DNA of 64,000 nucleotides, from contig CAZYTL010000003.1 in the NCBI GenBank assembly GCA_964650355.1, positions 1,750-65,749 on the forward strand, written 5' to 3'. This stretch comes from an uncultured Gammaproteobacteria bacterium (GTDB taxonomy: Bacteria > Patescibacteriota > Microgenomatia > CAYXHB01 > CAZYTL01). This document shows, piece by piece, positions 1 through 64,000 of the stretch. The position numbers and the translations under genes are program-made. Every line of letters begins with the position of its first letter. Positions within the stretch are counted from its first letter, which is position 1. Under the pieces are notes generated by a model. It saw only the letters and a list, made by a program, of their open reading frames with translations. It was not told where the DNA came from and ran no database searches.

Positions 1-463
1 GCTTAAACATCGGCGTCACCTTTGGCAAAATATACACCGACACAAAAATCCCCAACCCCGCGATTGCTGTCATTAACACCGACGGATAAATCATTACCCC
101 TTTCACCTTCGACATCAACTCTCTCTGCTTCCCTAGTTGATCTGCCAAAGCTATCATATTCTCTGACATCGTTCCCGAAGTCTCCCCTACCTCAATCGTG
201 TTCACGAACAACTGAGAAAAAGTCTCCGGATGTTGAGCCAGTGAACTCGCCAGCGAACTTCCCGACTCCACCGACCTCCTCACACTCATCAAAACCTGTC
301 TAAACTTACCTGTTACCGACTCCTCAGAAATTCTTAACCCTTCCGCAATCGGCACTCCCGCACTCATCATCACCGCCATTCCCTTGGCAAACAACGCCAA
401 CTGCGTCAAGCTCACCTTTCCCCAAGGCAACTCCAGCGTTAATTTCGATTTCTTCTCTGCCAT
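1..463 (-). CDS. pilC: Type II secretion/type IV pilus platform protein GspF/PilC family, N-terminal part (gene runs off window start)
   Basis: Reverse-strand translation from ATG at 463 (SD aggggag 7 nt upstream) gives MAEKKSKLTLELPWGKVSLTQLALFAKGMAVMMSAGVPIAEGLRISEESV...LFVNTIEVGETSGTMSENMIALADQL, a typical GspF-domain pattern. Absent from the ORF track because no in-window stop. It lies immediately downstream of pilB. Confidence 0.6.
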   Translation of the reverse strand, partial: MAEKKSKLTLELPWGKVSLTQLALFAKGMAVMMSAGVPIAEGLRISEESVTGKFRQVLMSVRRSVESGSSLASSLAQHPETFSQLFVNTIEVGETSGTMSENMIALADQLGKQRELMSKVKGVMIYPSVLMTAIAGLGIFVSVYILPKVTPMFK

Positions 464-764
464 AAAATTCTCCCCTAAACCCAATATACAATGTCGCCCC
501 TTACCAGTAAACTGCCTCCAGCCCAGCATTACAAATCTCTACTTACGACCTCCAATTTACTTATTCCTATCCCTACTCCTACTGAATTCTGATTACCGAT
601 TACTGGTTACTGTTTACCGATCTCTAATCTCCCAGTCTCGCAATTTCCTGATTTCTACTTCCTCTTCTCCGTCTTCTGTTTTCCATCTTCTACCTTCTAA
701 CTTCTATCTACTTCCTATTTGCCATCTACCGTTTACTGTTTACTGATTGCTGATTTCTTCTCAT
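464..764. repeat. Degenerate heptamer-periodic tandem array (about 40 units, + strand CTTCTAN/CTGNTTA; coding strand TAA/TAG-containing 7-mers) filling the pilB-pilC spacer
   Basis: Direct reading: cttctac cttctaa cttctat ctacttc ctatttg ccatcta ccgttta ctgttta ctgattg. On the gene strand this gives TAA/TAG every 7 nt, so stops fall in all frames. Confidence 0.55.
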
Positions 765-2459
765 CTACGTCTGATTAATCACCCGCACCAACTCTTCCAG
801 AGTCGTCAACCCCATTCTCACCTTCCTCAATCCGTCCTCAAACATCGTCCTCATCCCCGCCTTTCTGGCCGCGGTCACAATCTCGTCTGCCGAACTCTTC
901 TTCATCACCAAATCCTTAATCTCTTCAGTCACTTCCAACACTTCAAATACCCCTTGCCTACCTTTATACCCCGTGTGGTCGCACACGTCACATCCGGCTC
1001 CTCTATACAATCGCGCCTTCTTCAATTCATTAAATAACGTTTCGTCCAAGGCCCTGGCCACCTCTAACGTTTCTTTCAGTCGTTCTTCGTCATCACCACT
1101 CATCTGATAAGACATCCTGCACACCGAACAAATCTTTCTCACCAATCTTTGGGCAATTACCACGTTCACTGTCGAAGCCACCAAAAACGGCTTAATTCCC
1201 ATATCAATCAACCGGAGTAACGTCGTCGCCGCATCATTTGCATGCAGAGTCGAAAGCACCAAATGTCCGGTCATCGCCGAATTCACGGCAATATTCGCTG
1301 TCTCCTGATCCCGAATCTCTCCCACCCCAATGATATCGGGATCCTGCCGCACAATCGCTCTTAGCCCTTCAGCAAACGTCAGATTCGTTTCCGGATTCAC
1401 TTGAATCTGGCTCACCCCTTTCACATCATACTCCACCGGATCCTCAATCGTCGAAATGTGCACATCTCTGGTATTCAGAATCTTTAACACCGCGTAGACA
1501 GTCGTCGTTTTTCCACTTCCAGTTGGTCCCGTCACCAACACCATTCCCTGCGGAATTTTGATAATCCTCCTGACCTTCCCCAAATCACTATCCGACAACC
1601 CCAAACTACTCAAAGTATAAGAAGTCGTCCTGGTCGACAGCAGCCTCATCACAATATTTTCCCCTTTGGTCACTGGCACAATCGATACCCTCACATCCAA
1701 CTGTTCTCCGTCAATATTCATCTTAAATTTGCTATCCTGAGACGCCTGGTGCTCATCAATCCGCAACTTGGACAAAATCTTTATCCTGGTCAACATAAAA
1801 TCCGCCAAATCCTTAGACAGAGAAAACATATCATGCATCACCCCGTCAATCCTGAACCTCACCAAAGTATTATCCATTTGCGGTTCCACATGCACATCAG
1901 AAGCATCACTCCGATAAGCATACTTCATCAACATCTCCGTCATCTTTACCGACAGTTGGTTCCTTTGCTCTCTGCCCAAATCCTCACCCTTCCACTTCTC
2001 TAAATACCCTTCCAGTTGTTTTTTCAAATCCAACCTATATTTTGACAACGCATTATGCAAATCATTGTCCGTAATCAAATAAGGTGTCACCTTTTGCCCC
2101 GTATGCTTGCGCAACATATTTAACACCTCTAAATCGTCCGGATTTACCATCCCCACGTGTAATCCCTTTTCATCCTTTGCAAAAGCGATCACCTCCTCGG
2201 CCCGCGCCATCGGTTCCGGAATTTCCCGCAGCACCTTCTCATCTATCTGCATATTCCTCAAATTCACAAACTCAAATCCTTTCGAGTCTGCCACCAGCCT
2301 CCCCAGCTGATCATCCTGAATCAATCCTTTCTCTACCAACAACTCCCTCATCTCCCGCTTCTCTTCCTCAGCCTCCATCTTCACTTCCTTGAACATCTCT
2401 TCACTCACGTGGCCCGGCCTCACCAACACGTCATGTAACTCATCAATCGTCACCTTCAT
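765..2459 (-). CDS. pilB: Type IV pilus assembly / type II secretion ATPase (GspE/PilB family)
   Basis: Walker A LVTGPTGSGKTTT, GspII_E N-terminal domain, C-terminal tetracysteine CSVC...CDVC, 564 aa. Confidence 0.9.
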   Translation of the reverse strand: MKVTIDELHDVLVRPGHVSEEMFKEVKMEAEEEKREMRELLVEKGLIQDDQLGRLVADSKGFEFVNLRNMQIDEKVLREIPEPMARAEEVIAFAKDEKGLHVGMVNPDDLEVLNMLRKHTGQKVTPYLITDNDLHNALSKYRLDLKKQLEGYLEKWKGEDLGREQRNQLSVKMTEMLMKYAYRSDASDVHVEPQMDNTLVRFRIDGVMHDMFSLSKDLADFMLTRIKILSKLRIDEHQASQDSKFKMNIDGEQLDVRVSIVPVTKGENIVMRLLSTRTTSYTLSSLGLSDSDLGKVRRIIKIPQGMVLVTGPTGSGKTTTVYAVLKILNTRDVHISTIEDPVEYDVKGVSQIQVNPETNLTFAEGLRAIVRQDPDIIGVGEIRDQETANIAVNSAMTGHLVLSTLHANDAATTLLRLIDMGIKPFLVASTVNVVIAQRLVRKICSVCRMSYQMSGDDEERLKETLEVARALDETLFNELKKARLYRGAGCDVCDHTGYKGRQGVFEVLEVTEEIKDLVMKKSSADEIVTAARKAGMRTMFEDGLRKVRMGLTTLEELVRVINQT

Positions 2460-2518
2460 ATACTACTTACTTTAAAATAAGGATTGCAGTATATACCGCT
2501 CCCCGAAGAACATCGGGG
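2457..2518 (-). promoter_or_regulatory. Conserved 45-nt upstream module (also found upstream of ftsH) plus 6-6-6 palindromic hairpin ccccga-agaaca-tcgggg
   Basis: Gene-strand AGCGGTATATACTGCAATCCTTATTTTAAAGTAAGTAGTATATG is about 40/46 identical to 58765-58810. It contains a TATACT -10-like hexamer. The hairpin at 2501-2518 lies just upstream. Confidence 0.4.
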
Positions 2519-2695
2519 CATCGGTATAAATAACCTCCTTTTTTCTTGGGACAACCTGGTAGGCTAAACACATCATCAATCTACCAGCATCCCAAACTCT
2601 TCCTTAATACTACCCTGCCCCAGCCTATTAGAAAAGCACCATCAAGCTACCGGACCACGTAATTCAAATTTCTTCCCCAGCAATAACCCTCACTC

Positions 2696-3106
2696 TCATC
2701 CCTTCTTTCCCAACAGTGATTTTATCTTCTCCACCACTCCCTTCATCGAAGTATTCGTCTTCACCAAATAATCCACTGCCCCCAATTCCATTGCCTTCTT
2801 CATATCCCCGGGCTGGCCCAAATTAGACACCACCATCACCTTCAGTTTTTTTAACTCCGCATCCTTCTTTAGTGACTCCAAGACTTCAAACCCATCCATT
2901 CCCGGCAAAATCAAATCCAGCAAAATCAAATCAGGCTTAAACTTCTTTGCCTTCTCCACCACACCCTCTCCTTCAGTCGCCACTTCCACTTCATACCCCG
3001 CTCTTTCTAACCCGTCTTTATAAGCTCGCCAAATAAAATCATCATCCTCCACCAATAAAATTTTTCCTTGCCCTGATTGATCTGAACTCACTTCACCCAT
3101 AGGCAC
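2696..3106 (-). CDS. Stand-alone response regulator receiver domain (CheY-like)
   Basis: LLVEDDD...D(L)ILLDLILPGMDGF...K(T) receiver motifs, 136 aa with no output domain. Confidence 0.85.
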   Translation of the reverse strand: MPMGEVSSDQSGQGKILLVEDDDFIWRAYKDGLERAGYEVEVATEGEGVVEKAKKFKPDLILLDLILPGMDGFEVLESLKKDAELKKLKVMVVSNLGQPGDMKKAMELGAVDYLVKTNTSMKGVVEKIKSLLGKKG

Positions 3107-3123
3107 CTCTCAATTAATCACTT

Positions 3124-3522
3124 TCATCCCCCGATCGTTCCCAATCTAAACTTCACCCTTTGTACAATCTCCGCCATACTGTAATCAGTCTTAATCAAAT
3201 AATCATCTACTCCCAGCTTCTTAGCCTGACCAATATCCGTATCCGTGCTTGACACCGTCAACACCACCACCGGAATCTTCTTTAACTCCTCATCTTCCTT
3301 CAATATCTGTAACACGTGGAAACCATCCATCCCCGGCATAATCAAATCCAACAGCACCAAATCCGGCTTTTCCGCCTTTATTAACTCCAAACCCTTTTGC
3401 CCGTCCAAAGCCAACTTCACCTCAATCCCTGCCCTCTCCAGACCTTCTTTATAGGCTTGTGCAATCAACTCCTCATCCTCAATCAACACCACCTTAGATT
3501 TAACATTTTCATCCATATCCAT
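3124..3522 (-). CDS. Stand-alone response regulator receiver domain (CheY-like), tandem paralog
   Basis: VVLIEDEE...DLVLLDLIMPGMDGF...DYLIKT, 132 aa. Confidence 0.85.
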   Translation of the reverse strand: MDMDENVKSKVVLIEDEELIAQAYKEGLERAGIEVKLALDGQKGLELIKAEKPDLVLLDLIMPGMDGFHVLQILKEDEELKKIPVVVLTVSSTDTDIGQAKKLGVDDYLIKTDYSMAEIVQRVKFRLGTIGG

Positions 3523-3601
3523 TTCAATCTACCACAATTAAATTCCTCCGTCTATCCTCTGTTTATCTTCGGATCCTCATTTCTATCACACCCACCCCCA
3601 C

Positions 3602-4258
3602 ATGTATAATCAAGACATGGATGAAACTTACAGTCCTAAAGAACCATCGGAAGAAAACGTAAATACTCATTGTAGACAATACTCAGAGACCATCTTAGCC
3701 AATCACTATCCTGACAAACAATTCCAAGTGTTTTCCGACCGAGCCTCTTCCTCACGGTTGTATACTTGTCCGGAAGATCCCTCTCATGTGTACAAAGTCT
3801 ATGTGCCCATGACAGCCATCATGACCAATCCTGACGATCCCATGAATTTTCGATTCACCCAAGATGAGCAAACTTATCATGTCAACGAAGTGGCAAATAC
3901 CACCCTATTAGCTGAGCACGGACTGGCTCCCCAAGTATACGAAGTAAAAGGATCTCCTAGTAACCCAGAAATTTTAGACTTAGAAAAAATAGACTATGAT
4001 CCAGACGGCTTAAGTAAACTTCCCCAGGAAGAACGGATCCGCTTGGCAGATGAATTATTCAATCAACTGTGTCGTCTCAACAAAACTGCCATTGATATGG
4101 AAATAGTTTATGCCAAAGGCAGTCAGACCATTAAGATCATTGATTGCGGAGCAATTACCGATATAGATGAAAAGACGGATCTCCTACTCCAAAAGAAACT
4201 ACTTTACGGCCACTTTGGATTAGGCATGCATTTAGTTGAAAGGGAGCCAGCTAACTAA
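3602..4258 (+). CDS. Hypothetical protein (possible atypical kinase-like fold, unsupported)
   Basis: 218-aa ORF between the RR and HK genes on the opposite strand. Composition is typical of + strand genes here. No firm motif. Confidence 0.45.
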   Translation: MYNQDMDETYSPKEPSEENVNTHCRQYSETILANHYPDKQFQVFSDRASSSRLYTCPEDPSHVYKVYVPMTAIMTNPDDPMNFRFTQDEQTYHVNEVANTTLLAEHGLAPQVYEVKGSPSNPEILDLEKIDYDPDGLSKLPQEERIRLADELFNQLCRLNKTAIDMEIVYAKGSQTIKIIDCGAITDIDEKTDLLLQKKLLYGHFGLGMHLVEREPAN

Positions 4259-4310
4259 CCATCACCACTTTCTTTCCTCCTTTTACCTTCTAAAACTTCG
4301 ACCTTAGTTT

Positions 4311-5753
4311 CTACGCCGCCAAGGTCTTTTCTCCTTCCTTTGGCAGCATTCCTTGGATGGGAATGCCCACATAAAACATAGTTCCCCATCCTGTCTCCTT
4401 GCCGTCCTCTATTTTAGTAAAAGCCGGTGATTTAAACCATGTCTTACATCCCGAAGCTTCCACAATCAGCTTCACCAGATACAACCCCAACCCGCTTCCG
4501 TCCGACCTTTCCCTCATCGCATTATCCGCTCGGTAAAACTTCCCGAAAATCCTCGACTGCACCTCCTTAGGAATCCCGATCCCGTTATCTCTCACCGACA
4601 ACAACAAATAATCACTCGTTCCGAAAATATATTCATTTTCCTCACCTTCCTCCTTCTTCCCCATCTTTTCCGGGCTTATTCCCGCCTTCCTTTCCAACCC
4701 CACTTCCACTAAGCCGCTCTGCGTTGGCGAATAATAAACTGCATTAGTTAACAAATTATTCACCACCTCGTGCATCAAGCCCTGATCTAATGCAATCTGC
4801 AACAATGGCTCCTTTGGCTTATCAAATACCACCTTGCACCCTCTCTCCTCAATTAAAGGTTTCAGATCAGCTATTACCTTCTCAATCAGATCTTCAAACT
4901 GAGTCAACTCAGGTTCTATTTTCAGTCTCCCCGATTCCAATCTGGACACATTCAGAAACTCATTTACTAACTTAATTAACCGCAGCGTCGACTCCTGCAA
5001 TTTTTCTACATAGTCTTTCTGCCCAGAATTTAACCCTCCCACATCCTCATTCAACAACATCTCCGCATATAATCTCATCGCAGTCAAAGGTGTCCGCAAC
5101 TGATGCGAAGCCACCGACACAAAATCGGTCTTCATCTTATCAATCTCTACCATCATCGTAATGTCGTGCAGCACCATTGCTCCTCCTGACACCTGACCCT
5201 TCTCGTCTCTCACTGGATTAATATGTACCTCAAAAAACTTCTCTTTTAAAGGCACTTTTAAATACTTTATCGTATAACCTTTCTCCATCATCAAATCAAT
5301 CGCCTCTCCAAACCCCATCCGATTCCATACCCCTTCCCTGACCTCGGCATATAAAAATCCTTCCTCTTTAAGCCCCGTTTCCTTTTGTTCCATCAAAGCA
5401 ACTACGTTCTCCAAACTTAATTCCTCATCTCTCAAACCCATAATCTGTCTCAACATTGAATTCACTAACAACACCTGCTTTTTACTGTCAAACATCAACA
5501 CTCCGCTAGTCATACTCTCCACCCAACCTTTCAAATTAGCGTAATCCCTTTCATACAAAGACAGCAGTTTGGCGTTCTTCTCTTCCAGCTTATCAACCAC
5601 CGCCTGGATAATATCCTTCGCCTCTTCAAAACCTCCCTTCAGGTCAGGGACATCTACACCTCCTGCATAATCCTCCTCCAATACTTTGTTTATCACCGGC
5701 TTAATTTTGGCAATCTGCTCTCTCGCATACTGCTCGCGCTCCTCATCAGGCAT
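4311..5753 (-). CDS. Sensor histidine kinase (PAS + HisKA + HATPase_c)
   Basis: H-box SVASHQLRTPLTAM, N-box LLTNAVYYSP, G1 VRDNGIGIP, G2 GSGLGLYLVK. Confidence 0.85.
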   Translation of the reverse strand: MPDEEREQYAREQIAKIKPVINKVLEEDYAGGVDVPDLKGGFEEAKDIIQAVVDKLEEKNAKLLSLYERDYANLKGWVESMTSGVLMFDSKKQVLLVNSMLRQIMGLRDEELSLENVVALMEQKETGLKEEGFLYAEVREGVWNRMGFGEAIDLMMEKGYTIKYLKVPLKEKFFEVHINPVRDEKGQVSGGAMVLHDITMMVEIDKMKTDFVSVASHQLRTPLTAMRLYAEMLLNEDVGGLNSGQKDYVEKLQESTLRLIKLVNEFLNVSRLESGRLKIEPELTQFEDLIEKVIADLKPLIEERGCKVVFDKPKEPLLQIALDQGLMHEVVNNLLTNAVYYSPTQSGLVEVGLERKAGISPEKMGKKEEGEENEYIFGTSDYLLLSVRDNGIGIPKEVQSRIFGKFYRADNAMRERSDGSGLGLYLVKLIVEASGCKTWFKSPAFTKIEDGKETGWGTMFYVGIPIQGMLPKEGEKTLAA

Positions 5754-5875
5754 AAGTATCTCCTTTCCTCTCTACCATAGCACATAAAGTCCTCGGGAAA
5801 AACAAGAAATATACAGCACTACACCAGCATTCATCTTCCAACCCTCTCCTTCTGTCCTCATTATCTCCTTACGAT

Positions 5876-6577
5876 TTACAACACCGCCACAGTCATAATC
5901 ACCCACACTACCATCCCCACCGTCAAAAACACCGCTTGCAAATTGCTTGGCACCGGTTCTCTAACCTGCCAGAACCAGCGATCCATCTTCCCGGTCTTCA
6001 TAAATTCTCTCACCTGCTCATACAAAATCCTCAGCCAAAAACTCAATACCAACCCCGCCGCAAATAATCCCCCTTTACTCGTCACCACATAAATCACCAA
6101 AAACATCAGCACCACCTCAAACACCACCGAATGCAACACCAACTTCGATCTTTGGGATGCCGTTTCTATCAACACCTGCCATACTCGCTTCCAGTTCCTT
6201 GATCTCAGCGCTTCCTTCACTTGCTGACTGTCCTCTTTTTCCGGATGCAGAAAAAACACATCCAGCAAATGATCCACGTCCAACAAATGAAATCCTAACA
6301 AGCCTCCAATCCACCAGCCCACTAGACTCCACCCTTTACTCCAACCCAACAAGGTTCCCAACGCCAAATAAATCGCTAACACCCCCAACCGTCTTCTGAA
6401 CGGATGCCCCAACTTTCCTCTTACATCCGCCGGCACCAAACTCTCTGCCTGATCCCGCAACATCCCCGTCATGTCATCAATCACCTTTGTAGCCTGCTTA
6501 GGCATCCCCACTTCCATCCCTTCCTTTCCCTTATTCTTAGGTTCTTCTATTTCTTTGTCTCTCACTTCCTCACCCAT
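5876..6577 (-). CDS. Hypothetical integral membrane protein
   Basis: 233 aa with several hydrophobic segments. No recognisable motif. Confidence 0.5.
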   Translation of the reverse strand: MGEEVRDKEIEEPKNKGKEGMEVGMPKQATKVIDDMTGMLRDQAESLVPADVRGKLGHPFRRRLGVLAIYLALGTLLGWSKGWSLVGWWIGGLLGFHLLDVDHLLDVFFLHPEKEDSQQVKEALRSRNWKRVWQVLIETASQRSKLVLHSVVFEVVLMFLVIYVVTSKGGLFAAGLVLSFWLRILYEQVREFMKTGKMDRWFWQVREPVPSNLQAVFLTVGMVVWVIMTVAVL

Positions 6578-6638
6578 ACTACTAGTATGGCAATTTCTCT
6601 CGCAAAGCGCAAGAATAAGTTAAGTCAATTAGAAGTCC

Positions 6639-6968
6639 TCAATACGTAATCTCCAACTCCTGCCACTTCCCTTCCGGATGCTCCCAAAAAATCTGAATAT
6701 TAGCCACATGTGCCGCTTCCGGCCCTGACCGAGCGTGAGAAATCATCGCCTCCACCTGATTCTTATCCCCCTCAAACACTGCTTCCAATCTCCCGTCTTC
6801 CAAATTGCGCACAAACCCTGTCGCCCCCACCTCCTCAGCCTTTTTATGCAAAAACCACCTGAATCCCACTCCGGTCACATATCCGGACACCAACACTCTA
6901 GCCCGCACCTTTCCCCCCTTACTCTCCGATACTCGTCGTGACTCACTTACTTGCACCATAAAATTCAA
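6639..6968 (-). CDS. acyP: Acylphosphatase
   Basis: VSGYVTGVGFRWF...GFVRNLEDGRLEAVFEG acylphosphatase signatures, 109 aa. Confidence 0.8.
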   Translation of the reverse strand: MNFMVQVSESRRVSESKGGKVRARVLVSGYVTGVGFRWFLHKKAEEVGATGFVRNLEDGRLEAVFEGDKNQVEAMISHARSGPEAAHVANIQIFWEHPEGKWQELEITY

Positions 6969-7064
6969 TTATAGCTAATAGCTTCATTTACTTCTTAGTC
7001 AAAGTATACATACCAGGGAATTATCTGCCAACCCCGAACCCTTTCGTAAACTCTGCCAATGATA

Positions 7065-7385
7065 CTAGTCTTTCTTCTTTTCCTTAGCCTCCAGGTTCAA
7101 CTGCTTCACCTTCCACATAAACAACCGTGCTTTACTATCAACATCCGCATCTTTCACGTAACTTCTGGCTCTTTCTAGAACAGCTCGATCCATATCTCGT
7201 GACATCTTCATATATAGACTGATATGGTCACGGTCATTTAACTCCTCCGCCAGCATCACCGCATACCCCTGCCACTCCCTGGAAATGTATTTATCTTTCT
7301 TCGAGTCGAACCGCCCCAACACCTGCTTCATCGACTGAAACCCTTTTCCTTTACCCTGATCATCACCTTTTCCCATCCCATTCAT
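7065..7385 (-). CDS. Hypothetical protein
   Basis: 106-aa ORF with coding-strand composition like its neighbours. Confidence 0.4.
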   Translation of the reverse strand: MNGMGKGDDQGKGKGFQSMKQVLGRFDSKKDKYISREWQGYAVMLAEELNDRDHISLYMKMSRDMDRAVLERARSYVKDADVDSKARLFMWKVKQLNLEAKEKKKD

Positions 7386-7406
7386 TCTACCATTACTGCT
7401 TCTCAG

Positions 7407-8120
7407 TCATCTCACCGCCTGATCAATTAGAATGTAGATCTCTCCTCCCTCTGCTTCCTTTACAAAAACATTCTTATCGGATGGATCAATAATCCTTATT
7501 CCCGCCCTCTCGGCTTTAGCCAATTGAACTTCAAGGCCTTTCTTATTCCTCTTCCACTCATCCCCTTCCATATCGAACCACCGTTTTTCTTCTACCTTCT
7601 CCATCAGCAATACTTGAGTATGCTTTCCATCTTCCTCATCCCAACTCATAAATCCAAAATAACCAGGTGTCTCCAACCTCAGCATCTCATCCTCATCTTC
7701 ACTCGCCTTGTTATATTCGCTTATTTGTCTTGCCAACTTTCTCATTCTTTCCAGTTCTTCCAGCCTCCTCGGCCTCATCGAAGACCTTTCTGTCTGGGTT
7801 GTCTTCCCCACCGTACCTAACTCCTGATACTCCTCAACCACACTTTTCTTATCCGCCTTCAATACCTTCCCTTCCGGCGGTCTCCCTGTTTTATGCCACT
7901 CCATTACCGCTTCCCTGGGCATCTCTCTCCTCTTCCTCAATCCTTCCTTAGTCAAATAAACTTGCAACCGGTCGTCGCCGTTAAATTGATAAAGTCTCGA
8001 TCCGTCATTAAATTCTGTAATTATTCCAAAGCCAGCTTCCCTCTCTCTCACAGGTATTAAAGCAGATCTCTCCATCAAGTGACTCTTTACATCATCAGGA
8101 CGACCGTCTTCTATTGTCAT
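7407..8120 (-). CDS. Hypothetical protein
   Basis: 237-aa ORF, charged and coiled-coil-like. Confidence 0.45.
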   Translation of the reverse strand: MTIEDGRPDDVKSHLMERSALIPVREREAGFGIITEFNDGSRLYQFNGDDRLQVYLTKEGLRKRREMPREAVMEWHKTGRPPEGKVLKADKKSVVEEYQELGTVGKTTQTERSSMRPRRLEELERMRKLARQISEYNKASEDEDEMLRLETPGYFGFMSWDEEDGKHTQVLLMEKVEEKRWFDMEGDEWKRNKKGLEVQLAKAERAGIRIIDPSDKNVFVKEAEGGEIYILIDQAVR

Positions 8121-8135
8121 AATTAACTTTCGAAC

Positions 8136-9911
8136 TTAATTCCCCTCTTCAGCTCGGTACTCCTCTGCCAACCTCACCAATTGCCTATCAACTAGTTCGC
8201 CTACCTCATTACCCTCCTCTCTTCCTTCCTTAGCCTCTAACTTATCTATATCTAATTCATATGCCTTGTCCACCAGTTCCTTAAACGCAACCAAATGAAA
8301 ACCAAAAGCGCCTTGAGCTTTAACTACCCTATCTTTTAAGTCTCTATGTTGACCCAACAATCTCTTATATTTTTCCAGATCTTCCTCTTTTAACCTTTTT
8401 TTCTCCTCCCTACCCTTATTAATTAACTCTAACCACTCATTCATCCCCATCTCCTCTTCTCTCAAAGCTACCTCCCTACCCACTAAATTCACAAAACCCA
8501 TCACCTCATCTATCTTCATTTCCCCTTCGTCTTTTCCTTTGTGTTGATTTATCCCTACCAACATATCCAGAGCTTCATTCCAATTCTTTTTCCCTTCAAA
8601 ATAAACCTTCCTCATATCCCTTCCCAAATTCAATATCTCATCAGCCTTTGCTTCACCCAACTCCTTTACACACACCTGCCTGAAATCCCCCAGTTCTCCA
8701 TCCCCCTTATCAATCGCTTCCAGCGCTGCAAACAAATATCCCCCCCGCAACCTCGCCTCTTGAAACACACCAATATTTTCAGCTCCTACCCCTCTAGGCA
8801 TCTTCACCTGATACCCCATAAAAGTCCCCGCAAAAGTCTTCACAAAATCATACGACGAATTCACATCCTCATCATAAAAACGCCCCAACTTAGATTCATT
8901 ATGATATTTAATAAATGACCTAGGATCCACCCCCGTCACCATATCCGCCATCCTTCCCCGCTCATGAATATCCCACAATTTGTTCTGCTTTTCTATCCCT
9001 ACCCCTTCAATAAACAACTCCTCCATCGGTCGCCAATTTCTATAATATACCCCTCCTCCATATTTATCAGGAAATCTTATCATTCCCTCTTCAGGATTTA
9101 TCATTACCCCCTCCTTCGTCGCCATCTCATCAGGGAACTCCCCCTTCCCATGGGCTGCCACCACCACTTCTACAAAACTTCCCACCTCATCAATCATCAG
9201 ATCCAGATCCCCACCGCCTTTTTCTAATTCTTTGCGAAGCACATCTTTCATTTCCTCCATTCCCAACACTTCCCTTATCACTGCCCCGCCCAAAATCGCG
9301 CTCATTGTCTCATGCTCTGCCAATAATGTCACGTCTTTCCCTTCAACACTAACGTACTTCGCAATATCGTGAACCTCCGCAATTAACAGAGCCAATGGAT
9401 CCGCCCGTACTTCTCCATATGAGGCCTCTAATCCACTCCTCACTTTCCCTATATGCTCCAGAGCCACCTTAATTGTGTCCTCTTTCACCCCTAAATTCAT
9501 CAACCTCTTTCTATGAAATTCTCTAATCCCACGCAACATCTCTTTCACCAATTCAAGGTTTTTGCCCAACGCCTCATTCACTCCCCACTCCGCCTCTGCC
9601 ATTTCTTCATCTACAACGGTTTCCATTATCTCCTGCCTCTTTTTATATAAATCTCCTTTCCGTAAATAATCATAATCATCCTTTCCAGAGGGAAGTAAAC
9701 GCTGAACAGTTCCCTCAACGAAATTTGTAGACCCAATGCGTCGCCATCTCCTGAACTCTAGTGCCTCCGACTCCGGTTTGTGTCTCTCCAAGTTCTTCCC
9801 CAACAATTTCTCTTCTAACCTTCTCGCCACCTTTTGCCCTTCACCTATCTTAGGCTCTTTTTTCTCCCCGGTCATATCTCGCTGCAACGGCACCTGCTCT
9901 CCGTCTCCCAT
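8136..9911 (-). CDS. Hypothetical protein, possible HD-domain phosphohydrolase
   Basis: 591 aa. Contains LALLIAEVHDIAKYV, a possible HD motif. Otherwise unassigned. Confidence 0.45.
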   Translation of the reverse strand: MGDGEQVPLQRDMTGEKKEPKIGEGQKVARRLEEKLLGKNLERHKPESEALEFRRWRRIGSTNFVEGTVQRLLPSGKDDYDYLRKGDLYKKRQEIMETVVDEEMAEAEWGVNEALGKNLELVKEMLRGIREFHRKRLMNLGVKEDTIKVALEHIGKVRSGLEASYGEVRADPLALLIAEVHDIAKYVSVEGKDVTLLAEHETMSAILGGAVIREVLGMEEMKDVLRKELEKGGGDLDLMIDEVGSFVEVVVAAHGKGEFPDEMATKEGVMINPEEGMIRFPDKYGGGVYYRNWRPMEELFIEGVGIEKQNKLWDIHERGRMADMVTGVDPRSFIKYHNESKLGRFYDEDVNSSYDFVKTFAGTFMGYQVKMPRGVGAENIGVFQEARLRGGYLFAALEAIDKGDGELGDFRQVCVKELGEAKADEILNLGRDMRKVYFEGKKNWNEALDMLVGINQHKGKDEGEMKIDEVMGFVNLVGREVALREEEMGMNEWLELINKGREEKKRLKEEDLEKYKRLLGQHRDLKDRVVKAQGAFGFHLVAFKELVDKAYELDIDKLEAKEGREEGNEVGELVDRQLVRLAEEYRAEEGN

Positions 9912-9985
9912 ACCCCAATTTTACCTTAACCCACCTCAACAAGCAAAATCTCATTCTAACCTGCCCATCTAGCTCATCTAGCCCT

Positions 9986-10585
9986 TTAGTTATACCTATT
10001 CATCGCCATCTCCATCCCCTCCGTCAGAGCCGCCTCTACCGCATCCCCGCATCTTTCCACCATCTCATCCACTACCTTCCGTTCTTTAGCAATAAACTTC
10101 TCCAACACCCAACTCGTCGTCGCATCATCATCTAACTGTGTCTTCATATCGTTGCCAGGCTTACCTATTCCCAATCTAAATCTGATAACTGACAACTGAT
10201 AACTGACAACTGTTAACTGTCTAATCACAGATTCGACACCATGGTGCCCAGCCGCCCCTCCCCCCACCTGAATCTTCAATCGCCCCAAATCCAGGTCCAC
10301 ATCATCGTGAATCAAATACACATTTTCTACTTTTCCCTCATGATTCTTTAACGCATATCTAACCGGAAAACCGGAATTATTCATAAAATCCATCGGTTTC
10401 AACAACTCAACTTCAATTCCATTAACAGAGACCTTCGCGAAATCAGCTTTCGCCTTTTTGCTGAACGACCACCCCCCTCCCCATCTTTCCGCCAAACCGC
10501 CCACTACCTCAAACCCCACATTGTGCCGCGTCCCTTTATACTTCTCCCCCGGGTTACCCAGACCTACGATTAATACCATATCCAA
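9986..10585 (-). CDS. pth: Peptidyl-tRNA hydrolase
   Basis: N-terminus MVLIVGLGNPGEKYKGTRHNVGF and RLGIGKPG are canonical Pth motifs. Carries an in-frame tandem repeat insertion. Confidence 0.9.
   Translation of the reverse strand: MDMVLIVGLGNPGEKYKGTRHNVGFEVVGGLAERWGGGWSFSKKAKADFAKVSVNGIEVELLKPMDFMNNSGFPVRYALKNHEGKVENVYLIHDDVDLDLGRLKIQVGGGAAGHHGVESVIRQLTVVSYQLSVIRFRLGIGKPGNDMKTQLDDDATTSWVLEKFIAKERKVVDEMVERCGDAVEAALTEGMEMAMNRYN
10183..10222. repeat. Tandem ctgataactgacaa x2.8 (heptamer family CTGNNAA) translated in-frame inside pth as QLTVVSYQLSVI
   Basis: Direct reading ctgataa ctgacaa ctgataa ctgacaa ctgttaa ctgtc. It replaces the loop preceding the conserved RLGIG motif. Confidence 0.75.
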
Positions 10586-10646
10586 ATTTTACTACAATAC
10601 CCAAGCATTCGCTTTCACTTATTCTCATTCGCATCCATTGGCTAAA

Positions 10647-11009
10647 TTATTTCATCTTCCCCACTTGCTTCTCCGCCCATCCCCCTACATACGGCAACAC
10701 CCATTTCTCTCCGTGATACGTTTTATAAATCAACATCAACCACAAAATAAACATCCCCACCCCGATCAGTGAACTCAACCTCGCCAAAATCACTGTACTC
10801 CCTAACACAATCTGTATCACCATCAAACCGCCGAACACCCCGATCGACTGTAAGGCATGGAATCGCACTTCTTTATCCTTCTCCATAAACAGAAAAATCA
10901 GCCCCGTTACCCAACCCAAACCATAACACAGAGCACTCGCCGTATTTTTCGGCAAGCCCATACTCACCGTCGCCACCTCAGATTTCTTCTCTTTCTCCTT
11001 CTCTGTCAT
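10647..11009 (-). CDS. Small membrane protein (two to three TM helices)
   Basis: 120 aa with hydrophobic stretches YGLGWVTGLIFLF and GVFGGLMVIQIVL. Confidence 0.5.
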   Translation of the reverse strand: MTEKEKEKKSEVATVSMGLPKNTASALCYGLGWVTGLIFLFMEKDKEVRFHALQSIGVFGGLMVIQIVLGSTVILARLSSLIGVGMFILWLMLIYKTYHGEKWVLPYVGGWAEKQVGKMK

Positions 11010-11070
11010 ATTGTATTAATTCCACTTTACCCTACCCCTAAACCTTCGTCAACTAGTATAATCATTAACA

Positions 11071-11994
11071 ATGACGCCTACATCTTCTATGCGAAACCCC
11101 AATCCCTTCTTCACCATCATCATCCCCACCCTCAACGAGGAAACCCATCTCCCTCTCCTCCTAGAGGATCTCACCCGCCAGACCTTTACCGACTTTCAAG
11201 TCACCGTCGTCGATGGCTTCTCCACCGACTGCACCATCAACAAAGCCAGACAATTTTCCCACCACCTCACTCTTACGATTAAACAAACCCCTTTCCGCAA
11301 TGTTTCCTTCCAAAGAAACTTCGGCGCCCAGCAATCTTCCAGCCCCTACCTGGTATTCTTTGATGCTGATACCCGTCTCCCTCTAAATTATTTAGCCCAA
11401 GTTCACCAATATCTAACCACCAATCCCGTTGACGTTCTCTCTACCTGGATCATTCCCTCCGAAGACCAACTCAAAACTCAACTCATTGCTAACACCATCA
11501 ACTACATCTTAGAAATTTACAAATACTTTACTCCCTTGGCCTGGGGCAGCCATTTAATTATCAACCGCATCGCATTTATGAACAGCGCTGGTTTTAACCC
11601 TCAAATCACCTTCGGAGAAGACGCTGCTCTAACCCAAAAAATTATCCAACAAGGTGGTACCTACGCCCTCCTCAAATCCCCGCGCGCCATCTTCTCCTTT
11701 CGCAGATTCAATCGTGGAGGCCACGCGCTCACCTCAGTCCAACTCATTATCCTTTACTTACACTACCTCATCAATGACCCCACAAAACCCCCTCCTTTTA
11801 CTTATCCCATGGGTGGCACTTCAGAAAAATCTCATCTCCAACTTCGCCATCTTAAAAAAATCCAAAAGCAGCTGACCACTCTCAACCAACTTTCTAAAAC
11901 CAGACTCAAATCTCATCCCGAAATCCAGTCATTGATTAATGAACTACACCAACAGTGGCTTAAAATAAAAAACTACTCAAACCTTATCCAATAA
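11071..11994 (+). CDS. Glycosyltransferase family 2
   Basis: FFTIIIPTLNEE...VTVVDGFSTD is a GT2 signature with a DxD-like region. Confidence 0.8.
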   Translation: MTPTSSMRNPNPFFTIIIPTLNEETHLPLLLEDLTRQTFTDFQVTVVDGFSTDCTINKARQFSHHLTLTIKQTPFRNVSFQRNFGAQQSSSPYLVFFDADTRLPLNYLAQVHQYLTTNPVDVLSTWIIPSEDQLKTQLIANTINYILEIYKYFTPLAWGSHLIINRIAFMNSAGFNPQITFGEDAALTQKIIQQGGTYALLKSPRAIFSFRRFNRGGHALTSVQLIILYLHYLINDPTKPPPFTYPMGGTSEKSHLQLRHLKKIQKQLTTLNQLSKTRLKSHPEIQSLINELHQQWLKIKNYSNLIQ

Positions 11995-12138
11995 CCCAAC
12001 AATTATCCTTCCACCACCATTCCTCATCCCCCACTTCAGCCTTTGTTATCCCGGTCAGGGTAATCACAGCCACTCTCGCCATATCACAGATTTCACACTA
12101 TAATAAGTCATGACCACGGGTTAACCTTACCTTCATTA

Positions 12139-12152
12139 GTTAAAATTTTAAC
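12139..12152. promoter_or_regulatory. Perfect 14-nt palindrome GTTAAAATTTTAAC 9 nt upstream of the GT28 start, with a TATAAT hexamer at 12099-12104
   Basis: Read directly. Candidate operator and -10 element. Confidence 0.3.
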
Positions 12153-12160
12153 CCCCATCC

Positions 12161-13423
12161 ATGACTAATCATCCCGACAATAAACTCCGCAAAGTACTCA
12201 TCTTGGAAGTTCTCTCCGGCGGAGGTCATCTAAGTATCAGCCAAGCTATCGTTCAGTCTCTCGACCAATATCCGAATATAGAACCTATCCGAGCCAACAT
12301 CGGTCCTGAAATCTTCGACAAACTCTATGCCCTCAGCAGCCGTCAGTTTATCCATCTTTGGTCACTCTTTTACAAATCTATCGACAGTAAACGCCGCGCC
12401 AACTTCGCCGCTAAAGTAAATTTAACCCTCCAACGACAACGTCTCACTAACCTCATTCAAAAACACCAACCTCACCTTATCCTTAGTAACACCCACCAAG
12501 CAGTTAAAGAGGTTGCCTCCGTCTTAAATGAACTCCACCTTAAAACCCCTTTTTTAGTTTTCGTCCCCGATCCATTTACTCCTCCCGCTGTTTGTTTTAC
12601 AGACAAGGCCACTCTTACTCTCGTCCCTACCTTGACGACTTACCAAAAAGCCCTAACCAATGACATCCCACCGCAACGACTCATCCTCACCGGGCACCCT
12701 GTTCGCCAAGAGTTCTTCCATCCTCCCACAAACATCGACAAACACCGTCGCCAACTCGGACTTAAACCTAAACTTACTTGCATCCTTTTCGGCGGCTCAG
12801 GATTCGGCGCAGAAAAGATGATTGAAATCCTCTTCCATCTTGGTGCTAAACCCAACAAAAAATTACTCAAATATATAATCCACGAGGCAGAAAACCATCT
12901 AAATAAAGACCTAAAAACCATTGCCCACGAATTGTTTCTTAATAATGGCACATCTGAACCAGCCTCATCTCCTTCCCCTCACCCAACCACCCCCTTCCAA
13001 GCTATCTTTATCACCGGTACTAACAAACGACTTAAAAGTCAACTCGAACAACTAACCTTTCCTCAACATATCACCCCCCATATCTATGGTCTTGTAAAAA
13101 ACATGTCTGATTTCGTTCATGCTTCAGACCTAATCGTGGGAAAAGCCGGGCCGAACATTATCTTCGAGTCAGTCGCCGCCAGTAAACCCTTCCTTGCCAC
13201 TTACCATATCAAAGGGCAAGAAGATGGCAACATTGATTTTATCAGAAGTACCCAGGTCGGATTTGTCGAAGAGCACCCATCCGCAGCTGCCCAACTAATC
13301 CAAATCATCTTAGAAAACCCTCAAATATTGAAATCCACTCATCCTCACATTAAACACGTCCGTAAACAACTTCAACCTGCCGCTCAAAACATTGCGCAAC
13401 AAATCATCAAACACTTACCTTAA
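12161..13423 (+). CDS. Glycosyltransferase, GT28 / MGDG-synthase (MurG-like) family
   Basis: N-terminal ILEVLSGGGHLSISQAI G-loop and C-terminal DLIVGKAGPNIIFESVAASKPFL. Confidence 0.65.
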   Translation: MTNHPDNKLRKVLILEVLSGGGHLSISQAIVQSLDQYPNIEPIRANIGPEIFDKLYALSSRQFIHLWSLFYKSIDSKRRANFAAKVNLTLQRQRLTNLIQKHQPHLILSNTHQAVKEVASVLNELHLKTPFLVFVPDPFTPPAVCFTDKATLTLVPTLTTYQKALTNDIPPQRLILTGHPVRQEFFHPPTNIDKHRRQLGLKPKLTCILFGGSGFGAEKMIEILFHLGAKPNKKLLKYIIHEAENHLNKDLKTIAHELFLNNGTSEPASSPSPHPTTPFQAIFITGTNKRLKSQLEQLTFPQHITPHIYGLVKNMSDFVHASDLIVGKAGPNIIFESVAASKPFLATYHIKGQEDGNIDFIRSTQVGFVEEHPSAAAQLIQIILENPQILKSTHPHIKHVRKQLQPAAQNIAQQIIKHLP

Positions 13424-13441
13424 ATCCTACCCCAACGTCAT

Positions 13442-13885
13442 ATGCAGAGTGTCTATATATTCATATATATCCTAATCATCGCCATTTCCTATGCCCTTTT
13501 AGAAATCCAAATCGAAGGCAGACATGGCTGGGCTTCAAAACTTCCCACTTGGAAAATCACCCAAGGACCTCTTGTGAAACTCGCCGGTCGCCCCATCACC
13601 GGCTTCCATCTTTACACGTACACTACCCAACTCTTATTCTTTCACTTTCCCTTTCTATTCATCACCTGGTCTATTCGAACCGAATTCCTTATCCTCGGCA
13701 TGTTCTTCCTTTTCATTAACCTAGAAGATTTCCTCTGGTTCCTCCTTAATCCTCATTATGGACTTAAAAAGTTCACTTCACAGCACATCTCCTGGCATTC
13801 ATCCTGGTTTCTTGGCCTGCCCACCGGATATTGGGTTGGAACAATCGTCTCTCTCCTCCTCTTCTACCTCCGTTACCAAACCTAA
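13442..13885 (+). CDS. Hypothetical membrane protein
   Basis: 147 aa, multi-TM. Confidence 0.45.
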   Translation: MQSVYIFIYILIIAISYALLEIQIEGRHGWASKLPTWKITQGPLVKLAGRPITGFHLYTYTTQLLFFHFPFLFITWSIRTEFLILGMFFLFINLEDFLWFLLNPHYGLKKFTSQHISWHSSWFLGLPTGYWVGTIVSLLLFYLRYQT

Positions 13886-13905
13886 ACGCCGGACAAAACC
13901 GCCTC

Positions 13906-14517
13906 TCATTTCTCCAACAACACCATCCAGTGATATCTTTTGTCTCCCCGATACCCAAAATAGATATTCTCCACCTCATCCACCACCTTTAAATTCAGAT
14001 CTTTAAAGTATCTGTGCCAATCTTCTTCTGACTGAAAATTAAACGGGCAACCTACTCCGAACGGCATATTTGCCCAAAAATCAGCTAAGGATAACAAAAA
14101 CTTTCCTACTCTGTCATTTGCCATATGATCCTTAATCAACACATACTTCCTAGTCACTCGCCTCATCTCTTTTAACAAAGGCGCAATATCTCCCTTAATA
14201 TGATGCAACACATCCACCACCATCACCACATCAAAGCTGTCATCTTCATAAGGCAAATTCACACCGTCGTATAACTTCCGTGGAATTTTAGCCTCTCTGT
14301 GCTCTTGAACATCTACTCCCTTTATCACCAAATCAGGTCTCTTCCCCATCAACATCACCGCTAAGTTGCCGTCATCACACCCTACATCCAAAACTCGAGC
14401 ATTCTTGGGCATCAACTTTAACAACTCTTTAACTACTAATCTCTTATACTGGGGAAACACCAACTCAACATAAACCGTCCTTAATGGCCAACCCCAAATT
14501 TTCGTCCACCAATTCAT
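13906..14517 (-). CDS. Class I SAM-dependent methyltransferase
   Basis: Motif I VLDVGCDDGNLAV. Confidence 0.75.
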   Translation of the reverse strand: MNWWTKIWGWPLRTVYVELVFPQYKRLVVKELLKLMPKNARVLDVGCDDGNLAVMLMGKRPDLVIKGVDVQEHREAKIPRKLYDGVNLPYEDDSFDVVMVVDVLHHIKGDIAPLLKEMRRVTRKYVLIKDHMANDRVGKFLLSLADFWANMPFGVGCPFNFQSEEDWHRYFKDLNLKVVDEVENIYFGYRGDKRYHWMVLLEK

Positions 14518-14661
14518 ATCTTCTATTTACTCTAACATCAGAATTATAACACCCATTACTCAATTAACCATCTACTCCAGCTCTTTTCCAATCCCAGAAT
14601 TCTCAGAATCGATTAGCATTTTGAATTCAAAAACTAAAGATTCCAACTTGACATTCAGCCT

Positions 14662-16164
14662 CTAACTAGCGGGAACAGCATCAGCCGTCTTTTCATCTTT
14701 CTCCTCAAGCAATTGCTCCCTCATCTCAGCCATTAACTTCCTCCAGAACTCCTGCTTTGCCATCACTGACGAGTGAATTAAACCGTCATACGGCATAAAA
14801 GCTACTCCTTTAGCCTGCGGAAACATTGCCGTTAACATCTCCACCACTCTCTCCTCCATTTCAGTCGGTCCATTTTGTTCGCCTGCCTCTAACCTTTCCA
14901 GATCTTCCCTCCTCGCTTGCCTTAACGACTCAATAGTCGGATAATGGCTAATTAATCTTCTTTGTACTGCATTTACTGGCCTAGCGTCAATCACAGGCGC
15001 AAATACCACCTTACTCTTAACCTGCTGCCTAGCACATCTGGTCGAGTCCGTACGTGCAGCCTCTACATTTGTTGCTACAGCTTTCATCCCTCCAAAAAAC
15101 TGTGGGATTATTCTGGGAGAAAGTCCATACACTTCAGCCAACTTTCTATTAAGCCTACCCTGTGATGAATAAATAAACTCTCTTGCAATTTGCAACAATC
15201 CTCCCGCCGGACCTTCAGGCGTTACCCATGCCCCACCCATCTCTCTATTCGCCTGTCGCAATGTATGAACAACTCCTTTTATTACTCCCACCAATCCTCT
15301 TACCGAACCTTCCGGAGTTATCCCCTCTTTATTCGCCTGCTTCCACGGCTGTAACCACCCCTCACCTTTATATTTCTCCACAGCATCCAAAAGTGTTCCC
15401 CACGTAAAATCACGCCCTAATGTCGGATGCTCTGCCAAGCCACCCGATTCGCATAAGGCCAAAACCTCACATCTCTCACCTAACAAACTGGCTAACTCTA
15501 TCGCCTGAGCTCCTCCTAATGAAAATCCTATCAACCCTACCTTTTCTGTCACCTGTAAATTGTTCCCTTCCTTCTTATCCTGTTCTAGTGCCCTCATCAA
15601 AATCTTGGCTGATTCCGACAACGTTGGTTGAGCAGAAGCTTCTCCTTCTCCCTTTGATCTTGGTATTCCACCAATATGCGGTAAAGCCACCATTCTCAAC
15701 CTATAAGGAAAATCCGGTAACTCTTTAACCGCATCTACGATTCTACCGAACAAGCAAACATTCCCTCTCGCCTCCGAACCTCCTCCTCCCAAAATCAACA
15801 AAGTCAAATAAGGATCCTTCTCATGGTCCTTACTTACGGGCATCTCATATCTCAACGCCGTTATCCCATACATATGAGTCTTGCCTGCTTCATCACCCTC
15901 ACCAGTTCTCTCCATAAAAACCGGCAGTGTCACTTCCTCCACATCCAAAAATTGGTCATCTTCAGATCGTTCATTATCCCCATATCCAATCTTATTCAGT
16001 GGGCCACAGGAAAGCCTCCTCGTCATCTTCTCTCCTACAACATTATGGGTTGCAAGAAAATCGCCTTTTCTCGCAGGAGGTACTCCACTCCAATAATCGG
16101 ACAATCTTGCTTTCGGATCTCCGTCTGCCCGTCCTGCAACCAATCTCTCAACATCTCTTAACAT
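14662..16164 (-). CDS. Large alpha/beta-hydrolase-fold protein
   Basis: GxSxG nucleophile elbow VGLIGFSLGGAQA, 500 aa. Confidence 0.5.
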   Translation of the reverse strand: MLRDVERLVAGRADGDPKARLSDYWSGVPPARKGDFLATHNVVGEKMTRRLSCGPLNKIGYGDNERSEDDQFLDVEEVTLPVFMERTGEGDEAGKTHMYGITALRYEMPVSKDHEKDPYLTLLILGGGGSEARGNVCLFGRIVDAVKELPDFPYRLRMVALPHIGGIPRSKGEGEASAQPTLSESAKILMRALEQDKKEGNNLQVTEKVGLIGFSLGGAQAIELASLLGERCEVLALCESGGLAEHPTLGRDFTWGTLLDAVEKYKGEGWLQPWKQANKEGITPEGSVRGLVGVIKGVVHTLRQANREMGGAWVTPEGPAGGLLQIAREFIYSSQGRLNRKLAEVYGLSPRIIPQFFGGMKAVATNVEAARTDSTRCARQQVKSKVVFAPVIDARPVNAVQRRLISHYPTIESLRQARREDLERLEAGEQNGPTEMEERVVEMLTAMFPQAKGVAFMPYDGLIHSSVMAKQEFWRKLMAEMREQLLEEKDEKTADAVPAS

Positions 16165-16339
16165 AATATCCTATATTATAATACAATAACCCTCCCAATC
16201 CAAGCCCTTATTAAAATTTCACTTTCAACTCTGCAAACAATTCAACAATACTCATATATTTGATAGTTCGCCGCCATCCTAAAACACACTCAAATCTGTT
16301 TTTACTCCGTCTGATACCAACTACTAATATCAACCCTTT

Positions 16340-17098
16340 CTACCCCACCCATTCCTCTATCAATCCCCCGCACCTCTCGACCTCAAACATCACCTGGTCG
16401 TGGTCCCCGTCAAACACCACTAACTTCGAACCTTTAATCAGTTTGTTAAATCTCATTGCATATTCTATCGGAAACAATTCATCCTTGCTTCCCCACAAGA
16501 TCAAAGTCGGCACCTTCACCTCTCTGATCACCCTGGTGTAATCTTCATAAACACATTTCTCAACCATCTCTCTTAACTGCGGCAATCTCCGATTCAGCTT
16601 CACCATATTCCCTAAAAATGACTTAATTATTAACCAAACAAACATTTTATTCTTCCTTACCCGTAACTGCCTCCCCGTCTTCTTCAATCCCCACACGGCT
16701 AATTCCCACTCGGACAATTTCGGTGGTATCCCTACCGCGTCACCCAATACCAGCCTAGCCACCAACCTCGACCGTACTGCCAAATTCACCGCCACTCCCC
16801 CTCCCAACGAGTGTCCCACCACTACCACCCTGTTTATCCTTAAACTCTTCAAAAACCCCTCCAAAAATTCAGCATAATCTCCCAAACCCCATACCTCATC
16901 TGGCAAATCCGACTTCCCGAACCCCGGCAAATCCGGAGCCATCACCTTAAACTTCGCTCCCAACATTTCCAAGTGCTTCCTGTAAACCATCGCCCCCACC
17001 CCGCCTCCGTGCAGCCACAAAATCACCTTTCCGTCTTTCTTCCCCCCTGTCCAATAATGCATCTTTATCCCCCTTGCTTCATAAACCTTCTCATTCAT
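16340..17098 (-). CDS. Alpha/beta hydrolase
   Basis: VVVVGHSLGGGVA nucleophile elbow and HGGGVGAM oxyanion region. Confidence 0.75.
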   Translation of the reverse strand: MNEKVYEARGIKMHYWTGGKKDGKVILWLHGGGVGAMVYRKHLEMLGAKFKVMAPDLPGFGKSDLPDEVWGLGDYAEFLEGFLKSLRINRVVVVGHSLGGGVAVNLAVRSRLVARLVLGDAVGIPPKLSEWELAVWGLKKTGRQLRVRKNKMFVWLIIKSFLGNMVKLNRRLPQLREMVEKCVYEDYTRVIREVKVPTLILWGSKDELFPIEYAMRFNKLIKGSKLVVFDGDHDQVMFEVERCGGLIEEWVG

Positions 17099-18167
17099 AC
17101 ACCTTCATTATTTTATATCTAATCTGCCGACTATTAATCACTAAATACCCCGTCTTATCCTTCCCTGGCACCTTTTTATCAATCGCCCCCAAACCTGGTA
17201 AACCGATAAACTTCACCTCCTCGGCATCATGCCTCAACCGATTGATCTCCTCCATCCCTACTTCTTTCAACCTGCATGATTCCTTACTCACCACGTATTG
17301 CTTGCATAAATGATTATGCCCGGTAATTACCGTCACATTCCTATCACACTCTAAGACCGCCCTCATAAACTCAGCGTTACCATTCACCAACACTCCTTCC
17401 ACTAAACCTTCTTTCCAAAGCATCAAATCATAATGTTCAAGATCAACTTCCACCTCGTGATTCAACCTCCCCACCTTAAAAAACGGTGGAGCATGAACAA
17501 ATATCAACACTTCCTTTGCCTTGCCGTTTCTCAACTCATTCGCCAAAAACTTAATCTGCTCCTTCCTCAATCCGTCAGAATTGGCCAAATGCCTCAACAT
17601 AAAAGGTATCTTGCCTAACCTAAAATAGTTTTCGAGCTTCACAAACGCATCGCATCCGCTATCCAGAAAAACCAACTTCGTGCCGTCCAAATTTACAGCA
17701 TAGCAGCGTTCAAAAGGATACCTCTGCAACGTATTAAACCTCTTCAAATTTACCGTCATCGAACCCAACTCTCCCCATCCTCTAAACTTATTAAACCCAA
17801 TCTGCTTCCTATACTGTCTATATAACGCTCTATCTACATTGATATCTTTAAGCACGTAAATTGCATAGTTATACGGCATCAATCTATAATCATGATTTCC
17901 CAAATTCAGGTACCATTTACCCTTACACTTGTCCAAAATCTTAAACAACAGATCCCAATTACTCCCCTCCACGGACTCGTAACCCACAGAATAATTAATT
18001 ACCAAATCCCCGTTCAAAATCAGTGTCTGACCGCGCTTTATTTTCTCCACCAATGCCCTCAAATTCCTTGTCGGGTTTATCACCTCATATTTAGTAGGAA
18101 TAATCTTACTAATTTCCTCAAATGACCTTGACAAATGCAAGTCCGCCGCCACCACTAAATCCGCCAT
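17091..18167 (-). CDS. Calcineurin-like metallophosphoesterase
   Basis: VVAADLHLS, NGDLV, LGNHDY and ITGHNHL motifs. Confidence 0.75.
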   Translation of the reverse strand: MADLVVAADLHLSRSFEEISKIIPTKYEVINPTRNLRALVEKIKRGQTLILNGDLVINYSVGYESVEGSNWDLLFKILDKCKGKWYLNLGNHDYRLMPYNYAIYVLKDINVDRALYRQYRKQIGFNKFRGWGELGSMTVNLKRFNTLQRYPFERCYAVNLDGTKLVFLDSGCDAFVKLENYFRLGKIPFMLRHLANSDGLRKEQIKFLANELRNGKAKEVLIFVHAPPFFKVGRLNHEVEVDLEHYDLMLWKEGLVEGVLVNGNAEFMRAVLECDRNVTVITGHNHLCKQYVVSKESCRLKEVGMEEINRLRHDAEEVKFIGLPGLGAIDKKVPGKDKTGYLVINSRQIRYKIMKVYE

Positions 18168-18224
18168 ATATCCAACGTATCACAAACCACCATAATTCAC
18201 CATCAAGCCGTCAACCCATTCTCT

Positions 18225-20891
18225 TCACTGTAACTTTTTACCATCTAATTTTTTATATGCCAATTTCACCGCCTCAATCACTCCTACCACCCCCAAACTT
18301 AAAGCCCCCACCATCAGCCACTCCTGCCAAAAAATCACCTCCAAACCCAGCAACATCCTCAGCCAAGGCACATAAATCGGCACCACCGTCAATCCCAATC
18401 CTACCAATACCGCTCCCACCAGCCACCGATTTTCTCCTAACGACTCCTCCCAAATATTCTTAGTCAGACTCCTACAGGAAAACACATACAATAACGAATC
18501 TAGCCCCAACGCCGCAAATACAATCGTTCTTCCGAACTCCTGCCCAAACCTGGGCGCAAACCAGCCGAAAATCGCCAAGCTTGCCAGACCAGTTACTAAC
18601 GAAATCACTCCGATTAGTACCGCAATCTCACTGTCAATCAACGGCAGTTTAGGCGAAATCGGCTTTCTCTTGAGTACATTTTTATCTCGAGGATCAATCG
18701 TTAACGCCAAATTAGGCAACCCATCATCAATCAGATTAATCCACAAAATCTGCGCCGCGCTGATTGCTAACGGCCAGCCCATTACCAGACTGCCAATCAC
18801 CAAAATCAATTCTGAGAAAGTATCAGATAACAAATATAAAATAATCTTGCGCAAGTTATCAAAAATTCCTCTTCCCTCAGCTATCGCCCCCACAATCGTT
18901 CTAAAATTATTATCCAGCAACACCATATCCGCCGCCTCCCTCGCCACCTCCGTCGCTTCCCCCACCACAATCCCGATATCAGCCGCAGTAATTGCCGGCG
19001 CGTCATTAACCCCATCACCCATCATCCCTACCACTTCACCCTTGGCTTTCAAAGCCTTTACAATCCTTAACTTCTGCTGCGGTCTGGTCCTGGCAAAAAG
19101 TTTCACATCTTTAATTCTTCTTTGCAGCACCTCTTCCTTTAATTTCTCCAGCTCAAATCCTTCCATCACCGAACCATCCGGCAAATCGATTCCCAACTCC
19201 TTCATCACCGCCTCTGCGGTCGGTCGATAATCACCCGTGATCACCTTCACCTCCACCCCTGCTTCTTGAGCTTGTCTCAACGCCGTCTTTACCCCTTCCC
19301 GAATCGGATCAGCGTAAGCCATCAATCCCAGCCATCGCAACCTCACTTTCGCAAATTTGTGATCCCGTAAATCTGCAAACATTTCCTTCGTCTCCTTTAT
19401 ACTCCGCGCTTTAAAATAAGCTAATCCGATCATCCGCCTTCCCTTATTCCCCAATTCTTCTATCCTCTCTCGACTCTTGACTCTTGACTCTTGCTTCTCT
19501 TGACTCCAGCCAAGCACCACTTCCGGTGCCCCCATCACAAACACTTCCCTCTTATGCCTGGTTGCCAGAAATCTTGCATCAGTCGAAAACGGAATACTCT
19601 CATCCCTCGGAAATTCATCCACCCATACCTGGGGGTCAACTGCCCCCTTCACTTTCTTGCGTGCCCGCTCGCGCAACCAACTCCACCTCGCTAATTCAGT
19701 CCCGTCTCGTAAATCATTCGCCAACGCCCCTGCCCGCATCCCCAACACCTCATCCGTGAAGTCTACTTCCATCACCTTCAAATCCCCTTCCGTCAGCGTT
19801 CCTGTCTTATCCACGCACACCACTGTCACCGTTCCCAAAGTCTCTGCCGCCACCAACTTCCGTACCAAGGCTTTGTGCTTCAAAATCCTCTGCATCCCGA
19901 TTGCCAAAATCGCCGTCAATGCCACCACCAGTCCCTCGGGAATGGCCGCTACTGCCAGAGCTACTGACAACTCAAACATCTCCACCGGATCTCGCCCCGA
20001 TGCCAGCCCATACCCGAACACCCCGATCGCTGCCACCATTACTCCGATCGTCAACCACCTGGCCAGCTGCGACAGTCTTTTCTCCAACGGCGTCTCACCT
20101 TCCTGTTCTTCCTCCAAACTCTTGGCAATCTTCCCCACCTCAGTGTGCATCCCAATCTTAGACACCACCATTACCCCGGATCCGCTGGCCACTACCGTGC
20201 CCATAAAAGCCTCTGCTTCAGTCTCTAAGTTTCCAGGTTTCCAATCTCCCCAGTTAAATTCTGCTTCTTTGAAACCTTTTAATTTAGAAAGCTCGAAACC
20301 TATTTTCCTTACTGGCACACTCTCTCCGGTCAAAATCGCCTCATTAATCAACAGGTCAGTCGCTTCCGCCACCACCCCGTCCGCCGGCACCTTGTCACCC
20401 TCGTACAGCAATACCACATCCCCAGGTACTAACTCTCTCGCATCCATCTCCTGCTGCTCTCCGTCTCTCCTCACCATTGCTCGAGGTGTCAACACCTTCT
20501 GCAACGCCTCCAATCCCCGTTGGGCATTTCTTTCCTGGATAAACCCCAATACTGTATTCACCACCACGGCCAAACCAATCACTGCTGAATCTGTAAACTC
20601 CTGTAGCCATACCGTTACTAACCCTGCAACCACCAACACCAACACCAGCGGATTCTTAAACTGCCGCACTAAGAAATCCCAGTCAGTTGGCGGTCGTTTT
20701 CCCTCCAACTCATTCCGTCCGGATTCCGCCCTTCGCTTCACCACCGCTTCTCGACTCAACCCCCGCTCCAAATAATCTTCAATCTTATCTAGCCCTCCAT
20801 TTTTGCCGTTTGAGCTTTGAGCTTTGAGATTCTCATTCATATCCCCATCATACCGGAAATCCCTCACAAATCTACCCGTATTCATTCCCAA
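18225..20891 (-). CDS. P-type cation-transporting ATPase
   Basis: CVDKTGTLTEG phosphorylation site and MMGDGVNDAPA hinge. About 10 TM segments, 888 aa. Contains in-frame heptamer repeats (gactctt x3 at 19472-19492, tgagctt x3 at 20811-20831). Confidence 0.9.
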   Translation of the reverse strand: MGMNTGRFVRDFRYDGDMNENLKAQSSNGKNGGLDKIEDYLERGLSREAVVKRRAESGRNELEGKRPPTDWDFLVRQFKNPLVLVLVVAGLVTVWLQEFTDSAVIGLAVVVNTVLGFIQERNAQRGLEALQKVLTPRAMVRRDGEQQEMDARELVPGDVVLLYEGDKVPADGVVAEATDLLINEAILTGESVPVRKIGFELSKLKGFKEAEFNWGDWKPGNLETEAEAFMGTVVASGSGVMVVSKIGMHTEVGKIAKSLEEEQEGETPLEKRLSQLARWLTIGVMVAAIGVFGYGLASGRDPVEMFELSVALAVAAIPEGLVVALTAILAIGMQRILKHKALVRKLVAAETLGTVTVVCVDKTGTLTEGDLKVMEVDFTDEVLGMRAGALANDLRDGTELARWSWLRERARKKVKGAVDPQVWVDEFPRDESIPFSTDARFLATRHKREVFVMGAPEVVLGWSQEKQESRVKSRERIEELGNKGRRMIGLAYFKARSIKETKEMFADLRDHKFAKVRLRWLGLMAYADPIREGVKTALRQAQEAGVEVKVITGDYRPTAEAVMKELGIDLPDGSVMEGFELEKLKEEVLQRRIKDVKLFARTRPQQKLRIVKALKAKGEVVGMMGDGVNDAPAITAADIGIVVGEATEVAREAADMVLLDNNFRTIVGAIAEGRGIFDNLRKIILYLLSDTFSELILVIGSLVMGWPLAISAAQILWINLIDDGLPNLALTIDPRDKNVLKRKPISPKLPLIDSEIAVLIGVISLVTGLASLAIFGWFAPRFGQEFGRTIVFAALGLDSLLYVFSCRSLTKNIWEESLGENRWLVGAVLVGLGLTVVPIYVPWLRMLLGLEVIFWQEWLMVGALSLGVVGVIEAVKLAYKKLDGKKLQ

Positions 20892-20901
20892 TAACTAATC
20901 C

Positions 20902-21705
20902 CTACTTAATCGCCACCCCAGCCTTCTCCGTCTCTTCCTTCAACTTCTTCAACAACTCCCTCTTCACCTGCCACTGACTGCCTCCATCGACCTTTAGTCG
21001 CACTTTGAAAGTCATCACTCCTCCTCCTAAATCTTCCGGACCAGTCACCGAAGGTTCCTCTTCAATCATCTCTTTAAACTTTGGTTCCTTGGCTACCGAC
21101 CTCGCTACTTGCTCGAGCAGCTTGGACACCGTCTCCACCTTCTCCTCCACTCCCACTTTCACTACCACCGCCACAAACGCCCAATCTTGAGTAAAATTCG
21201 CTATCCGCCCAATCGTACTATTGGCAATATAATAGGCTACTCCCTCCTCATCTCGTAACATCGTCCTGCGCAAATTAAACCCCTCCACCTTACCTCGCAC
21301 TCCGTTTATCTCTACAATATCTCCCACTCCCAACTGATCTTCCAATAAAATAAACAGCCCGTTAATAATATCTCTCACCAAATTCTGCGATCCAAACCCG
21401 ATCGCAAACCCGATTACCCCCGCTCCAGCTAGTAAAGGTCCGATATTGAACCCCAAAGCCGCTAAACTCACCAACAACAAAGCCGTCGTCAACCCCACCA
21501 TCAAGGTGGCGCTCACCACCCGCACAATTGTCTGCGCCCTTTGCTCCTTTTCCCGTTTGGATCGTTTAGAGCCCTCCTGTGCCTTTCGCAACACCGCCAT
21601 CAACCATCTCTCCGCAATCGGCCGTACCACAAATGAAAATCCTGCCCACGCTCCTAGCAACGCCAACACCTTCTGCCATGAAACCGATCCCGCCAAACCA
21701 TCCAT
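20902..21705 (-). CDS. mscS: Small-conductance mechanosensitive channel (MscS family)
   Basis: Three N-terminal TM segments plus GDIVEINGVRGKVEGFNLRRTMLRDEEGVAYYIANSTI, an MscS signature. Confidence 0.8.
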   Translation of the reverse strand: MDGLAGSVSWQKVLALLGAWAGFSFVVRPIAERWLMAVLRKAQEGSKRSKREKEQRAQTIVRVVSATLMVGLTTALLLVSLAALGFNIGPLLAGAGVIGFAIGFGSQNLVRDIINGLFILLEDQLGVGDIVEINGVRGKVEGFNLRRTMLRDEEGVAYYIANSTIGRIANFTQDWAFVAVVVKVGVEEKVETVSKLLEQVARSVAKEPKFKEMIEEEPSVTGPEDLGGGVMTFKVRLKVDGGSQWQVKRELLKKLKEETEKAGVAIK

Positions 21706-21883
21706 ACCCCTATCTTACCAGAACCTTCCCCGCTCTCAACCCCAAATATCAAGTCAATGAAAGACCCGATACGTAACACGTAACAAGAGACCAGAATAAA
21801 GGGGCAAAAACTAACTACAATTTAATTTCTACTAATTTCTACTCGCTATTTACCGATTACAGTTTACTATTTACTGATTACTC
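21706..21883. repeat. Spacer with tandem repeats (acgtaac x2, aatttctact x2, heptamer ttactgN array) directly after the ligase stop
   Basis: Same heptamer family as 464-764. On the gene strand it reads TAATCAG TAAATAG TAAACTG TAATCGG TAAATAG, giving stops in all frames. Confidence 0.5.
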
Positions 21884-23878
21884 TCACTTCTGCAACTCAA
21901 ACAACCGTACGACCTCCTCCAACGTACTTGCCTGCTCCGCCCCTTTGTCGTCCCGAAACTTCACCAGTCGCGGAAACCGCAACCCGTAATCAGAAGTATG
22001 CACCTTTGACTTCGTAATATTATCCGCCGCAATCTCTACCACCAGTTCTGGTCTCACCCACACATCCGGCTGCAAATTCTTATTCACCTCATATTCTTTG
22101 GGCTGCTTCTCGACTTCCAATTTCTTTAATCTGCCTTGCAGATCGCCAAACTGCTCATCCGTCAATCCCGTCCCGATCTTGGACACAGTTAAATAACCAC
22201 TCTTTAACTTCCCATCCTTTCTTTTAATTGTCCGATCCTCGTTACCGCGTACGCCTACGAGAAACGCTCCCAACCCAAACTTTGCTCTCTGCCCTCTGCC
22301 CCGGTAGTATCCCATGACCACACAATCCAATGTATCCGCCAACCCCGCCTTTGCTTCCTCCACCTCTTTCATCTTCACCCAATTCCACCCTTTCCTACCC
22401 GGAACATACGGACTGCCCCATCGCTTAATAATTACTCCCTCCAGCCCCGTTTTCAAATATTTCTTATGCAAATTACGACATTGATTAGCATCTTTCGTCA
22501 CCAATTGAGGAACTATTTCCAACACTTTACCTTTCTTTATCACCTTCTCTAGCAACTTCCTCCGGTCACTCAAAGGCAGGCCATGTACGTCCCCATCGCG
22601 CCCTTTAGCTTCTTTAACGTACAAAATATCAAAACACATGAACTTCAACGGCACTTTCCCTCTCTGCTCCTCAACTGCGTACTTCCTCTTCCTGGTCATC
22701 GTTACCTGAAAAGGTAGCCACTTGCCTGTTTTCGGGTCCACCCCAATGGCCTCGCAATCAAAAATCGCCTCCTGCATACCTCTATCTAATTGATCAGCAA
22801 TTGTATGCAATTCAGGAAACATATAACTATTCTCCTCCAAATTCCTGGTGAAACTCCTCACCTGCCAACTATCTTCCCGTTTGCCTGCTCTCCGCCTCCA
22901 ATGTATCTGCAGTCTCGTTCCGTCGTATTTCGGTTCCACTGCCACCTCTCCCATCTTTTCCAAGATCTCATCAAAACTCTTCAGCCTCTGGCACAACTCC
23001 GCCACCACCGGTGTACCTAAACGGACCTTTACCTTACCCAAAGCTCGGGTTATCTCACTTGACAGAGCTGATAAACTCTTTAAATCAGCTCTATCATCCT
23101 GAGCAGACCCCAAACCATGTGGGGTTTGAGGCTGTCGAAGGATCTTGGCTACTCTACTCCTTACTTGCTTCGCAATCAGTCCCACATCCGCCGCCACATT
23201 ATAGGCGTCCTCCAACTCCTCGTGCAGCGACTTATCCCCCGTCACCATCCAGCTCAACCCGTCCAAAATCGTCATCTCCCCGAACCCCAGCCGCAGCTTT
23301 CCCACCGGAATCCGAGCTATATACTTAGCACTCACTTTATCTACTGACCTCAACAAATCGGCTAACCCTTTTACCTTCCTTTCCTGACTCCCCCTCCCTT
23401 CATCCAGGGCAATCTCCATCAACCGCCTATAAGCCTCATTAACCGACATCTGTCCCTTCACATTTGACAAGGACGATAAACGATTAAAATCGTCCTTGTC
23501 ATCCTGAGCAGACCTCAAACCATGTGAGGTTTGAGGCTGTCGAAGGATCTCTACCTTTTTTTTCTTATTTTCAGCCAAGCTACCCGCTACTAACCCCAAG
23601 TCACCTTCCTTCTTATAGGCTCTCTTCACCTCATCCACTTCCACCTCATAAGCCTGTGCCAAAACTCTCACCATCATTTTTTCCGCCACATTAAACTCCG
23701 TCATTGAGTGTTTTGGCCCCAACTGCCCCAAACTCAAATACACTACTTTATCTATCTCGTTCTGCTTTGCAGAAACAAACAACTCAGCCAATAATCTCGT
23801 CATCTTCAACCGCCCGGACACCTTCTCTAACTTTTCCCAAAACTCAGCCAATTTTCTAAACTCCATCTTCCCTATCAT
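21884..23878 (-). CDS. lig: ATP-dependent DNA ligase
   Basis: KxDG adenylation motif EPKYDGTRLQ plus an OB domain. Carries two in-frame ~87-nt palindromic element insertions. Confidence 0.85.
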   Translation of the reverse strand: MIGKMEFRKLAEFWEKLEKVSGRLKMTRLLAELFVSAKQNEIDKVVYLSLGQLGPKHSMTEFNVAEKMMVRVLAQAYEVEVDEVKRAYKKEGDLGLVAGSLAENKKKKVEILRQPQTSHGLRSAQDDKDDFNRLSSLSNVKGQMSVNEAYRRLMEIALDEGRGSQERKVKGLADLLRSVDKVSAKYIARIPVGKLRLGFGEMTILDGLSWMVTGDKSLHEELEDAYNVAADVGLIAKQVRSRVAKILRQPQTPHGLGSAQDDRADLKSLSALSSEITRALGKVKVRLGTPVVAELCQRLKSFDEILEKMGEVAVEPKYDGTRLQIHWRRRAGKREDSWQVRSFTRNLEENSYMFPELHTIADQLDRGMQEAIFDCEAIGVDPKTGKWLPFQVTMTRKRKYAVEEQRGKVPLKFMCFDILYVKEAKGRDGDVHGLPLSDRRKLLEKVIKKGKVLEIVPQLVTKDANQCRNLHKKYLKTGLEGVIIKRWGSPYVPGRKGWNWVKMKEVEEAKAGLADTLDCVVMGYYRGRGQRAKFGLGAFLVGVRGNEDRTIKRKDGKLKSGYLTVSKIGTGLTDEQFGDLQGRLKKLEVEKQPKEYEVNKNLQPDVWVRPELVVEIAADNITKSKVHTSDYGLRFPRLVKFRDDKGAEQASTLEEVVRLFELQK
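23059..23145. repeat. Double-hairpin palindromic element copy A (in-frame in ligase, translated as ILRQPQTPHGLGSAQDDRADLKSLSALSS)
   Basis: Hairpin 1 gacagagctgat/atcagctctatc, hairpin 2 caaacc-atgtgg-ggtttg, conserved tcatcctgagc and gtcgaaggatct. Confidence 0.75.
23464..23550. repeat. Double-hairpin palindromic element copy B (in-frame in ligase, translated as ILRQPQTSHGLRSAQDDKDDFNRLSSLSN)
   Basis: Hairpin 1 gacaaggacgat/atcgtccttgtc, hairpin 2 cctcaaacc-atgtga-ggtttgagg. Confidence 0.8.
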
Positions 23879-23887
23879 AACACTACT

Positions 23888-24907
23888 CTACCCGCTCTTT
23901 CCTCCCCACCTATATCCTCTTCCCCTGCAACTCTCAATCAGTTCATCCGCAAAACCCTGACTCTGCAACTTCCTTCTCAATCTTTGTACCAACTTTCTCA
24001 TAGCCCACAAAGAAAATTTCTCTGGCTCATCAGGCCACAAATTATCCCCCATCGTCTCCCAAGCCACTACCCTTCCCCTATTCTCTACCAAGCATTTCAA
24101 CAACCAATACTCGCTTTTAGTCAAACCTTTGATCATTCGCTCATTCACCCAAATATCATCCTCCTTAATCTCTGCTTTCAACCCAGCTAATATCCCCAAC
24201 TTGCACATATAATCGTTTGCCTTATCAATCCACTGTTGGTCCACCGCTGTCTTTAGTCCTCTCGTCGTCCCCACAAAGCCAGGAAACAACTTCGACAATC
24301 CACCATATCTAAAAAGTAAATCTACAAATACCTCACTCTCTTCCCAGGAATAACCTTCCACTCTCACCGAATTCATCACCAACGCCGACAACACCCCATG
24401 CGCCAACCTATCTACGCTTATATCTTGTCTCCACCAAACTGCCAAATTCAAAACTCTCTCATTCATATCGCCCATAGAATAACTTACGCCTGATCCATAC
24501 TCGGTTGGCTTAATCAATAACTTTACCTCTTTATCAACCATCTCAGGAAATACGCTTCCCACATTCTTCCAAAAATCATCCTCAACCGTCTCCCATTTTT
24601 CCCTCAAAGTTTCTACATCCATCTGCCTTTCCTTCACCAAACCATTAATCCTTTTCGCAAGCTCATCTTCTCTCCAAATTAGCGACCCGTAATCTGTCTT
24701 TGCCACCTGACCCCAAAACCCTTTCTCTACTTCATCATAGTTCCAGTCAGGCAAATAAACCGCCTTCCAAACGTTCCCCACTACCTCTGGTAACACCAAA
24801 AACCCGTGCTTAAAATAAAACAAATTCGCCGTCTTTGCCGCAGTGTTCACGACCCGACAAGCCTCAGTTTCCCGAGAATATTCCCAATTAGTAGTTACTT
24901 TCATCAC
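23888..24907 (-). CDS. Protein with C-terminal OmpR/PhoB-type winged-helix DNA-binding domain (Trans_reg_C-like), N-terminal domain unknown
   Basis: C-terminal WAMRKLVQRLRRKL...CRGRGYRW matches the wHTH recognition-helix and wing pattern. Confidence 0.6.
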   Translation of the reverse strand: MMKVTTNWEYSRETEACRVVNTAAKTANLFYFKHGFLVLPEVVGNVWKAVYLPDWNYDEVEKGFWGQVAKTDYGSLIWREDELAKRINGLVKERQMDVETLREKWETVEDDFWKNVGSVFPEMVDKEVKLLIKPTEYGSGVSYSMGDMNERVLNLAVWWRQDISVDRLAHGVLSALVMNSVRVEGYSWEESEVFVDLLFRYGGLSKLFPGFVGTTRGLKTAVDQQWIDKANDYMCKLGILAGLKAEIKEDDIWVNERMIKGLTKSEYWLLKCLVENRGRVVAWETMGDNLWPDEPEKFSLWAMRKLVQRLRRKLQSQGFADELIESCRGRGYRWGGKSG

Positions 24908-24987
24908 TCATATTCTACCGCAACTTCGCAAATGTCCCCCAAAAGTCACGCACAGTTAGTTCTTCAAAAACTATAATCTATTAAACG

Positions 24988-25392
24988 ATGCCTATAAACC
25001 TAAAACAGCCAACCCCAGAAACAATTATGCCCCTTTCAGTAGCTAAAAGCATCGCCAGAAGAGCTGCGCAATATAGAATTCCACCCATTTCCCAGACTTT
25101 TATTGATCAAGACAACTGGGCATCTAGTGGAGGAATCTTTATTACCGGGGCAGAAATCCTTAACCGTCATGATCCCACTTGGCACGCGAGAAACGATATT
25201 CATCCATCCAAACTATACGAATACACTGAGTACCTCCACCCAGATGGTCCCTGGTTCCAAGCTTGGTGTACAAAAACCGTAAGAGCACCCCTGAAAAGTA
25301 CCATGGAAAGAGTGACAAGAGCATACCTTACAATAAAAACGCGGAGTGAAACCCTACCTCCGGAAATTATCTCTAGTCTTTTTCCAATGTAA
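24988..25392 (+). CDS. Hypothetical protein
   Basis: 134-aa ORF. No motif. Confidence 0.4.
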   Translation: MPINLKQPTPETIMPLSVAKSIARRAAQYRIPPISQTFIDQDNWASSGGIFITGAEILNRHDPTWHARNDIHPSKLYEYTEYLHPDGPWFQAWCTKTVRAPLKSTMERVTRAYLTIKTRSETLPPEIISSLFPM

Positions 25393-25428
25393 CATCTTCT
25401 TCACCCTCCAATCAGATATTCGATTCAT

Positions 25429-26994
25429 CTACCTGCACGTCCAATGATCCGGCACGTAAGCACACCACCAATATTTCAGTGTGGGTGTCGGAGTCGGCTC
25501 TGTCCCTGGCGTTGGCGTCGCTGTTGGAGAAACAGGTGTAGGAGTTAACGTCGGAGTCTGAGTCGGTGTTGGAGGAATCGGTATCGGCGTATCCGTAGGC
25601 GATACCGGGGTAGGCGTACTTGTTGGCTCTATCGGTGTCGGTGTCTGAGTCGGTGTACTCGTCGGTGGCACCGGAGTTAACGTTGGAGTCATTGTGACTG
25701 TCGGAGTTGCCGTCGGCGTCATCGTCGGTAAACCTCCACCACCTACGGCACCACAATCTACTGCCGCACATGCGTCAATCCTCCCAAAACTCCAATAACT
25801 TCCAGTTCCGGGGATCTTTTCCGCAGTTGATTCAATCTGCTGCCTTACCTGTTGATTACTCCACGCCAGATGCTCCCCCTTTACCAACCCTGCTAAGCCC
25901 GCCACCCAGGGACTAGCCATCGACGTCCCTGACAGACTTATATATCCTCCGTTATTATAAGTAGATAAAATCGCCACTCCCGGCGCCGCCACGTCTACCC
26001 AACTTCCGTAAGTCGACCAACTCGGCCTAGTATCATTTTCGTCTATCGCCCCCACCGCGATCACGTCAGAATAGTAAGCAGGATATACCGGATAACTTCT
26101 TCCATTATTCCCTGCCGCAGCCACCACCACTACTCCCCTGTTCCATGCATCCTCAATCGCTCTTTGCAACGTCCTTGACGGATAAGATCCGCCCAAACTC
26201 AAATTAATCACCTCTGCCCCGTTATCCACTGCCCAGGTGACTCCGTCCGCCACCCAAGAATAATATCCGCTTCCGTCATCATCCAACACCTTCACCGAAA
26301 ACAATCTCCCTTCATAGGCCATCCCCGCCACCCCCTTGCCATTATTAGTCATTGCTCCTGCAATTCCTGCCACATGCGTCCCGTGCCCGTTACCGTCATC
26401 GTCACCGTCGGTAGTAAAATTCGCCCTTTTAACCACCTTACTAGCCAAATCCTCATGACCCCTGTCAATTCCTGTATCCACAATCGCGATGTCTACCTGG
26501 CTTGAACCATGAGTCGCACTCCAGGCTCCGAAGGCCTTCACCTTATCTAATCCCCATTGACTACCAACTAAAGAATCATTAGGCACCTCTAACGCTTCTG
26601 CCACGTAATCCGGCTCCGCATACTCCACCCATAAACTCCTTCCCAATTCATCAGCCATCATTCTCGCCTCCGTACTTCCACTCCCCTTAATTTTCCCTCG
26701 AATCACCAAAGTATCCGCCATTTCCATCTTCTGCTCCTTCACCACCTCGATATTCCTTAACACCACCTTCTTGACCCATTCCGGCGTCCATCTTCTCCAC
26801 TTCACAATCACCCGTTCACTCTCACTCCCGGCTACCGCAACCCCCTGCCCTCCCACTTCAGCCTTCACTCCCCCATACCACCAGCCACTCATTGCCACTA
26901 ATAAACCGACTATCACTACTACCGCGAATCTGATCCTCGCCTTTCCCATATATCGATTATCCCTCACCATACTACCTTTTCCTTCCTCAGTCAA
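25429..26994 (-). CDS. Subtilisin-like serine protease (S8) with C-terminal Pro/Thr-rich linker and Cys-containing tail
   Basis: Catalytic triad contexts VDTGIDRGHEDL, HGTHVAGIAG and GTSMASPWVAGLAG. N-terminal signal/anchor. C-terminal (TPTx)n then KYWWCAYVPDHWTCR. Confidence 0.85.
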   Translation of the reverse strand: MTEEGKGSMVRDNRYMGKARIRFAVVVIVGLLVAMSGWWYGGVKAEVGGQGVAVAGSESERVIVKWRRWTPEWVKKVVLRNIEVVKEQKMEMADTLVIRGKIKGSGSTEARMMADELGRSLWVEYAEPDYVAEALEVPNDSLVGSQWGLDKVKAFGAWSATHGSSQVDIAIVDTGIDRGHEDLASKVVKRANFTTDGDDDGNGHGTHVAGIAGAMTNNGKGVAGMAYEGRLFSVKVLDDDGSGYYSWVADGVTWAVDNGAEVINLSLGGSYPSRTLQRAIEDAWNRGVVVVAAAGNNGRSYPVYPAYYSDVIAVGAIDENDTRPSWSTYGSWVDVAAPGVAILSTYNNGGYISLSGTSMASPWVAGLAGLVKGEHLAWSNQQVRQQIESTAEKIPGTGSYWSFGRIDACAAVDCGAVGGGGLPTMTPTATPTVTMTPTLTPVPPTSTPTQTPTPIEPTSTPTPVSPTDTPIPIPPTPTQTPTLTPTPVSPTATPTPGTEPTPTPTLKYWWCAYVPDHWTCR

Positions 26995-27030
26995 TTCATA
27001 GAATCAACAAATCACCATCCCAATTCTCCT

Positions 27031-27465
27031 TCACCCATACGGCAAGGGCAAATTAATCTTCATAATACTGATCCCGAAAAAATTCTCTATCACCCTGATC
27101 ACGGCATAAGACACCGCCACAATCGCTAACCCCGTGAATGCCGACATAATCCTTCCCCTGGCTGCCTCCACTTTTGACTTCTCCCCTCCTGAGATAATCC
27201 ACTGAAACCCGCCCATCACCACTGACCCAAAAAACAAAATTCCTGACACATAAAGCCCCAAACTCAACAACGCCCCCGCAAACTCCCCGATACTGGTAAT
27301 CGAAAACTGCTCCACCGTCTGCCTGGGGATCTCAATCGCCCCACTCGGATTATACTGGGCCATCACTACCCCACTAGCCGCCATTCGATTTAGCTTCTTC
27401 CAGCTTTTCCAAACGAATTTCAGCTTCTTCATATACAGTTCTCCCAGTAACTTTAACCGTTTCAT
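27031..27465 (-). CDS. Small two-TM membrane protein, candidate secretion-system (VirB2/TrbC-like) pilin
   Basis: Basic N-terminus, signal-like AASGVVMAQ, then two hydrophobic helices. Shares the EIP..TVEQFSITSIGEFAGAL module with the C-terminus of the 1235-aa protein. Confidence 0.45.
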   Translation of the reverse strand: MKRLKLLGELYMKKLKFVWKSWKKLNRMAASGVVMAQYNPSGAIEIPRQTVEQFSITSIGEFAGALLSLGLYVSGILFFGSVVMGGFQWIISGGEKSKVEAARGRIMSAFTGLAIVAVSYAVIRVIENFFGISIMKINLPLPYG

Positions 27466-27502
27466 ATACTACTATATAATTTAATCCACAAAGAACAGTA
27501 CA

Positions 27503-27590
27503 TACCGATGGCCCCGATGACTATCGGTATATCCCCCTCCTTATCACTTATCGTATCGATTCTAAAAATTTCATTCGGATCATTCGGATG
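27503..27590. promoter_or_regulatory. Upstream region of the pilin-like gene: palindrome ataccgat...atcggtat (27503-27530) and tttcattcggatcattcggat motif (27569-27589) shared with the upstream region of the 1235-aa gene
   Basis: Read directly. The reverse complement contains catcggggccatcggtat, similar to catcggggcatcggtat upstream of pilB. Confidence 0.4.
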
Positions 27591-27805
27591 AATTAGTATA
27601 TTAGGATCGCCCCCAAGCCGACTTAGGGTCTATACAAACAACTCGAATTAACACCCCATGCTACCAATATAAAATGTTTAATTAACCTATCTCATTACAC
27701 CAGTCTCGACTGAGAACTCCATGAGTCGCGACTGAAACTTTCTTCAAATTAACCATCAAAAAAGGTAAAATATTCCTATCCTCAATCTCCTCATCAACCT
27801 AGCCT

Positions 27806-28051
27806 ATGACCCCAGCCCCCACTCTGCTCCACCGTCGCCAACAAATCCTCGCTAAAATTAATCGACTAAAAAAACAAATCGCCGAAGAAAGAGAAAATGA
27901 GGAAGTCTACCCCGGCCACGAAAGCACTTGGCGAGTTGATACTGAAAACCAACTCCAGGTGCTCACCACCCACCTCAACCAAATCAATCAGGTTCTCCAG
28001 CGCTCGAAACCTCAAGCATCCCAACGCACATCCCAACACAAAAACAAATAA
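27806..28051 (+). CDS. Small hypothetical protein
   Basis: 81-aa ORF in an otherwise gene-free gap. Coiled-coil-like. Confidence 0.3.
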   Translation: MTPAPTLLHRRQQILAKINRLKKQIAEERENEEVYPGHESTWRVDTENQLQVLTTHLNQINQVLQRSKPQASQRTSQHKNK

Positions 28052-28136
28052 TCACTTCAGTTAGTCCACTTCCAAGCCAGCCCCCTCATAAACTCAATCT
28101 TGTCTCTCCATCCCTCCTTATGCCATAATCTAATCA

Positions 28137-28880
28137 ATGCCCCTACTCGTCTTTCTCTTAATCATTATCTTCCTCCTCCTCACCGGTGTGCGCATCGTTG
28201 ATCAATACGAACGCGGCGTCATCCTCACCTTGGGTAAATACTCCGAAACCAAACAACCCGGCCTCAACTGGATCATCCCCATCGTCCAGCGCATGATCAA
28301 AGTCGACCTCCGCATCACTACCGTTGACATTCCCCAACAGGAAGTCATCACCAAAGATAATGTCCCCGTGGGCATCAACGCCGTCGTCTATTTCCAGGTA
28401 GAAAAAGCCGAGGACGCCATCCTTAAAATTCAAAACTATTCCTACGCCGTTTCCCAATACGCCCAGGCCGCCCTCCGCGACGTCATCGGCGGCGTAGAAC
28501 TCGACACCCTACTCACCGAACGTCACGAACTCGCCACCCAAATTAAAAACCTCGTTGATGAAGAAACCAACGCCTGGGGTATTAACGTTACCGCCATCAA
28601 AATCCAGGACATCGAACTTCCGGCCGACATGAAGCGTGCTATGGCCAAACAGGCTGAAGCCGAGCGCGGTCGTCGCGCCGTCATCATCACCGCCGAAGGC
28701 GAATTCACCGCTTCTGAAAAACTCAAACTCGCCGCCCAAAACCTGGCCGACGGCGGTATCTCCATCCGCACCCTCCAAACCATCGAATCCACTACCGCCA
28801 ACCCCGCCAACACCGTCGTCTTCGCCCTGCCTACCGAAATCCTCAAAGGCTTCAAAAACCTCATCAAAGGCCAACAGTAA
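28137..28880 (+). CDS. SPFH/band-7 (stomatin/prohibitin-like) protein
   Basis: N-terminal TM, then VRIVDQYERGVILTLGKY...KDNVPVGINAVVYFQV...AEAERGRRAVIITAEGE, typical SPFH. Confidence 0.85.
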   Translation: MPLLVFLLIIIFLLLTGVRIVDQYERGVILTLGKYSETKQPGLNWIIPIVQRMIKVDLRITTVDIPQQEVITKDNVPVGINAVVYFQVEKAEDAILKIQNYSYAVSQYAQAALRDVIGGVELDTLLTERHELATQIKNLVDEETNAWGINVTAIKIQDIELPADMKRAMAKQAEAERGRRAVIITAEGEFTASEKLKLAAQNLADGGISIRTLQTIESTTANPANTVVFALPTEILKGFKNLIKGQQ

Positions 28881-28894
28881 TAAAAACCAATTAC

Positions 28895-29410
28895 ATGACC
28901 CCCCTTAGCCCCGTCTTAATTCTTATCGGGCTACTCTCCTTAATTTCACCTCCCCTTGTATACGCCAACATGGTTGGTCTTGCCCCTCCCCATCAATTAC
29001 TTGGCTTTCTTCTGGAATTTACCTTTATTACCGGTCCACTTAATGGACTTATCGAATTTACTGTTTTGTGGCTACTTCTAAGAAAAAACCTTACCGGACA
29101 GTGGCTATTCAAAAACGCCATCATCATCAATCTCCTCACTTTCCTTCCCACTCAAAAACTTTTCACTTTCACCAGATACTCCTTATTTAATTTTGTAACT
29201 TACCGACCTTACGACTCCCTTGTTACCATCTCAATTCTATTTTTCGTTGAAATCTTCCCCGTCACCATGGAATATCTTTTCTACAAATGGCGTCTCTCCA
29301 AACCATCTAACAACAAATCTCTAGCCCATACCTCAAATAAAAAATTACTCTTATCCGTTATCTGTGCTAATCTTGTTACTACCTCCTTGGGAGTTCTGCT
29401 TTTCATCTAA
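28895..29410 (+). CDS. Hypothetical membrane protein
   Basis: 171 aa, multi-TM, downstream of the SPFH gene. Confidence 0.45.
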   Translation: MTPLSPVLILIGLLSLISPPLVYANMVGLAPPHQLLGFLLEFTFITGPLNGLIEFTVLWLLLRKNLTGQWLFKNAIIINLLTFLPTQKLFTFTRYSLFNFVTYRPYDSLVTISILFFVEIFPVTMEYLFYKWRLSKPSNNKSLAHTSNKKLLLSVICANLVTTSLGVLLFI

Positions 29411-29449
29411 CCCAATACTACATCAATTTAAGCGTTTCACCATTCAATC

Positions 29450-29872
29450 ATGCCGCCATCTAAACACTCTTTCCTTGTCCCTCAGCACACCTCACCCGAA
29501 GAAATCACGCGCCAGGTAAAACAACAAGCTAGAATTTCTTACCTCATCTTCATCTTGCTCTTCTTCTTTATCACTTTGATTGTAGAATTTTTTGTTAAAC
29601 CTCAATTCACGACGCTTTTATCAGACGATCAACAAGCCTTTATCCTTAAATACAGTTTATATCCTCCAATAATTATACTTCTTTTCTGCTCAGTTATCAG
29701 CTATTACTATACCCGAAACCCCAAATACACCAGCCAGCCAGTCAAAGATAACCTTATAAGAGTCAGTTCACAAAAAACCAAATTACTTCTACCAATTATT
29801 ATCTTAATTCTATTACTTTCAACTGCATATCAACTTTTCACCATCATCACATCCGCCTACATTATTAACTAA
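29450..29872 (+). CDS. Hypothetical membrane protein
   Basis: 140 aa, three to four TM segments. Confidence 0.45.
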   Translation: MPPSKHSFLVPQHTSPEEITRQVKQQARISYLIFILLFFFITLIVEFFVKPQFTTLLSDDQQAFILKYSLYPPIIILLFCSVISYYYTRNPKYTSQPVKDNLIRVSSQKTKLLLPIIILILLLSTAYQLFTIITSAYIIN

Positions 29873-29900
29873 ATCTCACCTCCATGCATAATTCACCTTC

Positions 29901-30419
29901 TTAATTTGTCCCGCTCAATCGTGGCATTTTCTTAAACACCTTCGGGCTAAACCCCAAAGCTTTAGCTGCCTCCTCTGCTGCCTGCAAATTTGCCGCCCCA
30001 TCCTCCACTATTACATCTATCCGTGCCAACTGTTTAAAAATCTGCGTCCAAACCGCCCTCTCCTTTTTGCTCCCATAATCAGACATATCAAATATTTTCT
30101 TTGCTACATTTCCTAAACCTAACCTTTCTAATATCAACCTTGAAGTCGCCACCAAAGCTGTTGAAACCACCACCAGCTCATAATCTTCCAAACTAGCCCT
30201 CAAATTCTCCACAGCAAACTTATTTGAATAAATCTTTAACCTCCCAGACCGGACCGCCTCCAGTTCACCTTCTAACTGCGACTTTATATCTGCATCTGCC
30301 TTTCCCAACTTAAACATTGCCTTCTCAAACACCTTCTCGTGCTTATTAGGATCAAATCCAGGATCATAACTATACAACACCCCGCCCATATCCGACACCA
30401 ACACCTTCATCAAGCCCAT
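29901..30419 (-). CDS. HAD-like fold hydrolase (motif I degenerate)
   Basis: LVSDMGGVL (DxG instead of DxD), VVVST, SKKE and EDGAANL resemble HAD motifs II-IV. Confidence 0.45.
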   Translation of the reverse strand: MGLMKVLVSDMGGVLYSYDPGFDPNKHEKVFEKAMFKLGKADADIKSQLEGELEAVRSGRLKIYSNKFAVENLRASLEDYELVVVSTALVATSRLILERLGLGNVAKKIFDMSDYGSKKERAVWTQIFKQLARIDVIVEDGAANLQAAEEAAKALGFSPKVFKKMPRLSGTN

Positions 30420-30426
30420 TATACAC

Positions 30427-30753
30427 TCAAAAACTGTGTCCTAATTCACTTAATTTCAGCCACACTCGCACGTCTCCCAACTCAGGAAACTCCTTCATCA
30501 AAAAATCCCGTAACTCATTAGCGATTTCATCCTCTCTTTCAACTCGCTCCTTAAATGCATGCACAGACACCTCCAACTCTACCTCGCCAATCATTTGTCC
30601 ACTTACTTTAATAAACCTGATACTAATTTCCTTTTCCGTCAATCTAATCTCTCCGCAACTCAGACGTTCTGCTGCAAAAGGGCGTAACTTAAGAACAATC
30701 TCCTTTTCCTTTAATCGGTCTTTCGCATACACATTAATCGTCGGCATATCCAA
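30427..30753 (-). CDS. Hypothetical protein, possibly tautomerase-superfamily-like (Pro1 if translation starts at the second Met)
   Basis: MDMPTINVY...; weak. Confidence 0.3.
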   Translation of the reverse strand: MDMPTINVYAKDRLKEKEIVLKLRPFAAERLSCGEIRLTEKEISIRFIKVSGQMIGEVELEVSVHAFKERVEREDEIANELRDFLMKEFPELGDVRVWLKLSELGHSF

Positions 30754-30861
30754 ATCTTACCACAAACCGATCACCATCCTGCTCAGCAAAATCAACAGAA
30801 CATGACCCTTATTATCAGTTTACATCTGTCCTTTTATCTGATTTTATCCGTCGAGTCTACT

Positions 30862-31659
30862 TCACACCTGCATCAAAAACTCCTCCGCCAACTTCCCCGC
30901 CTCTCCGTTCGCCCGGTAAAAATTCTTCCACACCACCACAATATCCGCTCCGTTAAACACCGCCGATTGAATCTCCCGCGGCTTATCCCCCCCTGCCACC
31001 GACACCATCACATTAAACGCCCCCTTAATCTTATTAATCATCTGAATCGGCAACGGCTTGTCAGAAAACTCCTCCTCATCCACCCCCCGGTGCAAAATCA
31101 CCACCTGCGGCAACTGCTTCAACTTTCTCAGCACCTTGTAAGGCTGCTCCACATTCATCATATCCACCATTGCATCCACCCCGTGCTCCTCGCACTCAGC
31201 CATAAACGCATCCAAAGATTCCACCGGCGCCATCCCCAAAGCCACCGCCCCACTCGCCCCCGCCTCTGCCGCAATCTGCACCTCAGTCGACCCCCGATCC
31301 ATCATCTTCAAATCCGCCACCACATAAGCTTGTGCCATTTCCTGACTCAGCCCTCCCTCATTCCTCATCCCCGGACTCTTCATCCCCGACTTTAACAACA
31401 TCCCCAATATCCCAGTGAACTGAACACTTTCTTCCTTATCATAAACCAGATTCTGTCCCATCAAATGTGTCCGATACCAATACTTAATCCTCCTAATCCC
31501 TTCCGCTCCATAGCGCTTAATCAATGGCGTCCCCGCCTCTACAATAATCCGCTCGCTTCTAGGCAACTGACTGATAATCCGTCGTGCATCGCTCAACGTC
31601 CCGTTCAGCGCCACCTGCAAATACCTTTTCTTCGGATCCAATAATGAATTCCTTTTCAC
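30862..31659 (-). CDS. KGPDC/OMP-decarboxylase-superfamily protein (3-hexulose-6-phosphate synthase-like)
   Basis: LQVALNGTLSDARRII...IIVEAGTPLIKRYG matches the HPS/KGPDC N-terminal signature, but with N replacing the catalytic D. About 70 aa inserted. Confidence 0.65.
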   Translation of the reverse strand: MKRNSLLDPKKRYLQVALNGTLSDARRIISQLPRSERIIVEAGTPLIKRYGAEGIRRIKYWYRTHLMGQNLVYDKEESVQFTGILGMLLKSGMKSPGMRNEGGLSQEMAQAYVVADLKMMDRGSTEVQIAAEAGASGAVALGMAPVESLDAFMAECEEHGVDAMVDMMNVEQPYKVLRKLKQLPQVVILHRGVDEEEFSDKPLPIQMINKIKGAFNVMVSVAGGDKPREIQSAVFNGADIVVVWKNFYRANGEAGKLAEEFLMQV

Positions 31660-31739
31660 TAATTACATTCTACGATCTCCATGGATTCTTCACAATCAGC
31701 ACCCACCGAAAGTCGACCCCACCCACATCCGCACCCTTT

Positions 31740-32819
31740 TTAACTCACCAACACATACCTCGCCGCTTTCGTCCTCCCTTTCTTCCTCACCAACTTCTTC
31801 CTCATCAGATCAGTCAAATCACGCAACAACGTATCCTCGCTCACTTTAGGTATCAATTCCTTGGCATCGCGCATATACAACTCCTCATGCTCCTTCATAT
31901 ACTCCACCAGCTTAATCTGTCTGTCTGACAACGCAATCTGCTTCCCCACCTTATTCTTCAACCTCTCATCCATCGACAATCTCCTCACCTTTTCCTTCAC
32001 CCTGGTTAACTCCACCGCCAGAGCTTGAGTAAAATACTCTAGCCAACTTGTTAAATCCCTTTCTTCCAGCTCTTCAGTTTGGTTCGACACCGCTTGCAAA
32101 GCACTATAATAAGCCGCTACATCCTGGTCAAAATATTCTTCCAAACTGAACAGCCTCCGGATATCATACCCCTCCGCCCACAACACCAGTGTCGCCATCG
32201 CCCGTGCCACCCGACCGTTACCCTCCACAAACGGATGAATCGCCACCAGAAAATAATGAGTAATTGCCGCCCTCAAAACCGGATGAACCTTCAGACTCTG
32301 CCTATCATTCAACCACAATAATAATCCTTCCACCAAATACGGCACCTCCACCGCCGGCGGCGCCTTGTAACTCGCCTCCCCGCTTTGCACACTCCGCACG
32401 ATCACCTGCGCTTCTCTGAACTTTCCTACCCCATGATCTACCACCCTCTCCACCGTCAACTGATGCATCCTCAATAACTGTTCTTCCGTGTACTCAAACG
32501 GCATCTCCTTGTCCTGTCGCAAAGCTTCCAACCGGTCAATATACTTCAGCACCTCCCGATAATTTAACACCTCCTGCACATCCCTCTCCCGCGCCACCAC
32601 CTCTTTGCCTTCTAGCACCTCTCTCGCCTGATCCAGACTTAGGGCATTCCCCTCAATCGCTGTCCCGTAATGCACCGTCTTCACCACTGCCTCCTCCACA
32701 AACTGCTTTTCCCACGCCGGCACAATCGGCGCATTCACAATCACCTCACGGCACGCCTCAATAATTCCGATATTACCCAAAATGTCATTGGTAATTTGAA
32801 ATTTAGGTAAATACATCAA
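31740..32819 (-). CDS. Fic-family protein (AMPylase-like) with C-terminal wHTH
   Basis: Fic motif HPFVEGNGRVARA. N-terminal GTAIEGN resembles the inhibitory (S/T)xxxE(G/N) helix with S/T replaced by G. Confidence 0.85.
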   Translation of the reverse strand: MMYLPKFQITNDILGNIGIIEACREVIVNAPIVPAWEKQFVEEAVVKTVHYGTAIEGNALSLDQAREVLEGKEVVARERDVQEVLNYREVLKYIDRLEALRQDKEMPFEYTEEQLLRMHQLTVERVVDHGVGKFREAQVIVRSVQSGEASYKAPPAVEVPYLVEGLLLWLNDRQSLKVHPVLRAAITHYFLVAIHPFVEGNGRVARAMATLVLWAEGYDIRRLFSLEEYFDQDVAAYYSALQAVSNQTEELEERDLTSWLEYFTQALAVELTRVKEKVRRLSMDERLKNKVGKQIALSDRQIKLVEYMKEHEELYMRDAKELIPKVSEDTLLRDLTDLMRKKLVRKKGRTKAARYVLVS

Positions 32820-32820
32820 A

Positions 32821-33486
32821 CTAATATCGCAGCGAAGATAACCACAAAATCAAAAACCCCACCCCAGCAATTATCAATATTCCTACTGGTATCATAAGTA
32901 AAGCCTGCCACCAACTCAACCTGCGATCATATTTGGCTACCTTTTCACTAAAAGAATCCATAAACCATTGTGCTTCCCTTAAATTAGGCATAAAATCTAC
33001 TCCTCGACTCTTACAAAACCCTTCTACCACTTCTAATATTGAAGCACAATTCTTAACCAAAATCCCTCTTTCCATTAACTGGGTCCTCACAAATGACGAA
33101 CTCACAATTAAATATTTCGTATCATCACTTACCTCCCGATACAAAACTGAAGTAATTTGCGGCCAGTTTGGTGACCAAAATGAACTCTTTTCATTAAAAA
33201 ACGCTAAAGTAAAATTATTCTCCCCATGGCTATCTACCACTCCCGATCCCAATTTATCATATACCGGTTTAGGTATTAAAAATCTCTCCTCTCGGGGTCG
33301 CTCTTCTTCAGGTAACAACCTATGCCAACTTTTCAACAGCTCATATAAATCTCTACCCTGCACCTCGACCGGCAACTTAATAATTACAGATCGATAATTT
33401 GCATTTCTCTCCGCCCAATCCTCCATCCCCGTTAGTGCTCGGGCAGCAAATTCCTCCACTACAAAATTTAATAAAGGATTAGGCAT
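32821..33486 (-). CDS. Hypothetical protein with C-terminal TM anchor, translationally coupled upstream of fic
   Basis: Its stop codon is 1 nt from the fic start codon. 221 aa. Confidence 0.45.
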   Translation of the reverse strand: MPNPLLNFVVEEFAARALTGMEDWAERNANYRSVIIKLPVEVQGRDLYELLKSWHRLLPEEERPREERFLIPKPVYDKLGSGVVDSHGENNFTLAFFNEKSSFWSPNWPQITSVLYREVSDDTKYLIVSSSFVRTQLMERGILVKNCASILEVVEGFCKSRGVDFMPNLREAQWFMDSFSEKVAKYDRRLSWWQALLMIPVGILIIAGVGFLILWLSSLRY

Positions 33487-33594
33487 ATCCCCTCCACTCT
33501 ATCATAAATTTCCGCACAATTCACGCACTCATTACGTTTAGCAATCAGCAATTTCGGCCTCTGGCCGAAATTTCCACTCCAAAATCTTCACTCC

Positions 33595-34761
33595 TTATTT
33601 TTGATTTTTGCTATTTGATATTTCTAATAGGTATCCTCTTCCTCTTACTGTCCTCAAGTCATACCCGCTTCCCAGTAACTTCTTCCTCAAACGTGAAATC
33701 GCCTGATCCACGGCCTCTTCCGACACTCCTTCAGGATTGTCCCCTGGCCAACCCGCTTCCACCAACTCTTCCCTCTCGCATACTCCCCCTGCCCTATCCT
33801 TTAAACACTTCCACAACCGATACTCAATCTGTGTCAACCTGTTCTCAACCTTAGCCTCTCCGATCTGAGCCTCGCTCGTCTCCTTTCCCTCGCCCTCTGT
33901 CCACGTCTCAGCTCTATCTCTGACAAACCTCTCCACCGCCTCTGACCCAATCACACATTTTTGTTCTCCATTTGACAAAGCTGATAAACTCCTCAGATCA
34001 GCTTTGTCATCCTGAGCGCTCCTAAAACGATGTGACGTTTTAGGGCGTCGAAGGATCTCCTTTACTACTCCCCACCCCCACAACCCCTTATTCATCACCT
34101 CAACACCATCCCTGACGAACTCCACCAACTGCTTTCGTTGTTCTTCGTTCAACCCCCGCCAAATCATCTTCAACATTCCTCTTAGCCTGGCAGAACTTTC
34201 CACCTCCTCCCTGCCTTCCACCAACCATGACTTAACCAATCCCGGAATTCCTCCTGAAAACAAATAAATCTCTTCCCTTTCCTCCTTATTCACCTTCATT
34301 CCTAACCTCCTGGCCACGTTATCAATCACCGCATCTGTTTCTTCTCTCCTACATACCGGAAAATATAACTTTGATTCTGTCACCAACTCATAAAAATTTC
34401 CCATCCTCTCCGCTTCCCGGCTCAAATCACACCTCGTACTCGTCACCACCAAATAAGTCACATGATACTTCCGTTCATCCCTGATCGCCCGCAAATGATT
34501 AAACACCTTCGGTTCAGCCATCTTTAATAACGATTCAAAATGATCTATCACCACCGTCGTTGGTTTCTTCCTGTCAACCTCGCTCATTTCCAGTAATTTA
34601 AACGGCACCAGATTTGCATCCCGCTTCACCAACTTCCTCCCCTTGATCTCTAATTCTCTAATCATCCGGGTCATCCCCCACCCCGGCAAACCGCATAAAC
34701 GCACTGATAACCCGGCATCTAATTTCTCCACCACTGACTTCATTACTTGGCTTCTAGACAT
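33595..34761 (-). CDS. Degenerate P-loop NTPase-like N-domain + C-terminal OmpR-type wHTH (paralog family with 23888 and 43461)
   Basis: LCGLPGWGMTRM (Walker-A-like), VVIDHFE (Walker-B-like) and C-terminal ISRLRKKL...VRGRGYLL. Carries palindromic element copy C in-frame. Confidence 0.6.
   Translation of the reverse strand: MSRSQVMKSVVEKLDAGLSVRLCGLPGWGMTRMIRELEIKGRKLVKRDANLVPFKLLEMSEVDRKKPTTVVIDHFESLLKMAEPKVFNHLRAIRDERKYHVTYLVVTSTRCDLSREAERMGNFYELVTESKLYFPVCRREETDAVIDNVARRLGMKVNKEEREEIYLFSGGIPGLVKSWLVEGREEVESSARLRGMLKMIWRGLNEEQRKQLVEFVRDGVEVMNKGLWGWGVVKEILRRPKTSHRFRSAQDDKADLRSLSALSNGEQKCVIGSEAVERFVRDRAETWTEGEGKETSEAQIGEAKVENRLTQIEYRLWKCLKDRAGGVCEREELVEAGWPGDNPEGVSEEAVDQAISRLRKKLLGSGYDLRTVRGRGYLLEISNSKNQK
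33972..34058. repeat. Double-hairpin palindromic element copy C (in-frame in the 33595..34761 gene, translated as ILRRPKTSHRFRSAQDDKADLRSLSALSN)
   Basis: Hairpin 1 gacaaagctgat/atcagctttgtc, hairpin 2 cctaaaacg-atgtga-cgttttagg. Stem changes relative to copies A and B are compensatory. Confidence 0.8.
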
Positions 34762-34907
34762 CCCCTATATTATAAAACTTCCCCACAATTTTGTCAGCTT
34801 CTTGTCAGGCAAACTTGACTCATAGGTTATACTATATATGCCAAGGATTCACCCCAACTACCCGGCCATTAGTGCGGCCGGGATGTCTGTGGTGACTTCT
34901 TTTTAAA

Positions 34908-35324
34908 AAGAGGAGAAACCGGAAATCAAATATCAAACCAAAGGAGGCCCAAATGGCCAAGAGATTGACAGTCCTCGTCATCGTGGCCATCGTATCCTTG
35001 ATGGCCGCAGTCCCCGCATTTGCTCAAGGCCCCACTACTACGTGGAGGACCGCAGGCACCACACAACGGTGCGTCGGGTCGTGGTGTGTGACGCACCACG
35101 AATGGGAGAACATGGGAGGCCCGGGACCCAACCGATGGGTGGACACCACCGTCGACACCCCATACGGCAGCCGCAGCTTCAGCAGAGGGCTGCCCAACGA
35201 GCCATCCGCCCCTCCGGGGCAACTGGAGATTAACATCCAATACAATTTGCACAGCAGAGAGGGCAACCCCGGAATCACCATCCGGGGACCCCGGCAGTAA
35301 GAGGAGTCACCCGGTTTCTCCTCT
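34908..35324. other. GC-rich (~60% GC) cassette bounded by 13-bp perfect inverted repeats GAGGAGAAACCGG / CCGGTTTCTCCTC
   Basis: Base composition and codon usage differ sharply from the flanks and show no C>G skew. A hairpin cccggcc-attagtgc-ggccggg sits at 34861-34882 just outside. Confidence 0.5.
34953..35300 (+). CDS. Small secreted protein (signal peptide, two Cys), GC-rich codon usage
   Basis: Strong SD aaaggagg 6 nt upstream. MAKRLTVLVIVAIVSLMAAVPAFA|QG signal peptide. Mature region CVGSWCVTHHEW. Confidence 0.55.
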   Translation: MAKRLTVLVIVAIVSLMAAVPAFAQGPTTTWRTAGTTQRCVGSWCVTHHEWENMGGPGPNRWVDTTVDTPYGSRSFSRGLPNEPSAPPGQLEINIQYNLHSREGNPGITIRGPRQ

Positions 35325-35438
35325 CCTCTATCACCCGCCCATTTTAGTCCCCTCTTTTGTCATCCAATTGTTAACTTCCCGTCCAGCAAAGATCTACCTC
35401 TTCCCATTACACTAAAAGTAATTTTTCTTCTCGAGTCC

Positions 35439-35936
35439 ATGCCTCCCAACACTAATTCTCCACCAGCCTCAATCTCATCCCTTACCCAACTTCAACACCG
35501 ACTTCAAGACCTCAAATTTCAAAAACGGCCCCAACTCTTAACCCTCCTTGCTCAAAACCGACATCAAAGAAATATCAACCATATCACCGACCACGTCACC
35601 TTGGCCACCGAACTTGAACTCCTTGATTACCGCATCTCCCAGCTCGAAGCCCTCCTCTCTCGCGCGTCTCTTTCAGCCCTTTCCACCGAACTCCCCCACG
35701 CTAACCAAGTCGATCTCGGCTCCACCGTCATCCTCCAATCAATCTCTACCCAACACCAACGCACCGTCCACCTCGTTCCCGACTGGGAAATCAACCCCGC
35801 TCAAGGCAAAATCTCCTTATCTTCCCCTCTGGGACAATCTCTCCTAGGTAAACAAGTCAATCACCTTATCCAGGTGTCCACCCCCTCAGGCCAAATCCAA
35901 TATCAAATCATCCAAATTTCTCAGACATTTCCCTAA
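35439..35936 (+). CDS. greA: Transcription elongation factor GreA
   Basis: C-terminal ISLSSPLGQSLLGKQVNHLIQVSTPSGQIQYQIIQI matches the GreA/B FKBP-like domain signature, preceded by a coiled-coil N-domain. Confidence 0.8.
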   Translation: MPPNTNSPPASISSLTQLQHRLQDLKFQKRPQLLTLLAQNRHQRNINHITDHVTLATELELLDYRISQLEALLSRASLSALSTELPHANQVDLGSTVILQSISTQHQRTVHLVPDWEINPAQGKISLSSPLGQSLLGKQVNHLIQVSTPSGQIQYQIIQISQTFP

Positions 35937-36106
35937 ACCATGGACCTCATCCTAAAAACCATTCTCGATTTACTTCATAAAATAACCCAATTTATCGATC
36001 CTCAGCTCGGCTATCCCCCCACATCACAACTCAGCTACGGAGAACACTAACAGCCCAAATTAACTAATTACTGATACTCCTCAAGCACAAAAATCTCAGC
36101 TCTCTT

Positions 36107-37237
36107 CTACAACTTCACCACCTTTCCCTTCACTCCTTCTACCAAATGCTCGTCCGCCGTGGTCATCACCGTCTGCTGGTCATTCACCACCTGCATCACC
36201 ACCTTCCTATGCTCATGATCCAACTCCGAAAAAATATCATCCAAAAGTAACACGGGTTTCTCTCCTGTCACCTTCTCCATAAATGCCAACTGCCCCAACT
36301 TCAGCCACAATACCGCCATCCGCTGCTGGCCACGAGAACCGTAAGTGGCAAGGTCAATAGTTCCAAAGCTACGAGGTTTCGAAGTTTCGAAGTCATTATG
36401 GTCACTTTCACCTTGAAACTTAACTATCATGTCATCTCTGTGCGGTCCTACTAGCGTCACCCCAGCCGCTACCTCTTCTCTCCCATACTGTTTCAGCCTC
36501 TGCTCACTAATCACACTGCTGTCATATACTACTTTATATTGTCCGTGAATCTTGAATCTTGCCTGCCCGTCCTCCTGGCGGGAATCTTGAATCTTCTCCC
36601 TACTATTCAAAAACTCAATCAACTCTCTCCGGTATCTCGTTATCACCTGCCCCTCTTTAATCAATAATCGATCCCAAAAGTACAACTGCGACCGACCGGC
36701 AACCCCTTCCTTGATTGCCTGCAATACCTTATTCCTCCTCCGCACACCTTTCTCATAAGACAATAAAGCCCGATAATAATCCGGATAAATCTGACTCAAT
36801 ACCTCATCCAAAAAATTCCTCCTTCGACTCGGGCTCCCTTCAATCAACCTCATATCTCCAGGCCCAAACATTACCACCCGCAAATTCCCCGCAAACGTTC
36901 TTAACTGTCGCCGCACCCCATTCACCATCAATGACTTTCTCGGCACCTTCTTACCTTGCACCTCTCCCCGCGTCACTACCACCTCAAGCTCAGTACTCTT
37001 ATCCCCAAACTCCTCTTGAATCTCTCCCTTCACCCTTCCCACTTCCTTCCCCCACTTCACCATCTCCTCTATCCTCTCCGCTCTGAAACTCTTCCCTGTC
37101 GCCAACAAATAAATCGCCTCCATCAAATTTGTCTTCCCGCTCCCGTTAGCTCCCACCACCACCGTCATCCGCGGCAACTCCAACACAAAATCCTCATGAT
37201 TCCTAAAATCAGCTAACCACAGAGTCTTCAACTTCAC
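36107..37237 (-). CDS. recF: DNA replication and repair protein RecF
   Basis: VVGANGSGKTNLMEAIYLLATGKSFR. Contains in-frame short repeats (gtttcgaa x2 at 36377-36392; gaatctt direct repeats flanking a 22-nt insert at 36547-36596). Confidence 0.9.
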   Translation of the reverse strand: MKLKTLWLADFRNHEDFVLELPRMTVVVGANGSGKTNLMEAIYLLATGKSFRAERIEEMVKWGKEVGRVKGEIQEEFGDKSTELEVVVTRGEVQGKKVPRKSLMVNGVRRQLRTFAGNLRVVMFGPGDMRLIEGSPSRRRNFLDEVLSQIYPDYYRALLSYEKGVRRRNKVLQAIKEGVAGRSQLYFWDRLLIKEGQVITRYRRELIEFLNSREKIQDSRQEDGQARFKIHGQYKVVYDSSVISEQRLKQYGREEVAAGVTLVGPHRDDMIVKFQGESDHNDFETSKPRSFGTIDLATYGSRGQQRMAVLWLKLGQLAFMEKVTGEKPVLLLDDIFSELDHEHRKVVMQVVNDQQTVMTTADEHLVEGVKGKVVKL

Positions 37238-37364
37238 AGTCCAATTTTACACTAAATCCAAATCATACGAATTCCAACTAGACCCTTCTCACCTTTTCTT
37301 CACCAACTCCCCCTTGCCTTCCCATATTTTTAAAATATAAACTTAAATTAAGCAAACGCCTTTC

Positions 37365-37385
37365 ATATTCGGATCATTCGTATCG
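37365..37385. promoter_or_regulatory. tttcatattcggatcattcgtatcg motif about 100 bp upstream of the 1235-aa gene, shared with 27569-27589
   Basis: 17-20 nt identical between the upstream regions of two genes that also share a C-terminal protein module. Confidence 0.4.
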
Positions 37386-37483
37386 CATCAAGCCTGCTTA
37401 GTAGCGATCCTAATCCACGAATACATCCTAATGATCCTAATACAACTTTCAATTCCTAAGACAATAAACCAACCACCCCATCC

Positions 37484-40400
37484 ATGCCCTCAGAATTCTC
37501 GACCCTCACCGATCTTGCCCTCAGCCATGGTATTAAACATTCTGAACTCATTGATCAGATCCACGAAGCCATCCTGGTAGAATTTCTCAAAAAATACCCC
37601 GAACAAGCCAAAAACGCTTCCGTATTAGTCGACGCTCAAACCGGTAAAGCCACCATCTTATCTAATAAAAAAGACATCACCCCGCCTGAATTTGCTCCTC
37701 ATGCAGAAAGTATCGCCCGCCAAGTCATCCTCAGTCACCTGAAAAAAGCCGACACCTCTCCTCCTCCACCGCCAGCCGAAAAAATCGCTCCCCAGCCTCG
37801 CATCCTCTCTCAGCATCCCGACTCTCATCCCGGCAAGTCCGTCTCTTCCTGGCTCGCCCGACTTATTTTCTGGGGCTACAATGGTTTCTTCCTCTTTATG
37901 CTCTTCATCTTTATTTGGGGCCTCTTCACCAAAGACCTCCGCACCAGCTTTTTAGACCAACTCCAGCAAATCAGCCTTTACCAAAGTCTCCTCCTCCTCG
38001 TCCTCGTCGCTACCCCCGCAACCAGCATCTATCTGGCCCTCAAAAACCACCTTTCCCGTCAACCACACCAGCTCGCCCAGCTATTTTTCTTCCTCGAAGT
38101 TCCCCTCATCGGTCTCACCTTCATCTTTCTCTCCTTTGATCAAGCCATTCCCATCATCAAACTCTTTGCCCTGCTCGCCCTTCTCATCCCCATTTTATTC
38201 TTCGGCTACGTCAAACAAATCAAAGTCGACAATCTCCCCAAAACCTATCTTCTCACCGCCATCATCCAAATCTTACTTCTCATTGTTGGCTACTTCACCC
38301 TCCTTTATTCTTTCTTCTCCCCCATTTTCTTAGGCTACCTCGCCAAATCTATCTTTTCAGGCATCGTTTCCGACTTTACGGATTATATCTTTACCAACTT
38401 CGTTAGCATCTCCACCCTTTGGGAAATCCTCTATTTCCTCATCATCATTTCTCTCGCCATTTTTGGCCTCATTATTGTTACCCTCCTCATCTTCCTTCCC
38501 TACCTCCTCACTTATCTGTTTGCCAAAATGTTTCTCCAATACCGCACCCGGCTTCTGAAATATGTAGACGAACAACGCACCTCCGTCTTTATTGGCCTTA
38601 CCACCTTGGCCATGCTCATCCTTACCATCGGTCTTTCTTACCAAGCAGACATCAGTCCCTATCTCAGCCAGCTTGAACAACTCTCCACCGCCACCACCTT
38701 CGAGGACAAACTCCACATCGCCCAACAACTCCAGCCTCATCAGTCTGCAATTAAACAAACCCTCCAGGACATGAACAACTATGGCCGACGTTATCCTTTT
38801 CATAAAAACGACCGCTATCTGGCTAATGCTTACCAATCCGTTTTTCGTCTTGACCAAACCACCGCCAACCACCTCCAAAGCCTCTTTCACACCCTCGCCT
38901 ATCCCTTTGTCTACTGGGGACCTACCGATAGCTACCAACTCCGCCAAAATTTCACCTACCTCTTCGGCAATCCCGACGCCCCCACTCCCAGTCAACCTAA
39001 ACCCAATGTTGAGCTAGTATCCAGAGACGTCCAGGCCCAAACCGCTTATCAAGATCAACTCGCTACCATCACCGTTACCGAAGAATACACTAATAAAACC
39101 TACCAACAACAACAAGTCATCTACGAATTCTCTCTCCCCAACTCAGCCGTCATCACCGATCTCCGACTCGGTCCTAACCTGGAATTTCCCGGCGTCATCG
39201 CCCCCAAAGGCGCTGCCAGTGCCACCTATGAACGCGAACTTCAACGCCGCCGCGATCCTGCATTACTGGAACAAGTCGGCCCTCGTCAATACCGCCTCCG
39301 CGTCTTCCCCATCCCTGCCAAAAACGACCGCACCACCCTCCAGGGAAAAAACCAAAAAGTCCAGTTCACCTACATAGTTAACGCTACCTCACAGGGCTAC
39401 ACCTTACCCAACTACTCCAAGACTCAAAACATCAATCCCGATCCTGCCGACTACACCGTCAGCCTAAACCACCAATCCGTCAGTGCCTTCATCTCAGATG
39501 CCTACATCCGTGATCCCCAAACCAATGGTCCATCCACCGATCCTTGCCAGGTCACCCAAACCCAAACCACCAAAACCCTTCTCGAAAACATCTCCGTTTC
39601 CTTAGTCCCCCATTCTTCTCAATCCCAATTAACCAACAACTTTGACTGTCAAGAAGATGAAGCACTCAAATTCCCATCATTGCTCACCAATCAACGTATC
39701 GCCCTTCTCTACGATGTCTCCCGTGGTAACAAAAACGCTGAAGAGTACGAATTATTCTTTAAAGCTCTTGATGCTCACACCCAACTCCTCACCCAGAACA
39801 CTTTTGATCTCTATCTCTTCAACGATCAACTTAGTCAACCAATTAAGCTCACTAACTCCAATCTCACTACCACCACCAGTGGCCCTAACCTCGTCTACTT
39901 TGGTACTAGTGATCTCAACAAAGCCTTAAAAGAATTCTCAGGTGTTTACGATCTGGCTATTATCATCACCAATCAAACGACAGCTTTTGCCAACTTAAAT
40001 CTCCCCTCCCAGTTCAACTTCCCCATCTATCTCATCCACACCGACATTATTCCTCCCTACAACCAAACGTTTACTAACTACCTCATCCAACACCAGGGCT
40101 ATGTCGCCAATAATCTGTCTGATGCTCTCGACCACTTCGTCCTCACCCAAAACCTCCAACCTTCAAACACCCAAGTCTTGACCGTCTCCCCTTACTGGAG
40201 CCTCACCGTTCCCGCCAATTCTTTACCAGCCATCACTAAATTACCAGAATTTACCATCACCCAAACTCCCCTTCCCTCTCCCACACCTCGAATAAACAAT
40301 AACCTAGTCTGCGGTACCTACTTCCGTCGCAAAACCTCCAATACCATGGTCCAGGGAAACTGGACAGATGACCCCCAATACACCATTTCCAAACAAAAAT

Positions 40401-41191
40401 GTCAGGAATATATGCAAACTAAATTCCTCAACAAACTCTATTGTGATATGTACGATGCCTCCGTGGTATCAGTTTATCTATTAAACAAAAATCGCTACAC
40501 TAGTACCTTCCCCGCTAATGGCTTTAGTGATAATGAATTTGTCTACAGCCAAGAATGCTTAACCGCCCCCTTAACTACCCCCACCCCGACCCTCACTCCA
40601 GCTACTCCTAAAACTCCTCCCGTTGACTCTTTAGCAGCCATCTTCAACCGTGCCTATCTCTCCGACCAAATCTCCCAATATCAAGGCGATCTTACCAAAA
40701 ACCTCGCTTTCTTAGATGCCACCAATAATTTCGCCCTCCAAGCCAATCTGGTCACCCCTTACTCTTCCCTCCTTGCCCTCGTTAACGAAACCCAAAGAAA
40801 CTGGCTGCAAAGAGAATCCCAATCCTACAATCGCTATGAAGAACAACCTCCTCAGCCCACCCCAGTCCCCATCTTTAGAGAATTCGAATCATCTGATGTC
40901 TTCTCTCCCTCTATCGGTATCGGCAATTCACTCTTTGGTACTAGCATGAAATCAGCTCCCGCCCCCCTGATGATGGGTGGCGGCGGTGGTGAATTCGGCG
41001 GCGTCAGCGGCGGCGGATTGGAAATTCCCACCACTACCGTTCAAGCCTTTTCCATCACCAGTGTGGGTGAGTTCATGGGCGGCCTCTTCATTGCCGTTAA
41101 CGTCCTCCTCCTCGGCGGCGGCTTCCTGGTCTATCTCATCATCCACCTTAAAAACCGCAAAAAAACAACCGCCATCAAACAAAATAAGTAA
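37484..41191 (+). CDS. Giant membrane/surface protein: cytoplasmic N-terminus, about 9-10 TM helices, ~750-aa extracytoplasmic domain, PT-rich linker, Gly-rich region and C-terminal TM anchor with basic tail
   Basis: Topology read from hydrophobicity. The C-terminal EIPTTTVQAFSITSVGEFMGGLFIAVNVLLLGGGFLVYLIIHLKNRKK resembles sorting-signal architecture and matches the pilin-like protein module. Confidence 0.7.
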   Translation: MPSEFSTLTDLALSHGIKHSELIDQIHEAILVEFLKKYPEQAKNASVLVDAQTGKATILSNKKDITPPEFAPHAESIARQVILSHLKKADTSPPPPPAEKIAPQPRILSQHPDSHPGKSVSSWLARLIFWGYNGFFLFMLFIFIWGLFTKDLRTSFLDQLQQISLYQSLLLLVLVATPATSIYLALKNHLSRQPHQLAQLFFFLEVPLIGLTFIFLSFDQAIPIIKLFALLALLIPILFFGYVKQIKVDNLPKTYLLTAIIQILLLIVGYFTLLYSFFSPIFLGYLAKSIFSGIVSDFTDYIFTNFVSISTLWEILYFLIIISLAIFGLIIVTLLIFLPYLLTYLFAKMFLQYRTRLLKYVDEQRTSVFIGLTTLAMLILTIGLSYQADISPYLSQLEQLSTATTFEDKLHIAQQLQPHQSAIKQTLQDMNNYGRRYPFHKNDRYLANAYQSVFRLDQTTANHLQSLFHTLAYPFVYWGPTDSYQLRQNFTYLFGNPDAPTPSQPKPNVELVSRDVQAQTAYQDQLATITVTEEYTNKTYQQQQVIYEFSLPNSAVITDLRLGPNLEFPGVIAPKGAASATYERELQRRRDPALLEQVGPRQYRLRVFPIPAKNDRTTLQGKNQKVQFTYIVNATSQGYTLPNYSKTQNINPDPADYTVSLNHQSVSAFISDAYIRDPQTNGPSTDPCQVTQTQTTKTLLENISVSLVPHSSQSQLTNNFDCQEDEALKFPSLLTNQRIALLYDVSRGNKNAEEYELFFKALDAHTQLLTQNTFDLYLFNDQLSQPIKLTNSNLTTTTSGPNLVYFGTSDLNKALKEFSGVYDLAIIITNQTTAFANLNLPSQFNFPIYLIHTDIIPPYNQTFTNYLIQHQGYVANNLSDALDHFVLTQNLQPSNTQVLTVSPYWSLTVPANSLPAITKLPEFTITQTPLPSPTPRINNNLVCGTYFRRKTSNTMVQGNWTDDPQYTISKQKCQEYMQTKFLNKLYCDMYDASVVSVYLLNKNRYTSTFPANGFSDNEFVYSQECLTAPLTTPTPTLTPATPKTPPVDSLAAIFNRAYLSDQISQYQGDLTKNLAFLDATNNFALQANLVTPYSSLLALVNETQRNWLQRESQSYNRYEEQPPQPTPVPIFREFESSDVFSPSIGIGNSLFGTSMKSAPAPLMMGGGGGEFGGVSGGGLEIPTTTVQAFSITSVGEFMGGLFIAVNVLLLGGGFLVYLIIHLKNRKKTTAIKQNK

Positions 41192-41225
41192 TTACTCTCT
41201 CCGCCGTTTACTAATTGCCGAATCT

Positions 41226-43202
41226 TCACCACCACTCCCCGCAGCCGCAATACGTATACCACAAACGAATATTAGCACTCGTGCAATATTGGGCCGGACT
41301 AGGTACCTCCATCTTTTTACCGCAATAATAATTTGGTCGAGAATCATTATAATCGGCCAAACACAACCGTCCCGAACCTCCCCAAGCATAATCTGAAAAA
41401 GTTGTTGTTTTATCCGTATTTGCAGCCACACAGGCTAGACCCTGGTCACCACAAATCTGATCACAAGACTTATTAGAGGCGCTGTTTAGTCTCCATTGTT
41501 GCACAGGAGGCGATGTTATTGGCCCTTCAACCCTCACTACAATATATCCATCGCCCCAATTCTGCTCTATCTGAGTGATCCTAATATCATTTACTTGGTC
41601 ATAAAAACTCTCCCCTGTTTCCAATGCCGCATCCTTAAAATCCAATTCAGCACTATCGCTCAATGGGCTGGTATCCACCAAGTGAGTATTGGCATAATAA
41701 CTCCGTTCACTCCAAATGTGAATATTAGCTCCTTTGGTAATCCCTACGGGTAATCCCGCATCATAACCGATCGGTTGCCGGTATGACACATAATAATCTT
41801 CATTAGTATCCGGCTTATGAATTCGCAAAATCCTGGGTGATGAATTAGTCATCTCCAAAGCATAAACCCTATAATCACCTTCAGCAACTACACTATCTAC
41901 ATCTACCCAACCCATATTGTATTTATGCGGCGCATTATATTGAAAAGTATTCCACAACCCCATCGTATCAGTCTGATCTCCGTATAAACAACTAATCACA
42001 TCACAATTTCCACCGCCTGCATAATCGCAATTTGCATAATCGTCTATTGCTAAAGGACCGCAATCAATCGCTGACGCGTGCGCATTACAAAGGTTATGTC
42101 CCAATTCATGAGTAAAATAATGCGTATCAATATAATTATTAAACCAAGTTCGCTTACCGCAAACTTCACCGCTCCCCCCATACGAACAACCATCTACCCA
42201 GGGAAAGATATACATCACATAATCATAATTTGCCGGGTTAAATCCTGCCTGACTGGCCTTTGAATCAGCAGCATCAGCCCAATCAGTCATATTACAAGCA
42301 CTATCTGAAGAATTAATTGTATACCAGCCGATTACATCACCGCTCAAAGTCAGCTTTCCATTGGAATTCTCCTGATAATAATTAACCAGAGAATTACTCG
42401 TCCCCAAAACATTCTGTCTCACCTCCTGCACCGTAAATGGTTGTCTCTGATTATTAGAAAAGTTTATCAAAATCGCCAATACTCGCTTCGCACCCGACAC
42501 CTTCTCCCTGGACTGGCTCACAATGTCCATGCCTCCCAATTGAGGGGGTACCACTACTGTGTTTGCCAACCTGTATCCGTCAACCTGAACTACGTCCCCC
42601 GTTCCCAATGCCGGAGATCGGGACGCAAAATATACCTTATAATCCTGACCGCTAACCTTGAAACTGTAAAACACCTCAGTTTGTTGCTGTTCAAAATCAT
42701 CCGTTGCCAACACCGACATCTCTCCTTCTCCGTTCCATCGCTGCTCAAGCTGATCAGTAATCTCTCCCGGCATCTCAGCCAGCTGCTCTGATGTATAAAA
42801 TAATCCATAAGCCTGAGCAGTATCCTCAGGAATCAATTCCAGTAGTACCTCCTTCCTGGCCGCGCTTACCTGTAACATTTCTTCCACAACCACTGCCTGT
42901 TGCTCCGGACCGCTCACCTCCCACTGGGCTTTCAGATCCAGTAAATCTTGTGTGTACCTTTCAGCCAAACCTTGCGTGTCAGGAGCCTCCACACAATCCA
43001 TTAAATTAACCTTACCGTCACTATTATAGTCATCAATCAACAACTCAGTCTCTCCGTAATTCGCCATCACCTTTCTGCACCCCGCCACTGATGATTGGGC
43101 CCCAGCTGATCTTACCACCAAAATAAACAATAATAACCCGCCCAAAACAGCAGCAACCATCTTCCTCATAATCCCAGCATACCAAAAAATCACTCTCATC
43201 AA
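41226..43202 (-). CDS. Secreted zinc-metalloprotease-like protein (HExxHxxCxxH) with Cys-rich C-terminal domain
   Basis: Signal peptide MMRVIFWYAGIMRKMVAAVLGGLLLFILVVRSAGA. Motif HELGHNLCNAH. Twelve or more Cys in the last 90 aa. Confidence 0.6.
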   Translation of the reverse strand: MMRVIFWYAGIMRKMVAAVLGGLLLFILVVRSAGAQSSVAGCRKVMANYGETELLIDDYNSDGKVNLMDCVEAPDTQGLAERYTQDLLDLKAQWEVSGPEQQAVVVEEMLQVSAARKEVLLELIPEDTAQAYGLFYTSEQLAEMPGEITDQLEQRWNGEGEMSVLATDDFEQQQTEVFYSFKVSGQDYKVYFASRSPALGTGDVVQVDGYRLANTVVVPPQLGGMDIVSQSREKVSGAKRVLAILINFSNNQRQPFTVQEVRQNVLGTSNSLVNYYQENSNGKLTLSGDVIGWYTINSSDSACNMTDWADAADSKASQAGFNPANYDYVMYIFPWVDGCSYGGSGEVCGKRTWFNNYIDTHYFTHELGHNLCNAHASAIDCGPLAIDDYANCDYAGGGNCDVISCLYGDQTDTMGLWNTFQYNAPHKYNMGWVDVDSVVAEGDYRVYALEMTNSSPRILRIHKPDTNEDYYVSYRQPIGYDAGLPVGITKGANIHIWSERSYYANTHLVDTSPLSDSAELDFKDAALETGESFYDQVNDIRITQIEQNWGDGYIVVRVEGPITSPPVQQWRLNSASNKSCDQICGDQGLACVAANTDKTTTFSDYAWGGSGRLCLADYNDSRPNYYCGKKMEVPSPAQYCTSANIRLWYTYCGCGEWW

Positions 43203-43460
43203 CCAGTCTCTCAGTCAATCACATCGGCTTCATAAATTAGTTACTTTCCTAATCCCTCAGTAATTATCTTCATCTCCCTAACATATTGTCTCCTTTACCC
43301 TAGGCATATCAGAATTCTTTCAATCAGGTTCTGTCCGCAATACAGTAAACCCTCTCTCCGAACAATGCGCCATCCACCTCATATCTAACCACCGCTATGG
43401 ATTCCCAATCTAAAGTATTCATTCTCATTTGAGAAATTAATTCAATCCCAAAGGGAACCC

Positions 43461-44501
43461 TTAGTGATTAACTTTCAACCGATACCCCTTTCCCTTTACA
43501 TTCTCCAGCTCAAACCTCCCTTTCAGCTTCCTCCGCAACCGCGACATCTGCTTATACAACGCCCATAAAGAAAACTTCTCCTCGCTCATCTCCAACATAT
43601 CCGCCAACTTATCCACCGACAATACCTTTCCTTGATTCTCTTCCAACCAGGTAAAAATCCTCTCTTCGGTTCTAGTTAAATTTCCATACATCTGTTCCGC
43701 TATCTTACTCCTGTATCTTTGAACAAAATAATCTCTCAACAACCCAGATCGAATCCGATTATCCTCATCAACCAACTTCAAATCCTGCAACTGTTTAGTA
43801 CTTAATTGTACTATCAACTTTGTCAAATAATTCAACTGAAACAAAATCCCTGAATTTGATTGAAAACCCTCCAAATCGTCCAGCTTCATCTGTCTCTCTG
43901 CCATATTCTTAGGAATCCGCTTCAGTAATCTCCCAATTCCACCGGACAATTCATAAATCCGCTCATAATCCTTCTCTGCTATCGGCCATCCATAATAATC
44001 ATTCGTCACCCTCAACATCGTAAATGCTGCATGTTTATCAAACGGGTCAATCCTAAAACCCGCATTCACGAAAATCCTTGAATGGGCAAAATACCATTCA
44101 GGATGAATAATTCCGGTATGATCAGTGGAAATCAAAAACACTAATTTCTCAGGGTGTGGTTGTCGCAACTCACTTAAGGCCTCTGCGAGATCACTCTTAT
44201 TAGGCACATTTTCAAACCATCTAATTACCACTAAAATTCGTTCGTTTTCAGATTCCAAGGCTAATTTGATCCTCTCAACAATATCCGTGTCTTTACCTCC
44301 ATTGAAAAACAACACCTGATCAAAGACTTCGTCTTCCTCAAACAAGCGCAACAAAAAATTAATTGCTGTATTCAAACCGCATCCCCCTACGGCTGAAATT
44401 GACACATTCTCTCCCTTCAACAACTTCTCACTCACCTTAATATACAGATTATTAAAATAATCTCTTGGCAAACACTGATAGTAAGTTTTATTCATGTCCA
44501 A
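43461..44501 (-). CDS. Degenerate NTPase-like N-domain + C-terminal OmpR-type wHTH (third paralog)
   Basis: SISAVGGCGLNTAINFLL (P-loop-like) and C-terminal LWALYKQMSRLRRKL...VKGKGYRL. Confidence 0.6.
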   Translation of the reverse strand: MDMNKTYYQCLPRDYFNNLYIKVSEKLLKGENVSISAVGGCGLNTAINFLLRLFEEDEVFDQVLFFNGGKDTDIVERIKLALESENERILVVIRWFENVPNKSDLAEALSELRQPHPEKLVFLISTDHTGIIHPEWYFAHSRIFVNAGFRIDPFDKHAAFTMLRVTNDYYGWPIAEKDYERIYELSGGIGRLLKRIPKNMAERQMKLDDLEGFQSNSGILFQLNYLTKLIVQLSTKQLQDLKLVDEDNRIRSGLLRDYFVQRYRSKIAEQMYGNLTRTEERIFTWLEENQGKVLSVDKLADMLEMSEEKFSLWALYKQMSRLRRKLKGRFELENVKGKGYRLKVNH

Positions 44502-44608
44502 AATATGTCCAAAAGCAAACAGATAAAAGTCAAGAAAACGGCTAACTACGATTGCTAAATTTAATCACTAACATCTAATTATACCGTCAAAAACAACCAT
44601 CTCCAAAA

Positions 44609-45550
44609 ATGCCAGGCAAGTACCATCAAGAATCATTATCACTAGACAGACTACTTCTCCATTTAAAAAGAACTAAACCATCATCACCCGAGGTCATAAC
44701 TAGTGAAAAAATCATCTCCCTGATATTTAACCACGCTCAACTATTTGACACTAACTTTCAAAGAGTCAAGGGCGCACGCTTAGTTCAGTTGCTATTAAAA
44801 GAATATCAACAATCTCCTCATGAACAAACTGGACAATTCAAAAGACCTGAACCTGCCCGTTTTCGCCCCCTTAGTCCCTTGACCATTACCGACTTTACCC
44901 ATTTGTCATTAAGCGGCCAAGAATCGCTACAGGATTATCGCAGCGATGATCAGTTTGTCTACGAACAACAAGGACACCCAGGCGTGCTTCATATTAGAGA
45001 CTATCTCAACTATTACTACATTCGACTAATTCCCAAAGGTTGGTCGACTGGCATCACCCCATTAGCCCTATTTACTACTCCAGATGGAATCATCCCCGCA
45101 GCCTGTCTCCAACTAGACCTGGAAATATCACCAGACAATTGGAAGGACGTAAGAGAAGCAATCACTGGTAGAACAAAAGTAGATAGCCATCGTCGTTTTC
45201 CATTCCATCTAGGACACTCATTATCGTCAGGCACTTTTATTGCCAGTTCACCCACAGGCACTCACTTTCATAGCCATATTTATTACCCTTGTACTCCAGA
45301 TAGCCAATTAACAATTGCCAGCCAAATAGGAACTGCCTTGTTAATGAATAAAGAGCACCAACCTCCAATAGTAGACCCTAGACAACTCGGCCACACACTC
45401 AGAAGCTTACCCAATCGAGTAGCCTATGGATATAACTTCACTCTCCCGCCTGACCCAGAACTAAACTGCCTAAGAATTGTTGCCAGCCAGTTAAAACCCT
45501 ATTGTCCGTATCCATTAGCAACAATTAGTTCCAGAAATTTTATTCATTAA
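44609..45550 (+). CDS. Hypothetical protein
   Basis: 313-aa ORF. No motif. Confidence 0.45.
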   Translation: MPGKYHQESLSLDRLLLHLKRTKPSSPEVITSEKIISLIFNHAQLFDTNFQRVKGARLVQLLLKEYQQSPHEQTGQFKRPEPARFRPLSPLTITDFTHLSLSGQESLQDYRSDDQFVYEQQGHPGVLHIRDYLNYYYIRLIPKGWSTGITPLALFTTPDGIIPAACLQLDLEISPDNWKDVREAITGRTKVDSHRRFPFHLGHSLSSGTFIASSPTGTHFHSHIYYPCTPDSQLTIASQIGTALLMNKEHQPPIVDPRQLGHTLRSLPNRVAYGYNFTLPPDPELNCLRIVASQLKPYCPYPLATISSRNFIH

Positions 45551-45573
45551 TTCAATCTTCTTTAGCAAAAATC

Positions 45574-46275
45574 ATGCCCACCCAAGAGAGATTTCCGGCT
45601 ACAGTATCCGTCGCTCTGCTTCTCACTCACGGTAGAAGTAAACGGCTATTACTCACCAGGCAGAAATCAGATCAAGAACAATGGGGACTAATCGCAGGTG
45701 GAGTCCAACAGGGAGAAACTGCATGGAATGCTATTGTCCGTGAAACTTGGGAGGAAGCTAGAATTAAAGAACAAAATATCATTTTCGTCACCGGATGGAA
45801 CAGCCTTGAACCTCACGTAGCGCTAATTAGAGGCCAGGATAAAATCCGCCTAGGCTTAGTCTTCGATTCCACCTACAGCGGCCCCCGTATATCTTTGGAA
45901 GGATGGGAAATATCAGATGATCCCAAGGTAGACCGGGTAAAATTCTTCCGCTGGCAAGAGATTCTCCACCTACTTGAAGATCAATCAAGAATTTACCGGC
46001 CTGAATTTAACTATCCTCAACTCCTCAGATGGCTATTAAAAGATCTTGGCCATAACCCCCATAGAACAATTACAGTCGACCAGTGGTTGCAAACCAATTT
46101 TCAAACCATCCCCGGACTGCAGCCCAAAACAGACAGCCCGAATAGTCAGCCATTCAAGTTAGCTGACCGCTGGGAATACTACTCTCCCTATAACCAGTGG
46201 ATGAAAACACCCGGAATCCATGGACAGGCTACCCGAACCAACTTTGCTAGACCAAGGTGGAAACCTAAACCTTAA
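45574..46275 (+). CDS. NUDIX hydrolase
   Basis: Nudix box GGVQQGETAWNAIVRETWEEARI. Confidence 0.7.
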   Translation: MPTQERFPATVSVALLLTHGRSKRLLLTRQKSDQEQWGLIAGGVQQGETAWNAIVRETWEEARIKEQNIIFVTGWNSLEPHVALIRGQDKIRLGLVFDSTYSGPRISLEGWEISDDPKVDRVKFFRWQEILHLLEDQSRIYRPEFNYPQLLRWLLKDLGHNPHRTITVDQWLQTNFQTIPGLQPKTDSPNSQPFKLADRWEYYSPYNQWMKTPGIHGQATRTNFARPRWKPKP

Positions 46276-46341
46276 AAATTCCATCACCGCTCAAACCTTA
46301 TCACCCACCCGACTACTACGTTATTTATCATCTATTGGTCT

Positions 46342-47328
46342 TTACTTCTGGCACACCGGGCACCAAAACGTCCCCCTTCCTCCCAACGTCACCCGCTTAA
46401 TCTCGCCTCCGTCTTTCCTCAAACAAGCCTCCCCTTCCCTCTGATACGCCTTAAAATGCTCCTGATACTTACCTCCCAAACCTTGCAAATCAAGATACTT
46501 TCCGTCCTGCGCCGTGGCCCCCCCATACTTAATGCCCTCTTCCAACACCTTAATCGTAGCCACCCGCAACGCCTCCGCTTCGTTGTCGCTCAAACTGTTC
46601 GCTGGTCTCTGCGGATCAATCCCTGCTTCCCATAACGCATCATTTGCATATATGTTTCCCACCCCTGCTATCTTGTCCTGATCCATTAATCTTAACTTAA
46701 CAGCTTTCTTACTCGATTTGAATACTTTAGCCCATTCTTCAGCCCCAAACTCACTCGGTTCTTTCCCCAATTTGCTAATAAATGCCCCCTTCTCCACTTC
46801 TGCGGTTGGCACCACCTTTACCCATCCAAAAATCCTCTGGTCATTAAAATATAATACCCCGTCACCATCAGCTTTTAGCTTTGAGCTATTAGCTTTTAGC
46901 TGGTGATTTTTCGCTTGAAAGCGAAAAATCACCCTCGTGTGCTTACTCGGCAACACGCCCACAAAATCCCCTGTGGGATGACCCCCTGCCACCCGATGCC
47001 TTAAATGCTCTACACTCCCTACCCCATGCGGTTCATAAATCAACTGTCCTGTCATCTTCAGGTGAATAACCAAAGATAAGTTGTCAGTTTCGAATTTTGA
47101 GTTTTTATCTATAACTCTTCGCTTTTCGCTATTCGCTATTCGCTTTTGTAAATCTATTACCAGTGCCTTCCCAAACCTCCTCACTCCTACTACCTGGCAA
47201 CCAATCACGGCTGCTTTATCACCCATAAAACTCTTCTCCTTCACTACCTCTACCTCATCAATCACCTTCCCCACCAGCACCTCATCCAACTGTCTCTTAA
47301 TCGTTTCCACCTCAGGTAACTCCGGCAT
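46342..47328 (-). CDS. mutM: Formamidopyrimidine-DNA glycosylase (Fpg/MutM)
   Basis: The true start is probably the internal MPELPEVETI (Pro2 nucleophile). The ORF track start at 47364 adds 12 aa. C-terminal zinc finger CPVCQK. Contains in-frame heptamer arrays and a 15-bp-stem hairpin. Confidence 0.85.
   Translation of the reverse strand: MPELPEVETIKRQLDEVLVGKVIDEVEVVKEKSFMGDKAAVIGCQVVGVRRFGKALVIDLQKRIANSEKRRVIDKNSKFETDNLSLVIHLKMTGQLIYEPHGVGSVEHLRHRVAGGHPTGDFVGVLPSKHTRVIFRFQAKNHQLKANSSKLKADGDGVLYFNDQRIFGWVKVVPTAEVEKGAFISKLGKEPSEFGAEEWAKVFKSSKKAVKLRLMDQDKIAGVGNIYANDALWEAGIDPQRPANSLSDNEAEALRVATIKVLEEGIKYGGATAQDGKYLDLQGLGGKYQEHFKAYQREGEACLRKDGGEIKRVTLGGRGTFWCPVCQK
46869..46933. repeat. Inside fpg: agctttN heptamer x5 followed by near-perfect 32-nt palindrome ggtgatttttcgctt-ga-aagcgaaaaatcacc. 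A second array ttcgctN x4 lies at 47118-47147.
   Basis: Read directly. Translated in-frame as ...HQLKANSSKLKADG... and VIFRFQAKNHQ. Confidence 0.75.
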
Positions 47329-47392
47329 AACACTGATTCTAAGCCATTCTGTCTTACAGAACAACCTCTTGTAATTCAGACATCAACCATCA

Positions 47393-47713
47393 TTAATGTA
47401 AATGGCTGGGGCAGCCACTACCAGGTTCCCAAACCAACTCTGGATTCAGCGCACAACGTCTAAAAACACATTCCACCGTTTGAAAATCTCCATCAGAACT
47501 ACAAATCCGGTGACAATGAGCACCAAAAGGTGAACCGGCAGGCTCACAATCCCAAATCTCCAATCCTTCACACCAACTAGGTATCCCCATAATTCTACAA
47601 GATCTCTCCATCAAACTTTTATTTCCAAATACCAATAATCCCAGCACCATTAAACCAACAAAGATAAATATCAACCCCATCATCTTCTTATCCATAAGAT
47701 CAGCATCAATCAT
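47393..47713 (-). CDS. Small Cys-rich secreted/anchored protein
   Basis: N-terminal hydrophobic segment LIFIFVGLMVLGLLVF then 10 Cys in 70 aa. Confidence 0.45.
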   Translation of the reverse strand: MIDADLMDKKMMGLIFIFVGLMVLGLLVFGNKSLMERSCRIMGIPSWCEGLEIWDCEPAGSPFGAHCHRICSSDGDFQTVECVFRRCALNPELVWEPGSGCPSHLH

Positions 47714-47718
47714 TCAGT

Positions 47719-48837
47719 CTACTTTATCTTAGCATATTCCCTCTCCACCAACTCTCTCATCTCCTTCTCAAACCTCTCCCGACTGAACTTCTCCGCGTGC
47801 TTCCTGCAATCACCCACTCGGTAATTATCAGCCTTAAACCTTTGCAAACACTTCACTAGTCCTTCCACCGAATAATCATGGAAAAATGTCCCCGTCTTCC
47901 CTTCCACCACCGTCTCCAAATATCCTCCTCCGGCATAAGCCACCACTGGTCGGCCAGCAGCCATCGCCTCCACCACCGTCATCCCAAAATCCTCATCTGA
48001 AGCCATTGCCAAATAGGCCTTACATCCCCCATACAACCTCCACAACTCTTCTTCACTCACCCACCCCAACCATTCCACTTTCTCCCCCGATGCCTTCTTC
48101 CATCGCCGCTCATTCCACCTCAATCCCGCCGGTTCTCCCACAATCTTAACTGCCAAACCCAGCTCTTTAGCCGCTCCCAACAAAATATCCCATCCCTTGG
48201 CTCCCACCACCCTGGATACCACCAAATAATAATCCTCCACCTTCGCCGACTTAGTGGCTTTAGCGATCTTCTTCACCTCCACCGGCGGATAAATCACTTT
48301 TGCCCCTAGTCGATAAAACTTCTCAATCCTCTCCTCTACCACATGAGAATTAGCCACAAACTCGTCCACCCTTTGCGCTGCCAAATAATCATACTGTCGC
48401 AAGTAATGAATTAACAACTGACCATACACCCTTACCGGCCAAAACCTCTTCCATTCTACCGCCGTTGGGTAACCATACAAAAACTTTGGTGGTGTATGAC
48501 AATAACAAATATGCGCCGTATCCGGTTGCGTTAGTACCCCTTTAGTAACATAACCAGAAGCCGAAGAAATCACCACATCATAGCCAGATAAGTCAAAACT
48601 CTCCCAAATCAAAGGTATCAAAAACCTCAATGGACTATGCAAATTCCATCTCTTGATTAACCATTCATGCTTCCAGGCAATTACCTTTCTGTCCTTAAAA
48701 GCCTCTGCCGCACTCGATCCAGGCGTCACAAACGCCGTATGAATCGGCGCTTCCGGCCACATCTCCGCCAACACCCGCAACACTCTCTCTGCCCCCCCAA
48801 ATTCCTTCAAATAATCATGCACCAACGCTACCTTCAT
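47719..48837 (-). CDS. Glycosyltransferase family 1 (GT4-like)
   Basis: EDFGMTVVEAMAAGRPVVA (E-x7-E region), GT-B fold. Confidence 0.8.
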   Translation of the reverse strand: MKVALVHDYLKEFGGAERVLRVLAEMWPEAPIHTAFVTPGSSAAEAFKDRKVIAWKHEWLIKRWNLHSPLRFLIPLIWESFDLSGYDVVISSASGYVTKGVLTQPDTAHICYCHTPPKFLYGYPTAVEWKRFWPVRVYGQLLIHYLRQYDYLAAQRVDEFVANSHVVEERIEKFYRLGAKVIYPPVEVKKIAKATKSAKVEDYYLVVSRVVGAKGWDILLGAAKELGLAVKIVGEPAGLRWNERRWKKASGEKVEWLGWVSEEELWRLYGGCKAYLAMASDEDFGMTVVEAMAAGRPVVAYAGGGYLETVVEGKTGTFFHDYSVEGLVKCLQRFKADNYRVGDCRKHAEKFSRERFEKEMRELVEREYAKIK

Positions 48838-48952
48838 AAATTATGGTTTCTTATTGACAATTCTACCAAAATATGGATAATAATACTTGCTCTGCATCAC
48901 CCCCTGATGCAGAGCACGGAGCGCTTAACTGCAAGGTCAAGCGCTCCATTTT

Positions 48953-49327
48953 TTGACAACCATCTCTTCTTTCTTAATAATAAACTTAGTGTTCTTCAAA
49001 CTAATTTCCACTCTCGTAACCGCTCCAGTTGAACTCCTGGGTTCATTACTAGTAGAAATCATCCTCCTTCTCTTCTTCTTTAACGTTCCTCAAGTTTTAT
49101 TCCTTATCCTTATAGGTATCATTCTGCTCCAAAAACTCATTCTTAAAAAAGACATACCTAAGGTTCTTCAATATCTACTTATTTTTGTAATTTCATTAAA
49201 TTTAATCTTTATCCTATCCAACATCTATAGTGGATACCAATATAATCAAATAAAGAGAAAACCTACTAACTGGATAGCATTAATCAAAGGCACTCTCTTG
49301 AACACCCCGAAACCATTAAACTTCTAG
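48953..49327 (+). CDS. Hypothetical small membrane protein
   Basis: 124 aa, three or four TM segments, AT-rich. Confidence 0.4.
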   Translation: MTTISSFLIINLVFFKLISTLVTAPVELLGSLLVEIILLLFFFNVPQVLFLILIGIILLQKLILKKDIPKVLQYLLIFVISLNLIFILSNIYSGYQYNQIKRKPTNWIALIKGTLLNTPKPLNF

Positions 49328-49381
49328 CCCCAAACCAGAAGCATCATCTCAACATCTTCAACTATCTTCCTTGTGCTCATC

Positions 49382-50299
49382 TTACACTAATTTCATCTGC
49401 TCCCCTCCGGCTTGCTCCTCCAATCCTAGTTGCTTCACCAAGCTCTGAAACCCATATTCTTCTAACACCCTGGCCAGCCGTCCCGGCTGCTTCACCACCG
49501 CCGCGCACTCGTCCAAGTCAAACTCCACTTCCACATCCTTACGAATCTTAGCCAAGTCCCGCGACAACTCCCCCGCCTCTTTCCCTTCTTTAAGTTTTTT
49601 CTTAATAGCATCAGAATCAACCTCATCCACTTGGTCATAAACCTTCTCAAAACTTCCAAATCGACTCAACAACCCCACCGCCGTCTTCGGCCCGATGCCT
49701 TTCACCCCCGGATAATTATCACTCGGATCTCCAACCAACCCTTTATAATCCACCACCTGATCCGGCCTCACTCCCAACTTTTCCTTTACCTCCTCAGACC
49801 CAATCAATTGCGCTTCCGTCACCCCCTTCACCGGCAAATACAACTTCACCTTCTCATTCACCAACTGCATCAAATCCTTATCCCCGGTGAGTATCACAAC
49901 CTCTTGATTCCCATCAACCGATCGCGCAGCTATCGTGCCGATCACATCATCCGCTTCAAACCCCGCTTTCTCATAAACCGGCACCTCCATCGCTTCCAAA
50001 ATCTCCTTTGCCCGGTCAAATTGATCCCCCAACTCCTCGTCCATCTCCGGCCGGTGCGCCTGATAACCAATAAACATCTCCTTCCGAAAAGTGGGTTCCT
50101 TCCTATCAAATGCCACCGCCACATGCGTCGGCTGCAAATCCTTCATCGCCCTCAGCAACATCCTCACCAACCCGTACACCGCCCCAGTCGGTCTCCCCTG
50201 CCGATCCGTCAACCCCGGCATCGCATGATAAGCTCGATGCAGCAACGCAGACCCATCCACCAACAACAAGCGCTTCTTCTCTCCGTTCATCTTCCTCAT
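49382..50299 (-). CDS. Stand-alone 5'-3' exonuclease (Pol I N-terminal/FEN-like domain)
   Basis: LLLVDGSALLHRAYHA, GDKDLMQL and H3TH region. 305 aa with no polymerase domain. Confidence 0.85.
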   Translation of the reverse strand: MRKMNGEKKRLLLVDGSALLHRAYHAMPGLTDRQGRPTGAVYGLVRMLLRAMKDLQPTHVAVAFDRKEPTFRKEMFIGYQAHRPEMDEELGDQFDRAKEILEAMEVPVYEKAGFEADDVIGTIAARSVDGNQEVVILTGDKDLMQLVNEKVKLYLPVKGVTEAQLIGSEEVKEKLGVRPDQVVDYKGLVGDPSDNYPGVKGIGPKTAVGLLSRFGSFEKVYDQVDEVDSDAIKKKLKEGKEAGELSRDLAKIRKDVEVEFDLDECAAVVKQPGRLARVLEEYGFQSLVKQLGLEEQAGGEQMKLV

Positions 50300-50340
50300 A
50301 TTAACACAACCGATTAATTTAAATATAAACTTACACCAGA

Positions 50341-51663
50341 TCAGCCATCTCCCATCTCTACTCCCAAAAGGTAACTTTGCTCTATTTGCCCAGGACCACT
50401 CATATCGCCTTTTAGCCTTTTCACTACTTGTCTTGCTCTACTCCTATCCGCTTCCCTCCTTTGCGTTTCCATTTTTCGCACTTCCTTGACATGTCTATCC
50501 AAAAACGTCCATAGTGCTATCATCTCACCCATTTCTCTTTCTTTCGATGAGTCTTCGGCCTCACCACCATTAACTCCATCGCTTCCTTCCCCATCACTTT
50601 CCCTTATATTTAAACCAGCTAAAAGAGACTCTTTATTCACAGGATTACCATCCCACCCTGCCATTATTAATCTGTCTTCAATAGCAACCTGCCAAGACCG
50701 CCAGAAATTAGCATCCAGTCCCATTCGATGAATCACATTGTTTTGAGAACCTCTTAAGTACACCATCATCAACATCGCAGGAAACAAATTAACATTGTAA
50801 TCCCCATCCGGCTGATAACAATTTTCCGCATACAACTTGGGATGAACCTCCACCATACCAAGTCCCAATCTCCTTTGGAATTCCCTCCTATGTGGTAAGC
50901 GTACAGATCCCAACTTCCTACCTCCTGAAGTAAATTCAGCTCCAAACACAGTTTTAACTTCAACTACCCCATAAGGTAAATTCCTCTCCAATATCTCTCC
51001 CATGGAATTCCCGCTCATCGCATCTGATGGCGTATCACCCAACACCACCGCGTCAAATTGAGCCACTGTACCATGGCCATTTACCCACAGCACATTAGGA
51101 ATTAATCTTCCATCATTAAATCGCAAACTGGGATTAAGCAACTCTCTCGCAAGCACCATTGCTCCCTCACCTAAATATCGAATACTAGCCGGTATCATCT
51201 CCCGTGTTCGGTATCCTAGTCTTGATGCCGCTTCAGAGAACAACTTACTCCCTGTTAATCTGTCGACCTCTGAAAAGACCATCAGTAACGAATTATCTTC
51301 ACACCTTACGTCTTCAATCCATCCACCTTCCGGATTTAACACCTCCCTCCACACACTTGCCTGACCCCAATGAGGCATTGTATGCTGTCTCACCCTAGCC
51401 AATCCGTCATAAGTGTCTCTATATGCTAACCGCAACTGTTCTAAATCCACGGAATCTACTTTTAGCTCCCCACCCCAAATCGGCATCACCATTTGCTCCG
51501 CTAACCGACCTAATCTTGTTGTCAATCCTCTCCCCTCCTCTAGATCTTTCTTTCTTCTTTCGTCCCACTCTTCAGGCCTTTTGTCAGGCGTATCTCCTGG
51601 GGGTTCGGCCAAATGTCCTCCCCTCGGCCTTCCGCGATCCAAACTTTCTACCATCAACCCCAT
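50341..51663 (-). CDS. Hypothetical protein with candidate PD-(D/E)xK motif
   Basis: VVLGDTPSD...(21 aa)...VVEVKTV fits the hhD...ExK nuclease-fold pattern. Otherwise no recognisable family. Confidence 0.4.
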   Translation of the reverse strand: MGLMVESLDRGRPRGGHLAEPPGDTPDKRPEEWDERRKKDLEEGRGLTTRLGRLAEQMVMPIWGGELKVDSVDLEQLRLAYRDTYDGLARVRQHTMPHWGQASVWREVLNPEGGWIEDVRCEDNSLLMVFSEVDRLTGSKLFSEAASRLGYRTREMIPASIRYLGEGAMVLARELLNPSLRFNDGRLIPNVLWVNGHGTVAQFDAVVLGDTPSDAMSGNSMGEILERNLPYGVVEVKTVFGAEFTSGGRKLGSVRLPHRREFQRRLGLGMVEVHPKLYAENCYQPDGDYNVNLFPAMLMMVYLRGSQNNVIHRMGLDANFWRSWQVAIEDRLIMAGWDGNPVNKESLLAGLNIRESDGEGSDGVNGGEAEDSSKEREMGEMIALWTFLDRHVKEVRKMETQRREADRSRARQVVKRLKGDMSGPGQIEQSYLLGVEMGDG

Positions 51664-51693
51664 AATACTACAAAAGACAAGCCGTCTTACTCA

Positions 51694-52338
51694 CTAATAC
51701 TTCCATTCAACCACCTTTGCCGCACCCAAATATCTGGGAATACTCACCCCGGCAGCAATCTCAGAATTCAACGGAGGTTCTTTTCCACCATCTATCCTCC
51801 CCCTTTCTTGTTCGTTAACAAATACAGACATTCCCTCAAACCTGGGATCATCCACCCCACATTCCCTTCCCATTCGCCACCACTCTTTCTCCCTCGTCGC
51901 ATAAAACGCTTCTAACCTACCCGCCACCTCAAATAGCCTGGGATCCAGCGCTTCAGGCAAAATCACTAATCTAGCTTCCTCTAACCAATACCGACCATCC
52001 CTCTGCTGCAAATGCTCAAACATGCTTTCCTCTATTATTTCAATCCCCCTCGGTCGACCTCTTCCTCTATTCCACCGCCTCTCTTTTAATCCAATCACAT
52101 ATTTATAATGTGCATCCATAGGTCTACCGTCATCGTAACCAAACTCCGTTTGCCGAGCTTCCACCCAGAGTAATCTCGGGTCGTCATAAACCTTCTTTGA
52201 AAAAGGATGCCGATACTTCAAATTTCCATAACCAAATTCTGTCAGATTATATCCAGCCGCATCTTCGACAAATTCATACTCGAATCGAGTCAAACCCGAA
52301 CCCCAATCACAAATCGTCAACCTTAACACATCTCCCAC
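51694..52338 (-). CDS. Hypothetical protein
   Basis: 214 aa, W/R/Y-rich. Weak YRHPF motif shared with the 54883..55620 product. Confidence 0.45.
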   Translation of the reverse strand: MGDVLRLTICDWGSGLTRFEYEFVEDAAGYNLTEFGYGNLKYRHPFSKKVYDDPRLLWVEARQTEFGYDDGRPMDAHYKYVIGLKERRWNRGRGRPRGIEIIEESMFEHLQQRDGRYWLEEARLVILPEALDPRLFEVAGRLEAFYATREKEWWRMGRECGVDDPRFEGMSVFVNEQERGRIDGGKEPPLNSEIAAGVSIPRYLGAAKVVEWKY

Positions 52339-52521
52339 ACATCCATCATCATATGGATTAGCGTCACCATCAGCAACTTCATTCCCCTCACATCTGCCAA
52401 ATCCGGAGGCTTAATTATCCTATCCGTCCAACTATCAAACCACCGATTCCAAGTCGCAATCTCAAATGGCTGATAGCTATCTTCCTCTATCACATTCCTA
52501 ACCACATCATACCATAATCAG

Positions 52522-53967
52522 CTAAATCCCCAACCGCGTGCGCAAACCTCTCCTCCACTCCTCTTCAATATCTTCAGGCACGTGCTGAGGTGCGAAACTT
52601 GCCAGACCTTCTTTTAATCTTCTCTCCCAATCCTCACCACCTCTAGCATGCTTATCTACCACCCCCATATACTTATACGGTTCCTGCGACAGAGTCCATA
52701 CCAAAACGTTCTCAAATCTACCAGCATCTTCACCAGGTAATGGTCCGTCTCTTAAATACTTATCAGGGTCTACGGTTCGCCTGGCATACTCTGCTAATGA
52801 TACGGCCAGAGGACCTATCCAGTTAACTTCAACTTCTGTATATCCTATATCTTTCCGCCCCAACAAAACTGCCGACAACAATCTCGGAGAAATAGCCTTG
52901 TTATTCGGCAACATACATACCCAAGACGCAACCCGATGGTGAGCATTTCTTTCCCCTATCAAACTAGATTGCCTCCTCACCGATCGATCAACAATCCCCA
53001 CTACCTGATCACTATACAGGTTAACGCCAGATACCTCCAACCCTGCTTCAAACACTCTCTTAATTTGTTCCACCGCCGGTAACTCCCTCCGTGGCCAGTA
53101 CAAAGTATTATTAATCGCCGTCAAAGTCACATCTTTAAAATCCAGTAATCCGGTAGTTGAACCATAAACCGGTAAATTTCTTGACCACAAACTCGCTGGT
53201 ATTTCTAAACTTAAGTTGTGCTTGATGACGTCGACCACTTCCTTTAAAAACCGCCTGCAATCTTCCTCGTCGCTATCCCGGATTTGCTCATAATCAACAG
53301 CTCTACACACCGCTGGCCATCCCTCCACCTCATGCGGAACAAACCCCTTCCCAATTTCTCTTCTCACCACTTGCCACCCATGCCCATCTTCGTGAGATAA
53401 AGTAGCTCGCTCACTCCCGTCTCTTCTGATAATATAAATTGGACCAGTAAATAAATGCCCCAAATTTTGTGCTAACCAACCTTTTACCCGCCATACATTA
53501 CCCTCTTCGCCTTCTCCATCACCCCCACCATGAAACATCTGTTTCAACTTCTCAAACTCGTCCCCTGGTGCCATTATCGCCATTGAGAACAACCCCCAAC
53601 CCACTGTTATTTCCTTTCTCTTTACCCTATTTCCGATCCTTAATCCATTAATTTCTTCCACTAATTCATTCCTATACCCCCTTGGATCTTTAGCATACTC
53701 TCCCTGAACAATTGCCCTCCTTTCCATGGCTCGATAAGTATGAATCATTTGCGCCAATAACTCAGTCCGCCATGCCTCGCTCAATTCCATTACCTCAGTG
53801 GATTGTCTTAACCGAGCCCCTAAATCAACCACATCAGGAATCCAAGGCGGTTTTCTCATCGCTCTCAGACACATCTTCCTCCCCTCCAAAATCATATCTC
53901 CTCCCACATGCAAAGCTCTAAACGTCTCCGACATCACGAACGGGTCTTCTTCTTTCATTTTCCCCAT
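52522..53967 (-). CDS. Hypothetical protein (contains SHEDGHGW, a possible HExxH-like metal site)
   Basis: 481 aa. No firm family assignment. Confidence 0.45.
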   Translation of the reverse strand: MGKMKEEDPFVMSETFRALHVGGDMILEGRKMCLRAMRKPPWIPDVVDLGARLRQSTEVMELSEAWRTELLAQMIHTYRAMERRAIVQGEYAKDPRGYRNELVEEINGLRIGNRVKRKEITVGWGLFSMAIMAPGDEFEKLKQMFHGGGDGEGEEGNVWRVKGWLAQNLGHLFTGPIYIIRRDGSERATLSHEDGHGWQVVRREIGKGFVPHEVEGWPAVCRAVDYEQIRDSDEEDCRRFLKEVVDVIKHNLSLEIPASLWSRNLPVYGSTTGLLDFKDVTLTAINNTLYWPRRELPAVEQIKRVFEAGLEVSGVNLYSDQVVGIVDRSVRRQSSLIGERNAHHRVASWVCMLPNNKAISPRLLSAVLLGRKDIGYTEVEVNWIGPLAVSLAEYARRTVDPDKYLRDGPLPGEDAGRFENVLVWTLSQEPYKYMGVVDKHARGGEDWERRLKEGLASFAPQHVPEDIEEEWRRGLRTRLGI

Positions 53968-54052
53968 TCTATCATCTATTCAAACCTTAAACTCCTCAAA
54001 TTCCCCACCTCTCCATTCCCTAAACTTCCGCCAAGCCTTAAAATAGGGATAA

Positions 54053-54877
54053 ATGAAAACCGCAGAACAACCTTATTTAGCTCATCTACATCCCGATATC
54101 GGATTACCTGCCATCGACGTCATTAGGAAAATCATTGACCGCAATCCAACAATCGAATATCTACATTTCCAAGCAGTCCGACTTCCCCTCGCCGGCCGCG
54201 CAGCTAAAAAAACCGAGGATGATCTAGATCCCCACAGCGAAGACTATGAGCACCCCAGAGACGATTACTTATTATCTAGAACACAAATCTCACGTCCAGA
54301 GTACGGATTAGAGCGCCTAATCATCATCAACTGCCTTTACGATCCCCTCCGAGATCTCCCTAAATTGTTCTCCCATTATCGTATGAGGAAACTGCTTCCT
54401 TATGTATGGGGAGACAACGATGACTCGAGCCCTGTCAATCCAGCTGCTTTTGTCACTATCAACTCCAATGTCATACTAACCAATCAACAAACTCGTCACA
54501 TTCCCATGATGGATTTTCGTTGTCCGGTTAACGAAGAAAACCAAGAACTAGTTGCCGAAACACTCCATTCTCAGGCACAAAGGGGCTGGATCCTTGATTC
54601 AGGTGGGTCCTACCATTATTTGGGATATGATCTGTTTACCCCTGAACAATGGTCTCATTTCTTAGCATCAAATAAAGATCACCCTCTCGTCGATCGCCAT
54701 TTTGTAACCATCTCAGAAAAGTATCACCGAGGTAGCCTTAGATTCACTCCTCGCAAAGAGTGTAAGTTCTGGCGTGCTACCCAAGATCCCGTCCGTGAAG
54801 TATTCGTTGATAGATATAGACCCATCAAACGCATCCTTGCTGCCAGACCCGCACCCCGTGTCGTCGCAGTTATCTAA
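54053..54877 (+). CDS. Hypothetical protein
   Basis: 274 aa, divergent from the upstream minus-strand operon. Confidence 0.45.
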   Translation: MKTAEQPYLAHLHPDIGLPAIDVIRKIIDRNPTIEYLHFQAVRLPLAGRAAKKTEDDLDPHSEDYEHPRDDYLLSRTQISRPEYGLERLIIINCLYDPLRDLPKLFSHYRMRKLLPYVWGDNDDSSPVNPAAFVTINSNVILTNQQTRHIPMMDFRCPVNEENQELVAETLHSQAQRGWILDSGGSYHYLGYDLFTPEQWSHFLASNKDHPLVDRHFVTISEKYHRGSLRFTPRKECKFWRATQDPVREVFVDRYRPIKRILAARPAPRVVAVI

Positions 54878-54882
54878 CCCAC

Positions 54883-55620
54883 CTAAAATCTTATCCTCTC
54901 AGGCGGTCCTAAATTCTCAGGTATTCGTATCTGCGTATGTTGCCCTAACCTATCAATTACCCAACCCCCTTTTGCTTCCCTCCCCCCCAACTTAATCACC
55001 ATATCTTCCTCTACCGTCACTAGCGCTCGTCTCATTTCATCGACCGGGTAAAAAGTATCCGTTGACCAATCATAACCACATGCATAGTAATCAACACGTA
55101 AAGGTCCTAACCAAATATGTCTCTCTCCTCCTGCCCAACTATCTCCTGCCTTCAAATTAAACACAGTATTGCTAATAAGGCATCCAAATTCTCGAGGAAC
55201 TTCTTTTCCCTCCCATCGTTCCAACTGACCCATTACCCGCACTACTCCGTTCTGTAACCATCGCTTAGGTGTTTTATGCCATCGCCTGCCTTCTCGGACT
55301 ACCACGGGAAAAGTAGTATCCTGCAAAAATGGATGTCGAAATTCATCATTCCGATAATCGTAAGTAGTCTTCCCTACTAATACCATCTTCCCCGGCCAAT
55401 TCCTGGTCTTGCGATAATGATATTCGTATCTCGCATCAAGTAAACCTGTATCTCGCCCATAATATTTCAACCATGCAATTACATAACCTAATTCATCTCC
55501 ATTATCACGACCATCTAACCATATAAATCTATCCCTCGACTCCTCAGGTAAATCATCGGTAAACGGTACAGAAGTTGCATCTTCCCAAGCTTTCGGAGTA
55601 AATATCTCTCCCGGGGACAT
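54883..55620 (-). CDS. Hypothetical protein
   Basis: 245 aa. FRHPF and W/Y/R-rich segments loosely resemble the 51694 product. Confidence 0.45.
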   Translation of the reverse strand: MSPGEIFTPKAWEDATSVPFTDDLPEESRDRFIWLDGRDNGDELGYVIAWLKYYGRDTGLLDARYEYHYRKTRNWPGKMVLVGKTTYDYRNDEFRHPFLQDTTFPVVVREGRRWHKTPKRWLQNGVVRVMGQLERWEGKEVPREFGCLISNTVFNLKAGDSWAGGERHIWLGPLRVDYYACGYDWSTDTFYPVDEMRRALVTVEEDMVIKLGGREAKGGWVIDRLGQHTQIRIPENLGPPERIRF

Positions 55621-55741
55621 ATCTGCATTATAACACCATCTCTACCCTTCCGCCTTATATTTCGGCCTTTTTCCCCCACCAGCTTCTCCACCTCCACCAA
55701 CATTTTGACATTCGTCTCCGTTTAAATAAAATAAGGCTAGT

Positions 55742-56635
55742 GTGAAAACATCGCCTTTTGAAATTCAACCACTAACTCGACAACTCATCCAAGACATAGG
55801 AGCCGATCGACCACCTAGCATCTTTTATAGATTAATCAATTATAAAATTAGTTCTCCAAACCTCAGGCCACATCTTCCCCAACTGGGTCACAGACTTCTT
55901 CCTTACACTGCTAACACCGTAGTAGCAGACTTCATAGGTACTCCAGACGCAGGTAAATCTACCACGATTAAAGAACTCGTACCTCTAGTTTCTCCTTTCT
56001 TTGACCAGGTTGTATCTATCCCGGCATTCTCTGCCCTTAGTCCGGATCGTTTATCACCTGTAAGAAAAAGTGATCTTGATCGTCTTGCCCCATTTCACAA
56101 AGAAAGAGCTTTAATCAGAGCTAAACTACTCACATTTGAGAACCTCGTTTTAACAAACGGAATTCTAACTCAACTATTAGATGATCTGCAAAATCATCGC
56201 CATCCACCCAAGCGGCTGTATATCACTGAACGCGGACCAGCTGATGCCCTTCCCAACCTACACTGGGCTTTAGATCTCAACCCGAGATCAATTTCCTCTC
56301 CTCAAGACCGAAAACAAATTGTCACTGAACTTTTCGATTCAGCAATAGCTCTTACTGAAAAGGTTGATGTAATTGTAAATCTAACAACTGATTTAGCCAC
56401 GGCTCAAGCTCATCGAACACGAGCAGGTAAACCACGAGAAAGCGAACTCGTCAATCCTCATCGGTTTCCTGCCCAAGAAACAGCTTATGCTTTATTTATG
56501 ACCCACGGAATGCTCCCTCTCCTTAGAGAAACTAATGGGACAGGAACAGTTGTTCTCGATGGCAGATCTCCTCTAAAAGAAAACGTAGCCATCTTAAGGG
56601 ATTATTTTCAAAGAATTGCTACTCAAATGAGCTAA
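55742..56635 (+). CDS. P-loop NTPase/kinase-like hypothetical protein
   Basis: Walker A FIGTPDAGKSTTIKEL. Candidate Walker B VVLDG. Confidence 0.5.
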   Translation: MKTSPFEIQPLTRQLIQDIGADRPPSIFYRLINYKISSPNLRPHLPQLGHRLLPYTANTVVADFIGTPDAGKSTTIKELVPLVSPFFDQVVSIPAFSALSPDRLSPVRKSDLDRLAPFHKERALIRAKLLTFENLVLTNGILTQLLDDLQNHRHPPKRLYITERGPADALPNLHWALDLNPRSISSPQDRKQIVTELFDSAIALTEKVDVIVNLTTDLATAQAHRTRAGKPRESELVNPHRFPAQETAYALFMTHGMLPLLRETNGTGTVVLDGRSPLKENVAILRDYFQRIATQMS

Positions 56636-56681
56636 ATCTATCTTAGATACCACCCAATCCCTTTACAGAAACCTCAGCAAC

Positions 56682-58670
56682 TCAACCATTCTCAGCCTCA
56701 TACTTCGGCCTTTCCTCATCCACCAGCTTCTCAAACTCGTCCCCCTCCAAATTCTCCACCTCCACCAACCTCTCCGCCACCTTATCCAAGGTACTCCTTT
56801 TCTCCTTCAGAATCTTCTCCGCCTTCTCATACGCCTCATCCAGAATCTTCTGAATCTCCCTGTCCACCCGCGCCTGCAAATCATCAGATAATTGCGGCTG
56901 GTCATACCAATTCACTTTCCCCAACTCCGTAATATCAATCTGCGGTCCCCAATACCCCGGCCCCAGAGAACTCATCCCGTACTTCACCACCATCGCCCTT
57001 GCCAGCCTGGTGGCTTTATCCAAATCACTGGCCGCCCCTCCTGTCAACTCATTAAACACCAATGACTCCGCCGCCCTGCCTCCCAACATCATCGCCAAAT
57101 TCTCCTTCATCCGCGATTCCGTCTCCTGATATCTGTCAGTTTCCGGCCTGGTCATCGTAAATCCTAAAGCCATCCCTCTAGACACAATACTCACCCTGTG
57201 CACCGGATCCAATTGCGGCATAAAATAATTCACCAGCGCATGCCCGGCTTCATGATAAGCCGTCATCTTCTTCTCCAAATCACTTTGCAACCGCCGCCTT
57301 TCCGGCCCCAACTTCGCCTTCAGCGCCCCCTCTTCCAAATCCTTCATTTCAATCACCTTCCGATTATCGCGGGCCGCCAAAATCGCTGCTTCGTTCAACA
57401 TATTCTCAATATCCGCTCCTGAAAATCCTACCGTCCTCCCCGCCACCTTATCCCAATCCACATCTTTGGTCACCGGCTTACCTCGGGCATGAATCTTCAA
57501 AATTGCCTTCCTTCCTTCTTTATCCGGGTAATCCAGCATCACCCGTCTGTCAAACCTTCCCGGTCGCAACAACGCCGGATCCAACATATCCGACCGATTC
57601 GTCGCCGCAATCACAATCACTGAGTCATTAGGCGTGAACCCATCCATCTCCACCAAAATCTGGTTCAAAGTCTGCTCTCTTTCATCATGTCCCCCGCTGG
57701 CCGCCCCCACCCCCCTTTGCCGACCAATCGCATCAATCTCATCAATGAAAATAATCGACGGCGCATTACTCTTTGCCGTAGCAAACAAATCCCTTACCCT
57801 GCTGGCTCCGATTCCTACCAACATCTCCATAAACTCGGACCCTGCCATCGAAAAGAACGGCACTCCGGCCTCTCCGGCTATCGCCTTCGCCAACAGCGTC
57901 TTTCCCACCCCAGATGGACCATACAACAATACCCCTTTGGGCGTCCGCGCCCCCACCTCTCTGTACTTCTTAGGATGCTTCAGAAAATCCACCAATTCCT
58001 CCACCTCTCTCTTCGCCTCATCCACCCCGGCCACGTCCGTAAACTTCACACTCTGCTTTCCTTTGGAAAACAGCTTCGCCCGACTCCTCCCAAAACTGAA
58101 AATGCTATCCTGCTGCCCCCTTGCCTGCTTGAACAAAAACAACAACAACAACCCCATGCCCACAATCGGCAACAGCGACAACAAAATCTCCGACCACACC
58201 TTTGACATACTCACATCTCTTACCTGAACCTGCACCGCATCCGGATTAATCCCCGCATCCTTAAAAATCTCATACAGCGACACATTAGCTTCCTTTCTGG
58301 CCACCTCTTCCTGCCCGTTATTCATCTGCAAATACAACTTATCTCCCTCTATTTGCACCTCTTTTACCTGCTTATTCTTAATCTCATTCAAAGCCTGAGA
58401 CAGACTAATCTCATTCCCATTCACCTGTGGTTGCACCAATTGCAACAACAAAGGCAACCCGAAAAACAAAATCACCAGCCAAATCAACAACGTCCGCATA
58501 TTAATCTTCACCTTCACCATCTTCATCTTCCGCGGACCCTTAGTTCCGAACGGCAACTTAATCGGCAACTGCTGCTTCTCCTTCCCATTCTTCCCCTGTC
58601 CGTTCTTCTCCTCGACCGGCTTCTCTCCTTCCTTTTCTTGCGGCTGATTATTCTTCTTCTCTTCTTCCAT
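56682..58670 (-). CDS. ftsH: ATP-dependent zinc metalloprotease FtsH
   Basis: N-terminal TMs, AAA Walker A GPSGVGKTLLAKAIAGEA, SRH region, protease HEAGHALV. Confidence 0.9.
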   Translation of the reverse strand: MEEEKKNNQPQEKEGEKPVEEKNGQGKNGKEKQQLPIKLPFGTKGPRKMKMVKVKINMRTLLIWLVILFFGLPLLLQLVQPQVNGNEISLSQALNEIKNKQVKEVQIEGDKLYLQMNNGQEEVARKEANVSLYEIFKDAGINPDAVQVQVRDVSMSKVWSEILLSLLPIVGMGLLLLFLFKQARGQQDSIFSFGRSRAKLFSKGKQSVKFTDVAGVDEAKREVEELVDFLKHPKKYREVGARTPKGVLLYGPSGVGKTLLAKAIAGEAGVPFFSMAGSEFMEMLVGIGASRVRDLFATAKSNAPSIIFIDEIDAIGRQRGVGAASGGHDEREQTLNQILVEMDGFTPNDSVIVIAATNRSDMLDPALLRPGRFDRRVMLDYPDKEGRKAILKIHARGKPVTKDVDWDKVAGRTVGFSGADIENMLNEAAILAARDNRKVIEMKDLEEGALKAKLGPERRRLQSDLEKKMTAYHEAGHALVNYFMPQLDPVHRVSIVSRGMALGFTMTRPETDRYQETESRMKENLAMMLGGRAAESLVFNELTGGAASDLDKATRLARAMVVKYGMSSLGPGYWGPQIDITELGKVNWYDQPQLSDDLQARVDREIQKILDEAYEKAEKILKEKRSTLDKVAERLVEVENLEGDEFEKLVDEERPKYEAENG

Positions 58671-58764
58671 ATAATATCAACATTCTACCATCAATTTAAT
58701 GAAAAATTGCTGTATCTACCATGAACACACATATAGCCCCTTCCGTATGGCTACGTCACCTTAC

Positions 58765-58810
58765 CATATACTACTAACACTTTAAACTACGAATTGCAGT
58801 TTATACCGCT
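58765..58810 (-). promoter_or_regulatory. Conserved 45-nt module about 95 nt upstream of ftsH (paralogous to the pilB upstream module)
   Basis: Gene-strand AGCGGTATAAACTGCAATTCGTAGTTTAAAGTGTTAGTAGTATATG. The embedded ATG opens only a 3-codon ORF here, whereas it is the start codon of pilB. Confidence 0.4.
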
Positions 58811-58964
58811 GAACTTAAATTGCAACTAAACTTTTTACCATAATCGCAATTTAAAGTTCCATCGATACAAAACCTCTCCACGATGAAATCGGTAAGCAGA
58901 CTAAATCATCACCAGTTGAACCTAGTATATCAAATAATTCCCCTATCCAACATCCCGATTCTTA

Positions 58965-59288
58965 TTAACTACCGTAAAATTCATTTGTGACCTGTTTTTT
59001 GGGGGCTATCCTGTCAAAACAATAAACCCCCGGTGCGATCCTTTCGACCTTAACCCGAAAGTCCCCCACCCTTAACCGAAAAACATCCCACTGAGTGTCT
59101 TTAACCTTATCCAGGTCAACCCTCATGCCTAAACCCAATCGCTGTGCTGCATCCAACACTCTCCGAACAATGTCTACTTGCCCATCACGACCTAATTTTT
59201 GTAAATCATCTATTATCGGAACCAAAGACACCATCTGCACCGGGGGATCAAATAGACCCGGGAACCGTTTTGATTCTGTTATTAACAC
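58965..59288 (-). CDS. RelE/ParE-family toxin-like protein (no cognate antitoxin ORF found)
   Basis: ...QWDVFRLRVGDFRVKVERIAPGVYCFDRIAPKKQV matches the RelE/ParE core (yrlRvGdyRviY...hRk). 70 bp downstream of trpS on the same strand. Confidence 0.45.
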   Translation of the reverse strand: MLITESKRFPGLFDPPVQMVSLVPIIDDLQKLGRDGQVDIVRRVLDAAQRLGLGMRVDLDKVKDTQWDVFRLRVGDFRVKVERIAPGVYCFDRIAPKKQVTNEFYGS

Positions 59289-59358
59289 CCTTAATTTTAA
59301 CTATAACAAATTCAGATTATAAAAGCCTTCCCAATGAATCAACTCTCCAATATCAATA

Positions 59359-60345
59359 TTATCCCAATCCTACCACACTTTCCACCCTCTTCAAAGTCTT
59401 GCTCGACACCGCCTTCGCCCTTTCCGCACCGTCAGCCAGTATCTTTTCAATCTCCCCTGAATCCATCACCTCTTTATACCTCTCCCGTATCGGCCTCAAA
59501 GCCGCCAACACCACCTCTCCCAAATCCTCCTTAAACTTCCCGTAACCCACCCCTGCATACTCCTCTTCCAGATCACCCACACTCCTACCGGACAATTCTG
59601 CATAAATCTGCAGCAAATTACTCATCGCCGGCTTATCTTCCCTCATCACAATCTCCGTTCCTGAATCCGTCACTGCCCGTTTAATCTTCTGCCTTACCAC
59701 ATCCAAATCATCTAACAAATTAATCTTCCCATTCTCATTCTCGTCGCTCTTGCTCATCTTCGAGTTCGGATCCTGCAAACTCATAATCCTCGCCCCTAAT
59801 CGGTCAATCACCGGTACCGGCAGTCTCAAAATATCTTTTCCATACCTGCCATTAAACCTCTCTGCAATATCTCTGGTCAATTCCACATGCTGCTTCTGGT
59901 CATCTCCCACCGGTACTTCGTCTATGTCATACAACAAAATATCCGCTGCCATCAATACCGGATAATCAAACAACCCCGCTGAAATAAAATCTTTTTGCTT
60001 CTTAGCCTTATCCTTGTACTGCGTCATCCTTTGCAACTGCCCCACGCTCGTAAAACAATTTAAAATCCACGCCAACTGTGCGTGATCAAAGTTATGCGAC
60101 TGCACAAACACCACTGACTTTTTAGGATCAATTCCGCATGCGAGATAAAGCGCCGTCAGCTCCCGAATCTTCCGCTTCAACACTTCAGGATCCTGGGGCA
60201 CCGTAATCGCATGCAAATCCACAATACAAAACACATTCTCTCTTTCATCCTGCCTCTCCACCCACTGCTTTATCGCCCCAATATAATTGCCAATGTGCAA
60301 GTCTCCGCTCGGCTGAATTCCCGAAAACACCCACTTCTTGTCCAT
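59359..60345 (-). CDS. trpS: Tryptophanyl-tRNA synthetase
   Basis: HIGH motif GDLHIGNYIGA, KMSKS motif and class I TrpRS length (328 aa). Confidence 0.9.
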   Translation of the reverse strand: MDKKWVFSGIQPSGDLHIGNYIGAIKQWVERQDERENVFCIVDLHAITVPQDPEVLKRKIRELTALYLACGIDPKKSVVFVQSHNFDHAQLAWILNCFTSVGQLQRMTQYKDKAKKQKDFISAGLFDYPVLMAADILLYDIDEVPVGDDQKQHVELTRDIAERFNGRYGKDILRLPVPVIDRLGARIMSLQDPNSKMSKSDENENGKINLLDDLDVVRQKIKRAVTDSGTEIVMREDKPAMSNLLQIYAELSGRSVGDLEEEYAGVGYGKFKEDLGEVVLAALRPIRERYKEVMDSGEIEKILADGAERAKAVSSKTLKRVESVVGLG

Positions 60346-60432
60346 AAACTGATTCTACATCATCACCTCAGCTTCATACAACTTCCTCTTAAACGGATCC
60401 AAAGCCAACCGACACGCTGTCTCTCTCACCGG

Positions 60433-61110
60433 TTAAGAATTCACCTTTAGTCCCTCAATCCATCCGTGAATCCTCCGTAAAAAATCAGTACTCTTCCTCA
60501 CCTTAATCCTTAAGACCCCAAAATATTCCTCTGGGTGATCATAAGTCTTTTTCCACTTCACCTGCTGATAAAAGGGTTTCTGGAAGAAACGTTTGTCTAT
60601 TTTAGTAACTTTTGCCCAATATTCCTGAACATCATTAATCCTATACTCATGACTTATATTAAGCGTCACCCGTAAACTTATATCCCTCAAGTTTATTCCA
60701 CAACATTCAACTAACCATTTAATGAAAACTTTAACCATCGTCGGATCAGAATTAGCAAACCCTACCTGCTTGTCCTTTTTGAATCCCTCAGCCCAATAAA
60801 GAGCCACACCCACCAAAAACAACTCTCTTTTGGTTAACTTGCCTACTTCCTCCATCCCAGCTTTCATGAGTCTTTTTGCCCTCTCTTTTCGCTTCCTTTG
60901 CTGTTCCAGGGCATAAGACAATCTTCTACCATAATGAGGATCTTTAGCTCTTCTCTCTAACTCCCTAATCTGATCATCCGATAGCTTAATATCTTTACAC
61001 CAAGCACTAACTGAACCAGGAGAAACCTTTAATTTCTTAGCAATTACCTTTATGCTCTCGCCACCCTTGCGCATCTCTCTTGCCAATCTTCTTTCCTTTG
61101 TCTTGGCCAT
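60433..61110 (-). CDS. HTH-containing protein with degenerate LAGLIDADG-like core (possible free-standing homing-endonuclease-like or regulator)
   Basis: N-terminal ESIKVIAKKLKVSPGSVSAWCK (HTH). LFLVGVALYWAEGFKKDK resembles a LAGLIDADG helix with DGDG replaced by AEG. Confidence 0.35.
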   Translation of the reverse strand: MAKTKERRLAREMRKGGESIKVIAKKLKVSPGSVSAWCKDIKLSDDQIRELERRAKDPHYGRRLSYALEQQRKRKERAKRLMKAGMEEVGKLTKRELFLVGVALYWAEGFKKDKQVGFANSDPTMVKVFIKWLVECCGINLRDISLRVTLNISHEYRINDVQEYWAKVTKIDKRFFQKPFYQQVKWKKTYDHPEEYFGVLRIKVRKSTDFLRRIHGWIEGLKVNS

Positions 61111-61200
61111 TAAGATATATTATACAACAAGCCGGGGTTCAAATTAGTATTGACTTTCAAATAAGTTGAACGTAAAATAAACCTCAGTTTAACAAACACG

Positions 61201-61470
61201 TGCGGGGTAGTGTACGGCTGCACGGAGGGCTAGTAGTATGGGCCCCTTAGGGAGTAATCTCTATTGAATAACCTGGCTATATCGGTAGACAGCCCGATGG
61301 ACATCGGGCCAATATCCGAGGGAAGTCGACCTTATTATCTGGTTTGACCCCGTAGAGACTACACGCCGGGCCCCCGATAAACATCGGGGTGATGATATAG
61401 TCCGACACTCTGAGTAATCAGAGATTACAGATCAGCATAATCCTCCAGACCGGGTTCAACCCCCGGCCCC
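61201..61470 (+). ncRNA. ssrA: Structured RNA candidate with tRNA-like 3' domain (tmRNA-like): 5' tgcgggg pairs with 3' ccccgca; T-arm ccggg-TTCAACC-cccgg
   Basis: Acceptor/T-arm architecture parallels the E. coli tmRNA 3' end (gacgcgggttcaactcccgcc-acceptor). A gaataacctggct segment resembles taataacctgctt at the tag stop. Followed by an intrinsic terminator. No convincing tag ORF found. Confidence 0.35.
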
Positions 61471-61484
61471 GCAACATAAAAAGA

Positions 61485-61506
61485 CCGCCCATATGGCGGT
61501 TTTTTA
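61485..61506 (+). terminator. Rho-independent terminator-like hairpin accgcc-cata-ggcggt + T6 (alternatively an IS200 subterminal hairpin)
   Basis: Perfect 6-bp GC-rich stem followed by tttttt, flanked by an A-run. Confidence 0.5.
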
Positions 61507-61574
61507 ACTGAACATCTCCCCCAAGCTCACAAATTGGTAAATTTAGAGGTGTTCGCTAGGGGGGATCTTTTAAC

Positions 61575-61970
61575 TCAGAAATGATCCGTACGGTTAATAT
61601 AGTCTCGAACCAGTTGTTCGTTAAGTCCACCCACTGTTCGGGCATAATAACCCCGAGCCCAGAATGTCCCGTCTGGTAGCTCTCGTCGTAGCTCAGGAAA
61701 TTCTTTCAACAGTCCTTGGGCTACCTTACTCTTTAATACCTGTAAAACTTTTGAAACTGAAAGCTTTGGTGGTATCAATATCAGCATATGAACATGATCA
61801 ATGGCTACTTTAAGCGTGTCAAATTCGCACCCCAACTCCTGAGCTACTTGGATGAAGAGTGATTCCGCAACTGATGATCTTCGACCACTTAATATCCGTC
61901 TCCTACGTTTAGGGACAAATACAACGTGGTATGAAAAATCAAAGCTCGTATGAGCCGCTGTCCGTTTCAC
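61575..61970 (-). CDS. tnpA: IS200/IS605-family transposase TnpA (HUH Y1)
   Basis: HUH motif IDHVHMLILIPP, catalytic Tyr context RGYYARTVG, 131 aa. Confidence 0.85.
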   Translation of the reverse strand: MKRTAAHTSFDFSYHVVFVPKRRRRILSGRRSSVAESLFIQVAQELGCEFDTLKVAIDHVHMLILIPPKLSVSKVLQVLKSKVAQGLLKEFPELRRELPDGTFWARGYYARTVGGLNEQLVRDYINRTDHF

Positions 61971-62065
61971 TCCTCTATCATATCAGCTATTCGGCCCATG
62001 CGTTTTCCTCACCACCTAGCTTGACTCCCGTCCTGCGCTGGGTGGATTGATAACTTTCAAAATAT

Positions 62066-62836
62066 TTAAGATTTAGGCGGCCAGAATACACCCAAAATAA
62101 TAAAAGTCTTCTTTGGATATACGCTACCCACAATCAAATAAGAATCTTTTTTTTCGCTCCACATTTGATCAAAAAACTTCTGTTTAATCTTATCCAGAAT
62201 TTGATCCATCGCATAACCGTAATTGTCTCTTAGATTCCTATAAAGTTGAAAAACCTCCCAATCATGAATCGAAATTGTGTGCCCCTTACATCTCGGATCG
62301 TCACATACAAACTGATAGCTAAATTTAAAGGGTATTTTTTCTAAATCCTTAGGCTGTTCGCCAAAGAGCTTAAGCTGGCTCAGTTTTTGAAGTTGAACCG
62401 AAGACCATTGTGTGTTATCGGGCTTCGCAATAAAACCCATAATTTCTTTGGGTTTAAAAATCCCAATTGACTTCTTATTTCTATCATACTCATCCAAGAT
62501 TGTTTCCAGTGATCGCGAAGCCGTTGGCAAGATCAACGACTTTCTCTTATTCCACTTTCTATCATTTTTTCGGGTTTCCCAATGATCTCCTAAAATCAAA
62601 GTATTAGGATCCGGGCGGTAACTTTCTTTTCGGAAATCTCTCTCATGCTTTTTAACCCGAGTTGTTATCCACTGATACTTCTTAAACCAACTTTTGAAAG
62701 GCAATTTTCGGAACTCTAAAGGGTAAAGCCTGATCCACTCTCCCCTCCGAGTAACACCGGCCGTACATACGGTCTCATCATATTTTCTAGAAATGGAGGG
62801 ATAAGTCTTAACAACAATAAGAATTTCCTCAACCAT
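62066..62836 (-). CDS. Hypothetical protein (partner of the DUF488 gene)
   Basis: The ORF track start at 62911 would overlap the DUF488 gene by 70 nt. The internal Met (MVEEILIVVKTYP) gives a non-overlapping start. AT-rich. Confidence 0.45.
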   Translation of the reverse strand: MVEEILIVVKTYPSISRKYDETVCTAGVTRRGEWIRLYPLEFRKLPFKSWFKKYQWITTRVKKHERDFRKESYRPDPNTLILGDHWETRKNDRKWNKRKSLILPTASRSLETILDEYDRNKKSIGIFKPKEIMGFIAKPDNTQWSSVQLQKLSQLKLFGEQPKDLEKIPFKFSYQFVCDDPRCKGHTISIHDWEVFQLYRNLRDNYGYAMDQILDKIKQKFFDQMWSEKKDSYLIVGSVYPKKTFIILGVFWPPKS

Positions 62837-62841
62837 CCAGC

Positions 62842-63321
62842 TTATATCGCCAGAATCGTCGTATCCGGTACTATCTTTTGAAGTTCGTCTGCCAAGATTG
62901 TCCTGTGACATAATTCACAATCCTTTTCAAAACACATTACACAGATTGTTTCAAACTGTGTCAAATCCGCAATTTTTTGCACCTCAATGTGTTTATGCTT
63001 AATATAAGCCCGGTACTTACTAAAAAATGTAATATAGTTACCTTCTTGCTTTAATTCATCACGCATTAACTTTGGGCTCCCTAATTCACCAACATGTTGA
63101 TATTGTATACCAGCCTGCTTTAAATACTCCTGTAAAATTTTTTTGGAAAAGCCATGCTTTCTACTTAAAGGGTACTGTCGCACATCAACTAATACCGTCA
63201 CCCCATGTTGCTTCATCTTTCTAATAAACCCTTCTATCGTCTCCTTTTCGTAGCCAGTAAGATAAACAGTTTTGTTCATAAACCCATCTCTAGTTAACCA
63301 CATCTCCTGACTATAAATCAA
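62842..63321 (-). CDS. DUF488-family protein
   Basis: TVYLTGYEKETIEGFIRKM...VLVDVRQYPLSRKHGFSKKILQEYLKQAGIQYQHVGELGSP matches the DUF488 conserved core. Confidence 0.65.
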   Translation of the reverse strand: MIYSQEMWLTRDGFMNKTVYLTGYEKETIEGFIRKMKQHGVTVLVDVRQYPLSRKHGFSKKILQEYLKQAGIQYQHVGELGSPKLMRDELKQEGNYITFFSKYRAYIKHKHIEVQKIADLTQFETICVMCFEKDCELCHRTILADELQKIVPDTTILAI

Positions 63322-63570
63322 ACCTTCTATTGAACTTATCAGCGTATGATTTCTACTAAAATCAGGTATAAAAACAGATTCTAACCTGTCAATAAAATAC
63401 TTTCTGATTTCCCTTCAACAAATTCAGTGCCAGCCTCCACTCCCCGCAACACCACCAAAACTCCTCTCTAGGAGTTTATTTTTTGCTATAATCACTATAG
63501 CTAGCTAAAAGGCAATCCCTAAGGGATCTCTTTAGGACAACTAACAGCTATAAGCTAACAAGCTAATCTA

Positions 63571-63647
63571 GCCAGGGTAGCTCAGTTGGTTAGAGCATCG
63601 GATTCATAAACCGAAGGTCGTGGGTTCAAATCCCACCCCTGGTACCA
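63571..63647 (+). tRNA. tRNA-Met (anticodon CAT), elongator/Ile2-lysidine type, CCA encoded
   Basis: Cloverleaf: acceptor gccaggg/ccctggt, D-arm gctc-agttggtta-gagc, anticodon loop ttCATaa, T-arm gtggg-ttcaaat-cccac, then acca. The anticodon stem lacks the initiator 3xGC signature. Confidence 0.85.
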
Positions 63648-63695
63648 AATCAACCAATCCTTTTTTGCTACGTGATACGTGTTACATGATGCTTG

Positions 63696-63995
63696 CTACC
63701 TGAACCTCTCCCACCACAACTCCCAGTTCGCCTTCTCTTCTACCGTCGGCGTCGGCTCCGGCAGCGCCACTTTAGGCAAGTCTTCCGGCAATACCACCAC
63801 TTCTTCTCCGGGTTTGGCCAAATGCAGCTTATCCCGAATCTCCTTCACCACAAACTCTGTCGCGTCCACCTCTACCAACCGCTGACTCAATTCATAATTC
63901 TCCCTCGCCAGCTTCTTTAGCTCTGCTTCAGTCTCCGTCACCCTTCCTCCAGCTTGTTTTAACCTCCAAATACTCTGCCCCAGGTTCAGCATCAA
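63696..63995 (-). CDS. FtsB/DivIC-like septum-formation initiator (possibly N-terminally truncated by the window end)
   Basis: Coiled-coil ETEAELKKLARENYELSQRL and C-terminal EIRDKLHLAKPGEEVVVL match the FtsB family core. Confidence 0.45.
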   Translation of the reverse strand: MMLNLGQSIWRLKQAGGRVTETEAELKKLARENYELSQRLVEVDATEFVVKEIRDKLHLAKPGEEVVVLPEDLPKVALPEPTPTVEEKANWELWWERFR

Positions 63996-64000
63996 ATAAA

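What the first reader, a model, noticed from the sequence alone, without database searches (positions are those of the whole stretch)
464..47147. Pervasive heptamer tandem repeats: 7-nt-periodic stop-rich intergenic arrays and in-frame arrays inside essential genes
The pilB-pilC spacer (464-764) and the ligase-mscS spacer (21706-21883) are built of degenerate 7-mers (coding-strand cagtaaa/cggtaga/taggaag...). Because 7 is not a multiple of 3, TAA/TAG stops appear in every frame directly after the upstream stop codon. Short arrays of related heptamers are embedded in-frame in pth (10183-10222), the P-type ATPase (gactctt x3 at 19472-19492; tgagctt x3 at 20811-20831), recF (36377-36392; 36547-36596) and fpg (agctttN x5 at 46869-46903; ttcgctN x4 at 47118-47147). 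This points to a genome-wide heptamer-generating process (slippage or a site-specific element). It may also have a function as multi-frame translational terminators, or act as contingency loci.
Basis: seen in the sequence. Interest (0 to 1): 0.6.

Follow-up and report, generated by a model that had tools for sequence, protein, structure and literature searches.

The report
Heptamer simple repeats in a CPR bacterium
The window really does carry an excess of short 7-base tandem repeats between genes and inside surface loops of housekeeping proteins, but these belong to a known class of bacterial heptanucleotide simple repeats, are stable rather than switch-like, and are new mainly because of the lineage (an ultra-small Patescibacteria bacterium) in which they occur.

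Summary
Period 7 is the commonest tandem-repeat period in the window: 15 TRF rows against 2.3±1.4 in shuffles. At ≥16/21 matches there are 9 lag-7 segments against 0-1 for the other lags that are not multiples of 3. "Pervasive" overstates it, since about 11 arrays cover 0.8% of the window. One cited recF array has period 8.

The organism is a Patescibacteria/Microgenomates-like bacterium with an extreme C>G strand bias, a feature already published for this group.

Relatives from other samples show the same excess of period 7. Arrays sit at the same places in relatives: just after the pilB stop codon, in one Pth segment, in one Fpg loop and in a RecF loop.

Arrays inside genes map to variable or inserted segments. 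In an AlphaFold model of Fpg they are exactly the two internal low-confidence coils. Where the repeat unit would put a stop codon in frame, that copy is mutated.

Pairs of near-identical contigs differ by 34 and 55 SNPs but have no indels, so these are not contingency loci. The rapid closing of all three frames after stop codons is a by-product of the unit sequence.

One sub-family (TCAGTWA, the reverse complement of TAACTGA/TTACTGA) matches repeats described in Beggiatoaceae, cyanobacteria and Bacteroidetes.

Best reading: slippage-generated heptanucleotide repeats filtered by selection. This is a new member of a known kind.

The parts
580..622 (-). Intergenic array in the pilB-pilC spacer, about 6 units NCAGTAA on the sense (-) strand, which reads TTACTGR/TTACCGA on the + strand
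   Evidence: TRF period 7/14/21 rows; lag-7 segment; sequence
671..726 (-). Degenerate purine-rich array in the same spacer, TAGAAGN-type units (UAG-N4 register in the mRNA)
   Evidence: TRF 687-706; lag-7 segment 671-762; column identity 0.70
727..762 (-). NCAGTAA array starting 3 nt after the pilB stop codon (765-767). It is orthologous to the TCAGTWA array after pilB in L087/L088.
   Evidence: relatives; the blastn alignment runs from pilB into the array
10176..10225 (-). Array inside pth (Pth residues ~120-137, QLTVVSYQLSVIRF): CAGTTRT x5.4 with a 14-nt higher-order unit. On the + strand it reads TAACTGA/CAACTGA.
   Evidence: TRF score 69; translation; 4-residue excess vs PDB Pth; same site carries CAGTTTC x4 in L090 and VSSFQFP in P0242
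19455..19502 (-). Array inside the P-type ATPase (residues ~460-478, SQEKQESRVKSRERIE): GAGTCAA x5.4 with one 9-nt unit
   Evidence: lies in a gapped, poorly aligned stretch of the nucleotide-binding domain vs 6zhf
20799..20837 (-). Array near the ATPase N-terminus (residues ~19-30): CTCAAAG x2.9, perfect copies
   Evidence: TRF 100% matches; lies upstream of the region aligned to solved ATPases
21768..21796 (.). Short ACGTAAC x2.1 array in the ligase-mscS spacer
21848..21884 (-). Array one base after the ligase stop codon (21884-21886): NNGTAAW x4.7. Its consensus is identical, after rotation, to that of array 727-762.
33590..33628 (-). AAATATC-like array x3.4 overlapping the stop codon and C-terminus of ORF 33595-34761
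36546..36596 (-). recF split array: AGATTCA x2 twice, flanking 20 nt. It encodes a ~10-residue excess relative to the L085 RecF.
36372..36393 (-). recF tandem repeat of period 8 (ACTTCGAA x2.8), not 7. It lies in a 17-residue insertion vs solved RecF, in the same loop that holds a heptamer array in L085.
46865..46905 (-). fpg array AGCTAAA x4.6 (residues 142-156 of P0001). The third unit is AGCTCAA, exactly where TAA would fall in frame.
   Evidence: pLDDT<50 coil at 143-153
47110..47153 (-). fpg array AGCGAAW x3.9 (residues 66-80 of P0001). The third unit ends in A, exactly where TAG would fall in frame. The same AGCGAAT units occur in L082.
   Evidence: pLDDT<50 coil at 66-80
63537..63566 (.). 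Weak period-7 array with indels, 5 nt upstream of tRNA-Met
   Evidence: TRF 72% matches, 20% indels
63665..63697 (.). TACGTGA-type array x3.1 between tRNA-Met and the stop codon of ORF 63696-63995

Best explanation
These are heptanucleotide simple-sequence repeats, the class of long SSRs with 5-11-nt units described for many prokaryotes. They are most likely generated by strand slippage during DNA replication, which in this lineage favours 7-nt (and 14- or 21-nt) misalignments. New arrays arise anywhere and selection then filters them.

In spacers any unit survives, including units that contain stop codons. That is why arrays abut stop codons and close all three frames quickly.

Inside genes only certain arrays survive. 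Their net length must keep the frame, they must have no in-frame stop, and they must fall in tolerant segments such as surface loops, termini or variable helices. There they become 7-residue-periodic peptide insertions.

Once fixed, arrays change slowly. They are unchanged between strains that differ by 0.3-2%. They are inherited at the same site across 22-50% protein divergence, while unit sequence and copy number drift or are homogenised.

Shown here: the excess, the lineage-wide distribution, the loop locations, the avoidance of in-frame stops, the short-term stability and the orthologous persistence. Inferred: slippage as the generator, and the reason for 7. The literature suggests 7 reflects the polymerase footprint.
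For: - Excess of period 7 over shuffles and over other lags.
- The same excess in five related contigs from other samples (17 arrays against at most 2 at other non-codon lags) and in 80 distant Patescibacteria loci (25 lag-7 segments, against 0-6 at the other lags that are not multiples of 3 and 8-9 at lags 6, 9 and 12). There, 37 of 58 TRF period-7 arrays are intergenic.
- Diverse units, both within the window and between relatives.
- Higher-order 14- and 21-nt units.
- Fpg: the arrays coincide with insertion sites that vary in length among 18 homologues (283-415 aa). Four relatives carry heptamer arrays at site 1: AGCGAAT in the window and L082, AACTTGA in L083, GTTCCAT in L085.
- AlphaFold2 model of Fpg: the only internal coil segments with pLDDT<50 in the N-terminal domain are residues 66-80 and 143-153, which are the two arrays.
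- RecF: repeats lie in insertions relative to solved RecF and relative to L085.
- Stop avoidance: in both fpg arrays the single deviant unit is the one where TAA or TAG would be in frame.
- Stability: 0 indels against 34 and 55 SNPs.
- Literature: heptanucleotide repeats are the most abundant long-SSR class in many bacteria, and polymerase slippage has been proposed as the cause (Mrazek 2007, as summarised in PMC4679880 and PMC4692102).
Against: - Four arrays at non-homologous sites share the unit family TWACTGA (580-622, 727-762, 21848-21884, pth). There are 6 array pairs within rotation-distance 1, against 2.0 expected (P≈0.025).
- The relatives L087/L088 use the same family in two spacers.
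- Another Patescibacterium (L046) has ATTAGAA arrays in four successive spacers. Unbiased slippage does not predict a heptamer favoured by each genome.
- The presence of an array after pilB is conserved at 78% PilB identity, which could reflect function.
- Slippage itself was not observed: no length polymorphism was found.
- The Pth and ATPase arrays are not clean insertions. They overlie segments that align with ordinary sequence in homologues.
Confidence: 0.6

Rival explanations
1. The intergenic TCAGTWA/NCAGTAA arrays are functional cis-elements. They would be repeated binding sites, in 7-nt register, for an RNA- or single-stranded-DNA-binding protein, as proposed for the TAACTGA repeats of Beggiatoaceae (ribosomal protein S1, Csp, CsrA). 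They would tune translation or mRNA stability within operons such as pilB-pilC. The arrays inside genes would be by-products of the same sequence preference.
For: - Four arrays share a unit family (P≈0.025).
- The same family sits at the same position after the pilB stop in L087/L088, at 78% PilB identity, and those contigs also have a 10-copy array upstream of pilB.
- Arrays are roughly 7-fold denser per nucleotide in spacers than in coding sequence.
- Heptamers favoured by each genome recur in successive spacers of L046.
- The unit is the reverse complement of TAACTGA/TTACTGA, a repeat found in three other phyla.
Against: - The orientation is opposite to the Beggiatoa case (UCAGUWA in the mRNA) and the position differs: after stop codons, not 1-10 nt before start codons.
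- Close relatives L082, L083, L085 and L090 use unrelated units, and none of the other 89 loci has a TWACTGA array.
- Single TWACTGA copies are not enriched: 14 against 11.7 expected.
- No RNA structure signal: z = +0.49 and -0.43.
- No candidate binding protein was identified.
Confidence: 0.2
2. The arrays are footprints of a very small mobile or site-specific element that inserts heptamer blocks, comparable to the small dispersed repeats of Nostoc that associate with heptamer tracts (recalled from memory, not checked here).
For: - The same unit family occurs at non-homologous sites, including inside pth.
- The two fpg arrays, 250 nt apart, differ by one base per unit: AGCTAAA and AGCGAAA.
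- L090 pth holds four arrays of two mutually complementary unit types.
Against: - The units are diverse overall.
- No conserved flanks, terminal inverted repeats or target duplications are visible around the arrays.
- No transposase or reverse transcriptase is linked to them in the window.
- The arrays are inherited vertically at orthologous sites.
Confidence: 0.07
3. The intergenic arrays are selected as fail-safe translational terminators that stop read-through or frameshifted ribosomes in all three frames.
For: All frames close within 39 nt after pilB and 17 nt after the ligase gene, against a window median of 95 nt.
Against: - This property follows automatically from any heptamer that contains TAA or TAG.
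- Genes without arrays close as fast: 13, 14, 17 and 21 nt.
- Arrays also occur upstream of genes, next to a tRNA gene and inside coding sequence.
- Classifying an array as 'intergenic' itself depends on its having stops.
Confidence: 0.05
4. The arrays are contingency (phase-variable) loci that switch genes on and off by gaining or losing units.
For: The unit length is not a multiple of 3, so a change of one unit would shift the frame. Heptanucleotide contingency repeats exist in Haemophilus (PMC8262952, listed).
Against: - The arrays are degenerate.
- The host genes are housekeeping genes (pth, fpg, recF, ATPase).
- Arrays at the same protein sites persist across 22-50% protein divergence.
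- There are zero indels in six arrays across two strain pairs that differ by 34 and 55 SNPs.
- The window is identical to an independent assembly.
Confidence: 0.03
5. The arrays are chance products of the extremely skewed, low-complexity base composition, or an assembly artefact.
For: The + strand has only 12.7% G, which raises the chance of repeats. Several TRF rows score barely above 30.
Against: - Shuffles that keep local dinucleotide content give 2.3±1.4 period-7 rows against 15 observed.
- Other lags in the same sequence give 0-1 segments.
- The sequence is identical in the Logan assembly.
- Related arrays occur in contigs from ENA, JGI and Logan samples.
Confidence: 0.01

Closest known systems
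Long simple sequence repeats with heptanucleotide units in prokaryotes (Mrazek, Guo & Shah 2007, PNAS 104:8472; known here through PMC4679880 and PMC4692102)
   Same: Both are tandem head-to-tail 7-nt units that are over-represented relative to other unit lengths and mostly intergenic. Replication slippage is the proposed origin in both cases.
   Different: The host here is a Patescibacteria/Microgenomates-like genome with extreme strand bias. More than half of the arrays are inside conserved genes, although that survey noted that repeats within coding regions mostly have units that are multiples of 3.
TAACTGA direct repeats of marine Beggiatoaceae, some Cyanobacteria and Bacteroidetes (MacGregor 2015, PMC4679880)
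   Same: The pth array reads TAACTGA/CAACTGA on the + strand. Three spacer arrays are one-base variants (TTACTGA, TTACCGA). As in BOGUAY, the array inside an ORF is in reverse orientation and encodes an SVISYQL-like peptide (VVSYQLSVI). Single copies are not enriched. Arrays of 2-6 copies include 'split' sets with related 7-mers.
   Different: The intergenic arrays here are reversed relative to transcription. They lie just after stop codons rather than 1 to a few nt before start codons. The other ~7 arrays in the window have unrelated units. The family is absent from the other Patescibacteria loci sampled.
STRR heptamers of heterocystous cyanobacteria (Calothrix PCC 7601; cited in PMC4692102) and GGGAATC / GGGGAYT repeats of Xanthomonas and Nostoc (Rehm 2015, PMC4692102)
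   Same: Each genome has its own favoured heptamers, repeated in many spacers. Arrays are retained between the same genes in related species, with variation in length and sequence. Inverted pairs of arrays occur, as in L090 pth.
   Different: The units here are A/T-rich and cannot form G-quadruplexes. The arrays are much shorter (2-6 copies, up to 10 in L087) and far fewer.
Phase-variable contingency loci with SSRs (for example the heptanucleotide repeats at Haemophilus influenzae hmw1A, PMC8262952)
   Same: Short tandem units, 7 nt in some cases.
   Different: Contingency repeats are perfect and long, sit in promoters or at the 5' ends of surface-protein genes, and vary between near-identical isolates. 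None of that holds here.
HutP-type recognition of (UAG-N4)3 RNA (recalled from memory; a lead only)
   Same: The TAGAAGN array at 671-726 and several Patescibacteria spacer arrays (ATTAGAA, AGTTAGG, TTTAGAC) present UAG triplets in a 7-nt register.
   Different: No HutP homologue was sought or found and no terminator lies nearby. Stop-containing units are also favoured by the way arrays get classed as intergenic.

Membership tests
Heptanucleotide long simple sequence repeats (LSSR) | Tandem, head-to-tail copies of a 7-nt unit | tested here: met
   TRF period-7 rows with 2.1-5.4 copies and 72-100% matches; sequences
Heptanucleotide long simple sequence repeats (LSSR) | More or longer arrays than the genome's composition predicts | tested here: met
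   15 rows against 2.3±1.4 (maximum 5) in 60 dinucleotide shuffles
Heptanucleotide long simple sequence repeats (LSSR) | Period 7 in excess over neighbouring unit lengths | tested here: met
   9 lag-7 segments against 0-1 at lags 4, 5, 8, 10, 11, 13; the same in relatives and in 80 other Patescibacteria loci
Heptanucleotide long simple sequence repeats (LSSR) | Generated by replication slippage (length changes by whole units) | tested here: inconclusive
   No length polymorphism in two strain pairs. Copy number and unit do differ between orthologous arrays of more distant relatives. The mechanism itself cannot be observed with these tools.
TAACTGA direct repeats (MacGregor 2015) | Unit TAACTGA, or sets split by a one-base variant, in direct repeats | tested here: met
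   pth array TAACTGA-CAACTGA-TAACTGA-CAACTGT-TAACTG on the + strand. The spacer arrays are only TTACTGA/TTACCGA variants.
TAACTGA direct repeats (MacGregor 2015) | Mostly intergenic, forward orientation, ending a few nt upstream of a start codon | tested here: not met
   The spacer arrays are in reverse orientation relative to both flanking genes. They begin 1-3 nt after the upstream stop codon and lie more than 50 nt from the next start codon.
TAACTGA direct repeats (MacGregor 2015) | Arrays inside ORFs are in reverse orientation and encode an SVISYQL-type peptide | tested here: met
   Pth residues 123-135, QLTVVSYQLSVIR, compared with Table 3 of PMC4679880
TAACTGA direct repeats (MacGregor 2015) | No enrichment of single copies; the repeats are the anomaly | tested here: met
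   14 TWACTGA matches against 11.7±2.9 expected
Contingency / phase-variable SSR locus | Copy number differs between closely related strains or within populations | tested here: not met
   0 gaps against 34 SNPs (L085/L086, 4 arrays) and 0 gaps against 55 SNPs (L087/L088, 2 arrays, one of 10 copies). For the window itself only an identical assembly is available.
Contingency / phase-variable SSR locus | Long perfect tract in a promoter or at the 5' end of a surface or virulence gene | tested here: not met
   The arrays are degenerate, have at most 5.4 copies, and lie in loops of Pth, Fpg, RecF and a P-type ATPase, or in 3' spacers.
Structured regulatory RNA or intrinsic terminator | Stable or conserved secondary structure, a match to an Rfam family, or a stem plus U-tract | tested here: not met
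   Fold z-scores +0.49 and -0.43; no Rfam match at the arrays; no terminator-like site

The most novel reading that the evidence does not exclude
TAACTGA-type heptamer arrays are one functional or actively propagated element shared across very distant phyla: Beggiatoaceae, Cyanobacteria, Bacteroidetes and now Patescibacteria. In this strand-biased Microgenomates-like clade they would be kept at fixed sites (after pilB, inside Pth) by concerted evolution. Heptamer slippage would also be a main source of the lineage-specific loop insertions that make these bacteria's housekeeping proteins unusually variable in length.
Probability: 0.12. Interest if true: 0.65.

Novelty: new member of a known kind. 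Interest (0 to 1): 0.35.

Why it matters
Over-representation of heptanucleotide repeats in bacteria was reported in 2007, but the cause remains unexplained and the function unknown. This window adds a lineage far from the known cases.

It also adds three concrete observations:
- Arrays survive inside conserved housekeeping genes, exactly at disordered loop sites, and have been visibly edited to remove in-frame stops.
- Arrays persist at orthologous sites over deep divergence while staying stable between strains.
- The TAACTGA family turns up again in a fourth phylum.

If heptamer slippage is a regular source of peptide insertions, it would help explain why protein lengths vary so much in these reduced genomes. 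In practical terms the arrays are not phase-variation switches and should not be annotated as such.

Tried and rejected
- RNA structure in the two spacers: MFE z-scores of +0.49 and -0.43, so no signal.
- Rfam at gathering thresholds: only a tRNA and a group I intron, nothing at the arrays.
- Terminator and promoter scans of both spacers: no terminators, and one weak promoter-like hit each, at the level expected by chance.
- Enrichment of single TWACTGA copies: none.
- TWACTGA x3 arrays (up to 3 mismatches) in the other 89 loci: none. Scrambled control units gave 0-4 hits. The family is therefore specific to this genome and its nearest relatives and is not general in Patescibacteria.
- Inverted pairing of arrays around the window's pth: none, although L090 pth has a 32-nt pair that is 88% complementary.
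- Period-7 signal in all Fpg insertions of relatives: present at site 1 in all four sequences. It is absent from the long insertions at sites 2 and 3 of L082, L083 and L085 (lag-7 identity 0.20-0.34). So not every insertion is visibly built from heptamers.
- Segment 37022-37053, flagged at a loose threshold, is C/T-rich low-complexity sequence and not an array.
- Literature: no paper combining 'heptamer repeats' with 'candidate phyla radiation'. The Mrazek 2007 paper is not held in the library. One search failed on syntax.
- Extreme GC skew as a possible artefact: rejected. The genes are intact, the skew holds on both coding strands, and it has been published for this group.

Full report
1. 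What the window is.

Nearly all long ORFs lie on the minus strand. They encode ordinary proteins: PilB-type ATPase, peptidyl-tRNA hydrolase, a P-type ATPase, MscS, an ATP-dependent DNA ligase, RecF and Fpg.

The + strand has 33% C and only 12.7% G. GC skew is -0.27 to -0.56 in every 4-kb bin, AT skew is about 0, and the bias holds within genes on both strands.

The best PilB matches among species-representative genomes are Patescibacteria at 48-56% identity. Fpg relatives include proteins annotated as Candidatus Amesbacteria, a Microgenomates group.

The same one-sided C>G bias has been published for a Microgenomates clade: Ch65, Collierbacteria and Beckwithbacteria. There it was attributed to largely unidirectional replication (PMC7143001). 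Placing the window in or near that clade is my inference.

The PilB and Fpg proteins are on record from a 134,422-nt NCBI contig and from a Logan assembly. The Logan contig from SRR14802573 is 100% identical to window 1-5459.

Yes. TRF reports 15 period-7 rows out of 58, the most of any period. Sixty dinucleotide-preserving shuffles in 1-kb blocks give 2.3±1.4 rows, maximum 5.

A control that needs no shuffling counts stretches with ≥16 of 21 matches at a given lag. It gives 9 stretches at lag 7 (6 coding, 3 intergenic), against 0, 0, 1, 0, 0, 0 at lags 4, 5, 8, 10, 11, 13. Lags 14 and 21 appear as harmonics.

The bulk autocorrelation barely moves in coding sequence, so the signal comes from about 11 discrete arrays that cover 495 nt, or 0.8% of the window. 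'Pervasive' is therefore too strong.

All cited places hold up except recF 36372-36393, which has period 8. recF 36546-36596 is a split array.

Per nucleotide, arrays are about seven times denser in spacers than in genes.

3. Anatomy.

On the sense (minus) strand the spacer arrays read as follows:
- 580-622 and 727-762: NCAGTAA.
- 671-726: TAGAAGN.
- 21848-21884: NNGTAAW.

Two arrays begin 3 nt and 1 nt after the stop codons of pilB and the ligase gene. One overlaps the stop of ORF 33595-34761. One abuts the stop of ORF 63696-63995, next to tRNA-Met.

The arrays inside genes have other units:
- pth: CAGTTRT.
- ATPase: GAGTCAA and CTCAAAG.
- fpg: AGCTAAA and AGCGAAW.
- recF: AGATTCA.

Four arrays (580-622, 727-762, 21848-21884 and pth) form one family. 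There are 6 array pairs within rotation-distance 1, against 2.0 expected from heptamers sampled at random from the window (P≈0.025). On the + strand this family reads TWACTGA, and the pth array is literally TAACTGA/CAACTGA.

4. Arrays inside genes sit in tolerant segments and have been edited by selection.

Fpg. Among 18 homologues, length ranges from 283 to 415 residues because of three hypervariable insertion sites. The window's two arrays are the whole of its insertions at sites 1 and 3.

An AlphaFold2 model has mean pLDDT 80.5. Residues 66-80 and 143-153, which are exactly the array-encoded peptides, are coil with pLDDT<50 between well-predicted strands of the N-terminal domain.

Both fpg units would create an in-frame stop at the third copy: AGC TAA, and GAA TAG. 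In both arrays that copy alone deviates, as AGCTCAA and AGCGAAA.

RecF. The period-8 repeat lies in a 17-residue insertion relative to solved RecF. The heptamer array lies in a ~10-residue excess relative to a relative's RecF.

Pth and the ATPase. These arrays are not clean insertions. They overlie variable segments that still align with ordinary sequence, with a 4-residue excess in Pth.

5. Relatives.

Contigs from other samples that encode Fpg or PilB at 50-78% identity show the same picture. In L082, L083, L085, L087 and L090 (68 kb) there are 17 lag-7 arrays, against at most 2 at any other non-codon lag. L089, which is unskewed, has none.

Fpg site 1 carries a heptamer array in all four lineages examined:
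- Window and L082: AGCGAAT, shared between the two.
- L083: AACTTGA.
- L085: GTTCCAT.

L087 and L088 have 78% PilB identity to the window and a skew of 0.36. They carry TCAGTTA/TCAGTAA units immediately after the pilB stop, which is the same family and position as in the window. They also have a 10-copy (TCAGTWA) array upstream of pilB.

The Pth site of the window's array holds CAGTTTC x4 in L090 and the matching peptide VSSFQFP in another homologue. Most Pth proteins are 4-5 residues shorter at that point.

Eighty more distant Patescibacteria loci (568 kb) also have period 7 as the leading non-codon period: 25 segments, against 0-6 at the other lags that are not multiples of 3 and 8-9 at lags 6, 9 and 12. 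Of their 58 TRF period-7 arrays, 37 are intergenic. Density there is 0.044 per kb, against 0.125 per kb in the window.

6. Stability.

L085 and L086 come from different JGI samples. They differ by 34 substitutions and no gaps over 9,791 nt containing four arrays. L087 and L088 come from ENA and JGI samples. They differ by 55 substitutions and no gaps over 2,901 nt containing a 10-copy and an 8-copy array. The arrays are therefore not hypermutable on the scale of point substitution.

7. Function tests on the spacers.

- There is no excess RNA structure, no Rfam match and no terminator-like site.
- All frames close within 39 and 17 nt after pilB and the ligase gene, against a median of 95 nt. 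Several genes without arrays do as well, and the property follows automatically from a unit that contains TAA or TAG.

8. Interpretation.

The simplest account is the known one for heptanucleotide long SSRs: slippage-type tandem duplication with a preference for 7-nt misalignment. The literature has suggested that 7 nt is the length of DNA held by the polymerase (PMC4679880 and PMC4692102, citing Mrazek et al. 2007). Selection then filters the products.

This explains most of what is seen:
- the diversity of units;
- the 14- and 21-nt higher-order units;
- the enrichment in spacers;
- the positions in loops and at protein termini;
- the edited stop codons;
- slow turnover with orthologous persistence.

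It does not by itself explain why one genome reuses one unit family at unrelated sites, or why that family is the TAACTGA type already seen in Beggiatoaceae, cyanobacteria and Bacteroidetes. That keeps a cis-element reading, or a sequence-specific propagation reading, alive at roughly 0.2.

Against full membership of the Beggiatoa type, the spacer arrays here are reversed relative to transcription and follow stop codons rather than preceding start codons. Contingency switching and selected multi-frame termination are not supported.

9. Verdict.

The phenomenon is a new member of a known kind and of moderate interest. The points most worth following up:
- arrays embedded in conserved proteins at disordered loops;
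- their persistence at orthologous sites;
- the recurrence of TAACTGA-type units in a fourth phylum.

Noticed in passing
window 1-64000: Extreme one-sided strand composition. The + strand has 33.0% C and 12.7% G (GC skew -0.44 overall, -0.27 to -0.56 in every 4-kb bin) with AT skew near 0, and the bias holds within genes on both strands. It is stronger than the 29.8% C / 15.0% G reported for the Microgenomates genome Ch65 (PMC7143001), where near-unidirectional replication was proposed. Related contigs show |skew| of 0.22-0.49.
   Followed up: partly
window 61190-61475 (+): Rfam finds a group I intron at 61222-61424 (56.4 bits, E 1e-11). The flanking sequence looks like the two halves of a tRNA: GCGGGGTAGTGTA...GGAGGGCT on one side, and ...CATAATCCTCCAGACCGGGTTCAACCCCCGGCCCCGCA on the other. 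This probably makes it a CAU-anticodon tRNA interrupted in the anticodon loop. A hairpin plus T-run follows at ~61476-61505. ARAGORN did not call it.
   Followed up: partly
L090 1271-1891 (pth of a relative, JGI 3300037043): This 206-residue Pth gene contains four period-7 arrays: AAGTTTC, AAACTCG, CAGTTTC and AACTCGA. The first two form a 32-nt inverted repeat that is 88% complementary, 92 nt apart. Arrays 3 and 4 have the same complementary unit types.
   Followed up: partly
L087 84-153 and L088 675-744: A near-perfect 10-copy array with a 21-nt higher-order unit (TCAGTAG TCAGTTA TCAGTTA) lies between a response-regulator gene and pilB. It is identical in two samples whose contigs differ by 55 SNPs. 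The window's orthologous spacer (2460-2695) has no array.
   Followed up: partly
L046 2540-2595, 3740-3770, 4656-4734 (distant Patescibacterium): ATTAGAA/ATTAGTA heptamer arrays of 4-8 copies occupy successive spacers of the pil gene cluster. Other loci have their own units right after pilB (AGTTAGG in L066, CCTAAAT in L068, TAATTGA in L080, TTTGTAA x9 in L041). Each genome seems to have a favoured heptamer.
   Followed up: no
window 46342-47364 and alignment A1: Fpg of this clade ranges from 283 to 415 residues. The variation comes from three or four hypervariable, low-complexity insertion sites in an otherwise well-conserved enzyme. One relative (P0015) also has a 29-residue insertion inside the zinc-finger region.
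   Followed up: partly
window 21884-23878 and L085 10169-12121: The ligase here is an ATP-dependent, three-domain DNA ligase (DNA_ligase_A_N/M/C). Gene order fpg-recF...ligase...mscS-ATPase is partly conserved with L085, where toxin-antitoxin genes (PIN/MazE, YafQ) are interleaved.
   Followed up: no
window 21823-21843: A perfect 10-nt tandem duplication (TAATTTCTAC x2.1) lies next to the heptamer array in the ligase-mscS spacer. Slippage here is therefore not strictly limited to 7-nt units.
   Followed up: no

Follow-up and report, generated by a model that had tools for sequence, protein, structure and literature searches.

What is an ~87-nt palindromic sequence doing, three times over and in one reading frame, inside two unrelated genes of a single bacterial contig? 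Most of what is known about in-frame palindromic repeats comes from Rickettsia and a handful of REP-rich Proteobacteria and Verrucomicrobia. A sequence-only reading of the 64,000-nt stretch analysed here (the window) had described three double-hairpin copies, likened them to Rickettsia palindromic elements (RPEs) and proposed either a mobile palindromic element tolerating, or giving rise to, insertions in proteins or an RNA-level regulatory structure. We think it probable that all three are copies of one composite palindromic repeat, lineage-restricted and organized around a TGTC-tagged, REP-like core. On our best reading this repeat is selfish DNA, of the same broad kind as the CGTC-tagged REPs and the short RPEs. 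The host itself was assigned as Microgenomates-like (candidate phyla radiation, CPR) from the relatives of its ligase.

Three composite hairpins inserted in two unrelated genes

All three copies were recovered at the positions given (Table 1), both by the signature TCATCCTGAGC-N-GTCGAAGGATC, which occurs three times in the window and never in 100 shuffles, and by a covariance model that matched only these copies (98-108 bits; next match, 15 bits). A possible fourth copy near 44033-44106 proved to be a chance match. The copies are single and share one orientation, TTGACA to GGATCT on the plus strand; the host genes lie on the minus strand, so the TTGACA strand is antisense. ORF translations of these genes confirmed that each copy spans 29 codons, all three in one relative frame, and specifies the shared peptide ILR..P..SH...SAQDD..D....LS.LS.

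Both proposed hairpins fold on either strand in every window copy (z-scores -3.6 to -6.8), but the two-hairpin description had missed a third helix, ATCCT/AGGAT, which closes hairpin 2 across tandem G.A/A.G. Read along the TTGACA strand, the core (consensus TGTC-ATCCTGAGC...CGAAGGAT) consists of the tag TGTC, the 5-bp stem ATCCT/AGGAT, the tandem G.A/A.G and a further hairpin of 12-13 bp, formed in the window copies by the 38 nt between GAGC and CGA. Its stem starts A-T, T-A and runs for five pairs, followed by the conserved G.A/A.G and then by G-C and C-G, making nine positions with two non-Watson-Crick pairs. Upstream, accessory hairpin 1 base-pairs with the tag itself: TGTC(A) pairs with TGACA at its base, and these pairs are invariant or nearly so in 10 sequences. 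TGTC stands immediately 5' of ATCCT in 12 of 13 composite copies, copy B being the exception, and the tails of the window copies are CTT, CTC and CTC. Stem 1 had also been called exactly complementary. Most pairs are indeed Watson-Crick, but copy B carries one C.A on the plus strand in stem 1 (G.U on the mRNA strand) and another in stem 2.

Table 1 Host genes and element copies in the window, with positions counted from its first nucleotide.
Feature	Position	Strand	Details
Host gene 1, ATP-dependent DNA ligase	21884..23878	-	664 aa; DNA_ligase_A_N/M/C
Element copy B	23059..23145	+	98.6 bits; ligase residues ~246-274 from minus strand, ILRQPQTPHGLGSAQDDRADLKSLSALS
Copy B hairpin 1	23061..23095	+	12-bp stem GACAGAGCTGAT/ATCAGCTCTATC, one C.A
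Copy B hairpin 1 loop			AAACTCTTTAA; fits family pattern AAAC...TA.A
Copy B hairpin 1 3' arm			Tag position; TATC here, TGTC in other copies
Copy B core	23096..23143	+	P1 ATCCT/AGGAT, tandem G.A/A.G, GC..G(T)C, 9-bp apical hairpin, loop ATGTGG
Element copy A	23464..23550	+	108 bits; ligase residues ~111-140, ILRQPQTSHGLRSAQDDKDDFNRLSSLS
Copy A hairpin 1	23466..23500	+	GACAAGGACGAT/ATCGTCCTTGTC
Copy A core	23501..23548	+	P1 + G.A/A.G + apical hairpin CCTCAAACC/GGTTTGAGG
Host gene 2, STAND-like NTPase + OmpR-type winged-helix (wHTH) regulator	33595..34761	-	388 aa
Regulator copy	33972..34058	+	106.7 bits; translated as ILRRPKTSHRFRSAQDDKADLRSLSALS
Regulator copy hairpin 1	33974..34008	+	GACAAAGCTGAT/ATCAGCTTTGTC
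Regulator copy core	34009..34056	+	Apical hairpin CCTAAAACG/CGTTTTAGG

The leading TTGACA could be taken for a -35 box, making the element an antisense promoter or a small-RNA gene whose transcript forms the hairpins. An exact TTGACA does stand at the start of the window copies and of the related copies retrieved alongside them, though the pattern used for the metagenome search itself specified this hexamer. No conserved -10 box was found at 16-18 nt, where the matches were weak (9/12) and at chance level, and TTGACA is fully accounted for as the 5' arm that pairs with TGTCA. We regard this reading as extremely unlikely.

The inserts are insertions relative to homologues. At 664 aa, the window ligase exceeds the 570-590 aa typical of its relatives. 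Insert A is unique to it among 14 aligned ligases; insert B lies in a length-variable linker, where the orthologues L241 and L243 carry the element at the same site, and other ligases of the clade have related repeats at other sites and in the opposite orientation. The regulator (Trans_reg_C clear; nSTAND1 at 26.7 bits, just under the Pfam curated cut-off of 27.1) has an insert that is absent from all five homologues found. For both proteins, homologues either have no such insert or bear different ones in the same variable linkers. Both ligase inserts fall at domain linkers, and in the AlphaFold model (mean pLDDT 81) the two longest stretches below 50, residues 112-140 and 252-264, lie within them; two short loops outside the inserts (507-514 and 551-559) also drop below 50. 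No pair of empty and filled sites was found at nucleotide resolution.

Further copies and the reading frame they share

Beyond the window, about ten more distinct copies were found in Microgenomates-type contigs (50-107 bits), while 100 core-only loci from other phyla scored 38 bits or less. DnaX and a TPR membrane protein (one full copy and one hairpin-1-only copy) were among the additional hosts. At 9 of 12 loci the copies lay inside long ORFs, as did those of DnaX and the TPR protein, and every such copy was antisense to the TTGACA orientation and read in the ILR..AQDD..LS.LS frame; others lay outside any long ORF. In nested variants the added length is 30 or 24 nt, in each case a multiple of three. 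A single frame is used because each strand offers just one without stop codons.

This constancy might instead mark a conserved ~29-residue peptide module, ILR..SAQDDK.DLKSLS.LS, serving for example as a docking loop, with the DNA palindromy incidental. Such a module would suit the single orientation and frame, the invariant ILR, AQDD and LS.LS residues, and an enrichment of hosts for DNA replication functions (ligase, DnaX). The frame rule, however, already follows from the one stop-free frame, and the predicted pLDDT of the segment is below 50. An exhaustive profile search of 1.84 billion representatives returned only 6 matches, one of them false (a HEAT-repeat protein), and a word-index protein search with a 42-aa peptide profile returned none. 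Sister ligases read the same core in other frames and on the other strand, as YPERSRR and HPELVSGS. Synonymous sites are conserved well over the gene background, and substitutions come as complementary pairs, synonymous ones included. We consider a peptide module very unlikely.

An intervening sequence, intron- or intein-like and removed from RNA or protein to leave mature proteins without the insert, has some context in its favour: CPR genomes are intron-rich, a group I intron splits a tRNA-Cys gene within this same window, and the element length is a multiple of three. Yet none of the intragenic copies has a stop codon in the host frame, a property that excision would not call for, the same element also occurs outside long ORFs, and intron or intein signatures were not found. 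An excised insert therefore seems scarcely credible to us.

Covariation and codon conservation beyond protein constraint

Stem pairing was seen in 95.3% of alignment cells, against 32-48% with the partner column slid. At 15 of the 30 pairs both partners change (57 cells), and one-sided change is absent. On the tag strand the pairs comprise 286 Watson-Crick, 0 G-T and 4 C-A. The stems thus covary well beyond the three copies from which a signature of selection on secondary structure had been claimed. The covariation holds; the compensatory changes are nevertheless not proof of selection on RNA structure, because the same pattern arises from a DNA palindrome on which propagation depends. The near-absence of wobble pairs fits DNA at least as well as RNA.

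Conservation also exceeds what the protein requires. At the ligase site shared with L241, the element and the rest of the gene have the same amino-acid identity, 0.66, whereas identity at third codon positions is 0.86 within the element and 0.46 elsewhere in the gene; where residues are identical, so is the codon at 15 of 19 positions inside, compared with 170 of 368 outside. The element is therefore not a set of ordinary motif codons. Its base composition stands apart too, with a GC skew of 0.0-0.08 in the copies versus -0.45 to -0.58 in their flanks. At the orthologous site both hairpins seem to have been kept through compensatory changes while protein identity fell to ~61-66%. This looks more like ongoing selection or gene conversion than like a relic passively carried along, and it counts against our preferred reading.

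A rival reading is a structured element of the mRNA, or of an antisense transcript, selected for a cis action such as RNase III or other processing, stabilization or an interdomain translational pause. The in-situ compensation, the invariant loops and junctions at the orthologous site, the third-position excess and the placement of both ligase inserts at domain linkers would all suit it, as would the 4 C.A cells, which become G.U on the mRNA strand; Di Nocera et al. (PMC3733652) argue, moreover, that many REPs act as RNA. Set against this, wobble pairs are almost absent and G.T occurs on the opposite strand in two further copies, the tandem G.A forms on the antisense strand only, and the element sits at non-homologous positions of unrelated genes, with some copies outside long ORFs. 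In the wider core family the strand antisense to these genes folds better (74 versus 21 loci). In Rfam 15 the element had no match, whether at gathering thresholds or up to E=10 under permissive filters, and core copies from 18 other loci had none either. Scans for promoters and terminators, uninformative in themselves, showed no signal. Resemblances to hammerhead, kink-turn, T-loop, SRP, tmRNA and group II domain 5 motifs were dropped because of misfits at conserved positions. A cis-acting mRNA structure is, in our judgement, distinctly improbable.

A core shared with tagged REPs across phyla

The core occurs in many bacterial phyla and is kin to the tagged REPs. When we scanned for it with the tag left unspecified, TGTC (70) or CGTC (11) preceded 81 of 146 cores, where about one was expected by chance. 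Interiors of 4-5 nt were commonest (57 of 146), and it is this usual loop of the simple relatives that the 12-13-bp hairpin replaces in composite copies. Tails in the wider family are CTC, CCC or CTG. One sister ligase carries a canonical, CGTC-2-like repeat in frame, CGTC+ATCCTGAA+CTTGT+TTCAGGAT+CCC. Inverted core doublets ~100 bp apart were present at three Acidobacteria loci (L006, L013 and L036); in GC-rich Acidobacteria, long stop-free stretches over core copies were not used as evidence of an intragenic location. A candidate RAYT-type gene between two inverted core copies at another locus (L068) turned out to encode histidyl-tRNA synthetase.

The core fits the CGTC-tagged REP superfamily (Di Nocera, De Gregorio & Rocco 2013, BMC Genomics 14:522; PMC3733652), whose members have an unpaired tag at one end (CGTC, often TGTC or CCTC), an 8-9-bp stem beginning A-T, T-A, a 4-5-nt loop and a short unpaired tail with the consensus CCA. 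They are mostly head-to-head dimers, spread over several phyla without a known dedicated transposase, and when in frame encode 20-30 residues, notably in genes for DNA synthesis and repair, DNA ligase included; RPE-4 and RPE-6 belong to them as CGTC-4 and CGTC-1 (PMC3733652). The composite repeat shares the TGTC tag and the start of the stem. Its window copies differ in pairing the tag inside an extra hairpin, in holding a conserved tandem G.A/A.G within the stem, in bearing the 12-13-bp hairpin in place of a short loop, in their CTC (once CTT) rather than CCA tail, in being single and in their CPR host, a group outside the 2013 study. The earlier claim of 'no described equivalent' was thus too strong in view of this superfamily, RPE-4 and RPE-6 included, although our literature search found no report of REPs or palindromic in-frame insertions in CPR, Patescibacteria or Microgenomates. 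Searching the literature by nucleotide strings or repeat-derived peptides turned up nothing beyond irrelevant primer matches.

The likeness to RPEs stood up. In the accounts that credit Ogata et al. (2000, 2002; cited in PMC10969869 and PMC3733652), RPEs are palindromic repeats lying in frame in unrelated housekeeping genes and translated into additional peptide segments at fold-compatible positions. The window element, too, is in frame in unrelated protein-coding genes, is absent from homologues and sits at fold-compatible positions, namely length-variable alignment regions, which in the ligase have low predicted pLDDT. Compared by description, the RPE-1-type families (~150 bp) are unrelated to it in sequence, and it resides in a free or episymbiotic CPR lineage instead of in Rickettsia. 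With the RAYT-mobilized REPs and REPINs it has in common short hairpins, a conserved terminal tetranucleotide, covarying stems, presumed folded single strands and, though in the Acidobacteria loci, inverted core doublets; unlike them, it lacks a conserved GTAG at either end and forms no doublets in the window, and no transposase, RAYT included, was found among the 18 neighbouring ORFs scanned. It also resembles MITEs (Correia/NEMIS, ERIC, BOX), small non-autonomous repeats capable of sitting within genes and producing in-frame fusions, but shows no visible terminal inverted repeats (the TTGACA... and ...GGATCT ends are not inverted repeats of each other) and no target-site duplication common to the flanks of 13 copies.

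Probable spread, tolerance and possible maintenance

The proposal of a mobile palindrome tolerated in proteins gains support from insertion at unrelated sites and from homologues without the inserts, which suggest that the elements are or were mobile. The element would have spread as DNA into many sites, with copies in coding sequence surviving only where the site is a variable surface linker, the length is divisible by three and the gene reads the one frame that lacks stops. Survivors would be translated as a hydrophilic, probably disordered loop of ~29 residues, tolerated on the surface; that the peptide is actually made is suggested by frame conservation. Nearly perfect palindromes would be expected if the propagation or maintenance machinery uses the folded single strand, and a natural guess for the mobilizer is a single-strand, hairpin-recognizing enzyme.

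The finding extends in-frame palindromic repeats to tiny CPR genomes and to core replication genes (DNA ligase and DnaX), and ties the phenomenon to a tagged hairpin core that is common to many phyla and lacks a known mobilizing enzyme. Such repeats account for some of the unusual variation in length among CPR proteins. They also carry a warning for annotation: segments reading 'ILR..AQDD', 'YPERSRR' or 'HPELVSGS' are repeat-derived.

A bolder version, in which the element is an actively maintained nucleic-acid structure inside essential genes and not a passive relic, strikes us as unlikely but worth stating. At the orthologous ligase site the compensatory changes are strictly Watson-Crick, and the loops, junctions and tandem G.A are invariant; this insertion, which sets in-situ compensation against a strong strand bias, offers a clean case for asking whether palindromes are tolerated or actively maintained. 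Were maintenance active, it would imply machinery that recognizes or repairs the TGTC-tagged G.A hairpin, and hence a conserved single-strand DNA or RNA recognition module, without a known partner, embedded in coding sequence. The element has also escaped the extreme genome-wide G/C strand bias.

In-frame hairpin insertions in a ligase and a regulator

The ~87-nt double-hairpin element was present in three copies, exactly where the sequence-only reading had placed them. The window holds three occurrences of the signature TCATCCTGAGC-(hairpin)-GTCGAAGGATC, whereas 100 dinucleotide shuffles gave none, and a covariance model run over the 64 kb returned these copies only (98–108 bits), the next match being unrelated at ~13 bits. 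Every copy spans 29 codons in the same relative frame, and the encoded peptides are ILRQPQTSHGLRSAQDDKDDFNRLSSLS, ILRQPQTPHGLGSAQDDRADLKSLSALS and ILRRPKTSHRFRSAQDDKADLRSLSALS. Because both host genes lie on the minus strand, the sequence described at first is the antisense strand. The regulator's nSTAND1 match, at 26.7 bits, falls just short of the curated cut-off (27.1).

Each copy folded into two hairpins on either strand (z-scores -3.6 to -6.8), as proposed. An additional helix, ATCCT/AGGAT across tandem G.A/A.G on the TTGACA strand, closes the second hairpin; we call this unit the core, and the TGTC before it the tag. The earlier description of the stems as exactly complementary was slightly too strong, since copy 23059 has one C.A mismatch per stem, which reads as G.U on the mRNA strand.

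Ligase relatives are Microgenomates/Gottesmanbacteria-type proteins of the candidate phyla radiation (CPR), about 570–590 residues long; the window ligase has 664. Relative to homologues, the copies are insertions. Insert A was found in the window protein alone among 14 aligned ligases, and insert B sits in a linker of differing length in every aligned sequence. The regulator's 33-residue insert is missing in all five homologues (38–48% identity). The AlphaFold model of the window ligase had a mean pLDDT of 81, with values below 50 at residues 112–140 and 252–264, within the two inserts, and also at two short non-insert loops (507–514 and 551–559). An element also occupies the insert-B site in an orthologous ligase (P0002; BLASTP identity 61%, 66% over aligned codons), which shares the window's ligase-MscS gene order. 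A further ligase (P0003) has one element with a 30-nt nested hairpin near that site and a second elsewhere in the gene.

Repeat-derived inserts cluster in the ligases of this clade, which carry them at no fewer than four different sites and in both orientations, for example CGTC-tagged perfect hairpins (RHPELVSGS), simple cores (V/FYPERSRR) and ..SSSAQNDN... A distant relative of 936 aa (P0115) has intein/LAGLIDADG domains too.

Coordinates of element copies, host genes and other features (window positions unless a metagenomic or other locus, L, is named)
Feature	Location	Strand	Remarks
ATP-dependent DNA ligase	ORF 21884-23878	minus	N-terminal, adenylation and OB domains
Element, insert B	23059-23145		in ligase
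Element, insert A	23464-23550		in ligase
Regulator	ORF 33595-34761	minus	STAND-NTPase-like region, then OmpR-type winged helix (domain matches)
Element, regulator copy	33972-34058		in regulator
Element copies	L243:1206-1328 and 1833-1955		one, in a ligase gene, with a 30-nt extra hairpin directly after CCTG
Element with nested core	L255:3755-3871		miniature core TCTC-GAGCTTGTCGA-GAGA in hairpin-2 loop
Hairpin 1 alone	L262:2388-2480		TTGACAAGTGCGATACGCTCTTTAAATCGCGCTTGTCA, in frame in TPR membrane protein
Core inverted doublets	L006:3992-4200, L013:3661-3803, L036:1377-1575		Acidobacteria
Repeat-derived inserts	L263:1001-2953		ligase P0007; also ligases P0004 and P0005 (ligase alignment A2)
34-nt repeat	25496-25736		inside subtilase-family gene 25429-26994
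TTACCGATTACTG-type short repeats	579-754 and 21829-21882		intergenic; families D3, D5
Group I intron	about 61225-61428, within 61201-61500	plus	Rfam RF00028, 56.4 bits
tRNA-Met	63571-63647		downstream of intron-split tRNA-Cys

Constraint on the palindrome

Covariation extended beyond the three window copies. In a ten-copy alignment, 15 of 30 pairs change on both sides (57 cells) and none on one side only; Watson-Crick pairs fill 95.3% of cells, against 32–48% with the partner column slid. Little or no variation occurs in the loops TAAAC and ATGTG or in the junctions. At the ligase site shared with locus L241, amino-acid identity to the window is 0.66 both inside the element and in the rest of the gene, whereas third-codon-position identity is 0.86 inside versus 0.46, and identical residues use the same codon in 15/19 cases versus 170/368. 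The comparison with L243 was similar (third-position identity 0.79 inside, 0.44 outside). GC skew is 0.0–0.08 in the elements, against -0.45 to -0.58 in their flanks and -0.44 in the window. Since third-position identity, codon identity and skew all differ from gene and flanks, the element's codons are not those of an ordinary conserved protein motif. One possibility is that the palindromes have been maintained, whether by selection, by conversion or by templated repair; the other is that the copies arose much later than the genes. The common junction and position at the orthologous ligase site favour maintenance without proving it.

An extreme G/C strand disparity runs through the window: GC skew is -0.36 to -0.50 in each 8-kb block (8154 G versus 21146 C on the plus strand), AT skew is absent, and the minus strand holds most of the long ORFs. 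A similar but weaker disparity is reported for Ch65, a Microgenomates genome, and its relatives (29.8% C versus 15.0% G; PMC7143001).

The main rival explanation is that the hairpins act in cis at the RNA level. In-situ compensatory evolution speaks for such a role, but the scattered sites, the strand evidence and the lack of a relative in Rfam speak against it, as does the shortage of wobble pairs: the alignment holds 286 Watson-Crick, 0 G-T and 4 C-A cells, and two further copies have two G-T on the tag strand. A DNA palindrome accounts for this pattern no less well than an RNA helix would, and no strand is clearly indicated. Pairing is preserved, as the sequence-only reading held, but by itself does not show selection on an RNA structure.

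The element has a single stop-free frame on each strand. All copies inside long ORFs (9/12 loci of one set plus copies in a DnaX and a TPR protein) run antisense to the TTGACA orientation and are read as ILR..AQDD..LS.LS. Survival of read-through insertions would produce such a frame rule, which also speaks against removal of the element from the RNA. Orientation is the same in about a dozen apparently independent events; stop codons do not account for this, and it may depend on which of the peptides a protein can tolerate, or on insertion that is specific to one strand. Specific results contradicted each of three further rivals: a role for the peptide itself, antisense promoter activity, and excision.

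We regard selfish palindromic DNA as the best-supported explanation. Such DNA would move between sites, and copies landing in coding sequence would persist as translated surface loops that the proteins tolerate. For the mobile palindromic element originally suggested, insertion and toleration are supported, and mobility is inferred only; no transposase was found among 18 neighbouring ORFs scanned.

A lineage-restricted composite with a widespread core

A metagenome scan for the hairpin-1/core junction gave 17 loci, about eight of them true copies, of which one is without hairpin 2 and one has the miniature core in its hairpin-2 loop. Nested additions in the L243 and L255 copies measure 30 or 24 nt, both multiples of three. 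A profile search run exhaustively against 1.84 billion protein representatives returned six matches: one false positive, the clamp-loader subunit DnaX, three short or N-terminal ORFs, and a TPR membrane protein that holds a full copy as well as a hairpin-1-only one. At the DNA level, the copies in DnaX and the TPR protein retain their hairpins. Hairpin 1 occurs in the TPR protein without the core and therefore appears to be a separable module. The covariance model (R1) gave CPR-type loci 50–107 bits, but at most 38 bits to 100 loci from other phyla with the core alone; the composite of hairpin 1 and long-hairpin core is thus limited to this lineage.

The core itself, TCATCCTGAGC...GTCGAAGGAT, reaches further. 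Among the matches listed in a scan of one genome per species, it occurs in Acidobacteriota, Verrucomicrobiota, Bacteroidota, Firmicutes, Actinobacteria, Proteobacteria and several CPR groups; viral contigs, scanned separately, gave matches too. Its interior is a variable hairpin or merely 4–5 nt, and folds better on the tag strand in 74 versus 21 of 109 relatives. Searching Rfam, we found no family for it. In Acidobacteria, the core forms REPIN-like inverted doublets about 100 bp apart, often followed by CCCTAC or CTGCGGTTG. At another locus (L068), the gene between two inverted cores 1.4 kb apart encodes histidyl-tRNA synthetase rather than a transposase.

Di Nocera et al. 2013 (PMC3733652) distinguish two superfamilies of REPs, a class of palindromic repeats, by their GTAG or CGTC tags. 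In the second, the tag frequently reads TGTC or CCTC, the stem begins with A-T pairs, and a dedicated transposase is not known; members include Neisseria dRS3 and the Rickettsia palindromic elements RPE-4 and RPE-6, and in-frame copies add 20–30 residues, frequently in DNA synthesis or repair genes including a DNA ligase (PMC3733652). The earlier statement that no equivalent was known in this kind of genome is thus too strong as regards the kind of element, in-frame copies included. In a tag-unspecified scan, TGTC or CGTC preceded 81/146 cores, and in P0007, a sister ligase, a textbook CGTC+ATCCTGAA+CTTGT+TTCAGGAT+CCC repeat lies in sense orientation and encodes RHPELVSGS, where the published CGTC-2 example reads RHSELVSGS (PMC3733652); its gene also has a simple core encoding YPERSRR. 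From the tag counts, this repeat and the published description, the window element works like, and evidently derives from, the CGTC superfamily. It departs from the published definition in its paired tag, in the long hairpin that replaces the loop, in the tandem G.A of the stem and in its tail, and it forms no dimers. Our literature searches brought up no earlier account of in-frame repeats of the REP or RPE type in CPR bacteria. The kind of element being known, what is new is the structural variation and the host group; interest is moderate and lies mainly in the evidence of long-term maintenance inside essential genes.

Other repeats and an intron in the window

The 34-nt repeat (6 short imperfect tandem or dispersed copies, 62–76% identity) is probably a repetitive low-complexity protein segment. 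The short repeats common to two intergenic stretches lie upstream of two minus-strand genes, one directly downstream of the ligase stop codon. The group I intron splits the anticodon loop of a tRNA-Cys(GCA) gene, which ARAGORN called only once the intron was removed in silico.

Follow-up and report, generated by a model that had tools for sequence, protein, structure and literature searches.

A giant membrane protein is encoded in the 64-kb window (the whole stretch of DNA analysed, 64,000 nucleotides), which comes from an uncultured, ultra-small bacterium of the Patescibacteria. Next to its final membrane helix, on the outer side, the protein has a patch of about 25 residues that is shared with a small protein encoded 10 kb away. 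By sequence homology, the small protein appears to be a Patescibacteria VirB2-like pilin (PF18895 family). The genes for the two proteins also share an upstream array of short DNA repeats. The shared patch and the shared array suggest, without proving it, that the giant protein works together with the pilin.

Patescibacteria live attached to host cells. VirB2-like pilins are reported to be widespread among them and to be essential in the one organism tested, but no adhesin of the type IV secretion system (T4SS) is reported to have been detected in Patescibacteria, and none has been tied to the system (PMC12102498). The giant protein is a concrete candidate for such a link.

The two proteins and their shared segment

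The features discussed below are as follows.

25429-26994, - strand: S8 subtilase, secreted or membrane-anchored (Pfam Peptidase_S8, 4.8e-57)
27031-27465, - strand: VirB2-like (PF18895 T4SS_pilin family) pilin gene, 144-aa ORF
27268-27342, - strand: shared segment in the pilin, G42-L66 of the 144-aa ORF, GAIEIPRQTVEQFSITSIGEFAGAL (BLASTP)
27545-27645, - strand: pilin-gene upstream repeat element; core 27573-27610, four ATCCKAAT-type units at roughly 9-bp spacing
27806-28051, + strand: 81-aa ORF, divergent from the pilin gene
36107-37237, - strand: recF, divergent from the giant gene
37256-37272, + strand: two further degenerate units (ATCCAAATCATACGAAT) beside the recF start, 3 mismatches
37362-37462, + strand: giant-gene upstream repeat element; core 37404-37441, four units
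37484-41191, + strand: giant membrane protein, 1235 aa (Pfam, NCBIfam, hydropathy, homologues)
41012-41086, + strand: pilin-derived patch in the giant protein, G1177-L1201

Both ORFs were present as a preliminary description of the window had reported, and its view of the small protein as pilin-like with two transmembrane segments is supported by homology to the PF18895 family and by two hydrophobic helices in the hydropathy profile (residues 66-84 and 108-126, 144-aa numbering). The protein scored 21.2-21.5 bits against PF18895, below the gathering cut-off of 26.6; 25 of 25 aligned relatives matched the model (best 5e-11), and an exhaustive phmmer search returned homologues in 6129 cluster representatives at E<=1e-3 (best 9e-27). 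A GGGAG Shine-Dalgarno-like sequence in front of the ATG at 27432 makes this the likely start codon, giving 133 aa, the form also found in the NCBI-sourced protein record P0001. Structure prediction, which had been proposed earlier, gave a helical hairpin with AlphaFold2 (H48-80/H85-119 in 133-aa numbering, mean pLDDT 80.7), with pLDDT >90 in the hairpin and only about 65-68 in the shared segment. A Foldseek search against the PDB was uninformative. The signal peptide is weak. The pilin gene is solitary, and no second pilin-like ORF was found in the 64-kb window.

The giant protein begins with a domain that is weakly NusA_N-like, followed by about seven hydrophobic helices (residues 124-384, hydropathy). 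After this membrane region come an ectodomain with a VIT domain (residues 515-617, Pfam E=2.2e-15; E=0.005 by sequence against the VIT of ITIH4) and a vWA-like portion deduced from family matches only, then a Gly-rich linker, the pilin-like patch, a C-terminal helix and a basic tail. It matched TIGR02921 over residues 522-893 (E=4.6e-49; 167.4 bits, below the cut-off of 200) and also the MSEP-CTERM (TIGR04286), XrtN-VIT (TIGR04477) and sortase-target (TIGR03788) families. These matches place it in a TIGR02921-like family with a multi-pass N-terminus and a VIT domain, as a related but distinct subfamily. Its named relatives terminate in PEP-CTERM, MSEP-CTERM or sortase signals. Logan contig L003, a separate assembly, also encodes the giant protein. 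Six homologues (P0003-P0005 and L017-L019), for which the JGI name is 'putative PEP-CTERM system integral membrane protein', come from related Microgenomatia. Their tails keep the Gly-rich stretch, the membrane helix and the basic tail, and the pilin patch is absent.

BLASTP pairs residues 44-87 of the small protein with residues 1179-1214 of the giant protein (E=2e-7, 21/45 identical); the core of the alignment has 15/23 identical residues, or 16/27 when the preceding G is counted. A six-frame motif scan and phmmer against all window ORFs found only these two copies of the peptide in the window (phmmer E=1.3e-4 among 1251 ORFs). The likeness noticed earlier is significant and, within the window, unique. 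In the giant protein, the patch GGLEIPTTTVQAFSITSVGEFMGGL leads into the family-typical helix LFIAVNVLLLGGGFLVYLII and then into the basic tail HLKNRKK, which gives the C-terminus a three-part layout of FSITSVGEF motif, hydrophobic helix and basic cluster; EIP lies 17 residues before the helix and does not adjoin it. In the pilin, the segment is N-terminal, directly before helix 1, and consists of the mature N-terminal ectodomain stretch and the beginning of helix 1. Most of the similarity is in the extracytoplasmic stretch beside the membrane; the two proteins differ in the membrane helices themselves. What remains of the 'shared C-terminal membrane module' of the preliminary description is therefore a shared peptide beside a membrane helix. 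The predicted topologies agree in that the segment is outside and is followed by a helix and then by positive charges inside. Scans of GTDB genomes and JGI metagenomes found no other protein with a pilin-patch tail; this result and the lack of the segment in the six homologues argue against a general sorting signal.

Origin and retention of the patch

The segment is conserved in the subclade to which the pilin belongs, in other organisms as well (P0008, P0009, P0011 and the pilins on contigs L007 and L009) with the consensus G.[LI].[IL]P...V..FSITS[IVL]GEF.G, and in the wider pilin family I.IP...IT..G is conserved at a variable distance after the signal-peptide region. Among the giant proteins, the pilin-family HMM matched only the tail of the window protein, in the correct register. 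Because the motif is conserved in the pilins of other organisms and is absent from the six giant homologues, the patch must have passed from a pilin to the giant protein, in the lineage of the latter. The best match to the giant tail among 151 pilin-family proteins was the co-resident pilin (BLOSUM62 score 78, 15/23). However, pilins of other organisms are about as similar (L009, 15/23; P0011, 14/23), and specific co-evolution with the co-resident pilin is therefore not shown.

The pilin patch was seen in one organism only, which provides no co-variation series. One copy of the segment is on the + strand and the other on the - strand, and the GC skew of the genome is near -0.45. They use the same codon at only 5 of 16 identical residues, against 3.7 expected at full equilibration; the synonymous sites of the patch are saturated. 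Nevertheless, none of the approximately 15 columns conserved across the pilin subclade has been lost from the giant patch, and the residues retained include G, E and V, in which + strand proteins are depleted. Since every pilin-conserved column was kept while the synonymous sites became saturated, the patch shows signs of purifying selection.

The upstream repeat array

A DNA motif common to the two upstream regions had been noted previously. Its 13-mer, TTCGGATCATTCG, occurs exactly at 27574-27586 and 37368-37380 (the second coordinate had been given about 3 nt off), in both cases on the + strand. Because the pilin and giant genes are on opposite strands, the two copies are oppositely oriented relative to the genes. 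The motif is thus shared, but not in the same orientation. A better match, with the same orientation relative to both genes, was found between 27573-27610 (- strand) and 37404-37441 (+ strand), with the pattern GCGATCCTAAT-N5-AAT-NN-ATCCKAATGATCCKAAT; near the giant gene, the 13-mer is contained in two inverted units at 37367-37383. The distance from the core of the pilin element to the start codon is 108 nt for the ATG at 27465 and 141 nt for the one at 27432, and the core of the giant element is 43 nt from the giant ATG. Shuffled sequences gave 0 matches to the GCGATCCTAAT...ATCCKAATGATCCKAAT pattern, which is a post hoc result as the pattern was derived from the same two sequences. An independent measure is given by two blastn HSPs, each with E=0.018 against the whole window. 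The two elements can be aligned over about 90 nt, and the array itself covers roughly 40-90 nt. What the two genes truly share is this array, made of ATCCKAAT units that point the same way upstream of each.

No third copy of the element was found within the 64 kb by nhmmer or blastn. The short motif ATT[CA]G[GT]AT had 21 matches in the window, 10 of them inside the two intergenic regions upstream of the pilin and giant genes, which total about 590 nt; the motif does occur at other sites (11/21), but the array does not recur in the window. The array is also absent upstream of the homologues of the giant protein. Neither a conserved RNA fold nor an Rfam match was found for the element, and it therefore more likely acts as a DNA-level site. 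It is inverted-repeat-like in build, with units in both orientations around AAGYCNGCTT.

Proposed coupling, alternatives and known systems

We tentatively propose that the patch is a co-regulated, pilin-mimicking docking segment that couples the giant protein to the pilin, a reading that we hold as quite possible. In this lineage only, about 25 residues outside the last membrane helix of the giant protein were replaced by a copy of the mature N-terminal segment of the pilin subclade, and purifying selection has retained the copy since then. The patch would make the membrane-proximal stalk resemble the exposed N-terminal end of a pilin subunit, and the giant protein could thereby touch neighbouring pilins, or an assembly factor that handles pilins, from the side in the way a pilin does. 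Such a contact would tie a large putative adhesin to the pilus base or to the pool of pilins. The ATCCKAAT array would be a multi-site operator for one DNA-binding regulator and lead to co-expression of pilin and giant protein; an operator for a single regulator is most simply what the shared arrays represent. We infer the physical docking, the co-regulation and the adhesin role of the giant protein. A functional link between the two proteins with possible common regulation, as suggested in the preliminary description, is reasonable given the shared selected peptide, the shared cis element and the pilin-like nature of the small protein. The element is, however, just as well positioned for the divergent genes.

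Several observations stand against docking, among them the single organism that shows the patch, the modest pLDDT of the segment in the pilin and a vWA-like portion known from family matches only. The giant tail has one helix only and cannot be a complete pilin subunit, and no T4SS machinery gene (virB4, virB6, virB3 and others) was recognised by Pfam or NCBIfam among the scanned ORFs of the 64-kb window, about a dozen of which match no family. Such a neighbourhood is not obligatory for the pilin, because pilin genes are reported to lie near virB4 in 1135 of 1948 assemblies (PMC12102498). A fuller claim is speculative and rather improbable: the giant protein would be the first adhesin candidate with a physical tie to the VirB2-like pilus, or to the pilin pool, of a Patescibacteria T4SS, recruited through the 25-residue patch and switched on jointly with the pilin by the ATCCKAAT operator. 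If true, cargo would be attached to a conjugative-type pilin in a new way, by a half-pilin C-terminal anchor, and VIT-family members with dedicated sorting signals could replace their C-terminal signal with one taken from a pilin. Even without a functional link, the pair is a clear case of a patch passing, exon-like, from one membrane protein to an unrelated one.

The segment could instead be a processing or sorting site for a pilin-maturing enzyme (a peptidase, a cyclase or a secreted protease), with the giant protein shed or ligated at GGG|LEIP and its tail representing a new kind of C-terminal sorting signal. This would fit the best named families of the giant protein (TIGR02921, TIGR04286, TIGR04477 and TIGR03788), all of which are defined by C-terminal sorting signals, the layout of motif, helix and basic cluster in its tail, and the family-wide pilin motif at variable distance from the signal-peptide region. 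Proteases are also at hand: the S8 subtilase gene follows the pilin gene on the same strand after 36 nt, possibly in one operon, and an M6-like HExxH metalloprotease gene adjoins the giant gene. The subtilase is only a candidate partner, however, and the metalloprotease gene, whose product was earlier suggested as a processing partner, is merely convergent with the giant gene; we found no evidence for such a role. Moreover, the tails of the orthologous giant proteins are without any conserved motif, unlike true sorting signals, the pilin segment is not C-terminal, and no PEP-CTERM, LPXTG or other NCBIfam sorting-domain model matched the last 163 residues of the giant protein at E<=1. No second protein with such a tail turned up in the GTDB and JGI scans, and no sortase, exosortase or rhombosortase was recognised in the window, where about a dozen ORFs match no model. 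The called neighbours of the giant homologues (L001, L002) included no peptidase Pfam family, though most of these neighbours are unannotated. We therefore regard a processing site as unlikely.

It is less likely still that no functional coupling exists, with the patch a relic of old illegitimate recombination or gene conversion between a pilin gene and the 3' end of the giant gene, tolerated in a permissive linker, and the repeats a small mobile or repetitive intergenic element with roughly inverted ends that landed beside both genes by chance. Within the giant family, the juxtamembrane region varies most and so tolerates replacement, the inverted-repeat-like build with its AAGYCNGCTT centre recalls MITE- or REP-like elements, and the distribution of the element was judged from 64 kb of the genome. 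But a neutral relic would be expected to decay like the tails of the homologues, whereas all pilin-conserved columns survive against strong compositional drift. In addition, two independent lineage-specific features, one peptide and one DNA element, join the same two of about 60 window genes, and two random insertions flanking exactly this pair have, by a rough estimate, a chance of the order of 1e-3. A further alternative concerns the DNA element only and is compatible with the peptide conclusions: the element may serve the divergent genes, the 81-aa ORF and recF, or work bidirectionally, so that the common regulation of pilin and giant protein would be coincidental. By symmetry, the arrays are oriented alike toward the divergent genes too, and the two distances are closer to each other there (196 nt to the 81-aa ORF and 167 nt to recF, against 108-141 and 43 nt), and the only consensus promoter match in the recF-giant spacer, TTGAAA-16-TAGGAT, lies on the - strand toward recF and overlaps the units. 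This sigma-70-like match agrees at 9/12 consensus positions, which is weak evidence, and recF and the 81-aa ORF have no known mutual relation, whereas pilin and giant protein are independently linked by the peptide. We consider this alternative improbable, though it deserves somewhat more weight than a processing site.

The small protein resembles the described VirB2-like pilins of Patescibacteria (PF18895; PMC12102498) in its helix-loop-helix hairpin with a WGG...SGG(D/E)K loop, its conserved N-terminal I.IP...IT..G and its C-terminal P.P[YF] motif. It differs in its score below the gathering cut-off, its weak signal peptide and its solitary gene, which is not part of a pilin array (compare L007) and has no recognised virB4, virB6 or other T4SS gene within the 64 kb. 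The giant protein shares with TIGR02921 VIT proteins and their relatives the multi-pass N-terminal membrane region, the VIT domain, the large ectodomain and the final helix with a basic cluster. Unlike them, it falls below the cut-off of 200, has no PEP, MSEP or LPXTG motif and no recognised exosortase or sortase nearby, and carries the pilin-derived segment in its tail instead, together with an extra NusA_N-like N-terminal domain.

In sortase-assembled Gram-positive pili, tip adhesins and pilins carry the same C-terminal sorting signal. The present pair is similar in that a large putative adhesin and a small pilin share a short membrane-proximal signature beside a helix and a basic tail, and such pairs are often co-regulated; here, however, there is no LPXTG, no sortase was recognised, and the shared segment is N-terminal in the small pilin. 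Streptococcus sanguinis PilB is a modular type IV pilin made of a pilin module and a vWA module (PMC8179133). Its pilin class is unrelated to the VirB2-like one, and it has a complete N-terminal pilin module, whereas the giant protein has only the first ~25 pilin residues, at its C-terminal end, and additionally a polytopic N-terminal anchor. The two are alike in concept, as a works-like analogy only: an adhesive module fused to a segment of pilin type would be presented by, or with, a filament.

A pilin segment in the tail of a giant membrane protein

A small protein and a giant membrane protein encoded in the window were previously described as sharing a peptide, and BLASTP confirmed this, aligning residues 44-87 of the former with residues 1179-1214 of the latter (E=2e-7). 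The two reading frames are as follows.

27031-27465, minus strand: small protein, 144 aa
37484-41191, plus strand: giant, 1235 aa

The core of the alignment, IEIPRQTVEQFSITSIGEFAGAL versus LEIPTTTVQAFSITSVGEFMGGL, is identical at 15 of 23 positions, or at 16 of 27 with the G.. in front of it included. A six-frame motif scan and phmmer on 1251 stop-to-stop ORFs, covering the window and the first loci fetched, found no further copy of the peptide.

The small protein is an ordinary member of a known pilin family. It matched Pfam PF18895 (T4SS_pilin) at 21.2 bits, under the cut-off of 26.6, and the same family was matched by all 25 members of an alignment built from the query and its nearest relatives with a single domain. 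Exhaustive phmmer against 1.84 billion cluster representatives returned 6129 relatives at E<=1e-3 (best 9e-27). A word-index protein search with the small protein matched only itself, and a word-index search with a five-sequence alignment of the module gave 72 candidates, none at E<=10, and was uninformative, as it missed even the two query proteins. The family signature consists of a leader followed by I.IP...F.IT..G.F and helix 1, with WGG..W.TSGGDK.K.E.AR.RI, helix 2, FFGI and ...P.P[YF] coming after them in this order. Hydropathy gave the expected helical hairpin, which AlphaFold2 also predicted for the 133-aa form (helices 48-80 and 85-119, mean pLDDT 80.7). In the PDB, Foldseek with this model found nothing beyond generic helical hairpins (best E=2.3), which is what so simple a fold leads one to expect, and a PDB sequence search with the pilin profile returned nothing relevant. 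PF18895 has been described as the 'VirB2-like pilin' of Patescibacteria, with arrays of such genes frequent, especially in Microgenomatia (PMC12102498). One such array was present on the JGI metagenome locus L007; the gene in the window is solitary, and no T4SS machinery genes were recognised among the scanned window ORFs. On the same strand, 36 nt downstream (25429-26994, minus strand), lies a gene for an S8 subtilase whose long linker is rich in Pro/Thr and whose short C-terminal tail (LKYWWCAYVPDHWTCR) contains Cys and Trp; this gene is a possible operon partner of the pilin gene, and nothing ties the subtilase to the shared segment.

The giant represents a known architecture in divergent form. 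It has a VIT domain at residues 515-617 (Pfam, E=2.2e-15) and, by hydropathy, about seven hydrophobic helices within residues 124-384 and another helix at the extreme C-terminus followed by HLKNRKK. In NCBIfam it matched TIGR02921, 'PEP-CTERM family integral membrane protein', at E=4.6e-49 and 167 bits (cut-off 200), and its other best matches were the MSEP-CTERM protein, the XrtN-system VIT protein and the marine sortase-target protein; each of these four families is defined by a dedicated C-terminal sorting signal. Homologues were found in two JGI metagenomes (P0003, 44% identity; P0004, 39%), in a Logan assembly (P0005, 37%) and, at 30-39%, in Gottesmanbacteria, Shapirobacteria and Woesebacteria MAGs. 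The source organism is therefore probably a member of Microgenomatia, a placement based on protein homologues and not on marker genes. Each of the six homologues ends in a hydrophobic helix and a basic cluster, preceded by a stretch that is glycine-rich or variable, and none of the six contains the EIP...FSITS.GEF segment.

Two other parts of the giant were observed. Its cytoplasmic N-terminus (residues 7-63, 37502-37672) weakly resembles NusA_N (PF08529, 19.5 bits, below cut-off), which is an RNA-polymerase-binding domain in NusA, and this stretch is kept in P0003-P0005. A Cys-containing insert of about 110 residues (residues ~915-1025, 40220-40560) with Pro/Thr-rich linkers on either side is found in the window giant and P0003 but not in P0004 or P0005.

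The window as a whole has a GC skew of about -0.45 (C 21146, G 8154), which is unusually strong for a bacterial chromosome, with an AT skew near 0; plus-strand proteins contain only half the G, E and V and about twice the T, Q and P. The skew also occurs in L001 and L002, the contigs of the giant's closest homologues, and not in the Gottesmanbacteria, Shapirobacteria and Woesebacteria loci. The window also encodes an ATP-dependent DNA ligase with domains of archaeal/eukaryotic type (21884-23878, minus strand) and an AEP-like primase domain protein (54053-54877, plus strand). A group I intron (61222-61424, 56 bits, Rfam) lies within 61200-61476 on the plus strand, between flanks that resemble the two halves of a tRNA, with gcggggt... 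as the 5' acceptor and ccgggttcaacccccgg, with ccccgca after it, as the 3' T-arm; ARAGORN made no call for this tRNA. Group I introns have been reported in Patescibacteria tRNA genes (preprint 10.1101/2025.07.03.662931).

Origin and selection of the segment

Pilins from other samples keep the segment, as LLLPDSITEQFSITSLGEFLGAL in P0009, LSIPTGAVSIFSVTSVGMFVGGV in P0011, IAIPSSILENWAITSIGEFVGAL in P0008, LFIPTEAVAGFSITSLGEFIGAI in the L007 pilin and LSIPANAVAAFSITSVGEFVGAV in the L009 pilin, and the pilin-family HMM matches the tail of the window giant in the right register but does not match the tails of P0003-P0005. These comparisons show that the segment came from the pilin family and that the giant of this lineage received it. 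Third codon positions are 51% G and 11% C in the pilin gene (minus strand) and 50% C and 6% G in the giant gene (plus strand). Given this extreme strand bias, and since the codon is shared at only 5 of the 16 identical residues (3.7 expected at full synonymous equilibration), the transfer is not recent. The copy in the giant (residues G1177-L1201, hereafter the patch) nevertheless retains every column conserved in the pilin subclade, and where it differs (R to T, Q to T, E to Q, Q to A) the columns are variable among pilins and the changes follow the compositional drift of the strand. That conserved columns were kept and changes confined to variable ones despite synonymous equilibration indicates that the patch is under purifying selection in the giant. 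The co-resident pilin matched the giant's tail best of 151 pilin-family proteins compared (BLOSUM62 score 78). P0011 (score 71) and the L009 pilin (15/23) were nearly as close, so these matches do not demonstrate that tail and resident pilin specifically co-evolved.

Repeat arrays upstream of both genes

The preliminary description had also proposed a common upstream motif. Exact copies of the 13-mer concerned stand at 27574-27586 and 37368-37380, each on the plus strand; since the two genes lie on opposite strands, the copies differ from each other in orientation relative to their genes. The 13-mer belongs to a repeat whose unit is the octamer ATCCKAAT (ATTMGGAT as reverse complement), and it is the four-unit arrays, instead, that are co-linear.

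27573-27610: four-unit array at the pilin locus, ~9-bp spacing
37404-37441: four-unit array at the giant locus, on the other strand than the pilin-locus units
37367-37383: two inverted units at the giant locus, containing the 13-mer
37256-37272: two degenerate units at the giant locus

Read in each gene's direction, both arrays have the form GCGATCCTAAT-N5-AAT-NN-ATCCKAATGATCCKAAT, a pattern derived from the same two sequences and matched 0 times in 100 shuffles. The alignment extends to ~90 nt, and blastn gave two HSPs between the array regions (E=0.018 each against the whole window). In the 64-kb window, nhmmer and blastn found no third array copy. Nor was an array found upstream of the giant homologues or at any other locus fetched: contigs L001, L002 and L017-L019, which carry giant homologues, lacked both an ATCCKAAT array and a pilin-like tail, and within 10 kb they held no pilin gene. 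L020-L023, the contigs that encode the closest pilins, are not long enough to tell whether a giant accompanies them.

A structured RNA or riboswitch was rejected, with a consensus fold of only -2.65 kcal/mol, no covariation and no Rfam match at E<=1. Because there is neither a conserved RNA fold nor an Rfam match, a protein-binding DNA site is the most economical reading of the array. Clustering of GATC (Dam-type) sites was rejected as well, since they occur about as often as expected (223 observed versus 198 expected) and are not specially clustered. A replication origin or DnaA-box cluster by recF was also rejected; the sign of the GC skew is constant across the window, and the units match the DnaA box at 6 of 9 positions (manual comparison). 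Candidate array binders are three proteins, encoded in the window, that have an OmpR-type Trans_reg_C domain at the C-terminus; nothing ties them to the array.

23888-24907, minus strand: Trans_reg_C protein
33595-34761, minus strand: Trans_reg_C protein, also with a sub-threshold nSTAND1 NTPase match
43461-44501, minus strand: Trans_reg_C protein

Two of the three genes adjoin secreted-protease genes (S8, M6-like). Between the array and the start codon of the pilin gene, an 8-bp inverted repeat (ATACCGAT ... ATCGGTAT) at 27497-27530 offers a possible 5'-leader hairpin.

Proposed docking, possible processing and known systems

We tentatively favour, with less than even confidence, the patch as a docking segment that mimics a pilin. 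The membrane-proximal stalk of the giant would reproduce the end that a pilin subunit exposes at its N-terminus and could thereby enter the contacts that pilins make with one another or with some factor that handles them, and a common operator would lead to co-expression of the two genes. The DNA part of this proposal has its own alternative, in which the element serves the divergent genes, an 81-aa ORF (27806-28051, plus strand) and recF (36107-37237, minus strand). By symmetry the arrays are equally same-oriented to these genes, and the sole consensus promoter match in the recF-giant spacer is directed to recF, a caveat of some weight. We regard this alternative as rather unlikely. It is quite improbable that the patch is a neutral recombination relic beside an unrelated repeat element.

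That the patch is a shared processing or ligation site we consider unlikely. The three-part tail of the giant looks like a sorting signal, and its named relatives carry such signals, but the orthologous tails lack the motif and no sorting-domain model matched the giant's tail. No sortase, exosortase or rhombosortase was recognised in the window, where some twelve ORFs had no match to any family model. Nor was a second protein with such a tail found in GTDB species genomes or JGI metagenomes, where only ordinary pilins appeared. The GTDB scan with [QA]FSITS[VIL]GE gave 25 pattern matches, none confirmed by tblastn, in species representatives that apparently do not include the source genome. The JGI scan used a degenerate DNA pattern that encodes FSITS[hydrophobic]GEF.G and returned 13 loci, of which two were ordinary pilins (L007, L009) and 11 had short 'psdFTITS[LF]GEF' reading frames. 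Such frames, '...(v/i/e)(p/s)sdFTITS[LF]GEF.G...', recur on many unrelated contigs (L004-L006, L008, L010, L013-L016) and probably arise where some highly conserved sequence is read out of frame or in antisense, unrelated to the patch. The results thus argue against a sorting signal, with the motif missing from six homologues and no second tail in the window, GTDB or JGI. The M6-like HExxH metalloprotease (Reprolysin_5 and TIGR03296 matches), once suggested as a processing partner, is linked to the giant by convergent genes alone, and the homologues' called neighbours, most of them unannotated, included no peptidase Pfam family.

With docking as the preferred reading, what is new is the chimeric tail of the giant and the double link, by peptide and by cis element, between two genes. 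The observation is solid and testable and concerns a single lineage, and from it we infer the mechanism. We found no precedent for a 'half-pilin' anchor, since the longer PF18895 members join pilins to one another in tandem and not to an adhesin. Sortase pili, in which an adhesin and a pilin carry a common sorting signal, are one of the two nearest functional analogies to the pilin/giant pair and are not homologous to it. The other is the modular type IV pilins, of which PilB from S. sanguinis is an example (PMC8179133), and these too are not homologous.
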